Source: a virus (lineage: Duplodnaviria > Caudoviricetes). Taken from it: a stretch of DNA of 64,000 bases. Location: the IMG/VR virus record IMGVR_UViG_3300028048_000092, positions 32,001 to 96,000 of that record. The stretch is one strand, 5' to 3'. A program made the translations under genes and the position numbers. The notes beneath the pieces are model-generated. The model did not search any database. It had not been told where the DNA came from and saw only the letters and a list, made by a program, of their open reading frames with translations. Below, piece after piece: positions 1 through 64,000 of the stretch. How positions within the stretch are numbered: position 1 is the stretch's first letter; each line of letters begins with the position of its first letter.

Positions 1-125
1 TCAAGAAGTGTTTTTAAAGCGGTCCAAGAGGGTAAGAACTGGCTTACTATGGTTTGTAGATGTTATCTTCAGTATAAAAAGTATTATGAAAAGTATCGTC
101 AATATGAGACAGAAGGGAGTCCTAA

Positions 126-383
126 ATGGAAGAAGTAAAATATATTGTTATTTTTGAACCTTATGGTGACATGTGGCAATATTACGGACCTTTTGATACT
201 GAGGAAGGCGCACGAAAATCTATTATGGATAAGGCTAATGAATTTTGTCTAGGCCTTAAGCACGGAACAGTTGAAGTCGTTTCAGACAACAATCCGTTTC
301 AAGTTGAAGTGCTTGATGAGGATGAAGAGGAGGCTCATCAGTGGCATATAGAAGTTTTGCTTCCTGTAGACAAGGAGTCCTAA
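126..383 (+). CDS. hypothetical phage protein
   Basis: ORF with RBS in a tightly packed + strand cluster; TAA stop. Confidence 0.7.
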   Translation: MEEVKYIVIFEPYGDMWQYYGPFDTEEGARKSIMDKANEFCLGLKHGTVEVVSDNNPFQVEVLDEDEEEAHQWHIEVLLPVDKES

Positions 384-749
384 ATGGGTTCTATATCTGA
401 CCTTGTTCCTAACAGAACTCTCTGCAGGAAGCTTCCAAAGAAGGACTTCAAGAACAGCACCTTTGTTTGGTTCCGTATAAATGGGGATATCTTTAAAGAT
501 CCATACTGGGTATTGGAGACAAGAGAGAGGTTGAATTCTCTTCAAGTAAAATTGGAGTATGAAATCTGGTTTCCAGCACCTTCTGCAGAAGACTTTTGGG
601 AGAAATTGCCTGAGGGAACTTATGTTTTTATTGATAAGAGTAAGAGGCCATATACTGCGGCATATACAGACGTGATTGCTACAGGTAAAACTTGTGCTGA
701 AGCACTAGCAAAGCTTTATATTAAACTTAAGAAGGAGAAGATGCTATGA
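384..749 (+). CDS. hypothetical protein, early paralog family A
   Basis: DLVP..LC.KLP...F..S..VW ... PAP motif shared with 746, 1781 and 2883. Confidence 0.8.
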   Translation: MGSISDLVPNRTLCRKLPKKDFKNSTFVWFRINGDIFKDPYWVLETRERLNSLQVKLEYEIWFPAPSAEDFWEKLPEGTYVFIDKSKRPYTAAYTDVIATGKTCAEALAKLYIKLKKEKML

Positions 750-1120
750 GACTGCGTGATATCGTACCGTCAGTGGAGCTTTGTCAGAAGCTTCCGGAAG
801 GAGTTTTTACAGACAGTGCATTTTACTGGTGTAAACCGAATACCAGTGAATGGTGTGTTATTCATAATCCTGGAAAGGAATATATTGAACACGCAGGAAA
901 GAATTGCTGTCCTGCGCCGACTGTAGAAGAGCTTTTAGTTAAGATGGACTGGAGGAATGCAAATACTTTTCGAGTTGAGAAAGATATTGAGGAGTGGTTT
1001 GTTTCTCAAATGAGTACAGCTCAGGTAGGTACAGTTGATGTTGGTGCAAAATCATTTACAGATGCTATTGCAAACGTGTATTTAATCAAGCATAAAGGGA
1101 GATCGGAGGGTACCGATTAA
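746..1120 (+). CDS. hypothetical protein, early paralog family A
   Basis: DIVPSVELCQKLPEGVF ... PAPTVEELL; ATGA overlap with the upstream gene. Confidence 0.8.
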   Translation: MRLRDIVPSVELCQKLPEGVFTDSAFYWCKPNTSEWCVIHNPGKEYIEHAGKNCCPAPTVEELLVKMDWRNANTFRVEKDIEEWFVSQMSTAQVGTVDVGAKSFTDAIANVYLIKHKGRSEGTD

Positions 1121-1150
1121 TGATCCTTGGGAATATTCACAGGAGGAGTA

Positions 1151-1342
1151 ATGACAACTGAAGAGAAGTATTATTCAGCTAAGATGGCTTTGAAGATGAT
1201 TGCTGCAGTTGAACCGAAGCAGCAATGGGTGGAGCCTCATTACAATAATGGTTACAGCGAGCCGTGCAGTCAATGTACTAAGATGCTTCAAACGGCAAAG
1301 ATTGCTTTGAAGGAACTGGAGGAAAACAATAAGGATGTTTAA
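1151..1342 (+). CDS. small hypothetical protein with CxxC
   Basis: AGGAGG RBS before ATG 1151; PCSQC. Confidence 0.65.
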   Translation: MTTEEKYYSAKMALKMIAAVEPKQQWVEPHYNNGYSEPCSQCTKMLQTAKIALKELEENNKDV

Positions 1343-1784
1343 ACCGGTAACTGATCTTTCAGACGAGGAGTTTCTTACTAACTATCATTCTAATAGACTT
1401 GATAGTGTGGCAGGAGACAGAAAGAATAAATGTTCTTTAGTGCCCCTTGCAGAGCTGATACCTTTGTTAGAGGCCGAGAAAGAGAATCTAGAGAATAAAA
1501 TTCGATTGGTAGAGACCATCTCTATGGCATATCCAGATATTATGCTGGATCCATTTGAGCTGTTACATTCTACAGTGATGCTTGAACGTCCGGCAACAGA
1601 ATGGCTCTCACTTATATTGGAAGAGGCATCCAGGTTCAAGGCTGCTGTTCTGTATAGAGGTTACAAACTAGAAAAGTCTAAGCTGACTAGAAAAGCCAAG
1701 AAGCAGCTGGAGGAGCGTTTTAAGCTGTCTGAAAAGGATGCGAAGACATTCTTGGATGAGATCGAAAGGAAATATGGAGAATGA
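1335..1784 (+). CDS. hypothetical protein
   Basis: 149-aa ORF overlapping its neighbours. Confidence 0.7.
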   Translation: MFKPVTDLSDEEFLTNYHSNRLDSVAGDRKNKCSLVPLAELIPLLEAEKENLENKIRLVETISMAYPDIMLDPFELLHSTVMLERPATEWLSLILEEASRFKAAVLYRGYKLEKSKLTRKAKKQLEERFKLSEKDAKTFLDEIERKYGE

Positions 1785-2142
1785 AACTGGAAGACTTAGT
1801 TCCTTCGTTGGAGTTGTGCAAGCAGATACCTAAGGGGAGTTTGAGTACACGGCGTTAGTGTGGTGGGGGGCATGTGTATATCAAAGATTGTATCCCGACG
1901 GAGTACGCTTTAATACTCTGTGGCATAAAAAAGGTACAACCCCTGCACCGACTTTGCACGAGATACTCGAGGATCTGGCTCAGGATGAGAGGTGTCCGGA
2001 GGTGAAAGCCCTTCTAGTTGCCAACGGGAAGGTTATCTATACTCTTCAGGCAGACGGAAAGGTTAGTCAAGGAACTTCGGTAGATGACGCTATGAAGCTG
2101 TGGCTGAAGTTAAATAAGGAGGAATCTGAAAATGACAAATGA
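1781..2142 (+). pseudogene. family A paralog with a 1-nt frameshift in a G run
   Basis: MKLEDLVPSLELCKQIPKG from ATG 1781 continues in another frame as EFEYTALVWW...PAPTLHEIL; the break is at GGGG near 1834-1837. Confidence 0.7.
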
Positions 2143-2323
2143 GGAGCGGCTTAAGCGCTTGTCAACTGAGCAGCTAGCCAGAGTTCTTTCGCGTCTCACA
2201 CGATATTACGACGGACTGATTGGCTGTACTTTCTGGCAGAGTCCTTTTTCTGGTAGAGACAGATGTGATGCAGCAGATTCTCAAGAGGATTTCATCAAAT
2301 GGCTGAAGGAGGATGCCAAATGA
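2132..2323 (+). CDS. small protein, early paralog family B
   Basis: MTNEERL..LSTEQLA ... SP ... IKWLKE. Confidence 0.75.
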   Translation: MTNEERLKRLSTEQLARVLSRLTRYYDGLIGCTFWQSPFSGRDRCDAADSQEDFIKWLKEDAK

Positions 2324-2502
2324 CAAATAAAGAGAAATTACAAACAGCCGCTGAAGACGAGCTTGCAGAGATGCTTGTAAGAATTACCGAGTATATTGAT
2401 GACTTCGGGCATACACACTATGCAAGTCCTAATGGATTTTGTCTGTCAGTGGAAGAAGCCAAGGAAGAAATTATTAAGTGGCTAAAGGAGGAAGCAAAGT
2501 GA
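2320..2502 (+). CDS. small protein, early paralog family B
   Basis: MTNKEKL...EDELAE ... SPNG ... IKWLKEE. Confidence 0.75.
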   Translation: MTNKEKLQTAAEDELAEMLVRITEYIDDFGHTHYASPNGFCLSVEEAKEEIIKWLKEEAK

Positions 2503-2705
2503 ATACTGAGAAACTTTTATCCTCACATCAAGGTCCCTCGATATACACTGATGAGTGGTACAGGGAACAGGCACAAAGGGCAGAGAAAGCATGGTGTGAA
2601 TATATTGATTATTTGTGGGACTTAGCCGACAAGAAAAAGCCCCTCATTCAGAGGAAACTAGACAGAATAAAAGAAATGCAGAGGAGGGTTGTTGTAAATG
2701 ACTAA
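2499..2705 (+). CDS. hypothetical protein
   Basis: GTGA overlap start with RBS. Confidence 0.6.
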   Translation: MNTEKLLSSHQGPSIYTDEWYREQAQRAEKAWCEYIDYLWDLADKKKPLIQRKLDRIKEMQRRVVVND

Positions 2706-2886
2706 CGAAGATAGAATCCGAAGTATGCCCACGGAGGAGCTTGCTGAAAGACTTATCTGGATGACCAAAAGTCATTCGCAAGGAAGCGACGATATATTTT
2801 GGCATTCACCATCAGGTTTCCTCAGCTGGTTCAAGGAAAAAGCTATTAAGGACTGTATCAAATGGCTTAAGGAGGAAGTAAAATGA
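2698..2886 (+). CDS. small protein, early paralog family B
   Basis: MTNEDRI...TEELAE ... SPSG ... IKWLKEE. Confidence 0.75.
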   Translation: MTNEDRIRSMPTEELAERLIWMTKSHSQGSDDIFWHSPSGFLSWFKEKAIKDCIKWLKEEVK

Positions 2887-3305
2887 GTTCTTCTTTGTCG
2901 ATCCTCGCTCTACCTTTGGAGGATTGTAAAAGAATCCCGGAAGGTTACTTTAGTGAGTCAGTATTAGTCTGGACCAAAGTATTTCATCCAAAGGATTTAG
3001 TTGAGCTGCCGCCTGCTGTAGTACCTCGTAAAGATGTTATACTTAGCAGGTTCTTATGTCCAGCGCCTACACTGGAAGAGATTTTAGAGAACTTAAAGTT
3101 ATATAAGTATTTGCCCGCTTGTCTTGCGGATGAGGACGGGAGTTATTTTACAACGGTCAAATGGCCTCCATATGCAGAGGAGCGTATGCATAGATGTGGC
3201 GGTACAGCTGTAGAATCCGCCTGGAATACCTGGTTGGCAATGTATAAACTAAGAGAATCTGAAAAAGAAATGAAAGAAAGGGAGCGTTTGAACAGTGACA
3301 GATAA
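2883..3305 (+). CDS. hypothetical protein, early paralog family A
   Basis: LEDCKRIPEGYFSESVLVW ... CPAPTLEEIL. Confidence 0.75.
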   Translation: MSSSLSILALPLEDCKRIPEGYFSESVLVWTKVFHPKDLVELPPAVVPRKDVILSRFLCPAPTLEEILENLKLYKYLPACLADEDGSYFTTVKWPPYAEERMHRCGGTAVESAWNTWLAMYKLRESEKEMKERERLNSDR

Positions 3306-4206
3306 ATATAAAGCAGTAGTGTTTACAGGCGGTGGTTACTTCGGGGTAACTATTGCTTCCTTTTTGTCCTTCCTTGGTAAGGACTATGATGTGCCCAATC
3401 ATGTGGACTGCTTAGCAGGTACTTCTATCGGAGGTATCATTGCATGTGCCCTTATGGGAGGATGCTCAACGCAGGACCTTCTCGATGGTTTTATTAAGAA
3501 TGGTGAAAAGATCTTCACCAAGAGATGGCAGAACAGGATCAATCCTTTAAACCTTCCTTTTTATAGCAATAAGGCCTTGAAGGAGACTATTGAGGAGTTT
3601 GTGGGAGAGCAAACCCTGGAGGATGTAAGAAGGGCCTATCCATGCACAGCTATGTTTGTCCCTGCGACGAATATGACAAAGAACCGTCTGAAAGTCTTTG
3701 ATACTGTAGATCCTGCTGATGCTCATTATAAGCTCTCAGATGTAGCGCTCTATACAAGCGCCGCGGAATTCTATTTTCCTGTGTTGGAAGATGAAGGAGA
3801 TGCGATCACAGATGGAGGCATCAGAGAGTGCTGCCCAGTGGTGACTACAGCTTGTGCTATCAAGGACAAAGTCGGTGTGGACTTTAAGGATATTGACATG
3901 TTCGTATTCGGAGTCGGCACATCCATTGATGGTATTGACAAGGGCTGCGGTACTTATGAAGAGATCAAGAAATGGGGAGCTCTTGATTGGGTCAGGAAGT
4001 TTGTAGTTCCCGATGTTACTAACAGTAATATCTCCATGAGTATCTTTTGGGGAGAACATCTTGGGTTCAACAGCTTCACGTTCTTCAATCCAATCCAGAT
4101 TTATGGTGGTATGGATGATGTCTCAGTGACTGATCATATTCTTACAGAGAGTATTATGTACAAGGAGAAGTTCCTGGAAGAGTGGGAGAAGTTCCTTGAG
4201 CGCTGA
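3295..4206 (+). CDS. patatin-like phospholipase
   Basis: Oxyanion loop GGGYFG, nucleophile elbow GTSIGG, catalytic DGG. Confidence 0.9.
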   Translation: MTDKYKAVVFTGGGYFGVTIASFLSFLGKDYDVPNHVDCLAGTSIGGIIACALMGGCSTQDLLDGFIKNGEKIFTKRWQNRINPLNLPFYSNKALKETIEEFVGEQTLEDVRRAYPCTAMFVPATNMTKNRLKVFDTVDPADAHYKLSDVALYTSAAEFYFPVLEDEGDAITDGGIRECCPVVTTACAIKDKVGVDFKDIDMFVFGVGTSIDGIDKGCGTYEEIKKWGALDWVRKFVVPDVTNSNISMSIFWGEHLGFNSFTFFNPIQIYGGMDDVSVTDHILTESIMYKEKFLEEWEKFLER

Positions 4207-4537
4207 TAGATTCAAAACCACAATAACCATTGAGTGTTTTCCCAATACTTTTCAGGAGCTTTATAAGAAGTTGAAGGCTGTAAGGGAATTTGTCTTCAGC
4301 CCTTCTGTAAAGCTTTCTGTACATAGTGTGGACAAACAAGATCCCAATGAACTTGGACAGTACTATGTAATACTTGAAGGAGAAAGTGTGAGGTTAAGTC
4401 ATACTGATTTTGATTTAATAGAGCGTTTCTTTGCAAAGCTGCATAGATACTGGTCCATGAGTATAACACAGGATGTGTTTACCGGGGATAAAGCACAGGA
4501 GGCCTTCTTAAGTGTGTGGCCTCCAAAGAAAACATAA
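4196..4537 (+). CDS. hypothetical protein
   Basis: ORF overlapping the patatin stop. Confidence 0.6.
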   Translation: MSADRFKTTITIECFPNTFQELYKKLKAVREFVFSPSVKLSVHSVDKQDPNELGQYYVILEGESVRLSHTDFDLIERFFAKLHRYWSMSITQDVFTGDKAQEAFLSVWPPKKT

Positions 4538-4648
4538 GGAGGTTCAAATGAACGAGCGGGATATAGCTGCTATTGAGTTATTTGCAGCTTTTAGGAAGGA
4601 TGCTTATGCAACACTTAAGAAGCAGCCTCAAGAACTGGGAGAAGAAGT

Positions 4649-5041
4649 ATGAGTGAGTTTGAGCTGGGAGAAACAGTCTATGTGCTGTATTCACAAGGTG
4701 TGTGGACGGTTGAGGATCCTGTAACATTTGATTTACTCGAGGTAGAGGGGAGTATCATGTCGTCCAGCTCGGTGTTTCATCCGCAGGTTACTTCAAAAGA
4801 TGCCTGGGTAGAGGCGACTTTTGGCGTTCTACCGATTCGTTGTAGGCATAAAGTCGATAACAGGTGGAGCGAATGGTATGAAAGTTCTTTGTACAGTACT
4901 GTATCTCGTTCTTCTGACTATATGTACAGAACTCTAAAGGAAGTCAACGAAGCTTTTAATAGAAGATGTGAGGAAAGAGAAGAGCAGCAGATAAAAGTGC
5001 TGAAGAACATACAGAAACACCTCGACAAACAAGGAGAATGA
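4649..5041 (+). CDS. hypothetical protein, early paralog family C
   Basis: N-terminal F.LGETVY motif, C-terminal coiled coil. Confidence 0.7.
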   Translation: MSEFELGETVYVLYSQGVWTVEDPVTFDLLEVEGSIMSSSSVFHPQVTSKDAWVEATFGVLPIRCRHKVDNRWSEWYESSLYSTVSRSSDYMYRTLKEVNEAFNRRCEEREEQQIKVLKNIQKHLDKQGE

Positions 5042-5042
5042 G

Positions 5043-5492
5043 ATGGAGGGAACGAAACCGAAATTCAAGTTGGGACAGCTTGTATATGGCAGGATTACAC
5101 CTACTGCCTGGGCGCCTGTCTTTAAGGGCCGTATTCGTGCTGTTATAACTACAAGTAGAGCACATCAGACAGATTACTATACTTATGATATTAAGATCCA
5201 AGCAAGACAGGAGACCCCTGTAGACGCTTGGGTAAAGCCGGATAGGTATAGTGAATATATAAATTTAAGTGCTTCCAGCCTCTTCTCTTCATATGAGGAG
5301 ATATTGTCCACTTGGAATAATCATGCAGGAATCCAAGTTTGTGAAAATAATATTGGTTACCTAGAAGGCGACATATATGATAAGAAGCGCCAGATTAAAG
5401 AGCAGCAGCGAGAGCTTACTGTTATGAAAAATAAGCTTAAGAAGTTGCAGCAGAGACTCAAGAAACTTAAAGAGCTTGAAGGAGGAAAATGA
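5043..5492 (+). CDS. hypothetical protein, early paralog family C
   Basis: KPKFKLGQLVY plus coiled-coil tail. Confidence 0.75.
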   Translation: MEGTKPKFKLGQLVYGRITPTAWAPVFKGRIRAVITTSRAHQTDYYTYDIKIQARQETPVDAWVKPDRYSEYINLSASSLFSSYEEILSTWNNHAGIQVCENNIGYLEGDIYDKKRQIKEQQRELTVMKNKLKKLQQRLKKLKELEGGK

Positions 5493-5965
5493 AACTTCAA
5501 ACAAAGTATAATATTGGTTCCACTCTATTCCTGCCGGTGCAGGAATGGGATAACGAGTGGTATGTCAGTTGTGTCAGAGTCGAGAGAATTGAACTCAGAA
5601 TCACATCTACTACTAATATAGAGGAGTATTATGTTGTCAGTCAGGTAAAGTCTGCAAAGATTCCTAAGAAGTTAGGCAGTGCAGTAGTATTTTCGAGAAA
5701 GAAACTGCAAACTGTGCCGGATTTTGTTCTTAGAGATGCTTTGATCCAGGATCTCTGGAAGGCACATGCAAAGGTTATTGCAGCCCGGGAACAGGAAGAG
5801 CGGGAGATCCTGCATAGAAAAATAGACGATACGGTGAAGGCTATTAAGTATTGTCAGGAGGACTATGAAGAACTTCCGGGTAAGATAGAGAAGCTCAAGC
5901 AGCAACTGAAGAGGGAAGAAGCTAAGCTGAAGAAGCTTGTAAAGGAGAAGGAAAATGAACATTAA
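5489..5965 (+). CDS. hypothetical protein, early paralog family C
   Basis: QTKYNIGSTLF plus coiled-coil tail (EELP motif shared with 5955). Confidence 0.75.
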   Translation: MKLQTKYNIGSTLFLPVQEWDNEWYVSCVRVERIELRITSTTNIEEYYVVSQVKSAKIPKKLGSAVVFSRKKLQTVPDFVLRDALIQDLWKAHAKVIAAREQEEREILHRKIDDTVKAIKYCQEDYEELPGKIEKLKQQLKREEAKLKKLVKEKENEH

Positions 5966-6425
5966 AACGAAGTTCGGTATCGAAGATATCGTATATTGGT
6001 TCGGCATTTGGAGAGACCAGCCAGCCCTGTACACAGGTACTGTAGTTAGTATTGAGATGGATAGAGAAGAAGAACTTACGTATGAAGTTCTTATTACTCA
6101 TGTAGCTCATCCCAATACAGAATGGCAATGCTGGTACGGCGAAGATTGTGTTAGACATTTCTATGAGAATGAATTGTTTACTTCTGAAGAATCCCTTAAG
6201 AAGAAGGGCGAACGGAGTTTCCTTGAAACAAAGGTAGCAGTAGCTATGAAAACTCTGGATACTCTAGAGACAGCGCTCTTGGAAAACGAGAAGAAATTTG
6301 AGGAGCTTCCGCATGCTATTGATGGTTTGCATAGGGCCATTGAAGCACAAAGAAAGGAGCTTAAAGAACTTAGGGCTAGAATTGCCGAGCTGGATAAGAA
6401 AGCAGCTAAGAAGAAGCGTGAATGA
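5955..6425 (+). CDS. hypothetical protein, early paralog family C
   Basis: KTKFGIEDIVY plus coiled-coil tail. Confidence 0.75.
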   Translation: MNIKTKFGIEDIVYWFGIWRDQPALYTGTVVSIEMDREEELTYEVLITHVAHPNTEWQCWYGEDCVRHFYENELFTSEESLKKKGERSFLETKVAVAMKTLDTLETALLENEKKFEELPHAIDGLHRAIEAQRKELKELRARIAELDKKAAKKKRE

Positions 6426-6437
6426 AAGGAGAGAAAA

Positions 6438-6833
6438 ATGCTGGATGAAAACGGAAAAATCAAATGTATTTATACCAAAAGAACCCCTGAAACTTTTCCA
6501 CGGTTTCATATAGTTCGTCCTACATGGGAATTTGAATTGAATCATAAAATTTATGATATGTTTGAAAATAAAGAGGGTATCATAATCGAGAATATTTTGG
6601 ATATTCCGACTGATGCACAATGTATTTGTGTTAATGATACCATTAACAAAGTCAGGAAATTTTTGATTCTTTTGTATAAGAAAGACCTTGAATTGTCTGC
6701 CGAAGATTTATGGCAATTTTTTGATGTTAATTCAAATCAATTCCCGGATTTCAAAATCAAACATCAGATTTTTAAAGTGGATGATGATATGGAATCTGCC
6801 GTTCAATTTTTTCTCAAAAAATTGAAATCTTGA
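6438..6833 (+). CDS. hypothetical protein (AT-rich relative to neighbours)
   Basis: AAGGAG RBS; visibly lower GC. Confidence 0.7.
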   Translation: MLDENGKIKCIYTKRTPETFPRFHIVRPTWEFELNHKIYDMFENKEGIIIENILDIPTDAQCICVNDTINKVRKFLILLYKKDLELSAEDLWQFFDVNSNQFPDFKIKHQIFKVDDDMESAVQFFLKKLKS

Positions 6834-6860
6834 CTTAACTTTTGAAAAATGTGCTATATT
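6830..6860 (+). promoter_or_regulatory. putative sigma70-type promoter
   Basis: TTGACT ... TG-C-TATATT (extended -10) upstream of the 6880/sigma operon; 19-nt spacer is long. Confidence 0.45.
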
Positions 6861-6879
6861 ACTTGCGAGGAGGTTTGAA

Positions 6880-7104
6880 ATGGAGGATTGGAACTACTTA
6901 GTTTTCCAAGCTTTTGACTATCCTATACTTATTCGCTATAAATGTGCAGATAGGCACGTTTCGGCGGAGGAGATAGAAGAGGCTATCTGCAATTATTTGG
7001 ATGAGGATTCCGACGCAGAGTATGAACAGGTGGCGAAGGATGTAATGGCCTCTTTTGAGAATGTTACATTTGAGTTCCTGCCTTGTAGAGAAATCAATTA
7101 CTGA
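6880..7104 (+). CDS. hypothetical protein
   Basis: GAGGAGG RBS. Confidence 0.7.
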   Translation: MEDWNYLVFQAFDYPILIRYKCADRHVSAEEIEEAICNYLDEDSDAEYEQVAKDVMASFENVTFEFLPCREINY

Positions 7105-7114
7105 GGAGGTTTGA

Positions 7115-7900
7115 ATGTCTTATCTCTTAAAGTTCTCCCTGCCGCCTCTTACACAGGAGCAGGAAAGGGAACTCATAAAGAAGGCCCACGAGGATACCGC
7201 AGAAAGCGACTCTGCTGTAGACACCTTGCTGAGAAGCAACATCAAGCTGCTTTATAAGCTTGCAAGGGAATTCATGCCGTGCAACCTTACACTGGATGAT
7301 CTTGCAGCTGAAGGAGCTACAGGACTTGTATATGCCATAGGCAAGTTCGATCTTAACCAGGATGTGCGCTTCATCACTTATGCCTGCTGGTGGATGCGCC
7401 AGAAGATGCGCATAGCTATTGCCAATCAGGGTTCCACTGTAAGAGTGCCTGCAAAAGCAAATGTCACCAGAGCCAAGATCCTTCACAGCAAAGCAGAGCT
7501 GGAGGAACTTCTGGGACATGAGCCTTCTTTACAGGAACTTTCACATTACCTGGAAATGCCTGAGCTGCAGATAAGGCAGCTTCTGTACAGTCTTGGTTAT
7601 GATGTGCGTGTAGGAACAGCAGACGAAGAAGATGCTGTTGATATCGAAGATATTCTTGGAGATCTTCCAATGGAGGGTTTCCTGGAAGCAACAGATAGAA
7701 AGGAGCAGAAACAAAAACTGGAAAGAGCATGGAGAAGCCTTCCCAAAAGAGACAGATACATCCTGTCCTTAAGGTTCGGCTTTGACAGAGGAACTCCCCG
7801 TACACTTGAGCAGGTTGCCCAGGAAGTAGGGAGATGCAAGGAAAGAGTCAGACAGCTGCAGGATGAAGCGCTGTCGAAGCTCAAACAAAAGATGCAATAA
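7115..7900 (+). CDS. sigma-70 family RNA polymerase sigma factor (RpoD/RpoS-like regions 2-4)
   Basis: DDLAAEGATGLVYAIGKFD, RFITYACWWMRQ, TVRVP, LRFG...RTLEQVA...ERVRQLQDEALSKL. Confidence 0.92.
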   Translation: MSYLLKFSLPPLTQEQERELIKKAHEDTAESDSAVDTLLRSNIKLLYKLAREFMPCNLTLDDLAAEGATGLVYAIGKFDLNQDVRFITYACWWMRQKMRIAIANQGSTVRVPAKANVTRAKILHSKAELEELLGHEPSLQELSHYLEMPELQIRQLLYSLGYDVRVGTADEEDAVDIEDILGDLPMEGFLEATDRKEQKQKLERAWRSLPKRDRYILSLRFGFDRGTPRTLEQVAQEVGRCKERVRQLQDEALSKLKQKMQ

Positions 7901-7943
7901 AATGAAGTGCCCGAAAGGGCCAGGAAAATGAGGAGAAAACGAG

Positions 7944-8411
7944 ATGAGTATGCAAGGAAGAATTATTAACTACACCGAAATCAGCTTTAACTGCGATGAA
8001 GCCACTTTCAAGAAGATCGAAGAAGTCTTCAAGGAGACTCGTCTGGAAAGACTGAACTACTATGATCTTTGCATTGATTACTCAGAAGAGGATCATGCAG
8101 GGATCGTTACTGTTCAGGACAGTGAAGTCGGCAATGACTGGGACATTCAGCTGGAAGACTTTGATGTTTTGCTGATGACCTATGATACACACTTGGAAGG
8201 ATACTATATCGAAGATATTGTATCTGATATTGTCCGTGTGGATATTCTCAGGTCCGTGGAAGCAGAAGGACATACGGAGCTGCAGACGAGATCCAATGGT
8301 CTCATGTGGCTTGCGGACTATACGGCAGAGCAGATCCAGGCTATCCATGAAGCTGCCAAGGAAATGTTTCCTGAGCAGCCTGCGGAAAGGAGCGACAGCT
8401 ATGGAGAATAA
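7944..8411 (+). CDS. acidic hypothetical protein
   Basis: 155-aa ORF with RBS. Confidence 0.7.
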   Translation: MSMQGRIINYTEISFNCDEATFKKIEEVFKETRLERLNYYDLCIDYSEEDHAGIVTVQDSEVGNDWDIQLEDFDVLLMTYDTHLEGYYIEDIVSDIVRVDILRSVEAEGHTELQTRSNGLMWLADYTAEQIQAIHEAAKEMFPEQPAERSDSYGE

Positions 8412-8592
8412 TATGTGGATTATCCTTGCGCTCCTGTTGCTGCTCTTTGGAGTGACTTGTTTCTTCCTGGGATTTTCATATGGAAGACCTAATGGATATG
8501 CAGAGGCATGTAAAGATTTCCACTCAGGTTCTTTGCGTATGGAACTGAAAGAATACCCTGGCGGAGAACGCTGCTGGGTTTGGAAGAAGTAA
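8401..8592 (+). CDS. small membrane protein
   Basis: MENNMWIILALLLLLFGVTCFFLGF hydrophobic helix. Confidence 0.65.
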   Translation: MENNMWIILALLLLLFGVTCFFLGFSYGRPNGYAEACKDFHSGSLRMELKEYPGGERCWVWKK

Positions 8593-8597
8593 CAATA

Positions 8598-8762
8598 AGC
8601 ACTTGATCAGTTAAGACTCTTCATCGTTTCGATGAAATAGTAAAACGCGAGGAAGTCGTTTCTTTTCTCGCAGCAGGTGCCAGAAGCTCAGGATACTGGG
8701 CTGAAACCCCAGTATCCAAGAGCTCGGGCCACTGCTGCGCTAAAGTTGACTGGTCAAGTGCT
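8598..8762 (+). ncRNA. putative multibranch structured RNA
   Basis: 17-bp closing helix 8598-8614/8746-8762 with two G.U pairs enclosing three hairpins. Confidence 0.6.
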
Positions 8763-8787
8763 GTTTTAAAATGAAAATATAGGAGGA

Positions 8788-9231
8788 GTGAAAATGAACA
8801 GAACACAGATTAAGTACTTTGAACACCGCATGGAAGAAATCAAGCAGCTGAAAAGGTGTGAGATATACAACGCTTCAAGTAGTAAAGCCGATAAAGTTGT
8901 CAGGATTAAGTCAAGAGTGCTGGCGTATATGCAAAAGCATAAAAGGGCTGTTATGCAACAATTATATGATAAGGCGCTGGAGATTTTAAACAGCGATATG
9001 TGGAATTCTGGTGTAGACCTTACTTCTGACGGAAGTAGAGGTGTGGCATACAAGCCTGAATTTGTATTAGATGCTATTAAGGCGTATGACAATGATATGG
9101 ATGTGCTAGCCAAAGAGCGCGAGGTCAAGTGCGAAGAGCTCAATAAGAAGTTTACAGAATTGATGGATAAGTTTTATCTTTCAGATTGTCCGGACTGTAC
9201 TGCTCTTATGGAAGAGTTGCGCAGTTTCTAA
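8788..9231 (+). CDS. hypothetical protein, tandem paralog 1
   Basis: Aligns with 9326-9763 (Q.KYF..R, LAY..KHKR.V..QLY, ELMDKFY.S). Confidence 0.8.
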   Translation: MKMNRTQIKYFEHRMEEIKQLKRCEIYNASSSKADKVVRIKSRVLAYMQKHKRAVMQQLYDKALEILNSDMWNSGVDLTSDGSRGVAYKPEFVLDAIKAYDNDMDVLAKEREVKCEELNKKFTELMDKFYLSDCPDCTALMEELRSF

Positions 9232-9260
9232 TTAGAACAAATAGAGGGACCGTCAGGCCC

Positions 9261-9844
9261 CTCTCAAATGAAAGGAAAATGAATATGAATCTTTTCAGAT
9301 GGTTCAAGAAAGAAGGAGAGTTAAAGTGAATCAAGCACAGAGAAAGTATTTTATTAAGCGTTTGAATGATATTGCGCATCAGCAAAGAGTTGTTCTAGGA
9401 AATGAATATGATAAAAAGTATGCAGCTTTTATCGGACAAAACCAACGTACACTGGCATATGTAAAGAAACATAAGAGACAGGTTTCCGAACAGTTATATG
9501 CTATGGCCCTTCGGCTTCTAGAGAGTGAAGAGTACAACAAGAGTATTGTACTTGATAGCGCGACAAGTAGCCATGCTCCGCAGTTTGTTGCAGATTGTTA
9601 TAAAGAAGCAGAAGAAGAAAGGAAGCAGACTCAAAAGGAACAGTTTTCCAGATTGGAGCTTTTGGACAGGAAAGTAGAAGAGCTGATGGACAAGTTTTAC
9701 TTCAGTGAGATGCCTTCTGCCTGTGAAGAACTTCTTAAAGAACTTAAGGAGTTTGCAGTTTAAGTTATTAACCATGGGGGCCTCCGGGCCTCTCTCAAAT
9801 GAAAGGAAAATGAATATGAATCTTTTTGGATGGTTCAAGAAAGA
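9261..9844 (+). repeat. direct repeat of ~55 bp (9261-9313 and 9792-9844)
   Basis: ctctcaaatgaaaggaaaatgaatatgaatcttt(tca/ttg)gatggttcaagaaaga occurs twice, each after a short GC hairpin. Confidence 0.85.
9326..9763 (+). CDS. hypothetical protein, tandem paralog 2
   Basis: GTG start after AGGAGAG; paralog of 8788. Confidence 0.8.
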   Translation: MNQAQRKYFIKRLNDIAHQQRVVLGNEYDKKYAAFIGQNQRTLAYVKKHKRQVSEQLYAMALRLLESEEYNKSIVLDSATSSHAPQFVADCYKEAEEERKQTQKEQFSRLELLDRKVEELMDKFYFSEMPSACEELLKELKEFAV

Positions 9845-10448
9845 GAAAGAAGACTGCGTTGTTGAGACAATAAGGGCACACGCAGGGTTGCACGAAGCAA
9901 TAACTCAAGCAATGCTTTCTCTGGGCGACAGAGTCCACAAGCTGGAAGCTTCTTTAAAAGAATTAAAGGAGAAGCAGGATAAAACACCTAAACTCCTGCA
10001 GAAACTTAGAGGTAAGCTCAATAATCTTCGCTGGAGGCTTGGCAATATTGAAGGAAAGCTCGAAGAGAACCCGCCCGAGGTTGTCACAGAGGAAGTCGTT
10101 GAGCTCCATCCTTCCGATAGAGAACTTGACTGGGGCTCTGAAGAAGAACCTAAATGCTTCCAATCCGGTAAATCTTATCTTGCTTCAGATACTAATGAAG
10201 CAGTTGCAGACGGAATTACTTTGCAGGGAGCTTCTGGTATTCAGTACTTTGTGCAGCTTCTCAAGAAGCAGGAAGAAGCGGAGAAGCTTCTTGAAGCCCA
10301 GCAGAGGATGATCAACAGGCTGTTCAGGATCGCAAACACTACTGTAATAGATCCCTATAAATCCATTACAGACGATCTCAGAAAAGCTGAGAAATGGAAG
10401 AAAACTTTGAAGAAGAAACTTAAAGAGTTTAAGGAGGAGAGAGTATGA
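9810..10448 (+). CDS. coiled-coil hypothetical protein
   Basis: ATG 9810 after AAAGGA; heptad-rich. Confidence 0.7.
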   Translation: MNMNLFGWFKKEKEDCVVETIRAHAGLHEAITQAMLSLGDRVHKLEASLKELKEKQDKTPKLLQKLRGKLNNLRWRLGNIEGKLEENPPEVVTEEVVELHPSDRELDWGSEEEPKCFQSGKSYLASDTNEAVADGITLQGASGIQYFVQLLKKQEEAEKLLEAQQRMINRLFRIANTTVIDPYKSITDDLRKAEKWKKTLKKKLKEFKEERV

Positions 10449-10555
10449 TATTCTTTTTAGCTTCAGCTTGTTTCATTACGGGCGTCTTTACAGGAATGAT
10501 TATGTTTATGATGATGTTCTCGAGTCCGTCAAGGAAGAAAAAATAAGGATGTACT

Positions 10556-10927
10556 ATGAATATTACACCTAATGATGTTTATTGGGTGCTTCAATTGGAT
10601 CAAATTCATGAAGCTATAGTAGGAGTTATATTGTTCATGATATTGGCTTTTATCGGCCTGTTTGTCTGTATTATGAGCGCTATCTCAGACGAAGTTGTCA
10701 GTAGGTTTGTCGGAAGTACTGTATTGTTTATTCATTTCCTTGTAGTTCTCTTGTTGTTCGGAGTGATGGTTTTCCTTCCAACAACAAGAACTGCATTAGC
10801 TATGTATGTGGTCCCGAAGATTGCTGATAGTGAAGTTGTGGAGAAGCTGCAAGGGGATGCAAAGGAGTTATATACACTGGGGGTTGAGAGATTGAAAGTA
10901 GAACTGAAGGGTAGGAATGTCAAGTAA
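10556..10927 (+). CDS. membrane protein (2 TM helices)
   Basis: YW+LQLD, two hydrophobic segments, FLPTTRTALAMYVVP. Confidence 0.75.
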   Translation: MNITPNDVYWVLQLDQIHEAIVGVILFMILAFIGLFVCIMSAISDEVVSRFVGSTVLFIHFLVVLLLFGVMVFLPTTRTALAMYVVPKIADSEVVEKLQGDAKELYTLGVERLKVELKGRNVK

Positions 10928-11156
10928 GCTTAAGATAACGGACAAGATCGACATTGAATATTCGGCGGACAATGAGTTAGCACAGGCTATAGAAGAGCAC
11001 AAAGAGTATATAAAAGCTGAGACGCGCTGTACTTCATTGCGTCGTGTTGAAAAAGCAGGTAAGTTGGTCGATATTAACGGTAAACCTTGCAGAATTACAA
11101 TTAGAAAAAGTACAACGGAAGGAGCTCTAGATGATCAGAGACATTGCTTTTTGTGA
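10917..11156 (+). CDS. stand-alone IleRS C-terminal-like domain (DUF5915-like)
   Basis: LKITDKIDIEYSADNELAQAIEEHKEYIKAET...DINGKPCRITIRK resembles the C-terminus of type-2 isoleucyl-tRNA synthetases (recognised by eye). Confidence 0.6.
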   Translation: MSSKLKITDKIDIEYSADNELAQAIEEHKEYIKAETRCTSLRRVEKAGKLVDINGKPCRITIRKSTTEGALDDQRHCFL

Positions 11157-11364
11157 TAAGTGCGGAGTTGTCTTAAATGATAAACAGCAGGAGGGTATCA
11201 ATGTTAGGTTTAGATCTTCCTGGCCAGACTATCATCTTGTATTATGCAGTGAGTGTTTCAAGGAATTCGCTAAGCTAGAAGAAACTTTTACAGCTGCGCA
11301 AAGAAAGCTCGAGAACAGCAGTTGCAAAGAGATGGCTCAGCATATTCTGGAAAAAGAGGAATAA
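11131..11364 (+). CDS. small Zn-finger protein
   Basis: FCDKCG ... LCSEC. Confidence 0.7.
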   Translation: MIRDIAFCDKCGVVLNDKQQEGINVRFRSSWPDYHLVLCSECFKEFAKLEETFTAAQRKLENSSCKEMAQHILEKEE

Positions 11365-11942
11365 TGGGAGATGAAAAAAGTCAGAAGTCGTTGAATGGTA
11401 TGAAGTTACTGATACTCGACATGGATGGTGTAGTAAATCGAGGTGCTGATAATTGTTCCCCTGACAGACATATCTATGATGATAGATTTTCTCATGTAGT
11501 ACCTATGCAGAACGGTAAGGGTACCTGTGAGCTTACTTATGTGGACCCTGAACTGGCTAAGCGTGTAAGTAAGCTTATATCTGATTATGATCTTTATATA
11601 GTATCAAGCTCTACCTGGCGCCTTTATTATAGTCAGGAGGAGTTTAAAGAGCTTCTTACTCTTAGGGGACTGCCGGGAGAACGTCTTGTAGGATATACAC
11701 CTAATCTTTATAGAGACAGCTCTTTCTTCGGTGGAGGCTGTCCCAGGCGAACTGAGATAAGGGCCTTTATGGAGCATGCTGAAGAAGAATTTGGCTGGGA
11801 TATTGAATTCTATGTTATCTTAGATGACGATCCTTCGGCAAATTATGATACAGAAAAAGGCAGGCTCTTCTTAACGGACTTCGATAAGGGCTATGATGCG
11901 GAGATCGATAAGGAAGTGAGAAAGTACTTGGATGAAAAATAA
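11364..11942 (+). CDS. HAD-family phosphatase (Swiss-army-knife RNA-repair-like HAD)
   Basis: LILDMDGVVN, IVSSSTWR, GYTP, R..EI, YVILDDD. Confidence 0.85.
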   Translation: MGDEKSQKSLNGMKLLILDMDGVVNRGADNCSPDRHIYDDRFSHVVPMQNGKGTCELTYVDPELAKRVSKLISDYDLYIVSSSTWRLYYSQEEFKELLTLRGLPGERLVGYTPNLYRDSSFFGGGCPRRTEIRAFMEHAEEEFGWDIEFYVILDDDPSANYDTEKGRLFLTDFDKGYDAEIDKEVRKYLDEK

Positions 11943-12156
11943 AAAGGTTTGGTATATTTATTCTACTTATAGAGGGGTTTCTTCTACAGGACCTTTTTAT
12001 AAATCAAAAAAGAAAGCCAGGGAGCAGCTTGATAAGTATTGTATAGGGCACTTGTGTCGATGGCTAGACAATGGTTATAAGAATAAGTGCCTTGTTGTAT
12101 GTGATGATAAGGGTGAAATACACTATTATCAGATACTTTCTGCAGAATTGAATTAA
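11932..12156 (+). CDS. hypothetical protein
   Basis: Last full gene of the TAG-free cluster. Confidence 0.6.
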   Translation: MKNKKVWYIYSTYRGVSSTGPFYKSKKKAREQLDKYCIGHLCRWLDNGYKNKCLVVCDDKGEIHYYQILSAELN

Positions 12157-12226
12157 AGGAGGTGCTGTTATGGAGATGTAGCTAAGATAAATTGATGCGC
12201 GAACGATTGAAAATTCCTTTTAGCCA

Positions 12227-12272
12227 GGGAGCTTGCAGGGCGCTGTCCACGCCCTGTGGAGCTCTCTTTTTT
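12227..12272 (+). terminator. intrinsic terminator ending the early cluster
   Basis: GGGAGCTTGCAGGGCG/CGCCCTGTGGAGCTCTC stem followed by T tract. Confidence 0.75.
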
Positions 12273-12281
12273 ACATATCAG

Positions 12282-12758
12282 TCAGATTACTGTATAGAAC
12301 ATCAATCCCTGACTGAGCTATGTGAGTTTGTTCTAAGTCTCTTCTTTAGTATAATAGTTGCTTAGAGATATGGAAAATGAGTTTGACAGCTATGCCAGTT
12401 TTTCATCTACCTAAATCTTTGTATAGTAGTCAGAAAACTTTTCTTTGATACTACTTAAAGAGTTAGATATCTCACTTATAATATCGTTTATCTGTTCTAT
12501 AGTATAATAGTCTTGAAAACGACTCTGTAATTCAGACAGAGAGTTTGAGATATCTGCCAGAAACTGATCTATTTCATTTTTTGTATAATAGTTGCTGAGA
12601 TCTGTCTGGGGAGGGATCTCTACTACGTTACCGTTGGGCAGCTTTGCTTTCTGCTTTATTGCGCCGTTCTCTATTGTTTTATAAACAAGAACTGTTCCCT
12701 GCAATATATTCGAGTTAGCAAAAGAGCTGTCGGATTCTATTTTCTATACTCTGGCCAT
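12282..12758 (-). CDS. tail-fibre-like YYTK repeat protein (TAG=Glu)
   Basis: ATG 12758 to TGA, 158 aa, five in-frame TAG; four YYT-x-x-E/Q repeats. Confidence 0.8.
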
Positions 12759-12842
12759 TTTTAAGTCCTTATCTAGTTCATATAAGGGTACTTGGTAAAG
12801 TGTATAAAGACCTTGTAAAAGAGCTAAAAAACAGGCCCTTTT

Positions 12843-12855
12843 TTGGCATAATAAG
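12843..12855 (+). promoter_or_regulatory. TTGGCATAATAAG extended -10-like motif (also at 14725-14737)
   Basis: Identical 13-mer upstream of two transcription units. Confidence 0.45.
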
Positions 12856-12946
12856 TTGAAGGAGATTACAAGGTTGTAATCTTAAAAATTTAATCCTTCC
12901 TGGACAACTGTCCAGTTTCTTTAATGCCATAATAAAGGAAGTTAAA

Positions 12947-13318
12947 ATGGCACTTTAGAAAATCAGTTCGGTGAGAGCAGCCGCTCTCCTCGTCGCCACT
13001 GCAACCAATGTCTCCGATTTCAAGGACTCGAAAGAGTACCTGTTACAGGAGATATAGAGAGCGATGGTAAAAGGAGATTCTCAACTGGGAGTATATGAGT
13101 AGGCTGTAAAAGGCCTGCTCTTGTAGTACCCGGGAGAGGATAAGGAAGCTCTCACTGAACAAGTGATAAACCGTCTGTAGAAGGACTTACCGAAGTTCTA
13201 TCAGAAGTCCTTGAAAGTCTATAGATGGCTCAAATGGGGGCTGCTCCCCGGAATGGCTTTAGCCTTTGGCTGCGGGATCCTGTGTGGATTCTGCTGCAAA
13301 GGGTTGGGGCTGTTCTGA
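12947..13318 (+). CDS. hypothetical protein with C-terminal TM helix (TAG=Glu)
   Basis: AAAGGA RBS, 123 aa with five TAG, TGA stop. Confidence 0.7.
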
Positions 13319-13529
13319 ACGCAGTTATACATATTAGAGCTGGATTTCGCTTGCCCCGGGGAATTGGCCCCCGAATGCCGCGAACCAGCTTTATTTGTTT
13401 ACCGTCTCAGTGTCTCTAGGCCAAAAGAGACGTCGTCCTGAGCAAGACGTTAAAAGGCTCCGCGCTTTTTCCTTAAGAGGGCCTCTTCTATTTTGTTTTT
13501 CTTTTTATTTCCTTATTGTTTTGTAGAAG

Positions 13530-14285
13530 AGACTCTCCTAAGGCGAAAGCTAAAGGCTTCAGTTCACCAGAGCCTGCAATAATAATCTGGCGAACCGGTC
13601 CTGCCGAGGCGAGCGAAAGCAGTTTCGGCTTTATAAGGACAGACCGATGCATCCGGTCAGGAATACAAAAGATGCCCTAGTGCTGCAGGTCAAGCACCCC
13701 AGACAGAAAGGGTTAAAATCGCAGTTGCTCTGGAAGCCTGATAAGCTTTCCCGTGGATACTTCCATTCGCGGACTGGAAGGAGGGACAGAAGAAAGGAAT
13801 GTCAATTCTCTCTGAAGTCCAACCCGAAGAGCCGCCTTAAGTGGCATGAGCTGTATCACGCAGCACAAATGTGACGGGACTTCCGGCAGATCCGGAAGGA
13901 GCTGAGAGGCGTTGTCCGGTGATGCGGACATCTGGCCAGCCCAATGGGGCGACACATGGAAGATTCGTATTCCATGTTGCGGAGGAACTGACGAGGCAGT
14001 GGTTCCTTCTGCAGTCCGAAAGGTTGAGATACCTGTAGGATGTTTGATGTACAGTCTCAGTACATCAACGACAGCAAAGCAAAGGAGATACAGAGGAGCT
14101 ACACTTCTCTGATGTTGAAAGAAGTTTCGGGAAACATTCTATGAGTACAGGCTTTGACAAGCCAAAAGGCTCCGGATGCCAACTGAAATGTATTTTGACG
14201 AATAGCAGCAAGGTTCTATCAAGAGCTAAGCTGTGATGTAGATCAGGGAGCTGCCATATTGGGAAGGAGGTATGGCAGATCCTTT
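13530..14285 (+). ncRNA. candidate large structured ncRNA
   Basis: No credible CDS in either code; more than 10 adjacent hairpins, GAAA/TTCG loops; boundaries approximate. Confidence 0.5.
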
Positions 14286-14290
14286 CTTAT

Positions 14291-14372
14291 GGGGCTGAGA
14301 AAAGTTTCGACAGCATGGAAAGCCAAAGTGCACCTGTCTGGACCCCCGGGGCAGTACCGGGCAGCTCCACCA
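14291..14372 (+). ncRNA. mini-tmRNA (tRNA-like domain only)
   Basis: GGGGCTG/CAGCTCC acceptor stem with G3.U70 and ACCA end; stemless D-loop ending TTCGAC; GAC linker; CCCGG-GGCAGTA-CCGGG T-arm. Confidence 0.8.
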
Positions 14373-14395
14373 ATTAAAACACTAAGGAGGAAGAA

Positions 14396-14641
14396 ATGGA
14401 ACTTAGAATCAGTAAACACGATCTGGGTGGAACTCATATAACTTTGACTAAAGCTAGTATAGGTTGTATTGAGAGAAAAACTCTTAATAGAGTTTTAAAG
14501 AGGTTCGGCAAGCACTTACAAGTAGAGGAAGAGCTGTGTGATAGTGTTACATATGCTATACGCGGCTGTGTCCCTACAGTTAACTGGCTTTTTGAAGTTA
14601 CATGTAAGTTCCCTCATATCAAAGTTGTAAGAGAGCAATAA
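14396..14641 (+). CDS. hypothetical protein
   Basis: AAGGAGG RBS; TAA stop; terminator follows. Confidence 0.7.
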   Translation: MELRISKHDLGGTHITLTKASIGCIERKTLNRVLKRFGKHLQVEEELCDSVTYAIRGCVPTVNWLFEVTCKFPHIKVVREQ

Positions 14642-14643
14642 TA

Positions 14644-14680
14644 AAGGCCTCCCAACTAAGGGAGGCCTTATCTCTTTTTT
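14644..14680 (+). terminator. intrinsic terminator
   Basis: AAGGCCTCCC/GGGAGGCCTT stem plus T tract. Confidence 0.75.
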
Positions 14681-14739
14681 ACATAGCAGCCATTCCAAGC
14701 ACCTTCTAAAAAGTTCCTTTATTATTGGCATAATAAGAT

Positions 14740-14801
14740 GGTGCTGAGGTAAAGGTGCCATAGGAGAAATCCGAGAGCCGGGTCCGATCCCCGGAGCACA
14801 C
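14740..14801 (+). ncRNA. small tRNA-like element
   Basis: GTGCT/AGCAC stem and CCGGG-TCCGATC-CCCGG T-arm, between a promoter motif and a terminator hairpin. Confidence 0.4.
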
Positions 14802-14855
14802 TTAAGCTCCCTTATGGGAGCGCCCTATTTCTTTTTTACACTGTAGGTAGATTAT

Positions 14856-15302
14856 TCAGCGCCCGGGAGTGTCATATTCAAGTTCCCATCCAAGGGACTA
14901 TATCTTATCTTTTTTAGCTGGGTACCATAGGCTGTTCTGGTCATTTTTAATGTAGACAACACCCGGAGCTATATTTGCAGGAGGAGTTCTGAGTCCCCAT
15001 GCACCTGCGTTTCTATCATAGAGCCCTCTTTCAGGATTTAATATAGCCACCTGTTGCTTTCCCCTGAGATGTGGATCTACTTGCTTTCCCCTGAGATGCG
15101 GATCTACACTGGCAGCAGGGGATTTATATCCTGCTTTTCTTGTATTTTTCCGGCTTGCTTTCTGCTGTGCTTCCCATTTTGCAGCGCCGTTGACTGCTTG
15201 TCCCCAGGGCTACCAGATTCTAGTAGTTCCCTTTTCAACCGGAGCGTTCCCAGCTGAATATGTTGCAGCTATCTTCCTGAGTGTCTCTTTGTAAGTATGC
15301 AT
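14856..15302 (-). CDS. putative virion-internal protein (TAG=Glu)
   Basis: MHTYKETLRKIA N-terminus; 148 aa; contains a 27-bp tandem repeat (VDPHLRGKQ x2) at 15054-15107. Confidence 0.7.
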
Positions 15303-15327
15303 AATAACCTTTCGCGTTACACTTCAA

Positions 15328-15340
15328 GGGGGGGGGGGGG
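15328..15340. repeat. G13 homopolymer
   Basis: 13 consecutive G in the intergenic region. Confidence 0.9.
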
Positions 15341-15352
15341 CACGTAAAAGGC

Positions 15353-16570
15353 TTATTTTAGAGGCTTGAAAGAAGGTACCTTTTTAATAGTGCGGATCAC
15401 CTGCTCCCCGTAAATGCCCATTGTACATTCAAACTGCCTGGGAGTGCCTTTGTATTTGGGACACCATAAGTAGTCCTTATGATCGAAGTTGAAGCGCTTG
15501 TCATCCCAGCACCCATTGCACACATTGTAATTTATCACTCTGTAAGGAGTATAAAACTCGCAGGAAGGCAAGGAGAATCCTGAAATAAGAACTACAGGCA
15601 CCCTGCAGCACCATGCCAGCCAGGACATCCCTGATCCAAGTCCTATAAAGAAGTCGGCATCTTTTATAAGGTTTATCCTCTATTGCAAAGGCAAAGCTCC
15701 CGTAGCGTCCTCCACTCCCCAGGGAACATGGTTCCATATAAGTCCATTCCCGTAGTTTCTATCTTTGTTTATGCAGTAGACCTTATATCCCTCTTCTTTA
15801 AGAAATCTTATGACAGAGTCCCATCCACAGGGATTGTTCCAGTGCTTTGTCTGGGAGCTTGCCTGTGTGGATATGACACAGTACTTCTCTTTTATCTTTC
15901 TTTTTGCGGAAAGGTCTACTCTCGGTGGAATATCTTCATCCGATACATCAAGTATATGTGCAGCTGTCTTATGCAGTCCGACTTGTCTGAAGTCAATAGG
16001 CTGCCACTAAGTGTTCCCTCCGAAGAACAGCCCCATGTAGTAAGTAGCATAAGGCTTCAAATCAATGTTCTCTTTAACAGAATAAAAATAAATATCGGGA
16101 TACTGCTTCTACAGAAGCTCCTTTATATGGCCTGGCATAATGCAGTGCAGTCTGCAGTGATGCTTCTGCTGGAATCTCTATACATAAGAGAACCATCCCA
16201 GAGTATCTCCTATGGCGCCGTCGGGGAAGTTTATCACAACGTCCTTCTGAGAAGCATCGTAGGTATGGGTAAAGAGGATCTCTTTCCTGTCAGGGGAAAG
16301 TATCTGCAGCTTATAGTTGATGAAGTACATTTTGCTGCTGAACACTTTTCCACCTGCTTTTACAAGCCCGTTGTAGAAGACCGTCCCGGTGTCCTGATCT
16401 GTAAGGGTGAACCAATGGTCTCCGCTGTCCTTGGGGAAGCTTATTCTAAGTCCCTTGTTGAAGTCATATTTAATGCCCTCTACAGCTTCCATGGTAAACT
16501 GGGAAGGTACCTGCCAGTACACCGGAGGTTTTACAATAGGTGCAGGGGAGAGGGAATCGGAAGTCGACAT
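15353..16570 (-). CDS. autotransporter strand-loop-strand O-heptosyltransferase (Aah/TibC family, TAG=Glu)
   Basis: YDFNKGLRI, GAIGDTLGWFSYV, QASSQTKHWNNPCGW, FIGLGSGMSWLAW, CNGCW...WCP...FEC; four TAG join the two ORF-track pieces. Confidence 0.88.
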
Positions 16571-16666
16571 ATAAAGGCTCCTGTTTGATGTTTTGCTCTA
16601 AGTGATGTATACAAGGAATATACGCATTCGCGTATAAGTATAAAGGAGAAAGGGAAAGTAGGGCTT

Positions 16667-19600
16667 ATGGCTGACAGCAGCTTCTGGAATATAGGAAATA
16701 TAGAATATCCTGTAATACAAGGACAAGCGGGAAAGCCCTTCTACCATTAGCAAGGTCCTCTCATACAGTTCGGGTAGTAGCTGGTCGATAACAGCTGCCT
16801 TTGCAAGTACAGATATGCAAGGTACTTTGCTTACTACTGTGCAGTTCCTTCAGACAGCTCTTCCATAGCCTTTTTCAAGAACTTCGAGCAGGTTCCCTGG
16901 GAAGGGGGGCATAATATAAAGTTCCTTGATTATACCCAGGAAACAGCCAAAGGTTACCAATGGGGAATGTTCAAAGGACCTGTATATCTGGGCTGCTATC
17001 CAACGGGTCACTTTACTACAGGGAAGTGGCTTCCGGTGGAGCTTCCCTATGAGAATGTTTCATAGGACCTTAATGTAACTTCTCCTTCTCCTTATTATAT
17101 ATATTAGGAAAATGAGGACTACAACTACTCCTTGAAGTGCATGATAGTAAGTTCCTATTAGTGCTGCAATGGGGAGGAGGGCTGTGGAGTAGAAGTACAG
17201 AGAGGCTAGTACTTTGAAAGCTCTTTCCCATTCTGCTATGCATAGTTCTTTGTAAGTAACCTTGATGCAAGCGATGCTTCTCAGGTAACAGCTGCTCTTA
17301 TAGAAGGCTCCCAGGGATGTGTATGCACTCCTCCTTACAGGATGCTTAAGAAGTTCTAGCAGTACGATTGCTCTACAGCTACTATAAGGGTATTCAAGTA
17401 GATGGTGCTTCTTCCAGAAGAACTCGACAGATGCTCTTAGTTCTGTCCCTCCTGCCAATAGGAGCTTCCTGCTTTAGCTCCCAATGCTGCTTTTTTAGCT
17501 AAGAAGGATTGTGTTTATTGGGTTTTATGGAAGTTCCCCCTTCCATAGGACTGCAGTGATTGTTCCAAGACTTTACATAAGATATAGTGGCAGTTGGTAA
17601 CGGATTATAAAGATATCCCCGGGGAAGTTGTAGGGAAGGGGCCTGGGTGGAAGCCCCTGAGTTTCCATGATCCTGACGAGACCTTTACATACTGTGAATA
17701 GGAAGCTCCTGGAAAAGTCATCTTCCAGTGGCAGTATGTAAGGAATCCTCAGCCTTCCCAGGGAGAGATATAGGGCAGCCGCCCCGCTGTAAAGCCCGAT
17801 GAAAACCCCTGCAAAGAATACTGCAGGAAGAACCCTCTGGCAAGGCCCTCCATATCAGACTCTTTGTCAGGTGCCTCCGACAGTACTTTGTAGAAGCACT
17901 TTCCCTGCAATGAGCCCTAGCCTCCTCCTATGAAGTACAGAGAGTTCCTCCATACTGAGTTTGATGTATATGAGCTGTCACTTCGAGTTACTGTCATTAC
18001 AAGAGATCAGGTGAAGGAGTGCTATCAGAGCTATAAGATAGATACTCCCTTATAGGACTGGCATTGGAATCTTATTTAGAATGCTGTCTATGATTATCAG
18101 CTTACAAGCTACTTATATGGTACTTCCTTTCGGGGGACTGAAGTAAAGAACGGCTTTATCCATAAGTATGTTGTGCAGTTACATGGAGAAGAGCCTCCTG
18201 AAGATCCTTCCGGGGAGTATCAGGGAGACGACTTCGACATAGTAGCTGATGGAAGCTCCTACAACTTTGTCGATAAAAGTCAGAACCTTTGTCAGTATGC
18301 TTATCAAGTTTATTTAGCAGAGAAGTGTAAATGCTTTGGTGATTGTATTTCAGACTCCCGTTCCTGCAGCACATCAAATCAGAGTGAATATATAAGTGGC
18401 TGGGGGTGCTCCAAATGGCAAAGTCTTGGTCAGCATTCTTAGTATTAGATAAGAAAGGAAATGCGGTTCTGCCTGGATAAGTGGAGCCGGAACCCGGAAG
18501 AGTCTGTACACAAGTAGTGGGTTTATACTACTTTGTCTGATGATCCTTATTTCTGTGAATAGTATCCCCAGCCACTTAAAAGGGGGATTATCTACGATAA
18601 CTATGTATTTACACCAAACTGTTCCGATTCTACAAGTATAGTGGTATCTTTCCCTTTTGTTTCTTATCCCTGGTGTGGAAAACAGCCAAAAGCTTATTAG
18701 GGATATAAGGCATAGGACAGCCTATCCAGCTCCACTTTACTTCAAGTAGTGGACAATGTAATAGATCTTACCAATACAGATCCTCCGATATGTACCGTAT
18801 ATGGATTTATTGATCCTCACAAGGTGGCGGTTTGGCCAGGGTTTATTTCAGAGCGGCCTGTGCGACCAGCGCCTTGCTGCGGAGAAGAGGCCTTCTATTC
18901 CGATAGCTGTCATGCTAAGGGCAAAATTTATTAGCCTCCCATTATAAAGTGGCCCAAGTCCTGTTTGTAGCTTCCAGCGTACGGAGTGAGAGTTTATATA
19001 GCTGCTTTTGGACATGCCTGGCCTGGGTTCATTTCCACGTAGAAGACCGTTGATTCCCAGACTAAGTACTATGTAAATGCTTCCAAGTTCCTGCAGTACT
19101 TCAACTGTACCAAGCAGTCTTAGCTGTAGTTCTATTAGGAGCTCCCATCGTAGTACCCTGAAGGATGGGATCCGCCTTTCTCAGGCTTCTATCAGACCGA
19201 TTATCTTCCTGCAAAGGGTAACTGGTGCATGCCTCCCATAGGCTTCTTCAACTAGCTGTCCCCTGTGAACTTCAACCAGGGCTCTATAGCTTAGTGGGCA
19301 GGAGGTTCGGGAAAAGTCCTTTTGTATATATTCTCCGGGCATGCTTCCCGCTGCTAGTCACAGTTAGAGGTCGGCATAAGAGCACTTGCAGGGAAGAACA
19401 TCGGCGGCAGAAAAGCTATAGGCGTCTAGATCCCCCTTAACAAGAAAGGGGCAGGAGATAACGGGACCATAGCATATTCTTATGATTGTGTTGATGTCAA
19501 TCAGTTTATAGATCCCAATAGTGAGTACTATCATAAAGGTGTCTTATAGAGAGCCTATGAGAATCAGGATATAACAGGGTTCGTTGCCAATGGGTTTGTA

Positions 19601-20833
19601 GATGGTATAGATGCTTAGCTCTGCAATCGTATAGGAGGAAGCTTCCCCGGAGGAGCCTGCAGCAATGTGGAAAAGTTCCTGAATGAGTAGGAACTTCGTT
19701 AGCTGTTTGGTTCTGCTGCTGCAGGAAACTGGAACTCTCATTTCTTCACTTATGCTGATTTGAACTATCCGAAGAGTCCTTTCGGAAAAGCTTGCGCAGA
19801 CAGTTATATAGGTGTCTCCGGGAGGACTGGGGGCAAAAACGCATCTTCACATGATGTTGCGCTGCTGATGCGGATGCAAAAACTGCCCAAGGCAGCTTCC
19901 AGGACAGCCTGGTATATCCAGAACTGCTATGTGACCTTTTATGACTAGGATGATGGATCTGAGATCCTTCCCGGCTGGCCCTACAGGGTGTATGATCAAG
20001 CTGTTGACTTTGGCTATTCTTTTTGTGTGGAAGGCTCTCCTTCCCAGATAACTTATCTTATAAATACGACAGAGAGCTTTACACCCTCTGATTAGGATGT
20101 ATTTGCCGCGCTTATTAATGGCTCAAGAACTACATTCCACATATAGATACCTCCTTATCTGGCAGGAGAAGGGCTCTCTCCAACGGATCTTACTAGAAGT
20201 ACTTTTCAGCTTGTATCTGTAAGGGACAGCAGGAAGTGGCTGAGCATTTCTGCTTCCACTTGGGATGGACGTTGCTATTTGGATGCTTACGGCGGGCTGC
20301 AGGTTACTACTGCAGATAACGGAAGCACTACTTGGAATTGTGAAACGCAGACATGTTATTGGGGATAGCAAACTACAGGAGATTGTGTTATTCCCACATT
20401 GGATATACTGCCCCACGGGGATTGCGATACAGAAACAGGTACCGTAGGCAGAAGCGGCTTTGGCAGATACCGCAGCCTGCTTAAAAATGCTTCTGACTCC
20501 GGTTATGCTCTAGTAAATACTTCCAGTATGCGTTTCTGTGATCTTCCTTAGGGGGTTTTTGCTGCGTTTCTTATAAGAGCCTTAGACAATTGGTACGACT
20601 TTCCAAGCAGCTATGCAAGGGTCTGTGATCAGAATTATTATAGAGCATCCAAAGATTGTATAGTCATACCTGTTCCCGCTAATCTTGAGGAGGGCGACTA
20701 GTATACTCTCAGTATAACTCATGATCTTTCAGATAGCACCACTTATGAATAGGAAGGAGATACTAGTTATCGTAAGTGCCATGTATAGATATAGCAGAAG
20801 TTCATTTTCCACTTGCCGACATAGTGGTACTGA
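16667..20833 (+). CDS. 1388-aa Cys-rich protein, probably virion surface/tail (TAG=Glu)
   Basis: Single frame without TAA/TGA over 4167 nt; dozens of TAG; ORF-track pieces 18173, 18749 and 19760 share this frame. Confidence 0.8.
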
Positions 20834-20847
20834 TAAAGGAGAAATAA

Positions 20848-21579
20848 ATGCCCTGTTCTTGTAAACTAAAATCTTCAGATGTCAAATATGTTCCACCTAA
20901 GTCCCTTTAGGTTAAGCTCGCAGAAGTAAAATAGGTGCAGCCGGCAAAAGCTGCCTAGCCTTATGACTTCTCAGCTACTACAAAGCCGTCTTAGCTGTGC
21001 CTTAACTGTGTTTCCAAGCATCTGGGACTTGCCTATCTGTTCCTTAGATAGCAGCTCCCATACAAGCTGGTTTCCATAGGATAGCTGATGTGTGCTTCTT
21101 AGCACCTTTACAATATGCAGCTCCCCGAAGCAAATTATATGCACAGTCTTGCTTTGAAGCTCCTCAGAGATCCTGAAAATAAAGAAGTTCAGTCCCGGAT
21201 AGAAAAGGTCCTTCAGGATCTGTATGAAACTTCGCAGCTTCCCGGTATATAGTAGAGAGAAGAGGGGACTCCTTTGTAGGAATACCTTCTGACGTTATTG
21301 TTGGTATACTCTCTCGTATTTACTTAGATCATGTACTAGAAGAGCAACATTCCCTGGGCAGTCTCCCATCTTGCGCAGGCTTCCATATTCTATTTCGAAG
21401 CATCAAGAAACAGAGAACAGTTCCAAAGTACCAGAGAGATCTGGAAGCTTTTACAGGATATAAAAGATTTCAACAAGGAGTATTCTTCTGCCAAGTCCCG
21501 CCTGTGGAATTTTATAGAACAGCTCTACAACGAGTATAAGAAACAGAAGCAGCAAAAGGAGTCAATAATATCTCTCTAA
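20848..21579 (+). CDS. hypothetical helical protein with CxxC-xxKH (TAG=Glu)
   Basis: AAAGGAG RBS; MPCSCK...LCLNCVSKHLG; TAA stop. Confidence 0.75.
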
Positions 21580-21617
21580 AGGAAATACGTAGTATTTCCA
21601 ATTAGAGATATTATTGG
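21562..21617. other. long AT-rich inverted repeat
   Basis: aataatatctct..ggaaatac/gtatttcc..agagatattatt. Confidence 0.55.
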
Positions 21618-21672
21618 TATATCGAAAAAGTCCCTTATGACGGCTTCTTCTTTATAAACATCAGGAGATCTT

Positions 21673-22446
21673 ATGTTCTACATTAATATAGATACCAGAA
21701 AGTTTACAGTCCCTCCGGGAAGCGACTCCCATCCCCCGTATCCCAAGCCTCCCTGCAACTGTAATAAGGAGCGCCCTACTTTCCTTAATTATGGGAGATG
21801 CAAGCCCCAGAAAGAGATAGAGAAGCCGGAACTGATCTAGTTCCAGATTTCCGAGATCCCTGTAACGTTCCTTCATGAAGACGGAACTCCCTTCGATCTT
21901 ACAGGAGCGGAACTTCTACTGGCAGTAGATAATAACTTCAAGCACAGTGACTCTCTCATAGCACTTGATCCGCAGGGTGTAGTTACAGATGCGCTTGCTG
22001 GCCAGGCCTCTTTTGCTGTAGTCACCGATTCCATGAAGCTTCATCGTTTGGTACAGGCCAAGATCCCTGCTTCCCAGGTAATGATGTAGATCATCATGTA
22101 TCCACAGGGAAGCCCCTGGGGGAAGATGCTGCTGCACGACAACGGCATCAATCTTATTCCAAGAATGTATTCCGATAATGAATCTCCAAGGGAAACTCCT
22201 TAGAACTATTATACCAAGACACAGATGAGATCCATTCTGAAGAACTATCAGAAAGTGGACTCCGACTCTTCCACAGGTATGATAATCAACGGATAGGGGG
22301 TTCCCGGCGATGATATAGGCATGCCTGGAGACTTTTATGTAGATACCCTTTAGAGCAAGCTTTACTTTAAAAAAACTGACGACTGGGTCTTTATAGGCTA
22401 CCTCTCGACGGGGCTGCCTCAAATAGAATATGATGTAATTTAGTGA
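21673..22446 (+). CDS. BppU-like baseplate/tail fibre adaptor (TAG=Glu)
   Basis: DGTPFDLTGA..., DALAGQASF, YYTK, G.PGDFYVDT motifs. Confidence 0.7.
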
Positions 22447-22457
22447 AAGGAACCATT

Positions 22458-23105
22458 ATGGCCGACAAAAACATCCAACTTAAAGACAGAAACGAAAATC
22501 TTCTTTTTCCACGGGTAAAACTTACCAATGCTGTAAATGACATTGGTTTTATTACTTCGGCGGAAGTCAGCAGCAATTATGCTACCAAATCGGAGATCGC
22601 TGACATCATCTCTGCAAAACTCAGCAGAGTCGTTGTCGATGCTCTCCCGACAGAAGACATCCAGACCAACACCATCTACATGGTCCCAAACGGAGGAAGT
22701 AACTCCTCCAACGTTTACACCGAATATCTCTACACTAACAACAAGTGGGAGATCATCGGAAGCACCGATACGGACCTGACCGGTTATGCTACCGAGACTT
22801 ATGTCAGCAATTATGTTGCTTCGCAGGGCTTTGCCACTGAAACTTATGTCAGTGACTATGTTGGCTCTCAGGGCTTTGCTACTCAGTCCTGGGTCACCAG
22901 CCAGAATTATGCAACTGAAAGCTATGTGAGCTCCACCTATGCTCCGATCAGCAATGCTGCTCTCGAAGGCACCCCGACCGCTCCGAATATCACCAGCGAG
23001 TCCTCCGGAACTCAGATCGCAAACAAGAACTATGTTGAAGGCTATGTCAACGACATGTTCCTTGCGCAGAACCTTGTTTACGTCGTTCTCTCCGACTCTC
23101 TGTAA
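22458..23105 (+). CDS. tail/head fibre protein
   Basis: VVDALPTEDIQTNTIYMVP...YTEYLY..NKWEIIG, YATETYV repeats, LEGTPTAP...QIA; no TAG. Confidence 0.85.
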   Translation: MADKNIQLKDRNENLLFPRVKLTNAVNDIGFITSAEVSSNYATKSEIADIISAKLSRVVVDALPTEDIQTNTIYMVPNGGSNSSNVYTEYLYTNNKWEIIGSTDTDLTGYATETYVSNYVASQGFATETYVSDYVGSQGFATQSWVTSQNYATESYVSSTYAPISNAALEGTPTAPNITSESSGTQIANKNYVEGYVNDMFLAQNLVYVVLSDSL

Positions 23106-23127
23106 TAACTGAGCAGGAAACAGCTAG

Positions 23128-24663
23128 ATGTCCAATATTCAGATACACTCTTATACAGGATAGGATCTATATCCCCGTATCAAGACCAGCAATGTTATAA
23201 ATGATGCGGGCTTTTTAGCTGTTTCCGATTCAGGCTCATAGGGAGCTATACTGCTGCTTACTTCATAGGGACCCAGGTGGAGTAAGCCGCAGTTTATATC
23301 CAACTACATAGAAATAACTTCCGTATCCGATTCAAAGATCTTTTTACAGGGAAGCAATATTCCAGTGGGAGTGGAAACTTCCCTTGGCAATTACTATCCT
23401 ATTTAGAAGCGATCCCTTGTCATCGACTCCGATTCCATACAGATAAGTATCGATCCTTATCTTGCTTATGACGGGACAGCTTCTTTTGTTCCTCCCTGGA
23501 AGGTTTGGTTTTCCAGTGCCCCGGTCATTGTGGAGGGAGGAGCTTCCAATACACAGAAAATAATCAAGTTCCCAGGGGGTGCTTCAGGGTGGGCCTTCAA
23601 GCCCCTTCCCAATAGAGTCTATTATTATGATCTTATAGACAGCATTTCCGATTCTCTTGAAATAGACTTTCAGACAGCCGCCTTTTCCGATTCCACTTAG
23701 CAGTTCAACTTTGAAATGCAGATCGTACAAGGCGCTGTATATAATAGTAAAAATCTTATATGGAACACTTAGAAGGAGCTTCTGTGGAAAGCAGGAAGCA
23801 CCTTCTCAAGTTCCAATTCAGCACCTGCTTTGGATTTGAAGGCACTGCACTGTTTTGACTTCAGGTGGGACGGTCAGCGGCTGCTCGGAGAGATGGCATA
23901 CAAGATCTCCGATGTGGGTGCTTAGCAGAAGCCTCTAAGGCTGACAGCACAGGCTGCAAATTCTTCCGTTACACTCAATTGGGTGGACTCTTCAGGAAGT
24001 GTTACTCCTCAGGCAGAGCTTTATTACAGAACAGCAGGAACTTAGTGGACTTCTTATACAATAGGAACTTAGCTGCAGCTTACTTCTACAGGAGACTGGG
24101 TGTAGTTCTGGAACAGCGCAAACAAGTTCTCCTATTCCACTGCAGCCTATTATCAGTTTGCCATGCAGGGTGTTATTGCGGCTTCCGGGAACATCATGTC
24201 CCTGCTGAATTATGGAAGTATGAAAGGGGCTGCTTTTGCATACTTGTTCAATGGTTGTGATTCTCTTACAACTGCTCCTGAGCTTCCTGCCACTGTCCTA
24301 GCGAGCAGCTGCTACTTTGCGATGTTTCGTACCTGCACGTCTCTTATTGTTGCACCTGTGTTGCCGGCATCTGTCTTATATAATAACTGTTATCAGTCAA
24401 TGTTCCGCGGATGTACTTCTTTGACCGCTGTTCCATTGCTGTTTGCCAAGGCTCTTGTAAAAGGATGCTGTGCTTATATGTGCTATAGCTGTACTTCTCT
24501 AAATGCTGTAACAGTTGCGTTTGACACCTGGGAAGACAATACCACTACCAGCTGGTTGTCCACTGTGGCCGCTTCAGGTACCTTCACTTGTCCTTATGGG
24601 CTGTCCGATGAAGTGAGAGATACGAGCCATATTCCTTCCGGATGGACCGTTGTAAGAGTTTGA
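23128..24663 (+). CDS. tail fibre protein with C-terminal BspA-like LRR repeats (TAG=Glu)
   Basis: N-terminus paralogous to 24736; SGNIMSLL, LTTAPELPATVLASSCY repeats, IPSGWTV end. Confidence 0.85.
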
Positions 24664-24849
24664 CAATATGAGCAATATGTATATACTATCCCAGAAAGAT
24701 ATTCTTCGGGCATTCATTGAATAAGAGAGGCATAGATGTCTAATAACATACAACTACAGTCTATTTTCGGGAAGCCTTTGTATCCCCGTATCAAGACCAG
24801 CAATGTTATAAATGATGCGGGCTTTTTAGCTGTTTCCGATTCAGGCTCA
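23170..24849 (+). repeat. 69-bp identical duplication (23170-23238 and 24781-24849)
   Basis: tatccccgtatcaagaccagc...tccgattcaggctca at the 5' end of two fibre genes. Confidence 0.9.
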
Positions 24850-26649
24850 GAAGGGCAGTTCCTGATACAGACTGCGGAAGGACCCAAGTGGGTAACTATA
24901 TAGCAGTCGCAGCTGTAGTCCAATTACAGATACTTCTCTCAAGCCCCTCAAAACCTTGTTACTTTTCAAGGGCTGAGCATTCCGGTTGGGGTAGAGGCAC
25001 CTTCCGGCAATTATTATCCTGTTGAAAAGAACTCTTTATCTATAGGTTCCAGCAGTGTCACCCTTGACATCACTGCCTATCTTGCTTATTAGGACACGCC
25101 TTCTATCAGCGGGCTTTGGAGAGCGTGGTTCTCCTCGGGAGGCACGCTTTCCGACAGCTTCTCTTTGAGTGACTATTATACCAAGTCTCAAGTGGATGAG
25201 CTTATTGCAGGGAACATTACGGAACGTACAGCTTTTGTGCCCTTTTCCAGTGTTACCAACAATAAAGTGACCTTTACAGGCTGCGGCATTCCTACCGGGG
25301 TGCTTACTCCTTCAGGCAGCTATTACAGCATATAGAAGAGCAGTGTGGAATATAATAAGCAGCTTGGCAGGACTGTATTGGATGTTTCTGCTTATTTAGC
25401 TTATTAGGACATGGCTTCTTTTTCAGGTACCTGGACAGCATGCTTCCCTACAGGTATAATAGGAAGCAACAGCAGCGGGTACTATACCAAGCAAGAGGTG
25501 GATGACCTCTTTGCACAGCTCTCAGACAGTATCCAGAATACTTATTACACTAAGAGTGAAGTAAACGGCTTTATCGATGCACTGTCGGACTCTATAGACG
25601 CAGTGAATACCAAGTTCTCCAGCTATTACACCAAGAGCGAGATGGATGAGAAGCTGCAGCGTAATAATATGCCCATCGGGACTATATTCTACTATCCTTC
25701 TTCAGTTCCACCAGAAGGAGCGTTTTTGTTGAATGGGCAGGTAATTTATAATTGCAATACACTATATCCCGATTTTTGGGAGTGGCTTGTTACAAATATT
25801 TCTGCAAGTAATATAAGGTCGTTGTCAGCTTCTTCTTATTAGGCATAGTTATCATCTAGAGGATTTTGTGGGGCGTTTACTGTTAACAGCAGTACAGGCG
25901 CTGTCAGACTGCCTTGTCTTACAAATGCTTTTATACAAGGAAATGATAGTAATATTGGAGCTTCTATCGCTCCAGGCCTGCCGGATATTCAAGGTGAACT
26001 GCAGGCCACTTATTCAGTTTTCCGTGGAAGTGCTTCAGGTGCGCTTACCTACGCAAGTACCTAGACGCAGCTGTCGTCTCCGACTTTCCCGCAGACAGCT
26101 GTTACACAACGAGTAAAGTTTAAAGCAAGAAATTATAATACTATCTACGGCAATTCAACTACAGTACAGCCCCCTGCCGTAAAGTACTCTGTCTGTATCC
26201 AGGTATTCAATACTGCCCTGTCTCTCTCCAATCAAGTTTCTGCGCAGCTTGCTACAGAGTTGCAAAGCAAGGCCGGGATAAACGCAGAGAATTTCACTGC
26301 GACAGGAAAAGATAGCCTAATCAACATTATGTCTGATTTTGCCCCAACTCAGGTCACATCTGTTGCTGCATTGAATACATATTATACAGCCACCAAAGCT
26401 GGAATTTTGTATGCTTCTTTTACAAATAGTGTAAATGCTACTACAGATTGTTATATTGTAGCTGCAATAACTGAACCCAATGTTACTACATCTTATTATT
26501 ACTCTGGAGGATATGTAGCTGCCAGTCACACTCAAAGACATAGCCTGTTTATACCGAAAGGACAGCGATATAGGGTAGACGCAGGCAATGCAAATATAAC
26601 CTGGTCTGCTTTTTTTATCCCCCTTAGAAACTCCATAGCAACCAGCTGA
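24736..26649 (+). CDS. tail fibre protein with tail-collar domain (TAG=Glu)
   Basis: YYTK repeats, MPIGTIFYYP...PEGAFLLNGQ, VRLP, GLPDIQG, IYGNSTTVQPPAV. Confidence 0.85.
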
Positions 26650-26657
26650 GGTGACTC

Positions 26658-27104
26658 ATGATTTACATCACATATGACATCGAAACAGGTGCTGTAGATG
26701 ATACAGCCTATGCCACTATAGATATAATCCCAGAGGGCAAAGCTTATCTGCCTCTTATGGAAGAGACCTGGAACAGCGCCCAGGGAAAGCTTATGAGAGT
26801 AGAGGACGGGCAGTTCATTTGCACAGATCCTCCGCCAACTGTGGCAGACTATGACAAAGCTATGGAAGACCATCTTGCAGCAGAAAGAGCAGCAAGGGGC
26901 TACACCATAAGAGAGCCTTCAGATTACAAAGACAGTTCCGTAGAGAGATGGAATCAGGATGCAATTGACTGGATCTCCCACAGAGACGCTGTAATGCTTT
27001 ACGGACTTGAAGTAATGAATCATTATGCAGAGACAGGAGAAGCCCCTTCCCTGCAATAGTTCAAATAGAACCTTCCCGTTATAACTTGGTCATATGAGGT
27101 ATAA
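26658..27104 (+). CDS. tail fibre assembly/chaperone-like protein (TAG=Glu)
   Basis: ARGY...SY..S...W..DA...RDAV ... PSLQEFKENLPVITW. Confidence 0.75.
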
Positions 27105-27106
27105 GA

Positions 27107-28585
27107 ATGGAATATATCTTCACAGATTTACCTAGATATGTAAAGGTCACTGACAGAAGCCGTTTCAGCAATGCAGTGATCCACGATGGGTATGTACTTT
27201 TGTTCTCTTAGGATGGACAGTCACTTACTGCAAAGCTTCCCAACGGTAGTTTCGTAAATGTGGGAGGAAGCGACTCCTTCTCATTCTCTCAGGTGACTGC
27301 AACTGCTTCGGATGTGCTCGCAGGAAAGTTCTTCCACAACTCCTCCGGTATCCTTGTAGAAGGTACTATACAGACAGTCACAGCAGCTGTGAACGCCAAT
27401 AAGATCGTTATTCCCAGAGGCTTTATAGAATCCGATTCCATTACGATCCCTTAGGCTGATCCTCTTACAGTCTCCGGCAATACCGTTACAGTGCCTGTCG
27501 GTTATATAGCTTCCCAGAGAGTCGCCCAGATAGCTTAGGGAGGACCTGTTACTGTATCAGATAACCTGGTGCACATTCCGGCAGGCTGGAGAGCCGCATC
27601 AGACTCCGTTACAGTTGGTACACTGCAGGAGTCTTAGAGTTACACTCCGGGGACTTCTGATCAAGTTATTCCGGCAGGCACTTATTTGGCAGGTGCACAG
27701 GTGATCCTGGGAGATGCGAATCTTATTTCTGGAAACATTGCTTCTGGGGTTACTATTTTCGGTGTACAGGGAACACATCAGGGAGGCACTTCTCTAAGGG
27801 CTGGTGTGCTGGTCTCTGACAGCGGCACACTTAAAGTGCAACCTCTTAGCTTTGACGGCACAATCCCCAGTGACAGTGGAACTTTGGAGAGCCTTTCTGA
27901 TTCATCTCTATTGATCTTTGAGACAGGACATCCTGAGCCTGCTTATGACGGATAGGGAAGCACATCTGGAGATAACCCATTTTAGCTGGTAGATTATATA
28001 CAGTCAACCGGAACCCAGTACATAGATACAGGCTATTATCCTAAAGCTAATTCAAAGTTTGAATTGCTTGCAAATGTTGACTCTGATAATACAAGTTATG
28101 TATGTCCTTTTGGAACTAGAGAAGGAACTGCTGGATATGCCAAAGAAAAACCCGCTTTGATATTTTTAAAATTTGATAGTGTTAATAAGTTAAATGCTGC
28201 ATGGGGCAGTGATGATTATCAACTTTATTCCACAGAAAAATTCTTTAATACCAAGTGCGCGTATTCTTTATCTTCCGGATATGTATCCTTAAAAACAGAA
28301 AATTTAAGTAACTGTATTGCTTATTCATTTACTGGAGGTTCAGTTACTGACAGTAGACCTATGTATTTGTTTGTTTTATTGAATGGCAGTTCTCCTGATA
28401 TCGATTGGACTATCTGTAGTATGAAATTATATAGGTTTAGAATCTCTGAAGGGGATGCTTTAGTGCATTAGTTTATTCCATGGACGGATTCTCAAAATAT
28501 AGTATGTCTGAAAGATACAGTCACCGGGGACTTGAAGTATAATATCGGTTCCGGCTCTTTTACTAGAGGCCGTGATAGTAATTAA
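27107..28585 (+). CDS. tail fibre/spike protein (TAG=Glu)
   Basis: TATASDVLAGK, TPGTSDQVIPAGTYL, GDANLISGNIASGVTIFGVQGT, YIQSTGTQYIDTG. Confidence 0.85.
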
Positions 28586-28600
28586 TAAGGACCCTTTTAC

Positions 28601-29512
28601 ATGAACATAACAGATTCTAATTTAGTTCCCGTTACAGCGCAGCCTAAGGCTGGGCAGCGTGTTATATAGATAGCTCCTGGAAAATGGATCCCTGTGGGCC
28701 TTGGAGGAAAGTTCCCTCCCGTTGCTGCTTCTTCCGACAGCACACTTTTGGCACTCGAAGCAGGGTACATCGATGAGAATGGCAACTTCCAGCCGCTCTC
28801 CTTTAATGGTACTTAGGCAAGCGACTCCGGGAATGCTGTAGAGGGACTATAGCACAAGATCTTCAATACAGGACATGAAGAGCCTGATTATGGTGGCTCT
28901 GGTGGTTCTGGTATTCAATTGCCTAGCGATGCTTGTTTCTATCTGCCTCTTTCTACTGATGTGACAACACAAACCGGACAAGCAACAACAGCGACTGGTA
29001 TAACTTTTAACACTTAGGCAGGTATTACTGCTGCTGTGTTTGATGGCGAAGGGTATATAAGCTTCTCTGACTCAGGCTTACCTGAAGATACTTCAGCTAG
29101 ATCCTTTTCGTTTTGGTTCAAAAGAACCTCTTCTATTGACGATAATGTTGTTATTAATTACGGTGTGGATGCTATTAGAAAGCGCTTTGGTATTTTTTTA
29201 GCCGATACAGGACTCACCGTAGGTATAGGTGGTGGTTACAGTGTAAGTATTACACATGCTTTTGCTGCTAATAGGTGGTACAACATAGTTGTAATATATG
29301 CTGATGGTTTTATTAATTTGTGTGTTGATGGTGGATAGATTCGCAGTGTGGAGGCGCCTTATTTTTCCACGGAACTGACAGGAACAGGTTACATAGGTTA
29401 TCGCAATGGAACCACGTTAAACGGAATGCTGGCAGGTGTCAGAGTATTTAATCGGGCACTTACGGCTGCAGATATATACGCTTTAGCTCGTGAATTTGTT
29501 CCCACCGCTTGA
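28601..29512 (+). CDS. LamG/concanavalin A-like tail protein (TAG=Glu)
   Basis: FDG..YI, SFSFWFK, WYNIVV, VRVFNRALT..DI..LAREF. Confidence 0.85.
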
Positions 29513-29527
29513 TAAAGGATCCTTCAT

Positions 29528-29878
29528 ATGAACTTAACAGAATCTAATTTAATTACTTTAAATACAGAGCTTAAACAAGGTCAGCGCTGTATCCGCATAG
29601 GTAACAGCATAATTCCTGTTGGAGTAGGTGGAAGCTTTGCTCCGGGCAGTGACTCCACTATTCCATAGGCAGCCGATGTCATCCTCGGTGTAGTGGATGC
29701 CCAGGGAAAGTTCCAGCCCTTCAAGTTTAATGGTACAGAAGCCTCCGATTCAGGATAGCCTATTACAGTCTCTTAGTACAAGAGCTGGAACAGCACTTTG
29801 CCTGCGCCCACACCAAGCCCTTCCGGCGGCATGGACGATCTTTAGTTCTTTGATTGGTATACAATTTTATCTAAATAA
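29528..29878 (+). CDS. small tail protein paralogous to the 28601 N-terminus (TAG=Glu)
   Basis: MNLTESNL...GQR...PVGVGG...FQP..FNGTEASDSG. Confidence 0.75.
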
Positions 29879-29890
29879 GGAGTTTTGAAA

Positions 29891-30187
29891 ATGGATGTTA
29901 AAAGATTTGATGTTGTAACGAACGCGAGTGACTCCGCTTCTATCTGCACTGTTCCTTCCGGGAAAGCTTACACAGTGACAGGATTTACTATTGTGGAAAC
30001 TGAAGGCAACTCAGGGGAAATTACACTGAAAGTAGGAAACCAGATCATCGGGCAGTTCGGAGTGTCCGGACCAGATACTATTTATCCTGTCACCAATGTT
30101 AATTTGACTGCTTCTTAGACACTTAAAGTAGATTGCTCTATATCTGGTGTTTATGTCACCGCTTCTGTTGTGGAAAGGGATGTGTAA
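29891..30187 (+). CDS. small beta-rich structural protein (TAG=Glu)
   Basis: TVPSGK.YTV ... LTASETLKV; one TAG. Confidence 0.7.
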
Positions 30188-30474
30188 TGAGCGGGACACT
30201 GGGAGCGATTCGCCGGGAACGGCAAAGAAGGGAAGAAGTTCTCCGCAAGGCTCAGGCGGAAGCCGATAAGCGGCAGTCTCTTGAGCTGAACCGCGAGGCT
30301 GTCATTGCGGAGATTTGCGAGGCTTTCGGCTGGACGGAACTGGATGAGTTCGCCCGGAAGATGATCGATGACGCTTTCGCCGGGCAGCTGGTAGACGTGA
30401 AGCAACTAAAAAAAGACCTTGCCAAGTGGAAAGAAGAACAGGAGCATCCGCAGGAGTCTCCGAAGGAGGAATAA
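30187..30474 (+). CDS. hypothetical helical protein
   Basis: TAATG overlap; GC-richer; no TAG. Confidence 0.65.
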   Translation: MSGTLGAIRRERQRREEVLRKAQAEADKRQSLELNREAVIAEICEAFGWTELDEFARKMIDDAFAGQLVDVKQLKKDLAKWKEEQEHPQESPKEE

Positions 30475-30475
30475 C

Positions 30476-31894
30476 ATGCCACTGTATCATCACCAGGTTA
30501 GCACTTCTGATGTATATGTACCAACAGGGAAAACCATGCCTACAGGGGCAGTGTTCTATGCGCCGTTATCGTCTGCGTCTGCGACGGCAGCGACCGGGCA
30601 GACGTTAACGGCAAAAGGGACTGCTACATATCAGAATCAACAAGGCATCAACTGCGTTTATTTTAATGGAAGTTCTTCATATATTTACATCCCTGAAGCC
30701 CTTGCCGATACCTTTCCTGGGTTAAGTTCCAAAGATACCTTAGCTTATTGTTGCTGGTTCAACACAAAAAATAAAAATGCCGGCCAGGAGATAATCTCTT
30801 GTACAGAGGGTGGGGGGTTTAGTATTGGATTAAATTCGGACGGCAATTCGGGTTATATGCATATTTATGTGATGGCAGGTGGTTCATATTTAAATGAGAA
30901 TATTTGTCCCATTTCCAAGGTAAAACAGGATCAGTGGATGTTTATATGCGTTAATTATAACGGAAGCACTGTTGATGTATATTTAGATAACGAGAAGGTA
31001 AATTCTTTTAATAAAACTGGGAATCTTGGCATGCCGAACAACGCTCCTTTGGCGATAGGAGCAGAAAGCGCGGATCTATCTACGACGTTTTCTTCTGATT
31101 GTTTCAATGGTTATATATCTTCCGTGCGCGTCTACGACCGTGCCTTAACCCAATCGGAAATTACCACTCTATCGCAAGAGTTTGCCCTTGCCGTGGAGAC
31201 TTCCGGCTTCGATGAGCTCGGCCATCCGGTGCAATATGATTCTGCCTTTGATGCTGGGTGTTCACTTTCTTACAGCTGGGTAGACGAGAATACAATATTA
31301 TATATTCCTATGTATGGTAATTCTCCTTTTACCGATAAAAGTCAGAATCAATATTCAGTAACGAACAATGGTGTAACTGCTGTGACTAATGTCGCACCTC
31401 CTTCAGGAGGAACAGGGGCTGGATACTTAAATTCAACAAACCACTATCTATATACAGGAATTAATATCCTCAACGGTCTGACTACTTTTACGCTTGAGTT
31501 TGATTTCAGGCTGACACAAATCCCCAGCGGGGGAAATGACTGGGACGACGGCTATTACTTCGCTGCCAACGGGAATAATTACGACAATCCAGGATGCGAC
31601 ATGTATTTTGGAACCTCTCAGATTGTTCTTAATTTTGACAACTATAATAATCGGGTTGGAACTTCTTATACACCCGATACGAATTGGCACAACCTTAAGA
31701 TAACACGAGATTCATCTAATCTGGTATCCGTTTACATAGACGGCGTATTAATAAACAGCTATACCCGTTCCAATAGTTTTTACTCTGGTTCGTATGGCTT
31801 CGCGATCGGCAGAGTAGAGCCGCAGGGAGAAACCGGAGGTGCTGGTTTCCATGGGTATATAGCAAACTACCGAATTTCTAATATTGTGAGGTAA
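30476..31894 (+). CDS. double LamG-domain receptor-binding/tail protein
   Basis: YFNGSSSYI, VRVYDRALTQSEI, FHGYIANYRISN; no TAG. Confidence 0.85.
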   Translation: MPLYHHQVSTSDVYVPTGKTMPTGAVFYAPLSSASATAATGQTLTAKGTATYQNQQGINCVYFNGSSSYIYIPEALADTFPGLSSKDTLAYCCWFNTKNKNAGQEIISCTEGGGFSIGLNSDGNSGYMHIYVMAGGSYLNENICPISKVKQDQWMFICVNYNGSTVDVYLDNEKVNSFNKTGNLGMPNNAPLAIGAESADLSTTFSSDCFNGYISSVRVYDRALTQSEITTLSQEFALAVETSGFDELGHPVQYDSAFDAGCSLSYSWVDENTILYIPMYGNSPFTDKSQNQYSVTNNGVTAVTNVAPPSGGTGAGYLNSTNHYLYTGINILNGLTTFTLEFDFRLTQIPSGGNDWDDGYYFAANGNNYDNPGCDMYFGTSQIVLNFDNYNNRVGTSYTPDTNWHNLKITRDSSNLVSVYIDGVLINSYTRSNSFYSGSYGFAIGRVEPQGETGGAGFHGYIANYRISNIVR

Positions 31895-31899
31895 ATATC

Positions 31900-33114
31900 A
31901 TGATATATCACCACCAATACAGCAACAAAGAAGTTTCGGCTGTTCCAACTACATTTACATCCAATACTTCTATTTCAGGATATGTATGTTCGGCAAGTAA
32001 TACTAATAGCAGCAATTACCCATGGAAGATATGGAAGCAGGACTACACTACATCCGAGTGGGCATGGTGGCCAGGGAATGTGAGTTTACCACAGTGGGTA
32101 CAAATTGAAGTTCCAGAAGCATTCGTTCCGACATCATTCATGGTCATGAATGAAATAGCAACTCCAGCGTCAATGAAAGCAGGGATATTTCAGGGATCAA
32201 ATAACGGTTCAAACTGGACTGACTTATATACGATCTCTGATTGGCCAGCTGATGCTGGATATAGGAACACAATGGAACTCTCTACCAATAATGCTTACAA
32301 GTATTACAGGTTGTACGTTACAGATGGATGGGTATCAGGTGATGCTGTATCAATCCAGGCCATGAAGATATTCAAGAGGGATATGCACCCTTCTTCCGGC
32401 TTCAACAACTGGGGTAAACCTGTCAAGTATCGCTCAGCTAAACTGGCTAAGTGCAACTGGAACCCGATACCGCAGGAAGGACTGGTCTTCTATGCATCAT
32501 TGGCTGAGGATTCCGCTACAGCTGAAACAGGGCAGACCTTCACAAAGAACAGTAAGGGGAACGGCATATCCTTCCAAACCTACAAGAATGTTCCTTGCGT
32601 TAGATTGCAAGATGGCAGCAACATGAAGGTAACTGCCATGACGGATATTCCAACTGGCAATAATCCTTTTACTATTTCCGCGTGGCACAATCTATTGATT
32701 CGCCCTGATGATGATTATGGTGTAGCTGGTTTCGGCTATGGAACGGATGGTGAACGTAGTCTTGTAATAACATGGTTTTCCGCTGCATATGAAGGACCAG
32801 AGAATAATATCGCAATTAATATTCGTGTCTCAAGCGGACTGGGCACCGGGGCAAAATATGTCCTTGGCAACTGGTATCATGTAGCATGTACTTTCGATGG
32901 GACAACATTCAAGACTTATGCTAACGGCGTTTTTGGAGACTCTGGAACAAGAACACTTAGTATGGGGAATACCGCTATATACATAGGAGCTCTCAATAAT
33001 AACCAAACAAATCCCTGGCGCGGTTATCTTGCTGGATGCCGCATCTATAATCGTGCATTAGACGAAAGCGAGATAGCCAAGCTCGCCAATGAGTTCCATC
33101 CTACCAATGACTGA
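31900..33114 (+). CDS. F5/8 type C (discoidin) plus LamG tail protein
   Basis: PQWVQIE, FQGSNNGSNWTDL, AYKYYRLYV; WYHVACTFDG, RIYNRALDESEI; no TAG. Confidence 0.85.
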   Translation: MIYHHQYSNKEVSAVPTTFTSNTSISGYVCSASNTNSSNYPWKIWKQDYTTSEWAWWPGNVSLPQWVQIEVPEAFVPTSFMVMNEIATPASMKAGIFQGSNNGSNWTDLYTISDWPADAGYRNTMELSTNNAYKYYRLYVTDGWVSGDAVSIQAMKIFKRDMHPSSGFNNWGKPVKYRSAKLAKCNWNPIPQEGLVFYASLAEDSATAETGQTFTKNSKGNGISFQTYKNVPCVRLQDGSNMKVTAMTDIPTGNNPFTISAWHNLLIRPDDDYGVAGFGYGTDGERSLVITWFSAAYEGPENNIAINIRVSSGLGTGAKYVLGNWYHVACTFDGTTFKTYANGVFGDSGTRTLSMGNTAIYIGALNNNQTNPWRGYLAGCRIYNRALDESEIAKLANEFHPTND

Positions 33115-33124
33115 GGCACTTTAA

Positions 33125-33505
33125 ATGTACATCAAAGACTCTCCTAAGCTATAGAAACTTCTGAAGAAGTGCCAGCTTACAGAATTTGGACGCTGGTTGA
33201 GGTGCTTTGACTGGAGCTCCATAAGGCTCTTTAAAGTCCCTTTTAAAAAATAGGGGCTTTTCACAGCCTGCTACATAGCTCCTCTCAATTGCATCCTTGC
33301 AGCTCCCGACTAGGATGGCAGAGTCTTTTTCAGTACTATATGCCATTAGCTGTATCATGCTTATCAGAAGCGTGTGAACGGAATGTTCAAATATTTGATA
33401 CTAAAGACCTTTAGAAGAAATAAATTATAGCTACCCGCTTAGGCAGCTTAGTTGAGTGCTGCTTAGTGGGCCTGCCAGCAACCCAGATAGGAGTTTGATA
33501 TATGA
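33125..33505 (+). CDS. small zincin-type metallopeptidase (TAG=Glu)
   Basis: ICH[TAG]LYHAYQ = HExxH and downstream L[TAG]LPA = E-x-x-A third ligand. Confidence 0.75.
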
Positions 33506-34434
33506 GTAACTATTCTGATTCTAATTTGATAAGCATCCCTGCTGCGAGTGTCCCTGCAGGCACTTTGGCAATGAAGGTTGGCAATAATATCTTTACTGCG
33601 GGGAATGTAGTCATAAGCGGCTCTTCCATGGACTTCTACAAGTGCTCTTATGTAAACTCCAATAGCTGGGGAGGGTATAAGGCAGTACAGGACCCAGACA
33701 CGAAAATATACAGTTTTGAAAGTAACTCTACTGCGGGGTTATTATATGATCAATCAAGCCCAGAAGTAGGAGGAATTTATTCTCAAGACGCTTTAATCTA
33801 GGTAGCTAGGATGTGGAAGGGTATTCCTCAAACAGGTCTGGTTTTTTATGCCCCGTTAACTACAAACTCTGCCACCGCAGAGACAGGGCAGTCACTTTCG
33901 TATAAGAATTGCACTTTTACAACATATAAGGGAATATCAGCTGTACGGATGTCGTATGCATGTATTACTACTGGTATACTTGCTCAAAGCGGATTGGACT
34001 CTGGCTTTACGCTTTCGATGTGGTTCTGTGATGATAGTTTCAGTAATAACTCAATTATTGCGCACATTGGAGATTGGGGTGGTGAGTCAGGTTACTGGTG
34101 TGGTCTCCAGTCCAATAATTATAAGCCTCAGTTATATTATCAGGAAGGAGTTGGAGCAGGAAGCAATAATAGTCTACAGAACAATACCTGGTATCATGTG
34201 GCATATGAGCAATATAATGGTACAGCTAAAGCGTGGATAAATGGAGTTGAAGATCTTAATACGTCAACTGCTACGACGCAATGTTCCGGACTTCCTTTGT
34301 ACATTGGAGATATTGACGGCTATTCTTCTCAATATCCATTTCAGGGATATTTAGCTGCAGTTAGACTTTATAACCGCGCTCTGACCACAGTAGAAATCGC
34401 CGCCCTCGCCTCCTAGTTCACCCCTACAGCCTGA
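33502..34434 (+). CDS. LamG tail protein (TAG=Glu)
   Basis: GLVFYAPL, FTLSMWF, WYHVA, VRLYNRALT..EI..LAS[TAG]FTPTA. Confidence 0.85.
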
Positions 34435-34486
34435 TAAAGCTTTCCTTTTCTACACTTTCAATGTAATTTGTAGAAAAGGAGCTTTT

Positions 34487-35212
34487 ATGACTGACATTAT
34501 TATTCCCTTAAGCAAAGAGTCTCCGGATAATAATCTGGAGCTTCGTGTGGCCCTGCGCTCCATCGAGCGCTATGCAAAGAACCTCGGACAGATACACATC
34601 TATTCTGCCCTTCCAGTTCCCTTCCTCGAGGATGTGGATGTGGTTATCATGGGGGATCCCTGTCCTAACTGCAAGGATGTGAACCTTATCAATAAAGTAA
34701 AAGCCGCTGCGTAGAACCCTAATGTAGCCGACCGCTTCATGTTCTGGAGCGACGACCAGCTCTTAACTTCAGAGCTGGACCTTGATAAAGCCCCTGTAGT
34801 AGCCAATGAAAGAGGGCTTGATTGGTTCCTTCAGAACAAGGGAAACAATAAGTGGTATTTCCGCATGCTCAATACTATGGAGTATGTGAAGAAGGAAACT
34901 GGTCTGAAGCTTGATTGGAACTACGACAGCCATGTTCCGCAGCCTTATCAGAAAGATGCTGTATTGGATGTTTTCAGCAGGGTGCCTTATGAGACTCTTC
35001 CGGGATTCTGCATCAATACTATTTATTATGGTATGCTCAGACAGCCCTATACCAAGCAGCAGAGGGAAGTGAAGGTGAACTTTGAAGGAAGAAGCGTTAC
35101 TATTCCTACTTCCATGAAGCTTTATGCAGGGCATGATCCTCAGTGCTGGAACATGGGCGCCAAGCTGTTCTTTATCGGGATGTTCTATGAGAAGAGCAGG
35201 TGGGAAGTATGA
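34487..35212 (+). CDS. Stealth-like sugar-phosphate/glycosyltransferase (TAG=Glu)
   Basis: ELRVALRSIERY, F+FWSDD, NYDSHVP. Confidence 0.7.
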
Positions 35213-35766
35213 TTCGTAAATTATTTCCTATGAGGAGAGGACGGTTTAAAGACGGCCTATTGTAGCTTGTTGATACAATAGAAGGTAGCAACTTACTTAC
35301 GCTCTAGATAGGCAGCTACGCAGGAGAGTCCGCTTAGATATTTCTTTCTTCAGGTAAATTTGCTAAGATTTATTGTATAGATCCTTGGGAAAACGGTTAT
35401 GATATACAGGATTAGGCCTCTTTTACTAATGATCTGGCCGAAGAATTCTTCGATAGGCGTTTTAGTAAAGATCCTCGTGTTGTTAAAATAAAAGGATATT
35501 CTTTTAACGAAGTGCCTAAGTTAGCGGATGGCTACTTTGATTTTATCTATGTAGATGGAAGTCATAAAAAAGAAGATGTCTATAGAGACCTTTAGATAGT
35601 ATTTCCAAAATTAAAAGCTACAGGCTTATTAGCTGGACATGACTATGGCCCTCTACACAGATGGTCTGGTGTAATGGAAGCTGTAGATGAGTTTTTGCTG
35701 CGTAAGCCGGAACATACTTTCCAAGATTTTAGCTGGTGTTGTAAGAAGGAGAGTATTCAAAGATGA
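35209..35766 (+). CDS. class I SAM-dependent methyltransferase (Methyltransf_24-like, TAG=Glu)
   Basis: L[TAG]IGSYAGES, YCIDPW, FDFIYVDGSH, GLLAGHDY. Confidence 0.85.
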
Positions 35767-36527
35767 ATGATATAACTATTATTACTCCTACTAGGAATCG
35801 CCCGGAGCAGCTTCCACTTGTTATAGAGTGTATTAATAATCAAACTGTAAAGCCTGATAAATGGATTATAATAGATGATGGTCCATAGCCGCTCCCCAGA
35901 GAGCTTTTGCAGAATAGCGTAGTGCCTGTTGAATACGGTTGGTATAAGCAATTCTTACCAGCTTCTACTCCATATAACTCCGCACAGGCTTTAGCAAGAG
36001 TATCTACGAAAAAGTGCATATTTATCGACGATGATGATTACTATCCTCCTACTTATATAGAAGCACTCAGTAAGAAACTTGACAATAAAGAAAATACTCT
36101 AGTAGCAGAAGAGAAGTGGATCGATTATAGACTCTCTACAGGTTACTACAGAATAAGACATCTGCACACTGAAAGCTATCGACCTGGATGTACCTTTTTT
36201 GAATGGCATAGCGCAGGTATTACAGGACAGGAACTTAGAGAGTACATGCAGAAAATTCTTTTGAAGTTTCCCAATGGCAGATATAACGACAGGACCTGTT
36301 ACTAGAATATCTTTCTTAAGGGCACATTCAGTTTTTTTACAGTAGACTTTGGAAAGGATTCCTGTATCTCATTAAAAGATTATGGAACAGGAAATCCAGG
36401 TGCGATTAAGACACACTTCTCTAATGACGGTATGATAGAAGACAAGGACTTTAAGTTCTTTAAAGAGCGCTTAGGAGAAGACTGGCATAGATATGAAAAG
36501 TATTTAGGTAGAAGAAAGGTAAAATAA
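35763..36527 (+). CDS. GT2-family glycosyltransferase (TAG=Glu)
   Basis: ITIITPTRNRP, WIIIDDG, FIDDDDYYPPTYI. Confidence 0.85.
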
Positions 36528-36528
36528 A

Positions 36529-37980
36529 ATGGATAGATCTTTTACTTTTAATCACAGCGGTTCTATGGGGGATCTTTTCAGTTCTTTATATTTTGTAATT
36601 GAGTACCTTGAGTCTAGAGGAGCCTCGGCAAAACAGGCCATTTTTAATATTCCATTAGAAATACCTACAAGAAACTCTCCATATAGGGAAGGAGTTAATT
36701 TTCCAACTACAACAGGAGCCTTTATAGCTGAGCTTCTACAATATATGGGATTTTAGGTTACACATAAAAAGAAAACTTAGCTTAGCAATTATATAGATCT
36801 GGATACTTTTAGAAGCTTAAATAAAATTAATCTGGATGGAGGAGATCTTAGAGAATGGTATTATCAAACTTATGATAAGCATCTGCCAAGAGATTTTACA
36901 AGAAAGTTAATATAGGTTATGCCAGATCCCTCTTTAGGTCTTCAAGATAAACTTATTATATTTAGGACCTCTAGATACATTAATCCTTTTATTAATTGGA
37001 AACAATTGGAAGTTTTTAAAGAAAAATTTGTCTTCGTAGGGCTTGATTTTTAGTATAAAAACTTTTGCAGGGATTTTTTCGAAATTCCTTTTATGCCTGT
37101 GACAAGTGCCTTAGATACAGCCGTTAAATTTGTTTCTGCAAAGGGTGTTATAGGAAATCCTTGCGGTTTGTATCATATAGCAGAATTGCTGAAAGTGCCT
37201 AGAATTTATATATCTACAGAATGGAAATCCAATGGAGTAAAAGGACCTCTCACAACACTGCCTATTGGAGGTTGGAATGAAGTAGTTCGTGTGGATTCAC
37301 ACTTGCTTCCTGCAGTCGAGGCTTTATTAGGCCCTGTTCTTAAGAGTAACTGTAATTCCCACATAGATATATGGCTAAATGATCATATATTTAAAGGTAA
37401 ACGTAACGGATTTTATATTGAGTGTGGAGCTAATGATGGTAAACGTGACTCTATTTCTTATTTTTATGAGAAATATTTTGACTGGAAAGGATGTCTGATA
37501 GAACCGCAGTCTGTACTTATGGATAAATGTAAACAGTGTAGAAGTCCTGAAAATATCTTTATCCAGAAGGGCCTAGGAATCTGTAATAAACAAATGCCTT
37601 TTACTATACCTTAGGATAATTTAGATAATGCCTCCTTGAATTTATCCAAAGCGCATTATGATACTCTTAAGCGGCAGGGCTATGGTAAATCCTTTAGGAA
37701 AGAACTTATAGAAGTTATCGATTACGAGACACTTATGCAATCTATTCCTCGCGAAATAGATTTGGCTATTTTTGATGTATAGGGAGGTTAGATGGATATC
37801 CTGCTGAGTATGTTCCAGACTGTAGCTGATTGGGAAAAGACCTTTCCGAAGATTCTTGTAGTTGAACATGACTGGTCGGATAAACAAGCTCTTATTAATT
37901 GTGCTTCTCCTTATTATAAAGTGTTGGAAGTTTTTAAGAGCGATATTGTGTTTCAGCGACATACTCCTTGGGGAGACTGA
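36529..37980 (+). CDS. GT-B (GT9-like) glycosyltransferase fused to FkbM methyltransferase (TAG=Glu)
   Basis: FNHSGSMGDL, RTSRY, VIGNPCG..HIAELL; GFYIECGANDG, LIEP, DV[TAG]GG[TAG]MDIL, LVVEH. Confidence 0.8.
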
Positions 37981-38801
37981 TGGTAATCCTTCACAGAGGT
38001 AAATGCGGGGATCTCATTGCTCTTTGTGCCTGGCTCAGAGAACATCATTCTCAATAGAAAGCCCACATATACATCAAGGAGCATAGGAGCTTCCAAAAAA
38101 ACAGCGTTGACTGGATAGCTCCTCTTCTATTACAGCAACCCTATATAGAGAAAGTGGATATCTGCTAGAAGCTTTCCGATGTAGAGCCTGTAAATGACAT
38201 TCCATGTGATCTTAAAAAAGCAAGAGAAGAAGCGCTTCTCAACAAGTCCTATACTGCTTGGTGGGTAGATGAACCTAAATGGTGGGAAGAAGTAGGTGCT
38301 GTAAGAAATGAGACGGACTTGAGGGACCGCGTTCCTCTGGCTTATGATGAGCTCCTCAAAGATAACTCCCCTTGGCTGCAAGTACCAGAACACTAGAGAT
38401 ACATCAAAGAACCTTATATAGTTGTGTCTGTTACTCCCCGCTACGGCTGTATGGCAGACCTCTCGGCTGTAAAAGCACTTGCGAAGGATTACAGGATAAT
38501 CTTTCTAGGGCAGCAACATAATTGGCAATACAGCGGAGCTTTTACTTACAGCTCCTTCTGCCAGGCACCTTTATCCATACAGCATGCGCAGCTTATAAAG
38601 GACTGTTCTTTATATGTAGGTACCCAGACTTTACAGACCTGGCTTGCTTAGTCCTTAGGAGTTGACAGGATAGTTTCCGCTTCTCCGAGATTCCACGATA
38701 CTACACTGAGAGTGGAAAAAGGATTTAAAGCGTCTGTAAATAATAAAGAGCAACTAACAGAAGCTTTACAGCAATGGAAGTCCTTAACGCCCTCTTCATA
38801 A
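37980..38801 (+). CDS. GT-B (GT9-like) glycosyltransferase (TAG=Glu)
   Basis: HRGKCGDLI, LLLQQPYI, TPRY, IKDCSLYVGTQT..WLA[TAG]SLG. Confidence 0.75.
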
Positions 38802-38819
38802 ATGAACTGAAAGGCGTTT

Positions 38820-39398
38820 ATGTCGGATTCTAAAATTACAGATTACTCGGGCTGGGCTTATTCCCTCCCCGCAGAGCCCTCTTAGAAGGACTATGACAAG
38901 TTGTCCTCTAAGTTGAAGACCTTTGTATAGTCTTCGAAGTTCCTCAGAGAGGGCAGCACGGTGGATGAATATGATCCTTAGACCGGGAAGCGTATTAAGA
39001 GGCCTGTTTCCAATGTGGTATATAAGTCCTCTCCTCAAGATGAAGAAGGGCTTCCTGCAGAGGAACTCAGACAGCTCATACAGAAGGGCGTCCTGGAGAA
39101 CAACAGAGAAGCCCTTGAAGAAGCTTCCAAGTATCACTTCTACACAGCCGACAGATTTGTCACTTAGAAATAGCGCCAGAAACAGGAAGATAAGAAACGT
39201 AGAACTAGAATAATATTAACATCCCTTGCAGTAGGTGCTCCTACAGGTACCGTATTGGGACTGGCTTACCTTGCAAATGCCCGCAAGTACGGAGATCCGA
39301 TTACTGTGGGTAAAGTAATGGAAGCCGGTAAGCTCGGTCTTTTAGGACTTGGGGCGGGAGTTGCTACTGCGGGAATAATGGAGAGTTTAAGATCATGA
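38820..39398 (+). CDS. putative virion protein with C-terminal Gly/Ala hydrophobic helices (TAG=Glu)
   Basis: 192 aa, TGA stop overlapping the next start. Confidence 0.7.
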
Positions 39399-39844
39399 GT
39401 TATCAGGAAATTTACAGAGGTCTGAATAAGAAAGCCTCTGATGAGCAGCTTAAGAAGCTTGCAGGGATGATAAAGCAGGCTAAGTTGAATAAAGAAGCCG
39501 GTAGCTGGCTGACAACAGCGCTGAAGACCGGCTTTAACAGCAGTAAGGATTTCGGGAAGAAGGTTTTATTTACAACAGGAAAGGCCTTTAGAGATCATCC
39601 TATTGCTATGACAGGTACTACTGCATTGACACTCGGAGGGATTCCAACAGCATCTTATTTTATGGGCCGTTCCAGTCTGTCAGAACCTCTTGCCAAAGCT
39701 AATGAGACTGTTAAAAAGCTGACCGAATAGAAGAAAGCCCTTGAAGATCAGTCCGGTTGGGCCAAACTCTGGGAAGACCTCAAGAAGTGGTGGGCTAAGC
39801 TCTGGGAAAGCAAACAAGAAGCACCAAAGGCAGCAGGTAAGTGA
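39395..39844 (+). CDS. putative head-internal protein (TAG=Glu)
   Basis: MSYQEIYRGLNKKAS...KQA...KEA. Confidence 0.75.
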
Positions 39845-39847
39845 TAT

Positions 39848-40435
39848 ATGAATAAGAACGCTTATTTTAAAATGATGGGGCTGCAGAAGAAGGCCCACTA
39901 GGGTATTCCGGATTAGAATACATCTCCATAGGAGTATAGAGAACTCGCAGAGAGAGGAAATGTAATAGGCAGTAAAAGTGCTTAGAAAGCAGTTAATAAA
40001 CCGCAAAAAACTTTTCTGTAGCTTGTGAGAGAAAATCAGGCATCGCAAAAAGCGCAGGAAACTAAAAGGAATGCTTTTCTTTCTGGTAAGGTAAGTGAAG
40101 ATGCTATTAAGAGTCCCGAAATACGTACTGCTATCCAGGCTACTACACCGGAAGCTCGGTTTAATCTGCTTACCGGCAGATATAAACCAGATACACTACC
40201 TTCTCAATTTAGAGAAGCTCTGAATGCGGCGGCTAAGAAGGATCTGAATATATACAACAACTACAAGAATAAAGGCTGGTGGGAGAGATTCCTTGCCTGG
40301 TTCCAGCAAATGTATGCAAGATTCTCCGGAGGGAATGAGGGAGCTACTTTAAGAGGCGGCGCTCAGAACGCAAAGAATAGATTCCTTCAGTACTTTGCCT
40401 AGGCACCCACTGCAGCACAGAACAAGCTGATATAA
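39848..40435 (+). CDS. putative head-internal protein (TAG=Glu)
   Basis: MNKNAYFKMMGLQKKA; WWERFLAWF segment similar to the 39395 C-terminus. Confidence 0.7.
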
Positions 40436-40534
40436 TAAATAAGAGAGCTTTTACAAGGACCTTCCACATTACTCAGCTGGAAGGTCCTTTTTATATTCCG
40501 CTTTACCTTCCTCCCATAAGAAAAGAGGTATAAG

Positions 40535-42232
40535 ATGACATATAAAGAAGTATTATATAAAAAGGCGCAAGAAATACCTTCTTCTTTTGGGTATGGGGCG
40601 CCTGGCTTGCTGCCTTTGCAGTAGCAAGCCGACACTATAAAGCCAGTGACATCCTTTAATACCAGCAATAAAGTCACCCACGGCACTGGGATTCCATCGG
40701 ATAGGGCATGGTCTGATTATGTTGCAAATATAGCCAAACATACAGGTAAATATTTTATAGATAATCCAGGTAAATCTCTTAGAAACGGAGCTAATGGTGC
40801 CGCTAATGCCTTTGCATGGGGGTTACCCAGGTTTCTCGGAAATGCATATAACTTTGGAGCAGATGTTGTAAACCTTCCTGCAAACTTATATGGTCTGGGT
40901 AATTATGCTTTAGGCGGAGCGGGAAAGCCTCTTTATCAACTCCCAAAAGTAGATATGGATCAACTCCATAGTACCTGGTTCGGAGCAGATCCTCTGTCAG
41001 GATAGGCAGGGGCGGTTGTAGGGTAGTTTGGATTACCCGTAGCTGCCGCAGGGAGTATGAAATGGTTGGATAAAAGCCTAGCATTAGCGGGGGACCGCAA
41101 AAGCGTACTGTCTTATCCTGACGCCTGGAAAAAAGATATCACTTCAAATATGTTGGCCAGGGCTAAAAGACTGTAGAGGCACGCAGGACTGCCACATACA
41201 GCTGCTGATTTCAAAAATAAAAAAGCATATATAAAGCACTTGTAGCAGTTGCGCGATAGCGGAAAAGACATTTCACATATTTATTGGAATACCGGCGAAA
41301 AGCTTGTGCCTAGAGCATATAATAGACTAGCTAAGCAAAGAGGATTCAAGCCAATAAAATCGGACTATACATCTGCTTTTTCCTATGCACACTCAAACCC
41401 CTCAATAGAGTTCATTCCCGGTAATAAAAACGCAGATGCTTTGTATAGAGAGCTGTTAAAATAGGCAGACGATTTTGACAGCTTAAATTATATTATTAGT
41501 AGGTTTAAATCCGCTCCTAAAAATAAGATGCATGCTCTTCGAGATGTATACAGGCGTGTACCTGTTCCAAATACCTCGGTAGGCGAATAGGTAGCATCCG
41601 CTTCTCGTAACGGAGATCTTTTATTATATAAGGGCTGGTAGGGTAATTATAAGCCAGCTACGCTGGAAAATCAACTGTATCATTCTGGTTCGGCTAACTC
41701 TAACAGATGGTTAGGTGGGATGCCTGAAACTTCTTTAAGTCCCAGCTATTCTGGCAGAGGTGGTAATCTTGCTATTATACAGATCCCAGAGAAACCTTCG
41801 CCTATACCAAGAGTGAGGGAGAGATTTCAGCCACACATAGGATCTAACGTGCAGGCAGGTTCTCCAACGGAAGTTTATGACGCATTTCGTGCTAAGGTAG
41901 ATCCAAAAGTAAATATAGGTCACTATGATATCGGGATGTCTCCGGAATATGAATTTGTAGCACTGCCTAATTAGTGGAAAAAGTTACCTCAGTTAAAGCA
42001 TAAGGTATATTCTATAGGAGATTATTCCGGAAACGATGTCAGTAAGTTTCGTCGTTTAAGTGACCCATTACCAGGAAGAGTGGCGAATATTCCCCTTGTA
42101 GATTGGAGTAAACCTATAAAATATCAACGTAATCCCAGGTATTGGAACGTACCTCTTTGGAAACACCCACTTAAAGAAGAAGGACTGGCGGCTATACCTT
42201 CTATAAGTTCTCAATAGGATAGTGAATTGTAA
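40535..42232 (+). CDS. putative head-internal protein, possible C-terminal ADP-ribosyltransferase-like domain (TAG=Glu)
   Basis: MTYKEVLYKKA; 565 aa in one frame; LYKG...TS...EYEFV. Confidence 0.7.
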
Positions 42233-42339
42233 TTTTATTCCTTAAGTGAAGTATATAAAGATCTCCTAGAAGACTCTTTATAAAAGACTTTCTCATTGCC
42301 TTTTACTTCTCCCTCTATATGATACTGTGGAGGTTTTAA

Positions 42340-44211
42340 TTGGATAAAAGATATACAAATACACTGGCCAACCCCTTCAGCACCAGGTCTGCCAAGTTCT
42401 TCCCCAAGACCATCAAAGAGTGCTTTCAGTGGGCCTAGTATATGCACGACCGCTTTCCCGTGATCGGCAGAGCCATCAACAAAGTGGTCCGTTATTTTGC
42501 TGCTGATATTTCTGTAACTGCTTAGGGCTCACCATCTTAGGTAGATACATAGTTCCTTAAGAAGACCTAGGATCTGCTAAAAGACAACTACGGACTTCTC
42601 TAGTTCCTTATCAAAGCCGGTTAGGAACTCGCCTCCATGGGGAATGTTTTTATCTATGCAGTCCCTGTTATTCATCGCTCGCTGGCCTGTCCGAAGTGTA
42701 AAACTGTAATGTCCCTTAATAAAATGTTTCCCAAGACAGATTATACTTGGGATGGAGAATTCAAGGGGACCTGCAAATGCGGCTACAAAGGGAAGTATCA
42801 GGTAATTGACAAGCAGGTAGCAGATAAGAAGGGACGCAAGATCCACTTCAAATGCATCTCTCCCTATGACATGCTGCTGAAGTATAATGAACTTACAGGG
42901 AACTACACATATCTTTATAAGATGCCCGCCCACATGAAACAGGCCATTATAGAAGGCGATCCAGTATATCTTAACGATACTCCAATGGTGTTCCTCAAGG
43001 GAGCCTTCCAGGGCGATTATATCCAGTTCCCCACAGATAGATTCATGCATGCCCGTATAGATTCCCTCACTTCCATGGACCGTTACTACAAGGGCTGGGG
43101 AACTCCTATGTTCCTTAACACCTTTAACGATATTCTAAGATTGGCTTATCTGGATAAGTTCAATGAGGCCGTTGCTACCGACTTTATTGCTCCTGTAAGA
43201 ATGATAAGTCCTCCTCCGCAGAATCTTATGGCTGGTAATGATACTCTCAGGCAGAATCCCATCAGTGGCTATCAGGTAAAGCAGTTTATCTTTTAGGCAA
43301 TTAAAGGTGTGCGCTAGAATGCTTCCCAGTGGGTAGTCTCTCCCTTCCCGCTTAATTATCAGATGCTTGGTGGGGAGGCGAAACAGCTTGCTCCTGTAGA
43401 GCTGATGAAATGGTATGAAGAGCGTATCTATGAAATGATGTCCATTCCAATGGAACTCCGCCAGACTTCCTTCCAGGCAGTAGCTCCTTCGGCAGGACTT
43501 AGAATGTTCTAGCGGCAGTGGATACATTATACCAATATTCTATAGGACATGCTTCTTTGGATGTCTGACATTATCTGTTCTTCCCATCTCATTGAAAAAG
43601 TGAATGTAGTACTCGATAAGACCTCCTTCGTCGAAGACGATATGCACAAACAGACAGTACTTCAAATGGCAGGCAGCGGCATGATCTCCAATGATACTGT
43701 TCTGAAGACCATTGGGCTGGATCAGAAGGAAGAACAGAAGAAGATCCTCCAGGAACAGCAGGACATGGCGGAAGAGTCCATGAAGACCCAGAATGCACAG
43801 CAGGAAATGGAAATGACAGGCTCCGTGCTGCCTCCTCCGGGAAGTGTCGGTGTGGGAGCTGCTCAGTACAATATGGAAATGGTACAGCAGCAGAACATGC
43901 CTCAAGATCCTGCAGCAGCCGGTCAGCCTGCACCTCCAGGAGCACCTGCTGGAGCTGGAATGCCTCCGATGCCTTCCGGCTTGTAGAATAGCAGAAGCGC
44001 TGGTGTGGAGCAGCTCTTCCAGCAGGCGCAGCAGACAGCTTAGGAGATCTTCAATGTGGGCATTACTCAGGGGCCTGGTGCAAGACGCTCCATGCTGGTG
44101 AAGCTGAAAGCCCAGAACCCGGATCTCCATGCTCAGGTTACAGCTATCCTGAAGCAGCGTGATCAGGATACCGCTTCTCAGGCAGTAGCACAGTCCAAGA
44201 TGCCACAGTGA
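42340..44211 (+). CDS. putative portal protein (TAG=Glu)
   Basis: TTG start after GGAGG; P.TIKECFQWAEY, AINKVVRYF, MGNVF, GWGTPM, LNYQMLGGEAKQL; Q/P-rich tail; function inferred. Confidence 0.6.
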
Positions 44212-44222
44212 GGTGAAATACA

Positions 44223-46445
44223 ATGAAGAAGTATGCGGATATCGATTTGCTTCTCAGTTCTGATCCTGGCGACCCTTTTGGAAGGCATAAATAGAAGTTT
44301 AATTATCAATAGGCAGGTTCTCCTGAATAGAGGAAAAAGTTCCTGAAGATTATCGGACTGCCTGAAAAAGATATTAACTACAAGTCTCTGACAGGGAAGT
44401 CCTTTGCTGATAGAAATAAATAGCGCTAGGAGTACCTTATGGGAACTCCCGCGCAGAGAAACGCCAACTATAAGAACTTTGTAGAGACAGTTGTTTCCAG
44501 ATATCCATAGCTACAGAAAGCCTACGGTAAAGCAGGTCCTCGCTATCTTCAGCAGTTATATTCCGATATGATGACTTCTGTGGGCAGCTTAAAAGTGCAA
44601 GACCCTGATTTACCCAATACAGGAATTAAACCTACTGAGGGTATCTAGTAGGGCGGGAATTGGTGGAAAAATATAATCAAAGCCTGGTTCAATCAGCCAG
44701 ATCCTAACATGACCTTAGCTCGAGTAGGAGATACAAAGGGTACTATAAAGAAGGTTCAGGATAAGCAGTTAGAGGAACAGAGGAAACATCTCAGTAAAGC
44801 CTACTAGCATGCTTAGAAAATAAAAACACTAGACCCGCAGCAGCAAATAGCCGCTTACTCAACAATGGCGCTTCCTGTAGCAGGAGCAGCAGCAACGCCT
44901 GTTGCGCTTTCTTCTAAGTTCGCGCTTCCTGTAACTAAGTTTTTGCTTAGCAATGCTGCTTATATGGCTGGTTAGAAGGCACTTAGTCTGGGAGCTGATT
45001 AGGTTTTTATGCCCACCTTTAATAATTGGACTACAGATATAAACAGTTTTGCAGACGCTATCTTATCTAAAAATTCAGATAAGATACCTTAGAGATTTAG
45101 AGCCGATTTGGCTTCTTAGCTGGGTATTTCTGAAGATAAGCTTGACTTATCTAACCCTGATCAATATAAAGCGGCTAAGCAGCTCTTTACTTCTTCCTAG
45201 CAATCGCGTATGAAGAGTTTAGATTGGTATAGAAAAGGTAAAGAACACGCAGCTCTTATAGCTTCTACTGCAACAGGTAATGTAAGTAATCTTGCCAGAA
45301 ACGGTGGAAAAGCTTTTGGCAAGCAGGTAGTAAAAGATACTTTTCTTCCTTAGTTACTTATAACCGGAAGCCAGCTGCTGGATCCTAAAAGAACAGGTAT
45401 TACTACAGGAACAGCAGCCTTGTTGATGCAGGCGGCAGAATAGCGAGGAGAAGACCCTGAAGCAGCTCTGGCCCGTTATGGGTTTACAGAAGATGAGCAG
45501 AAAACAGCTTGGGACAGGTTTAAACAAGCACAGGCAGAAGGAAAAGGATTCCTGGACTCAGTTAAGTAGAGTGTTTCTCCAGAGGCCCCTCGATCTACAG
45601 AAGAAAAGGTTGTACAGTTTAACGCGGGTATAACTCCGAATGATTATTAGAGAATAAAAAGCGGAGAGGTTCTTACAAACTCTCCTGTTATCAAAGCTGC
45701 AACACAACCATATGTTCCACAAGTAATAGACTTTTTACAGGGTAAAAGCTAGTTACCAGATCTAACCGCACTGTCAAAAGGTATCGGTAATAATCCTTTG
45801 GGTTAGACAGGAGCTATAGCAGCTGTTAATAATCTTATGCAGAATAAATAGGTAGTCGCTGCACTTGCCCAAGCTAAGCCGGAAACCTTGAGTAAATTTC
45901 TAACAAAGCTTCAGGAAGTTAGTAAAGGAGGGGGACTGAGAAAATTCCCGACCCTGCAAAAAGTAATGACTTAGCATGGAATCTCTTTAGCAACTTACCA
46001 TGTAGATGCTTTATAGAACCTTGTTAAAGGTTAGGAAGATAATGATAAAGTGTATAATACACTGAAATCTTATATTCCTTTAGTTAAGATACTCGAAGGG
46101 TTTGGAAGCGCTAAAGATCCTAGAGTTAAATAGCTGGAGAAACGTGTAAGATCTCTTATAGGAACGAGAATGACTAAGAATCCCTTATTCGTAAATAAAG
46201 CTATGGGACTCTGGGCATAGTTTAATGGACATCCTGATCTGGCTTCTTTCTTATCCAGTAACGGCGCCTTCTACGGAACGCTTGCCACCGTTGGAATAGG
46301 GCTGCCTCTTACCATCTCCCTTATGAGCTCCCTTTTCGGGGGATCTAAACAGCAGCAACCTGTACAGCAAGCTCCTATGCAGGGATATCAGCCTATGGCA
46401 TATGCTCCCAGGGGCATTACCGAGCGGGGCTTAGTAGTGGGGTAA
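44223..46445 (+). CDS. 740-aa putative virion-internal/ejection protein (TAG=Glu)
   Basis: Absent from the ORF track; one frame free of TAA/TGA with many TAG; MKKYA start; hydrophobic C-terminal helix. Confidence 0.75.
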
Positions 46446-46447
46446 AT

Positions 46448-47251
46448 ATGAGAACTGAAAATATCCTTTCAAAGATTTATAGAAAATATCAGGAGAACAT
46501 TAAGAGTCCTCTTGCACAGAGCCTTCTTCTGGGAGGCCTTACTGTCCCGGCTGTATATCTTACCAATAAGTTCCTCTACAATAGAATGAGAAGGCTTGCG
46601 CAGGATCCTAGGGCAGCTATGCTCGCAGGGCTTACTCCTCAACAAGCCCAGGAATCTCTCTACTAGATGTAGAACAGCACTTTCAATAAGCACGTTGCTC
46701 CTTGGCTTGCAGGAGCTTTAGTTGCCACTATCAGTGCAGCTCCGCATGTGGACTTCAAGTCTCCTTATTGGGGACTTACAGAGTGGTATCCAAGATCCAG
46801 CAAGCTTCCTGAAAAAGAGACTACAGAACAGGTGAAACAGGCAACTCTTAAGAAGTATGCTTCTCTCTGGGGAGATCAGGGTTATCAGCCTACTTTCGAC
46901 TTCAACTCTCCTGTGACTCAGAGAACCGCTGCTGACCTTTTCGCAAATAATCCGTATATTAGAGACGCTGAGTATGAACGTAATCTTGGAACTTCCATTA
47001 TTATGGGAGCTCCTGCATACGGAGGAGAAACTACGCTTGGTGGTATTTATGACAGTGCTGTAAATAAGTTTGACAAGAAGCTCAGCTTCTCAGGTCTTGC
47101 AGGAAGCGCTGTAAAAGGCGCCATTGCAGGAGGACTTGCAGGGATGTTTACAGATACACTGGGAGCTGTGATCGGAATGCCCGATCCGCTGAGAAGAAGT
47201 GTTGCGAACACAGTAGGTTTTGCAAAAGCTATGACTACAATTTTAGCATAA
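46448..47251 (+). CDS. putative virion protein (TAG=Glu)
   Basis: Joins ORF-track 46448 and 46748; internal VKQA/KKYA. Confidence 0.75.
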
Positions 47252-47260
47252 GGATATAAG

Positions 47261-47563
47261 ATGGATAAAAAGACAATGAAAAAGGTTGCGATGCTGCAGA
47301 AACTTGCATGGGCTCCAGGAGGAGATTTGGTTCTTGCAGCAGCATCCGCTGTAGTAGCTGCTTCTTTCCTTGGAGGACTTGGAGTAGGTGCCGCTGCAAG
47401 CAAACTTACAGAGCCCGGTGAATATGATATGAAGAATCTGGAAAAAGAACAGGAACTTGCCAGACTCCATAGAGACAACCAGACCCAGGAGATCCTTGCT
47501 GCACGTGAAGAAGCTGAAAGACGCATGCGTGGACAGCAGCCTAAATCCATGAGGATCGGATAA
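47261..47563 (+). CDS. small virion protein with hydrophobic helix
   Basis: MKKVA..QKLA N-terminus. Confidence 0.75.
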   Translation: MDKKTMKKVAMLQKLAWAPGGDLVLAAASAVVAASFLGGLGVGAAASKLTEPGEYDMKNLEKEQELARLHRDNQTQEILAAREEAERRMRGQQPKSMRIG

Positions 47564-48003
47564 TGAATCCCGTTGGTCCGGATCAGGAATTCAGCTTTAC
47601 ACTTCCCAGGTAGAACTAGGAAGAAGTACAGAAGCCTACTGTAGATATGTCTCAGTAGATGTGGGACTACAAGAACAGAGGTATTTACCAAGGTATTCCT
47701 GTAGAGGATGAAGCCAAGGACCTTCTCGTAAACAGCGTTGATTAGCTGCAATAGGTTCTTTAGCCGAAGACCTCTGCTGTTGTCTGGACCGGATATATCT
47801 CTCCTTAGGAGGCAGACTAGAAGTATGTTAAATAGTATCAGGAGATTAAATAGAAGTAGGTCTAGGGAAGGATCTCCATATTGCATGAGAATACTCAGTT
47901 CTGCCCGTCCTTGAATAAGTTTTTGATTCTAATTACATATATGAACGTATAGCTGGGACTGAATCCCAGATACAAGCACTTGAAAGAAGGTTCCAATGGC
48001 TGA
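47563..48003 (+). CDS. acidic hypothetical protein, very TAG-dense (TAG=Glu)
   Basis: 146 aa with more than 10 TAG; exactly fills the gap between neighbours. Confidence 0.7.
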
Positions 48004-49045
48004 AGGAAAAGGATATCTACTGCCGGATAAAACCGTTACAGATAAATTTAGTATTCAGGGATTGCTGAATACCATAAACCCTGCTTCAGGGCTTTACAGC
48101 TCCACTCCCGACTATGTTCCCGGGTGGCTTATCAAGTCCTTTAGCTCAGGTGGAAAAGCAGATAGCGAATATGAGCGCAATGCAGGTCCTGCCAAAGTGG
48201 CGCATATTCTTGCCAAAGTAATTGCAGGCGGAGCTGTCTTCGGAGGAGCCGCCTGGCTGCTTCGTTCTTTTATGCACTCTCTCGATATTGATAACGTAGA
48301 GAACATCAAGGCCAGTGCCAGAGCTTCCCGCAAACTGGAAACTACAAAAGCCCGTCCCACAGATCCTGCTATTGCTTATAAAGCGCCTACCAAACCGAAA
48401 GAACAGAAACCAGCAGAAGAACCTCTTGAAAAGAAATAGAGCTACGAGTTTGCTTTAGGAGCCATTCCTCCTCTTACAGCTATTGCGGCTATTCTTGCTT
48501 CTTTCAAGCTTGCAGACAAGACCTATGATCTGGCCCTTGGAAATAGACTGGATAAAGAACTCTCTGCAGCCAAGTCTCAGAGCCAGGACCTCGCTCTGAA
48601 TCGTGTTCTCAGAAACAGAGGCATTGAACAGGCTTCCCAGGAAGATCTTGTGACAGATGCTTACGCCAATGAAATGAAAGCTAAAGCAAAAGCTCGTCCC
48701 AAGAAGAAACAGGAACAGGTTAAAGTAGCCAGCATAAACAAGAGCTAGAAAGTTATTCCTCAAGGCCTTGAATCAGCCCTCGGACTTGCTCTTGCAGCTA
48801 TGTTTGTAACAGGAAGTGTTGTAGGTTTCAATTGGCACAGAGGCAACAGTGCTGCTATGGCTAAATATAAAGCGCAGAAAAGAGGACTTGAAACATACAA
48901 TAAGGAAAGAGCTCTCAGCGAGAACATTGAAAGCACTCCTCTTGATCCGGAGTTTCTGGAATATCTGGATACCAATCTGCCGCAAGCCAAGAAGAATGCC
49001 CCTGCCCAGCCTGCTGAGACTTCTCTCCATGAACTTATGATTTGA
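47996..49045 (+). CDS. putative virion membrane-associated protein (TAG=Glu)
   Basis: Three hydrophobic segments; joins ORF-track 47996 and 48800. Confidence 0.75.
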
Positions 49046-49052
49046 GGTTCAC

Positions 49053-49796
49053 ATGCCGGAGGCACAGACACAAGGTATCTTTAACAATGTACAGCGCCAG
49101 ATGCAGGCATTTATTGCTGACATCCTGGACCAGGAAGAGCCTACTATTTACAGCGCTACTGATTACAAGACTATGCGCAAGTTGATCTTTGATAGGGTTA
49201 AGCAGTCCGTAGTAAAGCGCTTCCCGCTGTACAACAATAAATATGTACTGACAGTAGAGGATGTCGACTACGCAGATCCTGATACATATTCCTATAAAGA
49301 AGAGAAAGAAGCTATCCTTAATGGGAAATCTGTAGGAAGGAGACTTCGCGGGAAGTATGTATTGAAAGATGCCGCTACAGATAAAGTTATCTCAGAGACT
49401 CCTGTACAGACCCTGTTGTCCGTGCCCTATATGACCGACAGAGGTACCTTTATTAATTCCGGCCACGAGTACACATTCAATAATATAATGAGACTCGAGC
49501 CGGGTGCTTATTCGAAGAAGAACAACGACGACGAGATCACCACACAGTTTAATGTGAAGAAGGGCACCGGAGCAGGTTTCAATATGCGGTTTACTCCCAG
49601 CAAGGGACTTTTTTACATTAACAGAGGCACTGCGAATGCCCCTGCTTATACTGTAATGAAGGATCTTGGAGTCACGGACGAGCAGATGAAAGATTCCTGG
49701 GGAGAGGAACTGTTTAAAAAGAATAAGGAGTTCGGGACCACGGAGAAGGCCCGTATAGCTGCAAATAAAATTTACAATTATGGAGGTATGCAGTGA
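49053..49796 (+). CDS. rpoB: RNA polymerase beta subunit, N-terminal fragment
   Basis: Y.EE..AIL.G.S..RRLRG, VPYMTDRGTFINSGHEY...MRLEPGAY corresponds to RpoB IPLMTDNGTFVINGTERV..QLHRSPGV. Confidence 0.8.
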   Translation: MPEAQTQGIFNNVQRQMQAFIADILDQEEPTIYSATDYKTMRKLIFDRVKQSVVKRFPLYNNKYVLTVEDVDYADPDTYSYKEEKEAILNGKSVGRRLRGKYVLKDAATDKVISETPVQTLLSVPYMTDRGTFINSGHEYTFNNIMRLEPGAYSKKNNDDEITTQFNVKKGTGAGFNMRFTPSKGLFYINRGTANAPAYTVMKDLGVTDEQMKDSWGEELFKKNKEFGTTEKARIAANKIYNYGGMQ

Positions 49797-49978
49797 GTGT
49801 GTATGAAGGAAATGGCCTGACGATCTCTTCGGGAGACATCTATGGATCTTTTGAAGGGAAATACAAGTATGTTGGACATGTAGAAGGCGTTGATATATCT
49901 TATACAGTGGATTTTATTCCCTCTGAAGAAGATAAAGAACGGATTGAAAGAGCTGTTAAAGAGTACAATAAAGAGTAA
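49793..49978 (+). CDS. small hypothetical protein
   Basis: GTGA overlap, GGAGG RBS. Confidence 0.55.
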   Translation: MSVYEGNGLTISSGDIYGSFEGKYKYVGHVEGVDISYTVDFIPSEEDKERIERAVKEYNKE

Positions 49979-50012
49979 CTCTTGCAGTAAACAACTAATA
50001 GGAGAATTAAGT

Positions 50013-50537
50013 ATGGCTAAACTCAAACTAGCAGCACCGTGGACTATTTATTATCGGCAGATCCAGGCACTATTCAAAGAAGATCCTGAAGTGGGAGTTA
50101 TCTTCGACGAAGATGCTGTGGCCCTTAAGATCTATGTCAACAATCAGACTAAGGCAGAAGCAATTGCTCACTTGCTGCCGCCAGTAGTTACTTTTGGTAA
50201 TGTTAATCTGAAAATTATTGTCATTCCATCCAATACTGATGCAAAAGCAGTGGAGTTCAAGAATGATATTGATATTATCCGAGCTGCACTTGAAGGTAAT
50301 GGAGCAGTAGTGAAGTTCTATCCGATTGAGTACATTTTCTCGAACAGTATGCTCTATGTTGCTTTCAAGAAGGAAGTTGTCCAGTTCTTCAATGATGATC
50401 TTTCGGATATTCGTGGTATGTGTTCTACACTCTATGCAGATATTGCCAAGGAACTCTTTGGTACGCTTAAGGGAGTATTCTTCTGTACAGATTCTGAGAA
50501 TGCTGCTTTCGGGATGCCTCTGGGTGAATGGCCCTGA
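50013..50537 (+). CDS. hypothetical phage protein
   Basis: LAAPW..YY..I.ALF..DP; VVQFFNDDLSD; no TAG. Confidence 0.75.
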   Translation: MAKLKLAAPWTIYYRQIQALFKEDPEVGVIFDEDAVALKIYVNNQTKAEAIAHLLPPVVTFGNVNLKIIVIPSNTDAKAVEFKNDIDIIRAALEGNGAVVKFYPIEYIFSNSMLYVAFKKEVVQFFNDDLSDIRGMCSTLYADIAKELFGTLKGVFFCTDSENAAFGMPLGEWP

Positions 50538-50663
50538 TATAATTAAATAGTAACTCTTCTTCTCCCCGTTGCTTGACCGGTTCACACTCCGGCTGCACGG
50601 GGCCTTTTTATAGTTACTTTACCTTTCCATCAATAGTAGAACACTAACAATAGGAGTGTATAT

Positions 50664-51065
50664 ATGAAGTATCAAGAAGTTTATAGGATGGTAAAGGAAG
50701 CTTCTATGAAGAAGGAAGCTGCTCCGATGCCAGGTAAGTGGCTACGGGGAGTAATGGGTAATAATCCGGGCAGTGTTATTGGTGCCGCCCCCTTTATGAC
50801 AGCTGCTTTGGGTCAGTTTCCTGGGGCAAAAAACAGTGAGCCTGTTACTATTAATGATCCTGCTTATCTGAAACTGCTTTCTTAGCAGAATAAAAGGATA
50901 AGCGAAGGAGAAGCTAATAGAGCCTTTGTAAAAGATCTTTTCACTAACGGAGCTGCAGGAGTAAGAACAGGAGGGAAGATTGGACCTCTTATCTCCACAG
51001 GAAGAAGTCTGCTAAGCCCCTTTGTCGGACGGCAAGGAGCTCTTAAAGGACTTGGTACAAAGTAA
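50664..51065 (+). CDS. putative head-internal protein (TAG=Glu)
   Basis: MKYQEVYRMVKEASMKKEAA. Confidence 0.75.
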
Positions 51066-51113
51066 GTTCTCCTCAGGCTCTACATGACGCATACATCTCC
51101 TAAAAGGACTTGT

Positions 51114-51458
51114 ATGCGTTTTCTTTATATTCTCTTTGTAGTTTGCTCACTTGCAGTAGTACTTTCCTGCTTCACTCCTGCAGAAGTGCCTGTATATGAC
51201 TTCCCTCCTGTAGTGGATGTCACAACACCTCCTTCTGCATTGGACAAAGCAGCAGATACTGCTGTGAAGTATTAGCAGCTTGTTACACTGATAGTATATT
51301 TTCTGTCTCTTGTATTTATTATCCTGCAGACTTATAGAACCGGTAAGAGTGATGCAACTGCTGAGCATATAGCAGATGTAGCTGCATATAAGACTAAAGG
51401 ACGCTTCAGGATACTGACAAGGTTCTTGAATATGCTTATAAGGGGGAAAAGAAAATGA
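51114..51458 (+). CDS. membrane protein, 2 TM plus basic tail (holin/spanin-like candidate, TAG=Glu)
   Basis: Hydrophobic N-terminus, second TM after the TAG, basic C-terminus. Confidence 0.55.
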
Positions 51459-51685
51459 AGCTGCTTATTTCAGTAATTGCCTGCTTATTACTTGCTGGCT
51501 GTGCTTCTTCTGTAAGGAATGTAAAGAAGGTTTAGTATTATGAACCTACAAAGGCTAATGAGAAGTTCTGTAAACAACCCTCTTAGGGAGATACAGGACA
51601 TGGTCCTATAAAGTCCATTGAATATGAAGTCCGTTAGATGAAGAATTATAATTTGAATATTTACAATAAGGCTATTGGATTATGA
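51455..51685 (+). CDS. small lipoprotein (TAG=Glu)
   Basis: MKLLISVIACLLLAGC lipobox. Confidence 0.7.
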
Positions 51686-52323
51686 CCTATACAGAAACAT
51701 TGGAGATGATAAGGAGGGCTAATCAATGGCCTCCTCAGTAGACACAGGCATATACAGATATCAGTAACGGTATGAATATGATGTCAAATGGCGGGGGACA
51801 AGCAGCTGCTTCGGCAGGATCTAATGGAGGACTGCTGGGAGGCTTTGGTGGATTGCTGGGAGGATTGGCTCTGGGAGGTATTTTGCCGTCTTTGTTGGGA
51901 GGAATGAAAGGTATTGATGGCAAGCAGATAGGAAATGATGTTTATCAGGGAGTCAAGCAAGGTATTGCTAATGATATAAAGAGCGCGGGACAGACGGTTT
52001 GGAATGGAGTGAAGGCTGCATATAATAATTGGGATAATATAAAAGGTACTGCACAAGAGGGAGTGAAGTGGATCGGAGATAAAGCAGTAGACACTGTCTC
52101 CAGCGGAGTTCAAAGTGATCTTGCTAAGCCTATAAAGACTTCCTATGATTATGCTCCAAATAATAAAAATCCACAGCCGCTTGCTGAAGCTTATCAAAAG
52201 AATCCTAATAGTGATGCCTTAAGGATCGGAAGAAGAAGGTAGCTACAAGATCAAATGGCTGCCGAAAAGAAGAGAGGCTAGTTCTGGGGATCTATAGGTT
52301 CTTTTGGTAAGGGTTGGTTCTAA
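51682..52323 (+). CDS. Gly-rich putative head-internal protein (TAG=Glu)
   Basis: MTYTETLEMIRRA; GGLLGG repeats. Confidence 0.75.
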
Positions 52324-52373
52324 TAAAAGAAGGGACCAGTCGCATTTAGCGACCAGTCCCCGATAGGATGGGA

Positions 52374-52697
52374 TCAAAGACCCAGCACAATTCCCTGCGG
52401 AATCTGACTTTCTGTCTTTACAACAACATCTATGCTGGTCCCTGCGGGTAGTTCAGCCACTGTAACGGGCTGGAGATCCGAGGCCTTCATTAGAGGCACC
52501 AGCCCTCCTCCATTACAGATGAGTGAAGCCGCACTGGAGTCAGAGGAGCCCTAGGATACAATATCACAGGTAACTTGCTCTTTATTGAGCAGATTGCACA
52601 TTGTGGTATAGATCCTGTAGTACTGAGCTCCCTAAGCTTTTGTAGTTGCATAGACCTGCCATCTTCCACAGTTCTTTACAAACGGGCAGCAAGCCAT
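52374..52697 (-). CDS. hypothetical protein (TAG=Glu)
   Basis: GAGG RBS, MACCPF..., 107 aa, TGA stop. Confidence 0.65.
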
Positions 52698-52744
52698 AGT
52701 GCACCTCACATTGTTACAGAGAGGGCCGAAGCCCTCTCAAAGGT

Positions 52745-53335
52745 TCACTGATTACTGCACCCGCATCCACCGCTGCAGGGAGAACAATTTGAATATGCCC
52801 TCACGCCGCAGTTAGTCACAATGGAGTTCAGTCTCTGGCTGATGCTGTCGAGAGCTGCATTGGTAGCAGCCGCGTTCATGCCCACAACGTTCTGAGTTCT
52901 CAGAGCAGCGATCTCAGCAGCCTGATCAGCAATCTTCTGATCTTTCAGTGCATTGAATTGCGCTTCGAGAGCAGCTGTCTGATTGGCAACCTGGTTCTGC
53001 AGAGTCATGAAGGCCGTGTTGATCTCATTGTGGTTGGCGTTCGCCCGCTCCTTGATATAATCAAGGCTTGCAGCGGTTTGTCCTGATTCAACGCCTTCCT
53101 GATAACAGGTCTTGCAGTTCTGAGTTGCGCCGATGGCGGTCATGGCACTGGTGGTAGCATCGGTAGAGGCCTGGTTTACAGCCATACCCGCCATAAAAGG
53201 AGAGTAAGGATACCCATAACCGAAGTTAGCACCCGGAGAGGTCGAACGACCTGCCCAGTAACCGAGGGCACCACCGAGAATCGCGGAGAGCCCGACACCC
53301 CATCCCATAGGATTGGTAGCAGAATTTTCTGTCAT
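52745..53335 (-). CDS. coiled-coil protein with Cys-rich tail
   Basis: N-terminal TM, AEIAALRTQ, CSGGCGC; no TAG. Confidence 0.8.
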   Translation of the reverse strand: MTENSATNPMGWGVGLSAILGGALGYWAGRSTSPGANFGYGYPYSPFMAGMAVNQASTDATTSAMTAIGATQNCKTCYQEGVESGQTAASLDYIKERANANHNEINTAFMTLQNQVANQTAALEAQFNALKDQKIADQAAEIAALRTQNVVGMNAAATNAALDSISQRLNSIVTNCGVRAYSNCSPCSGGCGCSNQ

Positions 53336-53874
53336 TTTATTTCATCTCCGGCGTTATTGTTATGCATCACAGGGGGCACGCCTGAATTGACCCTTCCCGT
53401 GCGCCATGGAGGCTCTTTAGACTTCTGTACCATCTTCACAGCCGGGATCCCTTTTGGCATTGTGGTTTTGGTATCCTAAGGCTTAAAGAGTCCTATTAAT
53501 CTGCCCTTCTCCATGAACTAGGGCATAATCTTTGAGTGAAGCTATTTTATCTCATCCACAGAACATTCCCATCCTCTGCGCTATGCAAAGGAATTGGCAA
53601 CATCTATTATAGGATATCCTGCACAATCTGCGGCGGCTATCTAGGCCTACCAGTCTTGAAAGCCCATTCTTAAACCGCTCTGATATACGTGCATGAACCT
53701 TTGCTGCTTCAAAGCTTCCTTATCTACAAGCCCTGGACCGCTCTTTATGCCGTCCATGAACTGGGAGATACACTTGCTTACATGTTCCACAGGCTGACCG
53801 AAAACAGCTTCCAATTTAGTTTTGAACTAAGGAGAGCTGGAGAGCATGGGAACCAGGAGACCCATGATGTCCAT
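53332..53874 (-). CDS. hypothetical protein (TAG=Glu)
   Basis: 180 aa; stop overlaps the ATG of the 53335 gene. Confidence 0.65.
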
Positions 53875-53875
53875 A

Positions 53876-54217
53876 TTATTTCTCCTAATAGTCCTTCATT
53901 AGATGGTGTGCGAAGCGGGCAGCTTCAAATTCCATTGCTTCATACATGGCGTCAGCTATATCTGCTGCGGAGCCGTGTTTGACTACCTTTGCCAGGGCGG
54001 TTTTTACATCGTCCTAGGTCTAAGGCATGCTTTCGCATTCAGCGATGCGCTTCAGATTTGTGGCTGCCTTATGCTTGTACTAAGCACATTCCTACAGCAT
54101 GCTTGAGACAGCTTTTGCCATAGATTCAAAAGCTTCCGGATGCATGTTTCTGAAAACTTTTTCAAGTTCCATCTGGGACACTTCGTGCATTGCCCCGTCC
54201 ATTCCTTTAATCTGCAT
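53876..54217 (-). CDS. hypothetical protein (TAG=Glu)
   Basis: GAGGTGA RBS, 113 aa, TAA stop abutting the next start. Confidence 0.65.
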
Positions 54218-54343
54218 ATATCACCTCATTAGTTTGGGCTGGATGCCCTTGTTCATATGCAGCTTAGTAAGTAGTCACAGTATTGTCCAGTTTTTACGGG
54301 AAGTGACTACTTAGACGGAATGCACTAGATAAAAGGAAAATAT

Positions 54344-55567
54344 ATGCTTACATATAAAAAAGTGCTGAAAAAGAAGGCTTATGGCTAGCAGGCAGCTGCT
54401 TATGAAGCACGTAAAAGGCAGTTCCCTTATATGGATGCCCTTCCATCAGGCAGCTTATTTAAATCTACACCAAGAGAATAGAATCTTGATTATATTGCAC
54501 ACAGCCTCGCCAGCGCACAAGCGGAACATTATCCTGGCATATGGAAGGGTTTGAAGCACGATTATGCCTTCGCTACTTCTCCTTACCATGATATGAAACC
54601 TACTCCACGCTCTTTTAATTCTCTTTATAGAGAAGCATACGGAGATTTTGGTCCTTAGTGGTTAAAAAGATTTCAGTAGAGGGTAAAGAATAACAAACAA
54701 AGAGCCTCTCAAATATATACACCTGAGTCCGTAGAAGCTTTTTCTAAGTACTTTAATCCTAATAATCTTGTAGATACGTATCCCGCATGGGGACCTACAC
54801 AAGCTTCTTATCATAGATACTCCGATATGTTGATGCTGCCAGATAAGAACTTTAGAAATTACTGGCATTATGACGAGCAAGCAATGGGTCCGAATAAGCA
54901 AGGCCAGCCACAAAAAGGTTATGTCTCCGATATTACTTATACAGGTAACGACCCAGGTACTGTAAATCCATTTTTAAAACAAATCTATAGAAACAGGCCT
55001 GAGGCAGCTTAGAATATAAAGCAAATGAAAGCGCATGAAACGAACCATGCCTTAGCTGCAGGTACACATCCTTCTAATAAAGTAAGATTGAATCTTAAAC
55101 AGGATTATCAATATCAGCTTCCGGGAATAGATCCTTATGCTACTAATACAGCAGAGATAAATCAGGCAGCTATGTCTGCAAATCAAGGAAGGAACTATAT
55201 GAAATGGAAGCTTAAGAAGGAAGGACCTCAGGCATACCCTCGAATGGACTTCCTTACTTATAACAAGCTTATGATAACTCCTTCTTATTTTGATAAAAAT
55301 CAGTTAAGGGATTTTCATGGAACTTTAAAGGGCAATCAGCAACTTTTTAAAGATCTTCCTATGGAAGCGAAAAGATTCTATAAAAATTATAATAATGTAC
55401 AGGAAGGTGCGGCTTGGTAGGCAAATAAGCCAGAGAATATAATAAAAGACAGTCTTAGTTCTCTGGGAGGAGGCTGGTACAGGAATAATATATAGCCGAA
55501 AACCGATTTCTTTCACAGGCCATATCGCTATGCTTTGAATCAGTTCTAGAAACACAGCTTACTCTGA
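54344..55567 (+). CDS. putative virion-packaged zincin metallopeptidase (TAG=Glu)
   Basis: MLTYKKVLKKKA N-terminus; AHETNH (HExxH) plus downstream AEINQA. Confidence 0.7.
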
Positions 55568-55571
55568 GTAT

Positions 55572-55599
55572 AAAGCCCTCCCTTCCCAGAGGGCTTTTT
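55572..55599 (+). terminator. intrinsic terminator
   Basis: AAAGCCCTC/GAGGGCTTT plus T tract. Confidence 0.7.
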
Positions 55600-55686
55600 C
55601 TTTATATCCTTCCTTACTGACAGTAGACTATTTCTGACGCACTCCTCTAATAGAAAATAAGGGACCTACATAAGGAAGGATTTTTC

Positions 55687-58600
55687 ATGCCCACTATGTC
55701 TCCTAATAAGGTTGTATAGAAGAATGCCCAGGACTGGGTACGCGATTTAAGATTCTCCAATCAAGTCAATATGCAGACTATGGGAGTGGACACCGACCGT
55801 GTAACTCCATAGCTCCTTTTAGCTTCCAGCAATAAACTTCTCGGTATCTCCAGAGGAACTACTTAGGGAGACATGAAGGACTCCCTTCAGTTCCAGCGCT
55901 TTTACGGACCTGTAGAGTACTTTGCTGAAAGGATCCAGAAAGATGGCGGCAGCGTAGCCAGAAGTATGCTCTGGAAAGCAACTAACAGAGGCAACTTGGA
56001 CTTTATCGGTTCAGGTTCTCTGCAGCCGCATGTAAATGCAGTGTTCCATGAAAGTAATCTTTCCCAGTTCGTAGACAATACAACTCCTTTGGATGGGATA
56101 GACAACTCCCAGAAAGTAACCCGCATAGGCGAGGGCGGACTCAGCGATGAAGATTCCGCGCCTATCGAGATGCGTCTTGTGCAGCCCTCTTATTATGGTT
56201 ATGTAGATCCGGTAAGGTGCTACGATGATAAAACAGAGATCTATACTAAAAAGGGCTGGAAATCAGTAACCGAAATGTCCCTGGAAGATGAGTTTGCTGT
56301 ACTTATTGATGGTAAACCTGCATGGAGCAAACCCATCTCTCTTCAGAACTTCGATCATGACGGTCTGATGTACTGCTTTGAGAATTGCTATATCAACTTC
56401 TCTGTAACTCAGGGTCACCGTATGTATGTCTCTAAGGAAAAAGGCGGTGAGTATGGTATAGAATTTATTGATAGTCTCTTTGGAAACTCCAAGTATGTGC
56501 TTTGCGGTGCTAAGAAAGCCTCTGTTGTAGATGAAAAACAGAAATGGTTCTATCTGCCCAAAGTTGATCAGGTGGGAACTGTAAAGAACATAGACAAGCT
56601 GGATATAGTTGATTTTGCAAGATTCATGGGCTGGTATCTCAGTGAAGGTTCCTGTGATCTTTCCCACTCCGGTTCAGGCTCCATTGATTACAGAGTCCGT
56701 ATCACCCAGTCCCCTGTTCTTCATCCGTAGAACTACGAGGAAATAAGAGACCTTGTAGAGAAGCTTCCTTTCGGCGCCCATCCGAAGCATTACTGGGAAG
56801 CCAACAGCTCCGATATAACCATCAAGAGAAAGCAGCTCTATTACTATCTGGAACAGTTCGGAGGTTCTCTTGACAAGTTTATTCCTGATTGGATCTTTAC
56901 AGCTCCCACAGAAGCCAGATGGGCCTTTGTAGATGCTATTTTAAAAGGCGACGGCAGCAACCAGAGAGATCTTAATACTATTTCCAAGAGACTTGCAGAG
57001 GATTTTGCCAGACTTATGTTCGAGTTGGGGCAATCTGTAAGAATAATCTCTTCCCAGCAGACTTATATCGGAGTCAATGGAAAGCAGGCAGGTCTTATTT
57101 ATCAGATTACCTGGCACAAGCGCTATGAACATAAGCTGGAAGCCAGAAAGAGAAAAGACCGCAACAGCGGCAAAGGTTACTACACAGAATACTATAGAGG
57201 CAAGGTCTATTGCCCGACAGTCCCTGGCGGCCTTGTATATGTAAGAAGAAAGAACTCCAAAGGTTTCTGGTGCGGGAACACCGCGTAGAAGAGCCCCGGT
57301 ATTACAGGTTACCTTACCAAGAATGTAATGAAAGGTACCGATGGCAAACTTTATCAGAAGTTCATCAATATGCACACAGGGCAGACCTAGATGCTGGATG
57401 CCCAGACAGCCGCCAAGAAGATCATCACCACCAATGAGTATCTGGACTCTAAGGATGATTATGTCTATGCAATTGGAGGACCGAGAGGTCTGAGAGTGGT
57501 AAAGCGCAGCGACGTTGATTATATCCTGCCGAATGCGGATGATGCTTTCTCTGCAAACGCTAATGCGGTTCCCATGCTGTCAGGTATCAAAGCTATGCGG
57601 CTTCTCATGGGATGCCACCATCCGGAAACTCCTATAGCTGTTATCGACAAGCATGGTTATACCCATATAGTCCCTGCCAAGAGAGTGGGGCACATGGGAC
57701 CTGTATATGTCTTCGGCTGCGATGAAAAGGGTATCGATCAGGTATATCCTGTAAGAAAAGTCGTTACCAGAGTGCCTGCCAAGAAGAGCAAGTTCAAGAA
57801 AGTCATTCTTGGTTCCGGCAGAGTGCTGCTAACTTCTGCTGAACATAAATGGTGGACTTATCAGGAAGGCTTCAAGCTTCTGCAGGCAAAGGACCTTAAG
57901 GAAGGCATGCTGGTTCCCAGAAGCCTCTTTACTTCTATGCCCGTGAGACTCACTGAAATAATGGGAGTCCCTGTTACAAGAGAGATCTGTGTCTTTATGG
58001 GACGCCTGATAAGAAGCCTTAAAGCCACCAGCTACAGTTATCGAGTCACTTATGTGAAAGACAGAGACAGAGGTATCGACCAGAAAGTAGATATCCTCAC
58101 AGCTTTGGAGCAGCTCGGCATAAAGAATTATAATGTATTCAGTGCCAGAGGGCTTCATGCAGTATCCATAAAGGATCCTGTTTTCCAGGATTGGGTGGAT
58201 CAGAATATAGGTGAGCTCCCAGAAGACAGACGCATTCCAAGCGCCATTCTTTCTCTGCCGGAAGGATATACCAGTATCTTCCTGGATTCTTATTATAAAG
58301 ATCTTGAAACTGTTGGTGAAGATGATCAGGGAGATACCTGGCTTCTCAGCATCGCCAATCCTGCCTTGAGAGACTCTCTGAGTTTTATGCTCAATAAGAT
58401 CTATACAGACACAAAATATAGAGACGTTACCAAGAAGGATTATATCCACAGGGCCCTGCAGCTGTTCCCTGCAAGCACTTCGCTGGGAGATATCGTATTG
58501 GAGAAGATAACTAAGATCCTTGATGTCCAGGCTCCTCCGGTAATGATCGATATAGACTGCGACGATCATGTATATGCTGCTGCCAATGGTATTATTACAC

Positions 58601-61600
58601 ATAACAGTAAGTATGTAAGTCAGGCAGTTCCTTTACAGTAGCGGGAAGCTCCCCTTGTGAGAAATCTGGATGCTGCCACAGGTATGGATATGGATACCAA
58701 GCTGGGCAAGCTTCTTGGTACACAGTGGGCTCCGAAGGCCGGTATGGTAAAGGCTGTTAGAGAAGATCGTATAGATATGCTCTATGATGACGGTACTACA
58801 GGAAGTGTTCCTCTTTATAAGAACTTCCCGGCCAACGCTAAAGGGTGGCTGACCAATTATCCCAAGGTAAAAGCAGGAGATAAAGTTGCTTAGGGGCAGC
58901 TTCTGGCTACATCCAATTATACGGATGATAATGGAGTGCTTGCTATGGGAAGAAACCTCAGGATGGCTTATATGAGCTATCATGGAGGTACCTATGAAGA
59001 TGCTACTACTATTTCCGAGTCTGCTGCCAAGAAGCTTGGTTATACTACCATGTACAAGACAGACATGGATAAGGATAAGAATATAAGAACCGCCAAGCAT
59101 CTTTATACTACATGGAAGCCCGGACAGTACTCAAAAGAGCAGCTCTAGAATCTGGATGATCAGGGAGTTGTAAAAGTCGGGGCTACTCTGCATAAGGGAG
59201 ATCCTGTGATTCTTGGCATACGCACTACAGAGCCCTCTCCGGGGACACTTGGCAAAAGGATCCTTTCCGATGTTACTTAGGTGTGGTAGCACGCCAACCC
59301 AGGGATAGTTACAGATGTCGTAAACGGAAAGAACGGTATCAAGGTCTTCGCCACAGTAAGCAGTCCTCTCAGAGAAGGAGATAAGCTGACACAGCTCTAT
59401 GGCGGGAAAGCAACTATCGCACAAATTATTCCTGATGAAAAGATGCCCAGAGATGCTAAGGGAAGGCCGTTAGATCTTTTGTTCGATCCTCTAGGAATTG
59501 TAAGTCGCTGTTACGATGTGTAGACGGAATTTCTTACTAGATAGGGATGGAAACTGGGTAAGGATGTAAAGGGTTCCGATGAGCTCCTTAGTTGGGATCT
59601 CAAAGCAGAAGGCTTCTCTTATCTGCCACAATAGTAGTCTTTCTATAAAAAGGAATATAAAGGCACCATGTATAAGGCCTCTAATAAGGAGGTTTAGCTG
59701 CAGGTGACACCTAAACATAGAGTGGCCTATAAATGGCCCGGCTAGGATACAGTCAGATAGGGCTTTATAGAGGATATCTGCGGAAAGAGCTGCTATCTCC
59801 CCAAGAGAGAACTTATTAACGGTAAAGAAGAAACCAGTTGGCAGCTTATCAGAAGTACTGACTGGTCTTAGGTAGATTATGAAGGCACTGTTTATTGTCC
59901 TACAGTAAGTACTGGATATGTTCTTACCAGAAGGAACGGCAAGTAGATAGTAGCACATAACACCAATCCTTCCCAAATGATGTAGGCAGGGCTTGGCAAA
60001 GTTGCTATGAAGACAGGCACTCCTATTGTAGTTCCTGCTTTTATGCCCAAAGGACAGTCCAGGTTAAAGTATGTAAAAGATCTGATGAAGGCGAATAATG
60101 TTCCCTGGAAAGAGGATGTCTATGATCCCGATACTGGAAGGACCATTAAGAATGTCTTCACAGGTGTAATGTATTTCCTTCCCTTAAAGCACATTGCAGA
60201 TACTAAAATGTCTGCAAGAGGAACTGCACAGTACACCGCTTAGCAGGTTCCCATGGGAGGCGGATAGTAGGGCTGCTTCCCAGCGATGCAAAATATTATA
60301 ACCTTGCATGGGGAACAGAGTATTGCACATATTTGTGAGAAGAAGATTCCTGAATATGTGATGTCTTGGGACTAGGAACGTAAAGAATGGCGCTGGAAGC
60401 AGATCACTGACTGGTTCACTTACAGATCTAAAGTATAGAATATCCTCAATATCTTTACAGAGAACTCTCTCAGTACTTATGGTGGTAGGAATAAAGTAAA
60501 GCATACCAACTCTTCTTATCCCACTAAGAACCATAAGATGTATATGGCGGATGGTTCTATAAAGCTTGCAGGAGAGCTTAAAGTAGGGGACTACTTGGCT
60601 GGTATTGGTTGCCAGTATACCGAGGATCAGCTGCAGGCTCTTTATGGTACTCTTATGGGAGACTCCAGTAGAGACTCACAGGGTGGTATCCAGTGTATGC
60701 ATTCTGTAAAGCAGTCTGCTTATATCAATTACAAGAGAGATATCTTTGCGGCTGTTGGTGCCAGTAGAGTAAGTGACCCCAAAGAAGTTAAGGGCGGTGT
60801 AATGGGCAGAGATGGGGTTTGGAAGGAGTATAAGCCTACAGCTGCTATCCGTATGCAGGTTCCTAAGAGCTATTATGTATAGAAAGCCCTTTAGCTTACT
60901 ACAGATAGTGCAGGAAAGAGACATCTCACTGCTCCTGTGTTGGAAGCAATGGGAGAGTTTGGGTTCTGTTTGTGGTTCCTGGATGATGGTAGTATAACCA
61001 ATCAAAGAAAGCCTACACATCACATAGATCAGCCATAGGCTAGAATAGCTACACACAGCTTCTCTGTAGAGGAAGTAGAAGAAGCTGCTAAATGGTTATA
61101 GAAGAATCTACTTCATGTAGAAAATGGTACTCATATAACTATCTATAAAGGAGTATATGATCAGGATCAGCCTTGTTTGAATTTCCATAGGAACGCTAGT
61201 TGGTAGATTGCAAGAATAATTGCTAAGCACATTCCTTGGGAAGTTATTCCTGATTCTAAGACATGGTTGAAGCAGTACTGTAAAGGGGTCCAGGAAAAGA
61301 CTCCCTGTGTAAAACACAACTTTAGGAGTCCTCTTGGTATAGTGCCATTGAAGATCAAAGAGATCAAGCCCTATAAGCACGACAAGCCAAATGTGACTGA
61401 AGTCAATGTCTATGATTTTACTGTGGAAGACACTCATAATTATACACTTACAGGCGGTGTAAGAGTGTCTAATTCGAAGCGCATTGGCAATTTAGAGGTC
61501 AGTGGTCTTGCAGGCCACAACGCTTTCAACTTCCTCCACGATGCCAAGCTTATAAGAGGACAGGCCAACAGTGACTTCTGGCGCTCCATAAGAACAGGCC

Positions 61601-64000
61601 AGATCCCTACAGTCCCCGGAGAACCTCTTGCCCATAAGAAGTTCTTTGCACACCTTCAAGGCTCCGGTATGCAGATAAAGAGAGACAATTAGGGCTTCAC
61701 CATCTTTGCTCTCTCCAATAAGGATGTAAATGAACTCGCAGGCTCCAGGTAGCTTAAATCCACAGATACTTACTAGCAGAAGAACTTCCGCCCCATAGCA
61801 GGGGGACTTTTCGGCTAGGACATCTTCGGTCCTTAGGGAGATAAATGGGCTTACATACAGCTCGACAGTCCTCTGCCGAACCCTGTGATGGAGGAGCCTC
61901 TTGCAAGACTTCTCGGAGTCTCCGATACTTAGTTCTAGCAGATAGTCCGTGGAAAAGGCACTCAGAAGGGACTTCGCAATGCTTCCGATATGAAGAAGGT
62001 TCTCTCCAAGATGGACCTCTAGAGGGAAGCTACCCGTGCCCTCATGGACTTTAAGACCAGTACCAAGTCCCGTAAAGACAAGGCTCTGAAGAAGTATGTA
62101 GCTATAGCAAGGATGAGAGACGCCGGGGTACGCCCATAGGAGTACATGCTCGACAGGATCCCGGTGCTTCCTCCAAAGTTCCGCCCGATAACCTCCCATG
62201 GAGGTCTTACCATGGTGGCTGACAGCAACTATCTCTATTCCCAGCTTCTTAATGCAAGGGACGATTTGAGGGCTGCAAAGGATCTCCCTTAGGAGTACCA
62301 GGAAGAAGGGCAGTCAAATCTCTACCAGAAGTGGAAAGAGCTGGTAGGGCTGTACGATCCAAGCGATGTGAAGTTGAAGGCCAAGAATGTAAAGGGGCTG
62401 CTGAAGTGGGCGCTTGGGAAGAGTCCCAAGTATAGCGGATTTATGCAAAAGGTCCTTGGGAGCACAGTGGATACGGTTGGAAGGGGAGTAGTTATTCCCA
62501 GTACCAAGATAAAGTTGAATGAGATCGGGATGCCTGTATAGATGGCATGGCATTTATATTCGCCATTTGTAGTAAGGAAGCTGGTACAGCAGGGATACAC
62601 TCCAGTGGATGCTATGAAGCAGGTCAAAGAGAAGCGCCCAGTGGCGGAGGAAGCTCTTTCTGAGGCTATTAAGGAAAGACCTGTGGTTATGAACAGAGCG
62701 CCATCTCTGCACAAGCTGTCTCTTATGGGGTTCAATGTGAAGCTCACTAACGGGCACGCTCTGAAGGTAAATCCTTCAATAGTAAGTCCTTACGGAATGG
62801 ACTTCGACGGGGATAGCATTAAATCGTTGATTTCCATAGACTTACGACGTGAAAATCTGCCAAATATAGCAAAATGGCAAAACAATGTCGATTAGAATTC
62901 GGACTTGACAAATAAAAAAGATGGATATAGATTGTTTATGAAAGAGGAAAAAGGTACCTCGAGTAATAACAAGTAGAGAAAGGAACAATCTATGTTCAGC
63001 AAAAACACCAAAATGGAACTTGTACAGACTGTAATGGAACTCTCTGAGCTCCCTGTTGTAGAAGGGTCTGAAGTCAAGAAATCTGAAACAGTAACTGAGT
63101 GGGATGTAAAGGAAGGGACCTATACTAGTACCATTGATCCGGTCACTGGAGACATCGTCTATGCACCTATTACTAAGGTCTCCAAGCATGAAAATTTGAA
63201 GATGTTTGATATCAAGCTCGCTATCAGCTCCTCCTATGACCACATGGTCACAGCCTCTGAAGACCACAGCCTGATTACCCTTAATCCTATGACACTGGAG
63301 CTGGAGAAGACTCGCCCGGAAGACTCTAAAGGGCGCTGCGTTCCTATGACCAGACATAACAAGGGCAACTCTGCTAGAGAAAATGGACAAGGCATTTGCA
63401 CTGAGCTGCACTTTCCCTCCGGTACTTATCAAATGTCCTACGAAATGGGACTTTTCCTAGGTCTTATGGTAGGAGATGGATGGGTATCCCGTCTCGAAAC
63501 CTCTCCCATAATTCAAGTTGCTTGCTGCGAACCTTCTTTGCAAGAAAGAATAAAAGAGCTGTCCAAGAGTGCTAATATGCCCTTTACCAAGGAAGCTTCC
63601 TTCGGTAGCTATGAAGCAGATGAACAGAGATTCTCCAAGGATAATATGCAGCGACTTACCTTCTTTATGGATCAAGACGACAAGCGCTATATAAATGATC
63701 TCATTGGACACGGTGCTGAGAATAAGAGAATCCCGTATCCCAGTTTTATGTCCAGCAGGACACACATGCTAGGCGTGCTCATGGGATTACTGGCCACAGA
63801 CGGTGTAGTTTCTCACAGGCCTCCAACTAAGGGTAAAAAATCTCCCTGCAAGAGTATTGCCTATCATACTGTCAGTCCTGTTCTTAGAGATGGGGTACAG
63901 GAACTTGCTCATAGACTCGGAGTAAAAACTTCTGTCACTAATTATATAGGTACAACATCTGGTAATTTGACCTATATGGTTAACTTCTGTCTTGAGGATA
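55687..64000 (+). CDS. rpoBC: fused RNA polymerase beta(C-terminal)-beta' polyprotein with five inteins; runs off the window (TAG=Glu)
   Basis: One frame; GEGGLS, YYGYVDPVR|TAE, RLLMG|SKYVSQAVPL, TYEDA..ISES, GDKL, DPLGIVSR|TNPSQ, G|SKRIGNLEV, GGLFG.DIFGP, IPVLPPKFRP, NRAPSLHK, MDFDGD. Confidence 0.92.
56218..57279 (+). mobile_element. intein 1 with LAGLIDADG endonuclease
   Basis: CYDDKTEIYT...VTQGH...FMGWYLSEG...AILKGDG...WCGN|T. Confidence 0.9.
57613..58605 (+). mobile_element. intein 2 (degenerate endonuclease)
   Basis: CHHPETPI...TSAEHKW...NGIITHN|S. Confidence 0.9.
59509..59961 (+). mobile_element. intein 3 (mini-intein, no endonuclease)
   Basis: CYDV.TEFLT..GWK...VTPKH...VYCPTV...VAHN|T; 151 aa. 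Confidence 0.9.
60274..61473 (+). mobile_element. intein 4 with LAGLIDADG-type endonuclease
   Basis: CFPAMQNIIT...PTKNH...GTLMGDS...WFLDDGS...VYDFTVEDTHNY...VSN|S. Confidence 0.9.
62815..64000 (+). mobile_element. intein 5 immediately after the catalytic DFDGD (partial)
   Basis: Ser start, VTASEDHSL block B, LGLMVGDG and LMGLLATDG LAGLIDADG motifs. Confidence 0.85.
62905..62933 (+). promoter_or_regulatory. sigma70-type promoter inside intein 5
   Basis: TTGACA-17 nt-TAGATT, then AAGGA RBS and in-frame ATG at 62992. Confidence 0.7.

Follow-up and report, generated by a model that had tools for sequence, protein, structure and literature searches.

The codon TAG is very likely (probability approximately 0.88) read as glutamate in the late genes of a bovine gut phage, in which TAA and TGA serve as stops. 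This reading is inferred from conservation, with no peptide evidence, and rests on the agreement of homologue columns, a per-site sign test, codon exchange within the clade, paralogs and amino acid composition. We analyzed a DNA stretch of 64,000 nucleotides (the window), which forms part of an IMG/VR phage contig of 106.7 kb, estimated by CheckV to be 57% complete. The original prediction, made from the sequence alone, had been that TAG encodes Glu and not Gln, and it is supported by the results presented below.

Gene organization and distribution of TAG codons

When TAG is read as a sense codon, the late region of the window resolves into long ORFs from position 12282 onward (Table 1), and the recoded block extends past the window, up to the end of the contig. 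The early block encodes a sigma-70 factor, a patatin-like protein and an RNA-repair HAD-domain protein. In-frame TAG accounts for only 3 of 10,723 codons in the early plus-strand genes, in whose two other frames it occurs 182 and 117 times, and for 341 of 16,792 codons in the late plus-strand genes, which terminate exclusively at TAA or TGA. Approximately half of the genes terminate at TAA, and ORFs are closed by this codon or by TGA; the claim that late genes are rich in in-frame TAG and never end in it was confirmed.

Per 1000 codons, Glu codons number 83 in early genes but only 42 in late genes, in which TAG climbs to 20, while Gln codons remain steady at 34–37. The distribution matches a known pattern, in which recoding is limited to late genes and the early genes are nearly free of TAG. 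Since the early genes avoid TAG, they should be readable by the unmodified host machinery.

The main source of homologue columns was the gene of a fused RpoB-RpoC RNA polymerase (3030 aa), which contains 47 TAG codons, 44 of them inside the window, and which falls into many fragments under NCBI table 11. A protein database search with the 1388-aa product of the first large late gene returned only its own record, and a 740-aa ORF with 27 TAG codons (read as sense) gave just nine matches, all weak, among representative proteins. Searches of PHROGs with nine late proteins yielded only two weak matches, both to families of unknown function. A pattern search of viral contigs with a single protein revealed no relative, and the first ORF of the contig had no match in the other assemblies in which it was sought.

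Table 1. Location of features in the window and of the suppressor tRNA gene in the complete relative G001
Feature	Position	Strand	Remarks
Early block	1..12281	+	Without in-frame TAG; genes terminate at TAA or TGA
Recoded late block	12282..64000	.	In-frame TAG in most genes; every gene terminates at TAA or TGA
First large late gene	16667..20833	+	1388 aa, 51 TAG
Two paralogous tail-fibre-like genes	23128-24663, 24736-26649 (region 23128..26649)	+	TAG and GAA face each other directly 3' of a 69-bp identical stretch
Laminin_G_3-domain paralog family	28601..34434	+	TAG opposite GAA/GAG at 28814/29738 and 34414/33091/29492
Small gene with H-[TAG]-L-Y-H at 33347	33125..33505	+	126 aa, 9 TAG
SAM methyltransferase (Methyltransf_24)	35200..35766	+	L-[TAG]-I-G-S; this motif I position is an acidic residue
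Conserved late gene	42340..44211	+	623 aa, 13 TAG; standard-code orthologs exist
Fused RpoB-RpoC multisubunit RNA polymerase with inteins	55687..64000, continuing past the window end	+
Intron-split tRNA(CUA)	G001:90924-90601	minus	Group I intron inside the anticodon loop

Presence of TAG in independent DNA and RNA contigs

It could be argued that TAG is not translated as written, and that these codons reflect assembly or sequencing errors, UAG to GAG editing, or stops in decaying genes. Nothing was found in support of this explanation, and a search for cytidine-deaminase domains detected none, although contigs cannot rule out low-level editing. The TAG codons are identical in contigs from one DNA run and two RNA-library runs of another study, and the RNA-library contigs, which cover pieces of 1.6–4.9 kb with many TAG codons, show zero differences from the window. 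GAG at these sites, which would have refuted the original prediction, was not encountered. Moreover, dozens of relatives found in other samples retain TAG; in early genes it is nearly missing in frame, yet frequent out of frame; and the presence of 341 stops in essential virion and polymerase genes is not compatible with decay. We regard this alternative as all but excluded.

The residue encoded by TAG

The 47 TAG columns of the polymerase were compared with 94 standard-code homologs (table 11 suffices to translate two homologs, P0017 and P0031). The composition of these columns (E 34%, D 16%, K 8%, Q 6%) resembles that of true-E columns (E 37%, D 16%, K 6%, Q 5%), and not that of true-Q columns (Q 27%, R 11%, E 9%). 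Nine TAG columns are conserved at ≥80%, and six of them are occupied by Glu (in 81–100% of the homologs), the remaining three being one K, one Q and one N. The Gln column corresponds to residue 2044, which is Gln in 97% of the standard-code homologs and Lys in the recoded relatives.

When eight genes were considered together, 629 aligned cells at TAG columns gave E 29.7%, D 16.9% and Q 7.3%, with a log-likelihood for Glu exceeding that for Asp by 207 units and that for Gln by 249. The share of Q was 6–7% at TAG columns versus 27–32% at true-Q columns. Columns dominated by Gln would have refuted the reading as Glu; the tabulation revealed no such dominance. In a per-site sign test on 87 TAG sites, each with at least three standard-code homologs, Glu prevailed over Gln at 56 sites and Gln over Glu at 13 (p = 1.7e-7). 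The Glu:Gln ratio in the controls was 158:39 for true-Glu sites and 42:124 for true-Gln sites.

Paralogs within the contig point to the same residue, with TAG facing E eight times and Q once. All 18 codon positions quoted in the original prediction proved exact, both in the codon and in its peptide context: TAG at 23239, 23266, 23404, 28814, 34414, 33347, 35305, 37780, 37789, 57286, 59983 and 61816, and GAA or GAG at the paralogous positions 24850, 24877, 25024, 29738, 33091 and 29492. The 69-bp identical duplication that it described was also confirmed (copies at 23170 and 24781). Two members of the Laminin_G_3 family (30419-33114) contain no TAG.

In the conserved 623-aa protein, which is 44% identical to its ortholog in G002, the TAG columns are mainly D and E. 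The zincin motif is HExxH, and the small gene with H-[TAG]-L-Y-H fits it solely if TAG is Glu; its product has no match in Pfam.

Recoded relatives of the phage

The 26 closest polymerase homologs form one clade. As deposited, they are rich in Q (5–8.6%) and poor in E (1.2–4.1%), and for the two that were checked, the source pipeline had translated 'with_TAG=Q'. All 26 look falsely Gln-rich and Glu-poor. The protein sets derived from IMG/VR, ENA and Logan use TAG = Gln for these phages, which places a wrong residue at 2–5% of late-protein positions, catalytic glutamates included, and skews composition, alignments, trees, structure predictions and metaproteomics peptide searches.

Within the clade, TAG of the relatives is aligned with GAG (46 cases), GAA (41) and CAG (11) of the window phage. 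In the opposite direction, TAG of the window phage faces GAA/GAG 17 times and CAG/CAA 16 times. Conserved Glu sites are for the most part TAG in both partners, so that mainly variable sites are left in this second count. In G001, a complete recoded relative of 192 kb with a polymerase 57% identical to that of the window phage, the TAG columns (2383 cells, 40 genes; E 34.8, D 15.1, Q 4.8) equal its own true-E profile, and L004 and L005 give the same Glu-like picture.

One rival reading is that TAG encodes Gln (NCBI table 15), which is its meaning in crAss-like, Lak and phAss-1 phages, and that the Glu signal stems from TAG codons newly arisen from GAG. In its favour, no other TAG reassignment has been reported in phages, the source pipelines of the relatives translated accordingly, standard-code homologs have Gln in polymerase column 2044, and TAG of the window phage faces the above-mentioned 16 CAG/CAA codons. 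Against it, the TAG columns match the true-E and not the true-Q profile in the window phage and three relatives, and Gln lies far below Glu in log-likelihood. Conserved Glu positions bear a TAG that is itself kept throughout the clade (column 1433, TAG in 26 of 26 relatives), and reading it as Gln would leave the relatives with just 1.2–4% Glu and 5–8.6% Gln. Furthermore, the synthetase of a relative, described below, is a GluRS and not a GlnRS. We thus consider the Gln reading very unlikely.

Search for the decoding machinery

The original prediction had suggested a search for a tRNA(CUA), a GluRS and release-factor genes. None of these was found in the 57%-complete contig of the window phage (the release-factor domain search gave no hit), whereas both the tRNA and a GluRS are present in G001. 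By synteny with G001, the tRNA locus would fall past the end of our contig. Scanning of the contig for anticodon arms with CUA, for combinations of T-arm and acceptor and for split tRNAs revealed nothing credible.

Several candidates were rejected. The tRNAs proposed by ARAGORN (relaxed thresholds, introns, mitochondrial mode) were all poor false positives, a split-tRNA candidate in G004 turned out to be coding sequence, and four retron-like intergenic RNAs were not tRNAs. A 74-nt element common to the contig and G001 was recognized as a promoter-like motif, and the tRNA(CAU) genes of G001 and L088 resemble tRNA-Ile2 or tRNA-Met and are not suppressors.

A group I intron divides the suppressor gene of G001 (Table 1), which is therefore missed by standard tRNA finders. 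The core of this intron has a match in Rfam (31 bits, E 3.5e-7). In its P1 helix, CUCU is paired with GGAG, and a U.G pair marks the splice site. When joined, the exons fold into a cloverleaf with the anticodon loop CUCUAAA. The tRNA carries G1-C72, not U1-A72; under the rules known for the bacterial GatCAB amidotransferase, Glu on a G1-C72 tRNA should not be converted to Gln. Glu identity can be argued only from U11-A24 and U13.G22, and the molecule departs from E. coli tRNA-Glu by its C2-G71 pair and its variable loop of 6 nt. Among annotated phage tRNAs, those nearest to it are tRNA-Asn and unnamed suppressors, and its identity cannot be read from similarity. An exact search for the suppressor 3' exon found it in G001 only.

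G001 also encodes a TAG-free protein of 356 aa that matches tRNA-synt_1c (PF00749; E 2e-41) and has bacterial gltX as its best NCBIfam model. Its score against TIGR00464 (gltX) is 203 bits, which is below the curated cut-off of 290, compared with 24–33 bits against glnS models. The predicted fold (pLDDT 90.8) has a TM score of 0.80–0.84 to bacterial GluRS (own length) and of 0.5 to GluQRS. The protein is approximately 110–125 aa shorter than cellular GluRS, and its match to Anticodon_2 is weak and partial. On the basis of the class I catalytic domain and the fold we identify it as a bacterial-type GluRS; that it charges Glu is inferred, without aminoacylation data.

The family of compact GluRSs measures 354–385 aa, versus 411–490 aa for the cellular enzymes, and the HIGH/KMSKS-type signatures IH-x-G and KPLSKRD are invariant in 11 of its members. 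The short gene is absent in seven standard-code relatives, and the three other contigs that carry it are all TAG-recoded. For two GluRS-bearing contigs (L086 and L089), the available region has no standard-code homologs that could show which residue their TAG encodes. Scanning of viral contigs with the GluRS profile returned only G001 at more than 37% identity, and scanning of metagenomes gave one near-identical short contig, the rest being cellular GluRS.

Proposed mechanism

The evidence on mechanism comes from G001 alone, neither component being present in the assembled 57% of the window phage. We propose that the phage would supply an amber-reading tRNA(CUA), whose anticodon loop, interrupted by a presumably self-splicing group I intron, would have to be restored, and that the compact phage glutamyl-tRNA synthetase would load it with Glu. 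The Glu residue on this G1-C72 tRNA would, under the known rules, escape conversion to Gln by GatCAB. Once both components were made, the TAG-bearing late genes would become translatable. As the suppressor is split by the intron, splicing, itself inferred, would be a precondition for the code change.

An alternative is that TAG is ambiguous, being read mostly as Glu with some Gln or another residue, through several synthetases or partial amidation. A minority residue cannot be excluded by conservation analysis, our contig has no visible synthetase, and CUA suppressors of E. coli (supE, Su7-type) are often mischarged with Gln. However, Q at TAG columns (6–7%) does not exceed that at true-E columns (5–8%), and the G1-C72 pair of the relative's tRNA would, judging from identity rules, speak against GatCAB amidation. 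Ambiguity therefore appears unlikely, and we retain the reading of TAG as Glu.

A bolder, joint claim, for which the odds seem to us slightly below even, is that TAG is Glu in the whole clade of rumen and gut phages of approximately 180–190 kb with a fused RpoB-RpoC, served by a self-contained module of GluRS and intron-split tRNA. It further holds that this code is undescribed for any virus or prokaryote, that the GluRS is anticodon-tolerant and that the tRNA is functional only after splicing. It is possible that intron splicing times the switch from the early to the late code.

Comparison with known systems

No phage with TAG = Glu is reported in the literature that we searched, in which TAG recoding is assigned to Gln throughout; this agrees with the suggestion of the original prediction that the code might be undescribed. 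To our knowledge, just two stops are on record as reassigned in phages, TAG (to Gln) and TGA (to Trp or Gly). Borges et al. (10.1101/2021.08.26.457843) state that reassignments of TAG to Gln and of TGA to Trp were the only ones that they observed. A Glu assignment would be an additional natural variant of the code, and it implies that the amino acid at a recoded stop cannot safely be assumed from coding density alone.

The TAG-recoded 'genetic code 15' gut phages comprise crAss-like, Lak, Agate, Garnet and phAss-1 phages (10.1101/2021.08.26.457843; PMC10607447; PMC9523058). The window phage shares with them the restriction of TAG to late, structural and lytic genes, the TAG-free early genes, the absence of TAG as a terminator and the animal gut habitat. 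Some of them (35–40% of known cases) carry a tRNA(CUA), and a minority matching synthetases. The window phage differs from them in the residue, Glu, and its relative G001 in having a compact GluRS and a suppressor split by a group I intron.

TAG also encodes Glu in the nuclear code of peritrich ciliates (NCBI table 30). That code is eukaryotic and applies to all genes, with TAA also read as Glu and TGA as the sole stop, whereas in the window phage TAA remains a stop, only late genes are recoded and the host presumably uses the standard code.

Phage-borne synthetases include TrpRS in the TGA-recoded Jade phages (Borges et al.) and GluRS in huge phages (PMC7162821). Like these, G001 has a class I synthetase matching the reassigned residue in a recoded genome. 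Unlike them, the compact GluRS is seen, within the lineage, only in TAG-recoded contigs, and those papers link no GluRS to TAG. A compact GluRS that occurs naturally together with a tRNA(CUA) offers genetic-code engineering a candidate orthogonal pair.

Group I introns in anticodon loops occur in cyanobacterial and plastid tRNA-Leu(UAA) and in bacterial tRNA-fMet. Some of the recoded phages reported without a suppressor may conceal one split in this manner. The G001 intron resembles the tRNA-Leu(UAA) and tRNA-fMet introns in its anticodon-loop site and in the U.G at the 5' splice site, but the gene that it interrupts is a phage amber suppressor.

TAG codons in the late genes

When the window was read with the standard bacterial code (table 11), only short ORFs were found past 12.3 kb; reading TAG as a sense codon produced long, co-oriented genes terminated by TAA or TGA. 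The original prediction, which placed in-frame TAG from position 12282 onward in genes ending with TAA or TGA, was confirmed by ORF calls and frame counts. In-frame TAG accounts for 3 of 10,723 codons in the early genes (the other two frames contain 182 and 117) and for 341 of 16,792 codons in the late genes. The coordinates and peptide contexts reported in that prediction were all exact, and the 69-bp identical duplication that it described is present, with copies at 23170 and 24781. The frequency of Glu codons is 83 per 1000 among the early genes but only 42 per 1000 among the late ones, where TAG reaches 20 per 1000; that of Gln codons is unchanged.

Several genes within the recoded block are TAG-free, namely two Laminin_G_3 paralogs, a conserved 247-aa gene and an intein endonuclease ORF. 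They may have been acquired recently or be expressed early.

Amino acid encoded by TAG

A database query with the phage polymerase yielded 120 homologs, which fell into two groups: the 26 closest (55–81% identity) and 94 others. The former carry Gln at 29–58% of this phage's TAG columns, and their overall composition is Gln-rich (5–8.6%) and Glu-poor (1.2–4.1%); that of the latter (14 sampled) is ordinary. For two source contigs of the close group the database protein could be reproduced only with TAG translated as Gln, and for two homologs of the larger group it was reproduced by table 11 translation. Since the checked contigs match only the TAG = Gln translation, we regard the Gln excess in the close relatives as an artefact of code 15 pipelines (TAG read as Gln), the sites in question being TAG codons.

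The column test was restricted to the 94 standard-code homologs. The 47 polymerase TAG columns contain E 34.3%, D 15.8%, K 7.9%, A 6.1%, S 6.0% and Q 6.0%, to be compared with E 37.1%, D 15.5%, K 6.1%, A 5.6% and Q 5.4% at true Glu codons, and with Q 27.3%, R 10.5% and E 8.8% at true Gln codons. Nine TAG columns are conserved at ≥80%: six are Glu (residues 568, 1198, 1433, 2022, 2030 and 2982; 81–100%), and the remaining three are K, Q and N. Column 1433 is TAG in all 26 recoded relatives as well. On the basis of established knowledge and sequence context, we take residue 534 to be the Glu in the T-P-E-G motif found universally in the beta subunit. In a tree of polymerases, this phage falls with the 26 recoded sequences in a single clade (support 1.0), a grouping that the TAG = Gln translations could inflate.

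All ORFs were also compared with standard-code sequences, comprising two complete relatives (G002 and G004) and several loci. At the TAG columns of this phage, the 629 aligned cells from 8 genes contain E 29.7%, D 16.9% and Q 7.3%, and Glu gave the best likelihood, with D and Q lower by 207 and 249 log units, respectively. In G001, a complete TAG-recoded relative of 192 kb, the values (40 genes, 2383 cells) are E 34.8%, D 15.1% and Q 4.8%, the same as its true Glu profile; in two further recoded relatives (L004 and L005) they are E 35–41% and Q 4–6%. Among 87 TAG sites with at least three standard-code homologs (57 of them inside the window), E exceeds Q at 56 and Q exceeds E at 13 (p = 1.7e-7); the corresponding E:Q ratios are 158:39 at true Glu sites and 42:124 at true Gln sites.

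Within the recoded clade, the TAG codons of the relatives lie opposite GAG, GAA and CAG of this phage 46, 41 and 11 times, respectively, a predominance of GAR that would follow from TAG and GAR being synonymous. When the comparison is reversed, this phage's TAG faces TAG 50 times, GAR 17 times and CAR 16 times. We take this even GAR/CAR split to reflect variable sites; it is the weakest part of the case for Glu. In paralogs within the contig, TAG is opposite Glu eight times and opposite Gln once.

The predominance of Glu over Gln in homolog columns upholds the central claim of the original prediction, and we consider it very likely (probability approx. 0.88) that TAG encodes Glu in the late genes of this phage. 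Conservation shows that TAG occupies about one third of its Glu positions, and a higher share in the relatives.

Integrity of the sequence

The window represents bases 32001–96000 of a single IMG/VR virus contig of 106,679 bp, without a terminal repeat and 57% complete (CheckV). Its last ORF is truncated by the contig end and does not continue at the contig start. Bovine-gut libraries of both DNA and RNA, from separate studies, contain contigs near-identical to this phage. Those from RNA libraries (two runs of another study) are identical to the window over pieces of 1.6–4.9 kb, many TAG codons included. GAG in place of TAG, which would have refuted the original prediction, was thus not observed in the contigs. 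Only wholesale TAG-to-GAG replacement is excluded, because contigs may hide rare variants and RNA libraries may contain DNA.

RNA-library contigs of both runs (depth 297 and 39) join window position 16705 to 20053, skipping 3347 bases. This joint may belong to an unrelated molecule sharing two short words with the window, the shorter side being just 21 letters.

Decoding components

None of the decoding genes named in the original prediction was found when the whole contig (57% complete) was searched: no tRNA(CUA) was detected with ARAGORN, the Rfam tRNA model (E up to 10) or three custom scans, and neither a GluRS-type gene nor a release-factor domain was identified. The contig breaks off at a gene whose ortholog in the relative G001 lies approx. 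14 kb upstream of the suppressor tRNA locus, so that in this phage the locus would be expected in the unassembled part.

G001, whose polymerase is 57% identical to that of this phage, is recoded over about 20–128 kb and encodes a compact GluRS. The protein has a hit to the GluRS/GlnRS catalytic domain (2e-41), and among curated models it scores highest with bacterial gltX (203 bits; GluQRS 110, GlnRS 24–33 bits). The predicted structure (pLDDT 90.8) superposes on bacterial GluRS, non-discriminating enzymes included, with TM 0.80–0.84 (own length) and has shortened versions of the acceptor-side insertion and of the helical anticodon-binding region. Members of this family (354–385 aa) have invariant HIGH-type and KPLSKRD motifs. 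The gene is absent from all seven standard-code relatives examined, and the three further contigs carrying it are all TAG-recoded.

G001 also contains a split tRNA gene (minus strand), the sole clean match in a custom scan, with a 5′ half ending ...GCGGACUCU, a group I intron of ~252 nt, detected as the group I match that adjoins a tRNA(CAU) gene, and a 3′ half starting AAAUCCGC.... A good catalytic core is present in this intron, whose P1 is formed by CUCU/GGAG pairing, with U.G at the splice site. The joined tRNA (76 nt) folds into a cloverleaf with anticodon loop CUCUAAA (anticodon CUA), U11-A24, U13.G22, G1-C72, C2-G71 and a 6-nt variable loop. E. coli tRNA-Glu has D-helix determinants, and GatCAB uses U1-A72. 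By these identity rules, we infer that U11-A24 and U13.G22 resemble the tRNA-Glu determinants and that G1-C72 is not the pair used by GatCAB; C2-G71 and the 6-nt variable loop, in contrast, depart from E. coli tRNA-Glu. Similarity searches with this tRNA did not settle its origin.

The most likely mechanism is that the early genes, shown to be practically free of TAG, are read with the host code, the suppressor tRNA matures by intron splicing, and the phage's own synthetase charges it with Glu, whereupon the late genes would become translatable, TAG specifying Glu. Splicing and charging are untested inferences from G001, and this plausible scheme rests by analogy on a relative, not on this phage.

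Comparison with known systems

The architecture is the same as in code 15 phages, but the amino acid differs. Borges et al. (10.1101/2021.08.26.457843) observed solely TAG to Gln and TGA to Trp, and Gln was assigned by default in the phAss-1 paper and in a 2026 jumbo-phage survey. The literature searched yielded no phage for which TAG = Glu had been reported. This assignment is known in peritrich ciliates, in which, however, TAA also encodes Glu.

Other features of the genome

The gene set (see the table) is that of a large tailed phage infecting an anaerobe.

Features of this phage and of its relative G001 (L002 and L003, pieces of this phage's contig; L089, a GluRS-bearing TAG-recoded contig)
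Feature	Location	Strand	Remarks
RpoB-RpoC polymerase	this phage		fused, with inteins
Anaerobic ribonucleotide reductase and activase	this phage		
NAMPT; NUDIX protein	this phage		
Sigma-70 factor	this phage		
Early gene, "Swiss Army Knife" RNA-repair HAD domain	window 11322-11942	+	PF18143, 2e-19
Promoter-like motif AGCTAAAAA...TTTTTGGCATAATAA then AAGGAG	window 12794-12867	+	recurs at G001:14508-14554 and G001:121340-121413
~30-nt conserved motif GUCCUGAGCAAGACGUUAAA...	window 13410-13470	+	common to G001:14936-14966 and L089 Pistol call (66.8 bits)
82-nt element with tmRNA-like ends	window 14291-14372	+	G3.U70 in acceptor stem, encoded CCA, T arm, no tag-coding part
TAG-free genes in recoded block	window 30419-33114, 49053-49796, 62992-64000	+	
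Odd tRNA-like gene	L002:11975-12057 (in contig coordinates; upstream of window)	+	Rfam 36 bits, missed by ARAGORN
Group I intron match	L002:14906-15138	+	between two halves of anaerobic ribonucleotide reductase gene nrdD
Four intergenic hairpin RNAs	contig 12121-12323, 21278-21429, 27198-27422, 40598-40762		L002/L003 and window 8600-8760
Compact GluRS gene, 356 aa, TAG-free	G001:19635-20705	minus	adjoins first large recoded gene

The tmRNA-like element, placed just upstream of the recoded block, matched the alpha_tmRNA model weakly (20 bits; E 0.06 for the window and 2e-5 for the genome search) and was not found in G001, G002 or G004. The odd tRNA-like gene has a nearly absent D arm, a long variable arm, a canonical T arm, an encoded CCA and the anticodon loop CUUAUAC (anticodon UAU, reading AUA); the relatives have tRNA-Ile2-type tRNA(CAU) genes in its place. 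The four hairpin RNAs are long and stable (−62 to −93 kcal/mol) and have a TAAGA(C/A)TC motif in common; they were checked as tRNAs and ruled out. The HAD-domain product could act in tRNA repair, and the promoter-like motif is a candidate phage promoter. The ~30-nt motif probably represents a self-cleaving ribozyme of the pistol type, situated where the early and late regions of these phages meet. G001 has group I intron matches at 12 places (one adjoining a tRNA(CAU) gene), besides polymerase inteins, and the genomes of both phages are unusually rich in self-splicing elements.

Follow-up and report, generated by a model that had tools for sequence, protein, structure and literature searches.

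A predicted tag-less mini-tmRNA gene of the DS6A class in a TAG-recoded rumen phage

Transfer-messenger RNAs without a coding part are rarely recorded: of the 97,179 sequences in the tmRNA database of 2025, no more than 9 are classed as 'standard, no CDS' (PMC11915505). The closest described system is that of the mycobacteriophage DS6A, whose element was listed as a 'TLD only' tmRNA by Hudson, Lau and Williams (PMC4131195) and is entered in the tmRNA Website as tmID 11587. A DS6A-type molecule is reported to be a strong inhibitor of tmRNA in E. coli whether or not it can be charged, perhaps through the titration of SmpB (PMC4131195, PMC11915505, both citing Mao et al. 2009). CDS-less tmRNAs also occur in mitochondria and plastids, including plastid forms of ~65 bp in Mallomonadaceae, and those of jakobid mitochondria and of some plastids are thought to work with SmpB (PMC11915505). 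The organellar forms (jakobid and oomycete mitochondria, RF02544; plastids) are likewise reduced to the tRNA-like domain and have no tag frame, but they are usually permuted and act in rescue with imported SmpB, whereas a phage RNA faces a host with a complete tmRNA of its own. Full-length tmRNAs with a GGCAGUA T loop are found as one piece in Candidatus Saccharibacteria and as two permuted pieces in some Alphaproteobacteria (RF01849, RF04321). They share their termini, GGGGCUGA..UUCGAC and GGAC-(T arm with GGCAGUA)-CAGCUCCACCA, with the gene described here, and differ from it in being 350-400 nt long or in two pieces, and in having pseudoknots and a tag ORF (e.g. ANDNSQLALAA).

The window, by which we mean the whole stretch of 64,000 nucleotides that was analysed, belongs to a virus record of bovine gut origin with 106,679 bp, or 57% of the genome. 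As judged by sequence comparison, it carries a tag-less mini-tmRNA of the same class as the DS6A 'TLD only' tmRNA, a class that was already known. Every element of the tRNA-like domain of tmRNA is present in 82 nt, and there is nothing beyond it. The features of the element are as follows.

14291-14372, + strand: mini-tmRNA gene (tRNA-like domain only), 82 nt with encoded CCA; from the sequence, the covariance model R2 and an RNA-library contig
14291-14297, + strand: 5' strand of the acceptor stem, GGGGCUG, with 7/7 pairs to 14362-14368
14293:14366, + strand: G3:U70 wobble of the acceptor, from the sequence
14298-14311, + strand: D-loop analogue without a D stem, AGAAAAGU followed by UUCGAC (14306-14311), from the sequence
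14312-14339, + strand: P2-like hairpin of 28 nt in place of the anticodon arm, its pairing read by hand in the family register
14340-14344, + strand: GGAC motif (14340-14343) and one additional C ahead of the T stem, from the sequence
14345-14361, + strand: T arm CCCGG-GGCAGUA-CCGGG (5 bp, 7-nt loop), from the sequence and its resemblance to Rfam alpha_tmRNA
14362-14372, + strand: 3' strand of the acceptor, CAGCUCC, then discriminator A and CCA (ACCA at 14369-14372), from the sequence

Read in order, the whole element is GGGGCUG-AGAAAAGU-UUCGAC-(28 nt)-GGAC-C-CCCGG-GGCAGUA-CCGGG-CAGCUCC-ACCA. The P2 region at 14312-14339 is all that remains at the site of the mRNA-like domain and the pseudoknots; a 7-nt anticodon loop, a CUA, a tag ORF and pseudoknots are all absent from 14291-14372, and the apical loops are of tetraloop size. 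An earlier note, made from the letters of the sequence, had read the element as a tmRNA cut down to its tRNA-like domain, with the alanine identity set and neither tag frame nor pseudoknots, and this reading is borne out by the sequence together with a match of 56.1 bits to the model R2 described below. The likeness to tRNA-Ala lies in G3:U70, A73, CCA and a minihelix of acceptor and T arm open to recognition by AlaRS, and the difference is the loss of both the D stem and the anticodon stem-loop. The element of DS6A is also phage-encoded, ~80 nt long and equipped with G3:U70, a short P2 and a T arm, without tag frame or pseudoknots, and it keeps the GAC core of the UUCGAC motif as gUCGAC. It differs in its canonical UUCGAUU T loop, in GCAC for GGAC, and in a 3' end that reads CUA, not an encoded CCA. 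The window copy, for its part, has the GGCAGUA T loop with an 'AG' D loop, the extra C and the encoded CCA, and it sits in a TAG-recoded rumen phage beside a large non-coding RNA, whereas DS6A is a temperate actinophage that uses the standard code and has an integrase.

The P2 hairpin is the least regular part of the window copy. In the family register it has 6 bp (A22:U49, G23:C48, A25:U47, U26:G46, G27:U45 and G28:C44) on condition that C24 bulges; its middle pairs are flagged as non-standard by the covariance model, and the minimum-energy fold of this copy places P2 in another register, GACA/UGUC. The additional C that separates GGAC from the T stem is peculiar to the window copy within the family. 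With this C and the bulged P2 the copy is a family outlier, and its function may be weakened. The folding energy of the 82 nt is unremarkable (z -0.87), so the support for the element is to be sought in the comparison with its relatives and not in thermodynamics.

Standard annotation tools pass over the gene. ARAGORN, applied to the window and to the whole 106,679-bp record, called no tRNA or tmRNA at the element and no tag peptide; with introns allowed and thresholds lowered, the record still gave no credible tRNA or tmRNA, the sole relaxed call being an implausible tRNA-Glu with a 990-nt intron. It likewise found no suppressor tRNA in the record, which represents 57% of the genome. Rfam at gathering thresholds gave no match at the element, and there was no match to RF00023 (tmRNA). 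The mitochondrial model RF02544 had no match in 13800-15300 up to E = 10, nor in 12700-14400 up to E = 1. Under relaxed settings, RF01849 (alpha_tmRNA) reached 20-23.7 bits at 14345-14372 on the + strand, under its gathering score of 50, and RF04321 (tmRNA_permuted) reached 17.9-23.7 bits, under its gathering score of 47, the relaxed Rfam matches being limited to the T arm and the 3' strand of the acceptor. The searches with ARAGORN and with the tmRNA and mitochondrial models of Rfam, proposed by the earlier note as a check, thus came back empty, and the element was found by the purpose-built model R2. The same note had called GGCAGTA a T-loop variant of alphaproteobacterial tmRNA. This agrees with the consensus T arm of Rfam alpha_tmRNA, CCGGG-GGCgGUA-CCCGG, and the variant also occurs in the tmRNAs of Candidatus Saccharibacteria. 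A canonical tmRNA is ruled out by the scores below the gathering thresholds and by a length of 82 nt, too short for a resume codon, a tag frame and PK1-PK4. A decoding tRNA, an amber suppressor included, is ruled out by the missing 7-nt anticodon loop, the missing CUA and the missing ARAGORN call. A second mini-tmRNA at 14740-14800 was also considered and rejected, as the family model matches its T arm only (9.9 bits, E 2).

The family behind the model was collected from IMG/VR. A loose pattern search (GGGG, UUCGAC and UCCACCA, with gaps) listed 174 matches, and among these 55 form all 9 unconstrained pairs of the acceptor and T stems (4 + 5), against a chance expectation, by our own estimate, of ~0.03 in 174. 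Two scans of IMG/VR gave at least 59 distinct copies of the mini-tmRNA. The covariance model R2 was built from the 58 other phage copies, with the window excluded, and the seed of R1 consisted of the window copy plus 51 copies from IMG/VR, with DS6A left out. R2 matches the element over model positions 1-80 of 80 with 56.1 bits and E 1.1e-10, and since the window had no part in R2, chance is excluded for 14291-14372. R2 gives no other match on either strand of the 64-kb window, and no other significant match in the 106,679-bp record. R1 gives 53.8 bits for the window copy and locates the DS6A element at JN698994 28478-28560, a site unannotated in GenBank, with 56.7 bits; because R1 was seeded without DS6A, the window gene can be placed in the DS6A class.

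Covariation supports the fold across the family. In the alignment of 58 copies without the window, 93.9% of the paired cells are paired, against 65% in shuffled alignments and 46-59% in slid registers, and 278 cells are changed on both sides, against 77 in the shuffles. Shuffling brings the covariation score down from 0.711 to 0.156, and 0 of 500 shuffles attained the observed score. All three helices (acceptor, P2 and T stem) covary. Acceptor pairs 5-7 take 3-5 pair types each, while G1:C72, G2:C71 and G3:U70 are invariant in 58/58 copies, an invariance imposed by the search pattern. P2 pairing played no part in the filtering of copies, and yet P2 is fully formed (5/5 pairs) in 38 of the 52 unique copies listed, hardly ever in shifted registers, and all 5 of its pairs covary. 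The GGAC motif, which the search pattern did not demand, lies directly 5' of the T stem in 43/52 copies listed. These compensatory changes demonstrate that selection maintains the fold throughout the family. On this comparative evidence the element is a genuine and well-supported RNA gene, one of a large phage RNA family with covarying helices.

The two loops at the elbow of the molecule also change together. Among the unique copies (at least 59), a D loop with 'AG' two bases 5' of UUCGAC goes with GGC, UGC or AGC T loops in 21/23 cases, and a D loop with 'GG' goes with UUC or UCC T loops in 25/30. Such covariation is the pattern expected from a conserved elbow contact, and it argues for a conserved three-dimensional fold. 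The window copy combines an AG D loop with a GGC T loop, as the covariation predicts; since D loop and T loop co-vary, its variant T loop is not a sign of decay. With regard to genomic setting, 14 of the 51 family copies listed form part of phage tRNA arrays and share their strand, and several copies are only 1-13 nt from a neighbouring tRNA. ARAGORN recognises just one of these 51 copies, so the mini-tmRNA class is nearly invisible in annotation.

The possibility that the 82 nt are a full-length tmRNA collapsed during assembly, named in the earlier note as a refuting case, is contradicted by the RNA-library data. A contig from another sample and another study (X3) spans 14276-14509 with zero differences, and because this independent contig carries the identical 82 nt, the short form is not an assembly collapse.

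The gene lies in a distinctive neighbourhood, with the following features around it.

13564-14290, + strand (strand inferred): ORF-free, structure-rich stretch of ~720 nt, from the ORF scan, folding and contigs
14251-14290, + strand: 10-bp hairpin and U-rich run, AUCCUUUCUUAU, ending at U(-1) just 5' of G1; terminator-like site, from the fold
14396-14641, + strand: 81-aa ORF without TAG, its ATG 24 nt past the CCA end
14644-14669, + strand: intrinsic-terminator-like hairpin that closes the unit, 10 pairs (7 G-C) ahead of a run of T

A strong AAGGAGG ribosome-binding site stands 12 nt past the CCA end, ahead of the 81-aa ORF, for which we found no Pfam or PHROG family and no IMG/VR relative. 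Among the neighbouring genes, 11322-11942 encodes a HAD domain protein of the RNA-repair type, and 15353-16753, on the minus strand, a heptosyltransferase. A BLASTN search of 13000-16000 against 50,697 phage records gave no match, the heptosyltransferase used as a query led to no related loci, and a metagenome scan for the subtype of the window copy had 0 matches. A protein common to the window phage and four family loci is a pyrimidine-dimer glycosylase, unrelated to the mini-tmRNA. The 106-kb record contains no SmpB gene, no release factor or ArfB-like gene (PF00472) and no tyrosine integrase (PF00589). The phage is recoded at TAG: once TAG is read as sense, ORFs counted from stop to stop cover 55 kb instead of 28 kb, and one gene of 1388 codons has 51 in-frame TAGs, the highest count. 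The genes at 1-12 kb are without in-frame TAG and the recoded late block begins at 16.7 kb, so the mini-tmRNA sits in the transition zone between the two.

The ~720-nt stretch directly upstream is the more unusual item at this locus and merits a study of its own. It has no credible ORF in 13564-14290, even with TAG read through, and it folds with a minimum free energy of -264.5 kcal/mol (z -4.6) on the + strand and -231.5 (z -2.8) on the - strand. Three RNA-library contigs cover it (13575-14286, 13586-14269 and 13564-14289, with depths of 137, 33 and 11 respectively), and they derive from two studies with three metatranscriptome runs between them, X2 and X3 belonging to one study and X5 to the other. 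X5 is a 96% variant whose 22 substitutions, placed on the minimum-energy fold, comprise 7 pair-keeping, 6 pair-breaking and 9 unpaired changes. No Rfam family, ROOL and GOLLD included, matched the stretch at E up to 1; no homologue was found among ~165 viral loci, and GNRA-capped hairpins are not enriched in it. The other family loci show no comparable non-coding stretch upstream, with a median ORF-free span of 0 nt. Over 13500-15300, RNA-library cover takes in everything except ~14659-14902 and the first 60 nt. The contig depth falls to ~6 over the mini-tmRNA and the downstream ORF, and the cover over the gene comes from two low-depth contigs only, which could be precursor RNA or DNA carry-over. 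Two of the upstream contigs stop 2-5 nt before G1 (14291) and one stops 22 nt before it, all without loose ends, while the DNA run continues. These stops are a weak hint that the upstream RNA ends there, contigs being indicative of neither strand nor true ends. The hairpin at 14251-14290 would either close the upstream RNA as its 3'-terminal stem or serve as an intrinsic terminator, and the contig ends would fit RNase P cleavage at U(-1)/G1 and termination at 14251-14290 equally well. The stretch is probably part of the same primary transcript as the mini-tmRNA.

The reading that we prefer, with a probability of roughly 0.55 and by analogy with DS6A, is that this is a mini-tmRNA gene of the DS6A class whose RNA competes for host SmpB, and in this way lowers trans-translation and ssrA tagging. 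The mini-tmRNA would be transcribed rightward, probably together with the upstream RNA of ~720 nt and with the 81-aa ORF that follows. RNase P would cut at U(-1)/G1, and trimming of the 3' side would proceed down to the encoded CCA. The product would take up an L-shaped fold held by the contact of D loop and T loop, and AlaRS could recognise it through G3:U70 and A73. Because the record has no phage SmpB gene, any SmpB partner would be that of the host; it would be bound at the UUCGAC/GGAC side, with EF-Tu as well if the RNA is charged, in competition with host tmRNA. The mini-tmRNA cannot tag proteins, since it has no resume codon and no tag frame, and it would act as a competitive inhibitor, trans-translation and ssrA tagging falling during infection. 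An added value while ribosomes wait at the in-frame UAGs of the late genes is a matter of speculation. The earlier note had likewise proposed an SmpB decoy, in agreement with the explanation published for DS6A (PMC4131195, PMC11915505), and it is on this precedent that the SmpB-decoy reading rests; the tie to UAG recoding that the earlier note had added fares less well, as discussed below.

The RNA could also be an active rescuer, which enters stalled ribosomes charged and together with SmpB, gives its alanine and leaves an ArfB or release-factor-type factor to free the ribosome without a tag. The alanine identity set and the encoded CCA are kept in the window copy and in the family, when a pure SmpB sponge needs neither, and a function together with SmpB is assumed for the CDS-less tmRNAs found in jakobid mitochondria and in some plastids (PMC11915505). 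A peptidyl-mini-tmRNA without resume or stop codon would, however, need an unknown release route, PF00472 is absent from the 106-kb record, and the DS6A-type molecule is reported to inhibit tmRNA even if it cannot be charged (PMC4131195), so that we consider tag-free rescue unlikely. A functionless relic, whether a fragment of a host tmRNA gene that serves as attP or a decaying deletion remnant, would be in keeping with the use of ssrA as the integration site of many mobile elements (PMC11915505), and with the extra C and the bulged P2 of the window copy. An attP requires only the 3' end of ssrA, whereas both halves are kept here with 7/7 acceptor pairs; the compensatory changes across the family speak for selection on the fold, PF00589 is absent from the 106-kb record, and the window copy retains the D-loop/T-loop covariation. 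A relic is for these reasons very improbable.

Two further explanations, and one that joins them, turn on what surrounds the gene. The fold might serve as processing punctuation, recruiting RNase P and 3' trimming so as to set the 3' end of the ~720-nt RNA and free the mRNA of the 81-aa ORF. Such punctuation has parallels in mascRNA for MALAT1 and in the tRNAs of mitochondrial transcripts. In mascRNA/MALAT1, too, a tRNA-like fold comes straight after an abundant long non-coding RNA whose 3' end is the RNase P site; that system is eukaryotic, while in the phage the coincidence rests on contig ends, with the terminator-like hairpin as an alternative. The U at -1, the strong ribosome-binding site 12 nt past the CCA end and, as a weak hint, contigs of two studies that stop 2-22 nt before G1 would all suit punctuation. 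Against it, the terminator-like hairpin and U-rich tract at 14251-14290 account for the same ends without RNase P, contigs cannot reveal true RNA ends or strand, and a large non-coding stretch upstream is lacking in the rest of the family (median 0 nt). Punctuation also leaves the kept UUCGAC and GGAC, which are specific to tmRNA, and the alanine identity unexplained, because any tRNA would do, and we hold it to be a doubtful account of the gene. The remaining proposal is that the mini-tmRNA is present owing to TAG recoding, as a shield that blocks ssrA tagging of the late proteins where ribosomes pause at UAG. The phage is indeed strongly TAG-recoded (28 to 55 kb of ORF cover; 51 TAGs in 1388 codons) and the gene is located between the unrecoded and the recoded late blocks. 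Moreover, tmRNA limits UAG-containing viruses where UAG is poorly decoded, and in an E. coli strain with unassigned UAG its deletion restores their propagation (PMC6207430). On the other side, DS6A uses the standard code, and the ~55 other family loci listed, the nearest relatives L078, L121 and L133 included, have no TAG-specific read-through like that of the window, in a comparison of limited power that covers at most 15 kb per locus and can miss recoded late regions. Since the family loci carry no comparable TAG signal, the class appears to be a general phage accessory, and the protection at recoded UAGs proposed in the earlier note is not supported for it; for the window phage itself a link to recoding is plausible. 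That recoding is the reason for the presence of the gene we rate as quite improbable. A combined scheme, in which RNase P acting at the 5' end of the mini-tmRNA matures the abundant ~720-nt RNA and the mini-tmRNA stops host ssrA tagging, sparing the UAG-rich late proteins, also ranks low and would be rather unlikely.

Tag-less mini-tmRNAs appear to be widespread among phages as a tool against ribosome rescue and tagging by the host, and they hardly ever receive an annotation. The window copy leaves the knowledge of this class unchanged and adds particulars to it: it is found in a phage with a recoded stop codon, where there is a concrete reason to interfere with tmRNA (PMC6207430), its variant T loop comes with the matching change in the D loop, and it lies directly beside a large structured RNA that stands out in metatranscriptome assemblies from the rumen.

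Some clues to the host can be drawn from the two halves of the element. The 3' motif, made up of the GGCAGUA T loop and the CAGCUCC acceptor strand, is from Candidatus Saccharibacteria in ~95 of the 119 matches listed, and the same motif is also found in the permuted tmRNAs of some Alphaproteobacteria; in one alphaproteobacterial MAG (L286) the T arm and the 3' strand of the acceptor are identical to those of the window copy. The 5' half is closer to the alphaproteobacterial permuted tmRNAs than to those of Saccharibacteria, with mean alignment scores of 38.8 and 29.9 respectively, and the motif UAAAGgCAAAG is common to the window copy and the alphaproteobacterial 5' halves.

The mini-tmRNA, an 82-nt gene comprising only a tRNA-like domain, lies on the plus strand at 14291-14372, among the following features (coordinates are those of the window):

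3295-4206 (+), gene for a patatin-like phospholipase of the early, unrecoded block (PF01734, E 1e-19)
11322-11942 (+), RNA-repair HAD domain, 'Swiss Army Knife' type (PF18143, E 2e-19)
13564-14290 (presumably +), ORF-free stretch of ~720 nt
14740-14800 (+), second tRNA-like minihelix, a T-arm-like hairpin with a possible flanking stem
14806-14826, terminator-like hairpin by the minihelix
15328-15340, 13-G run between the minus-strand ORF 14856-15302 and a heptosyltransferase gene
30419-33114 (+), neighbouring pair of genes that lack TAG and carry concanavalin-A-like lectin (Laminin_G_3) domains

The ORF-free stretch immediately upstream of the mini-tmRNA may encode a new large phage ncRNA. It folds much more strongly than its shuffled versions (z -4.6), and three metatranscriptome runs on rumen material, from two studies, each yield it as a contig of its own, at a depth much greater than that of the flanking-gene contigs. 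It matched no Rfam family, ROOL and GOLLD included, and no homologue was found among the ~165 viral loci compared.

Downstream, the minihelix presents the T-arm-like hairpin CCGGG-UCCGAUC-CCCGG, enclosed by a possible 5-bp stem (GUGCU/AGCAC), and its start, GGUGCUGAG, resembles that of the mini-tmRNA, GGGGCUGAG. It has no UUCGAC, GGAC, G3:U70 or CCA, and the family model, a covariance model of phage mini-tmRNA copies, aligns to the T arm only (9.9 bits, E 2). Possible readings of the element are a duplicate that has degenerated and a signal for processing. The 13-G run may be prone to slippage, or may mark a spot that is hard to sequence.

The HAD-domain gene sits 2.3 kb 5' of the mini-tmRNA. 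The mycobacteriophage DS6A, which carries a published TLD-only tmRNA, encodes an RtcB-like RNA ligase; a recurring association of mini-tmRNAs with RNA repair is possible.

Code usage is split between 1-12000 and 16667-64000. Plus-strand genes of the first 12 kb contain no in-frame TAG, whereas the late genes contain 51 in 16667-20833, 27 in 44223-46445 and 44 in 55687-63999. The Laminin_G_3 pair is embedded in this otherwise TAG-rich late block. Neither a suppressor tRNA nor a release factor was found in the 106-kb record (CheckV completeness 57%).

Rfam models the GGCAGUA T loop only for the alphaproteobacterial permuted tmRNA, whereas the genome contigs examined (L169-L287) show that one-piece tmRNAs of Candidatus Saccharibacteria have it too. 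Among the matches listed, 93 of 119 have the 5' end GGGGCUG 350-500 nt before the 3' end, mostly at 350-390 nt. The same loop occurs in an 81-nt mini-tmRNA type beginning GGGGUAG (for example, locus L030:21-101(-)), near-identical in at least ~28 viral contigs of IMG/VR (L132-L166). Because these copies are nearly unchanged across many samples, their sequences suggest a single, very widespread carrier phage group.
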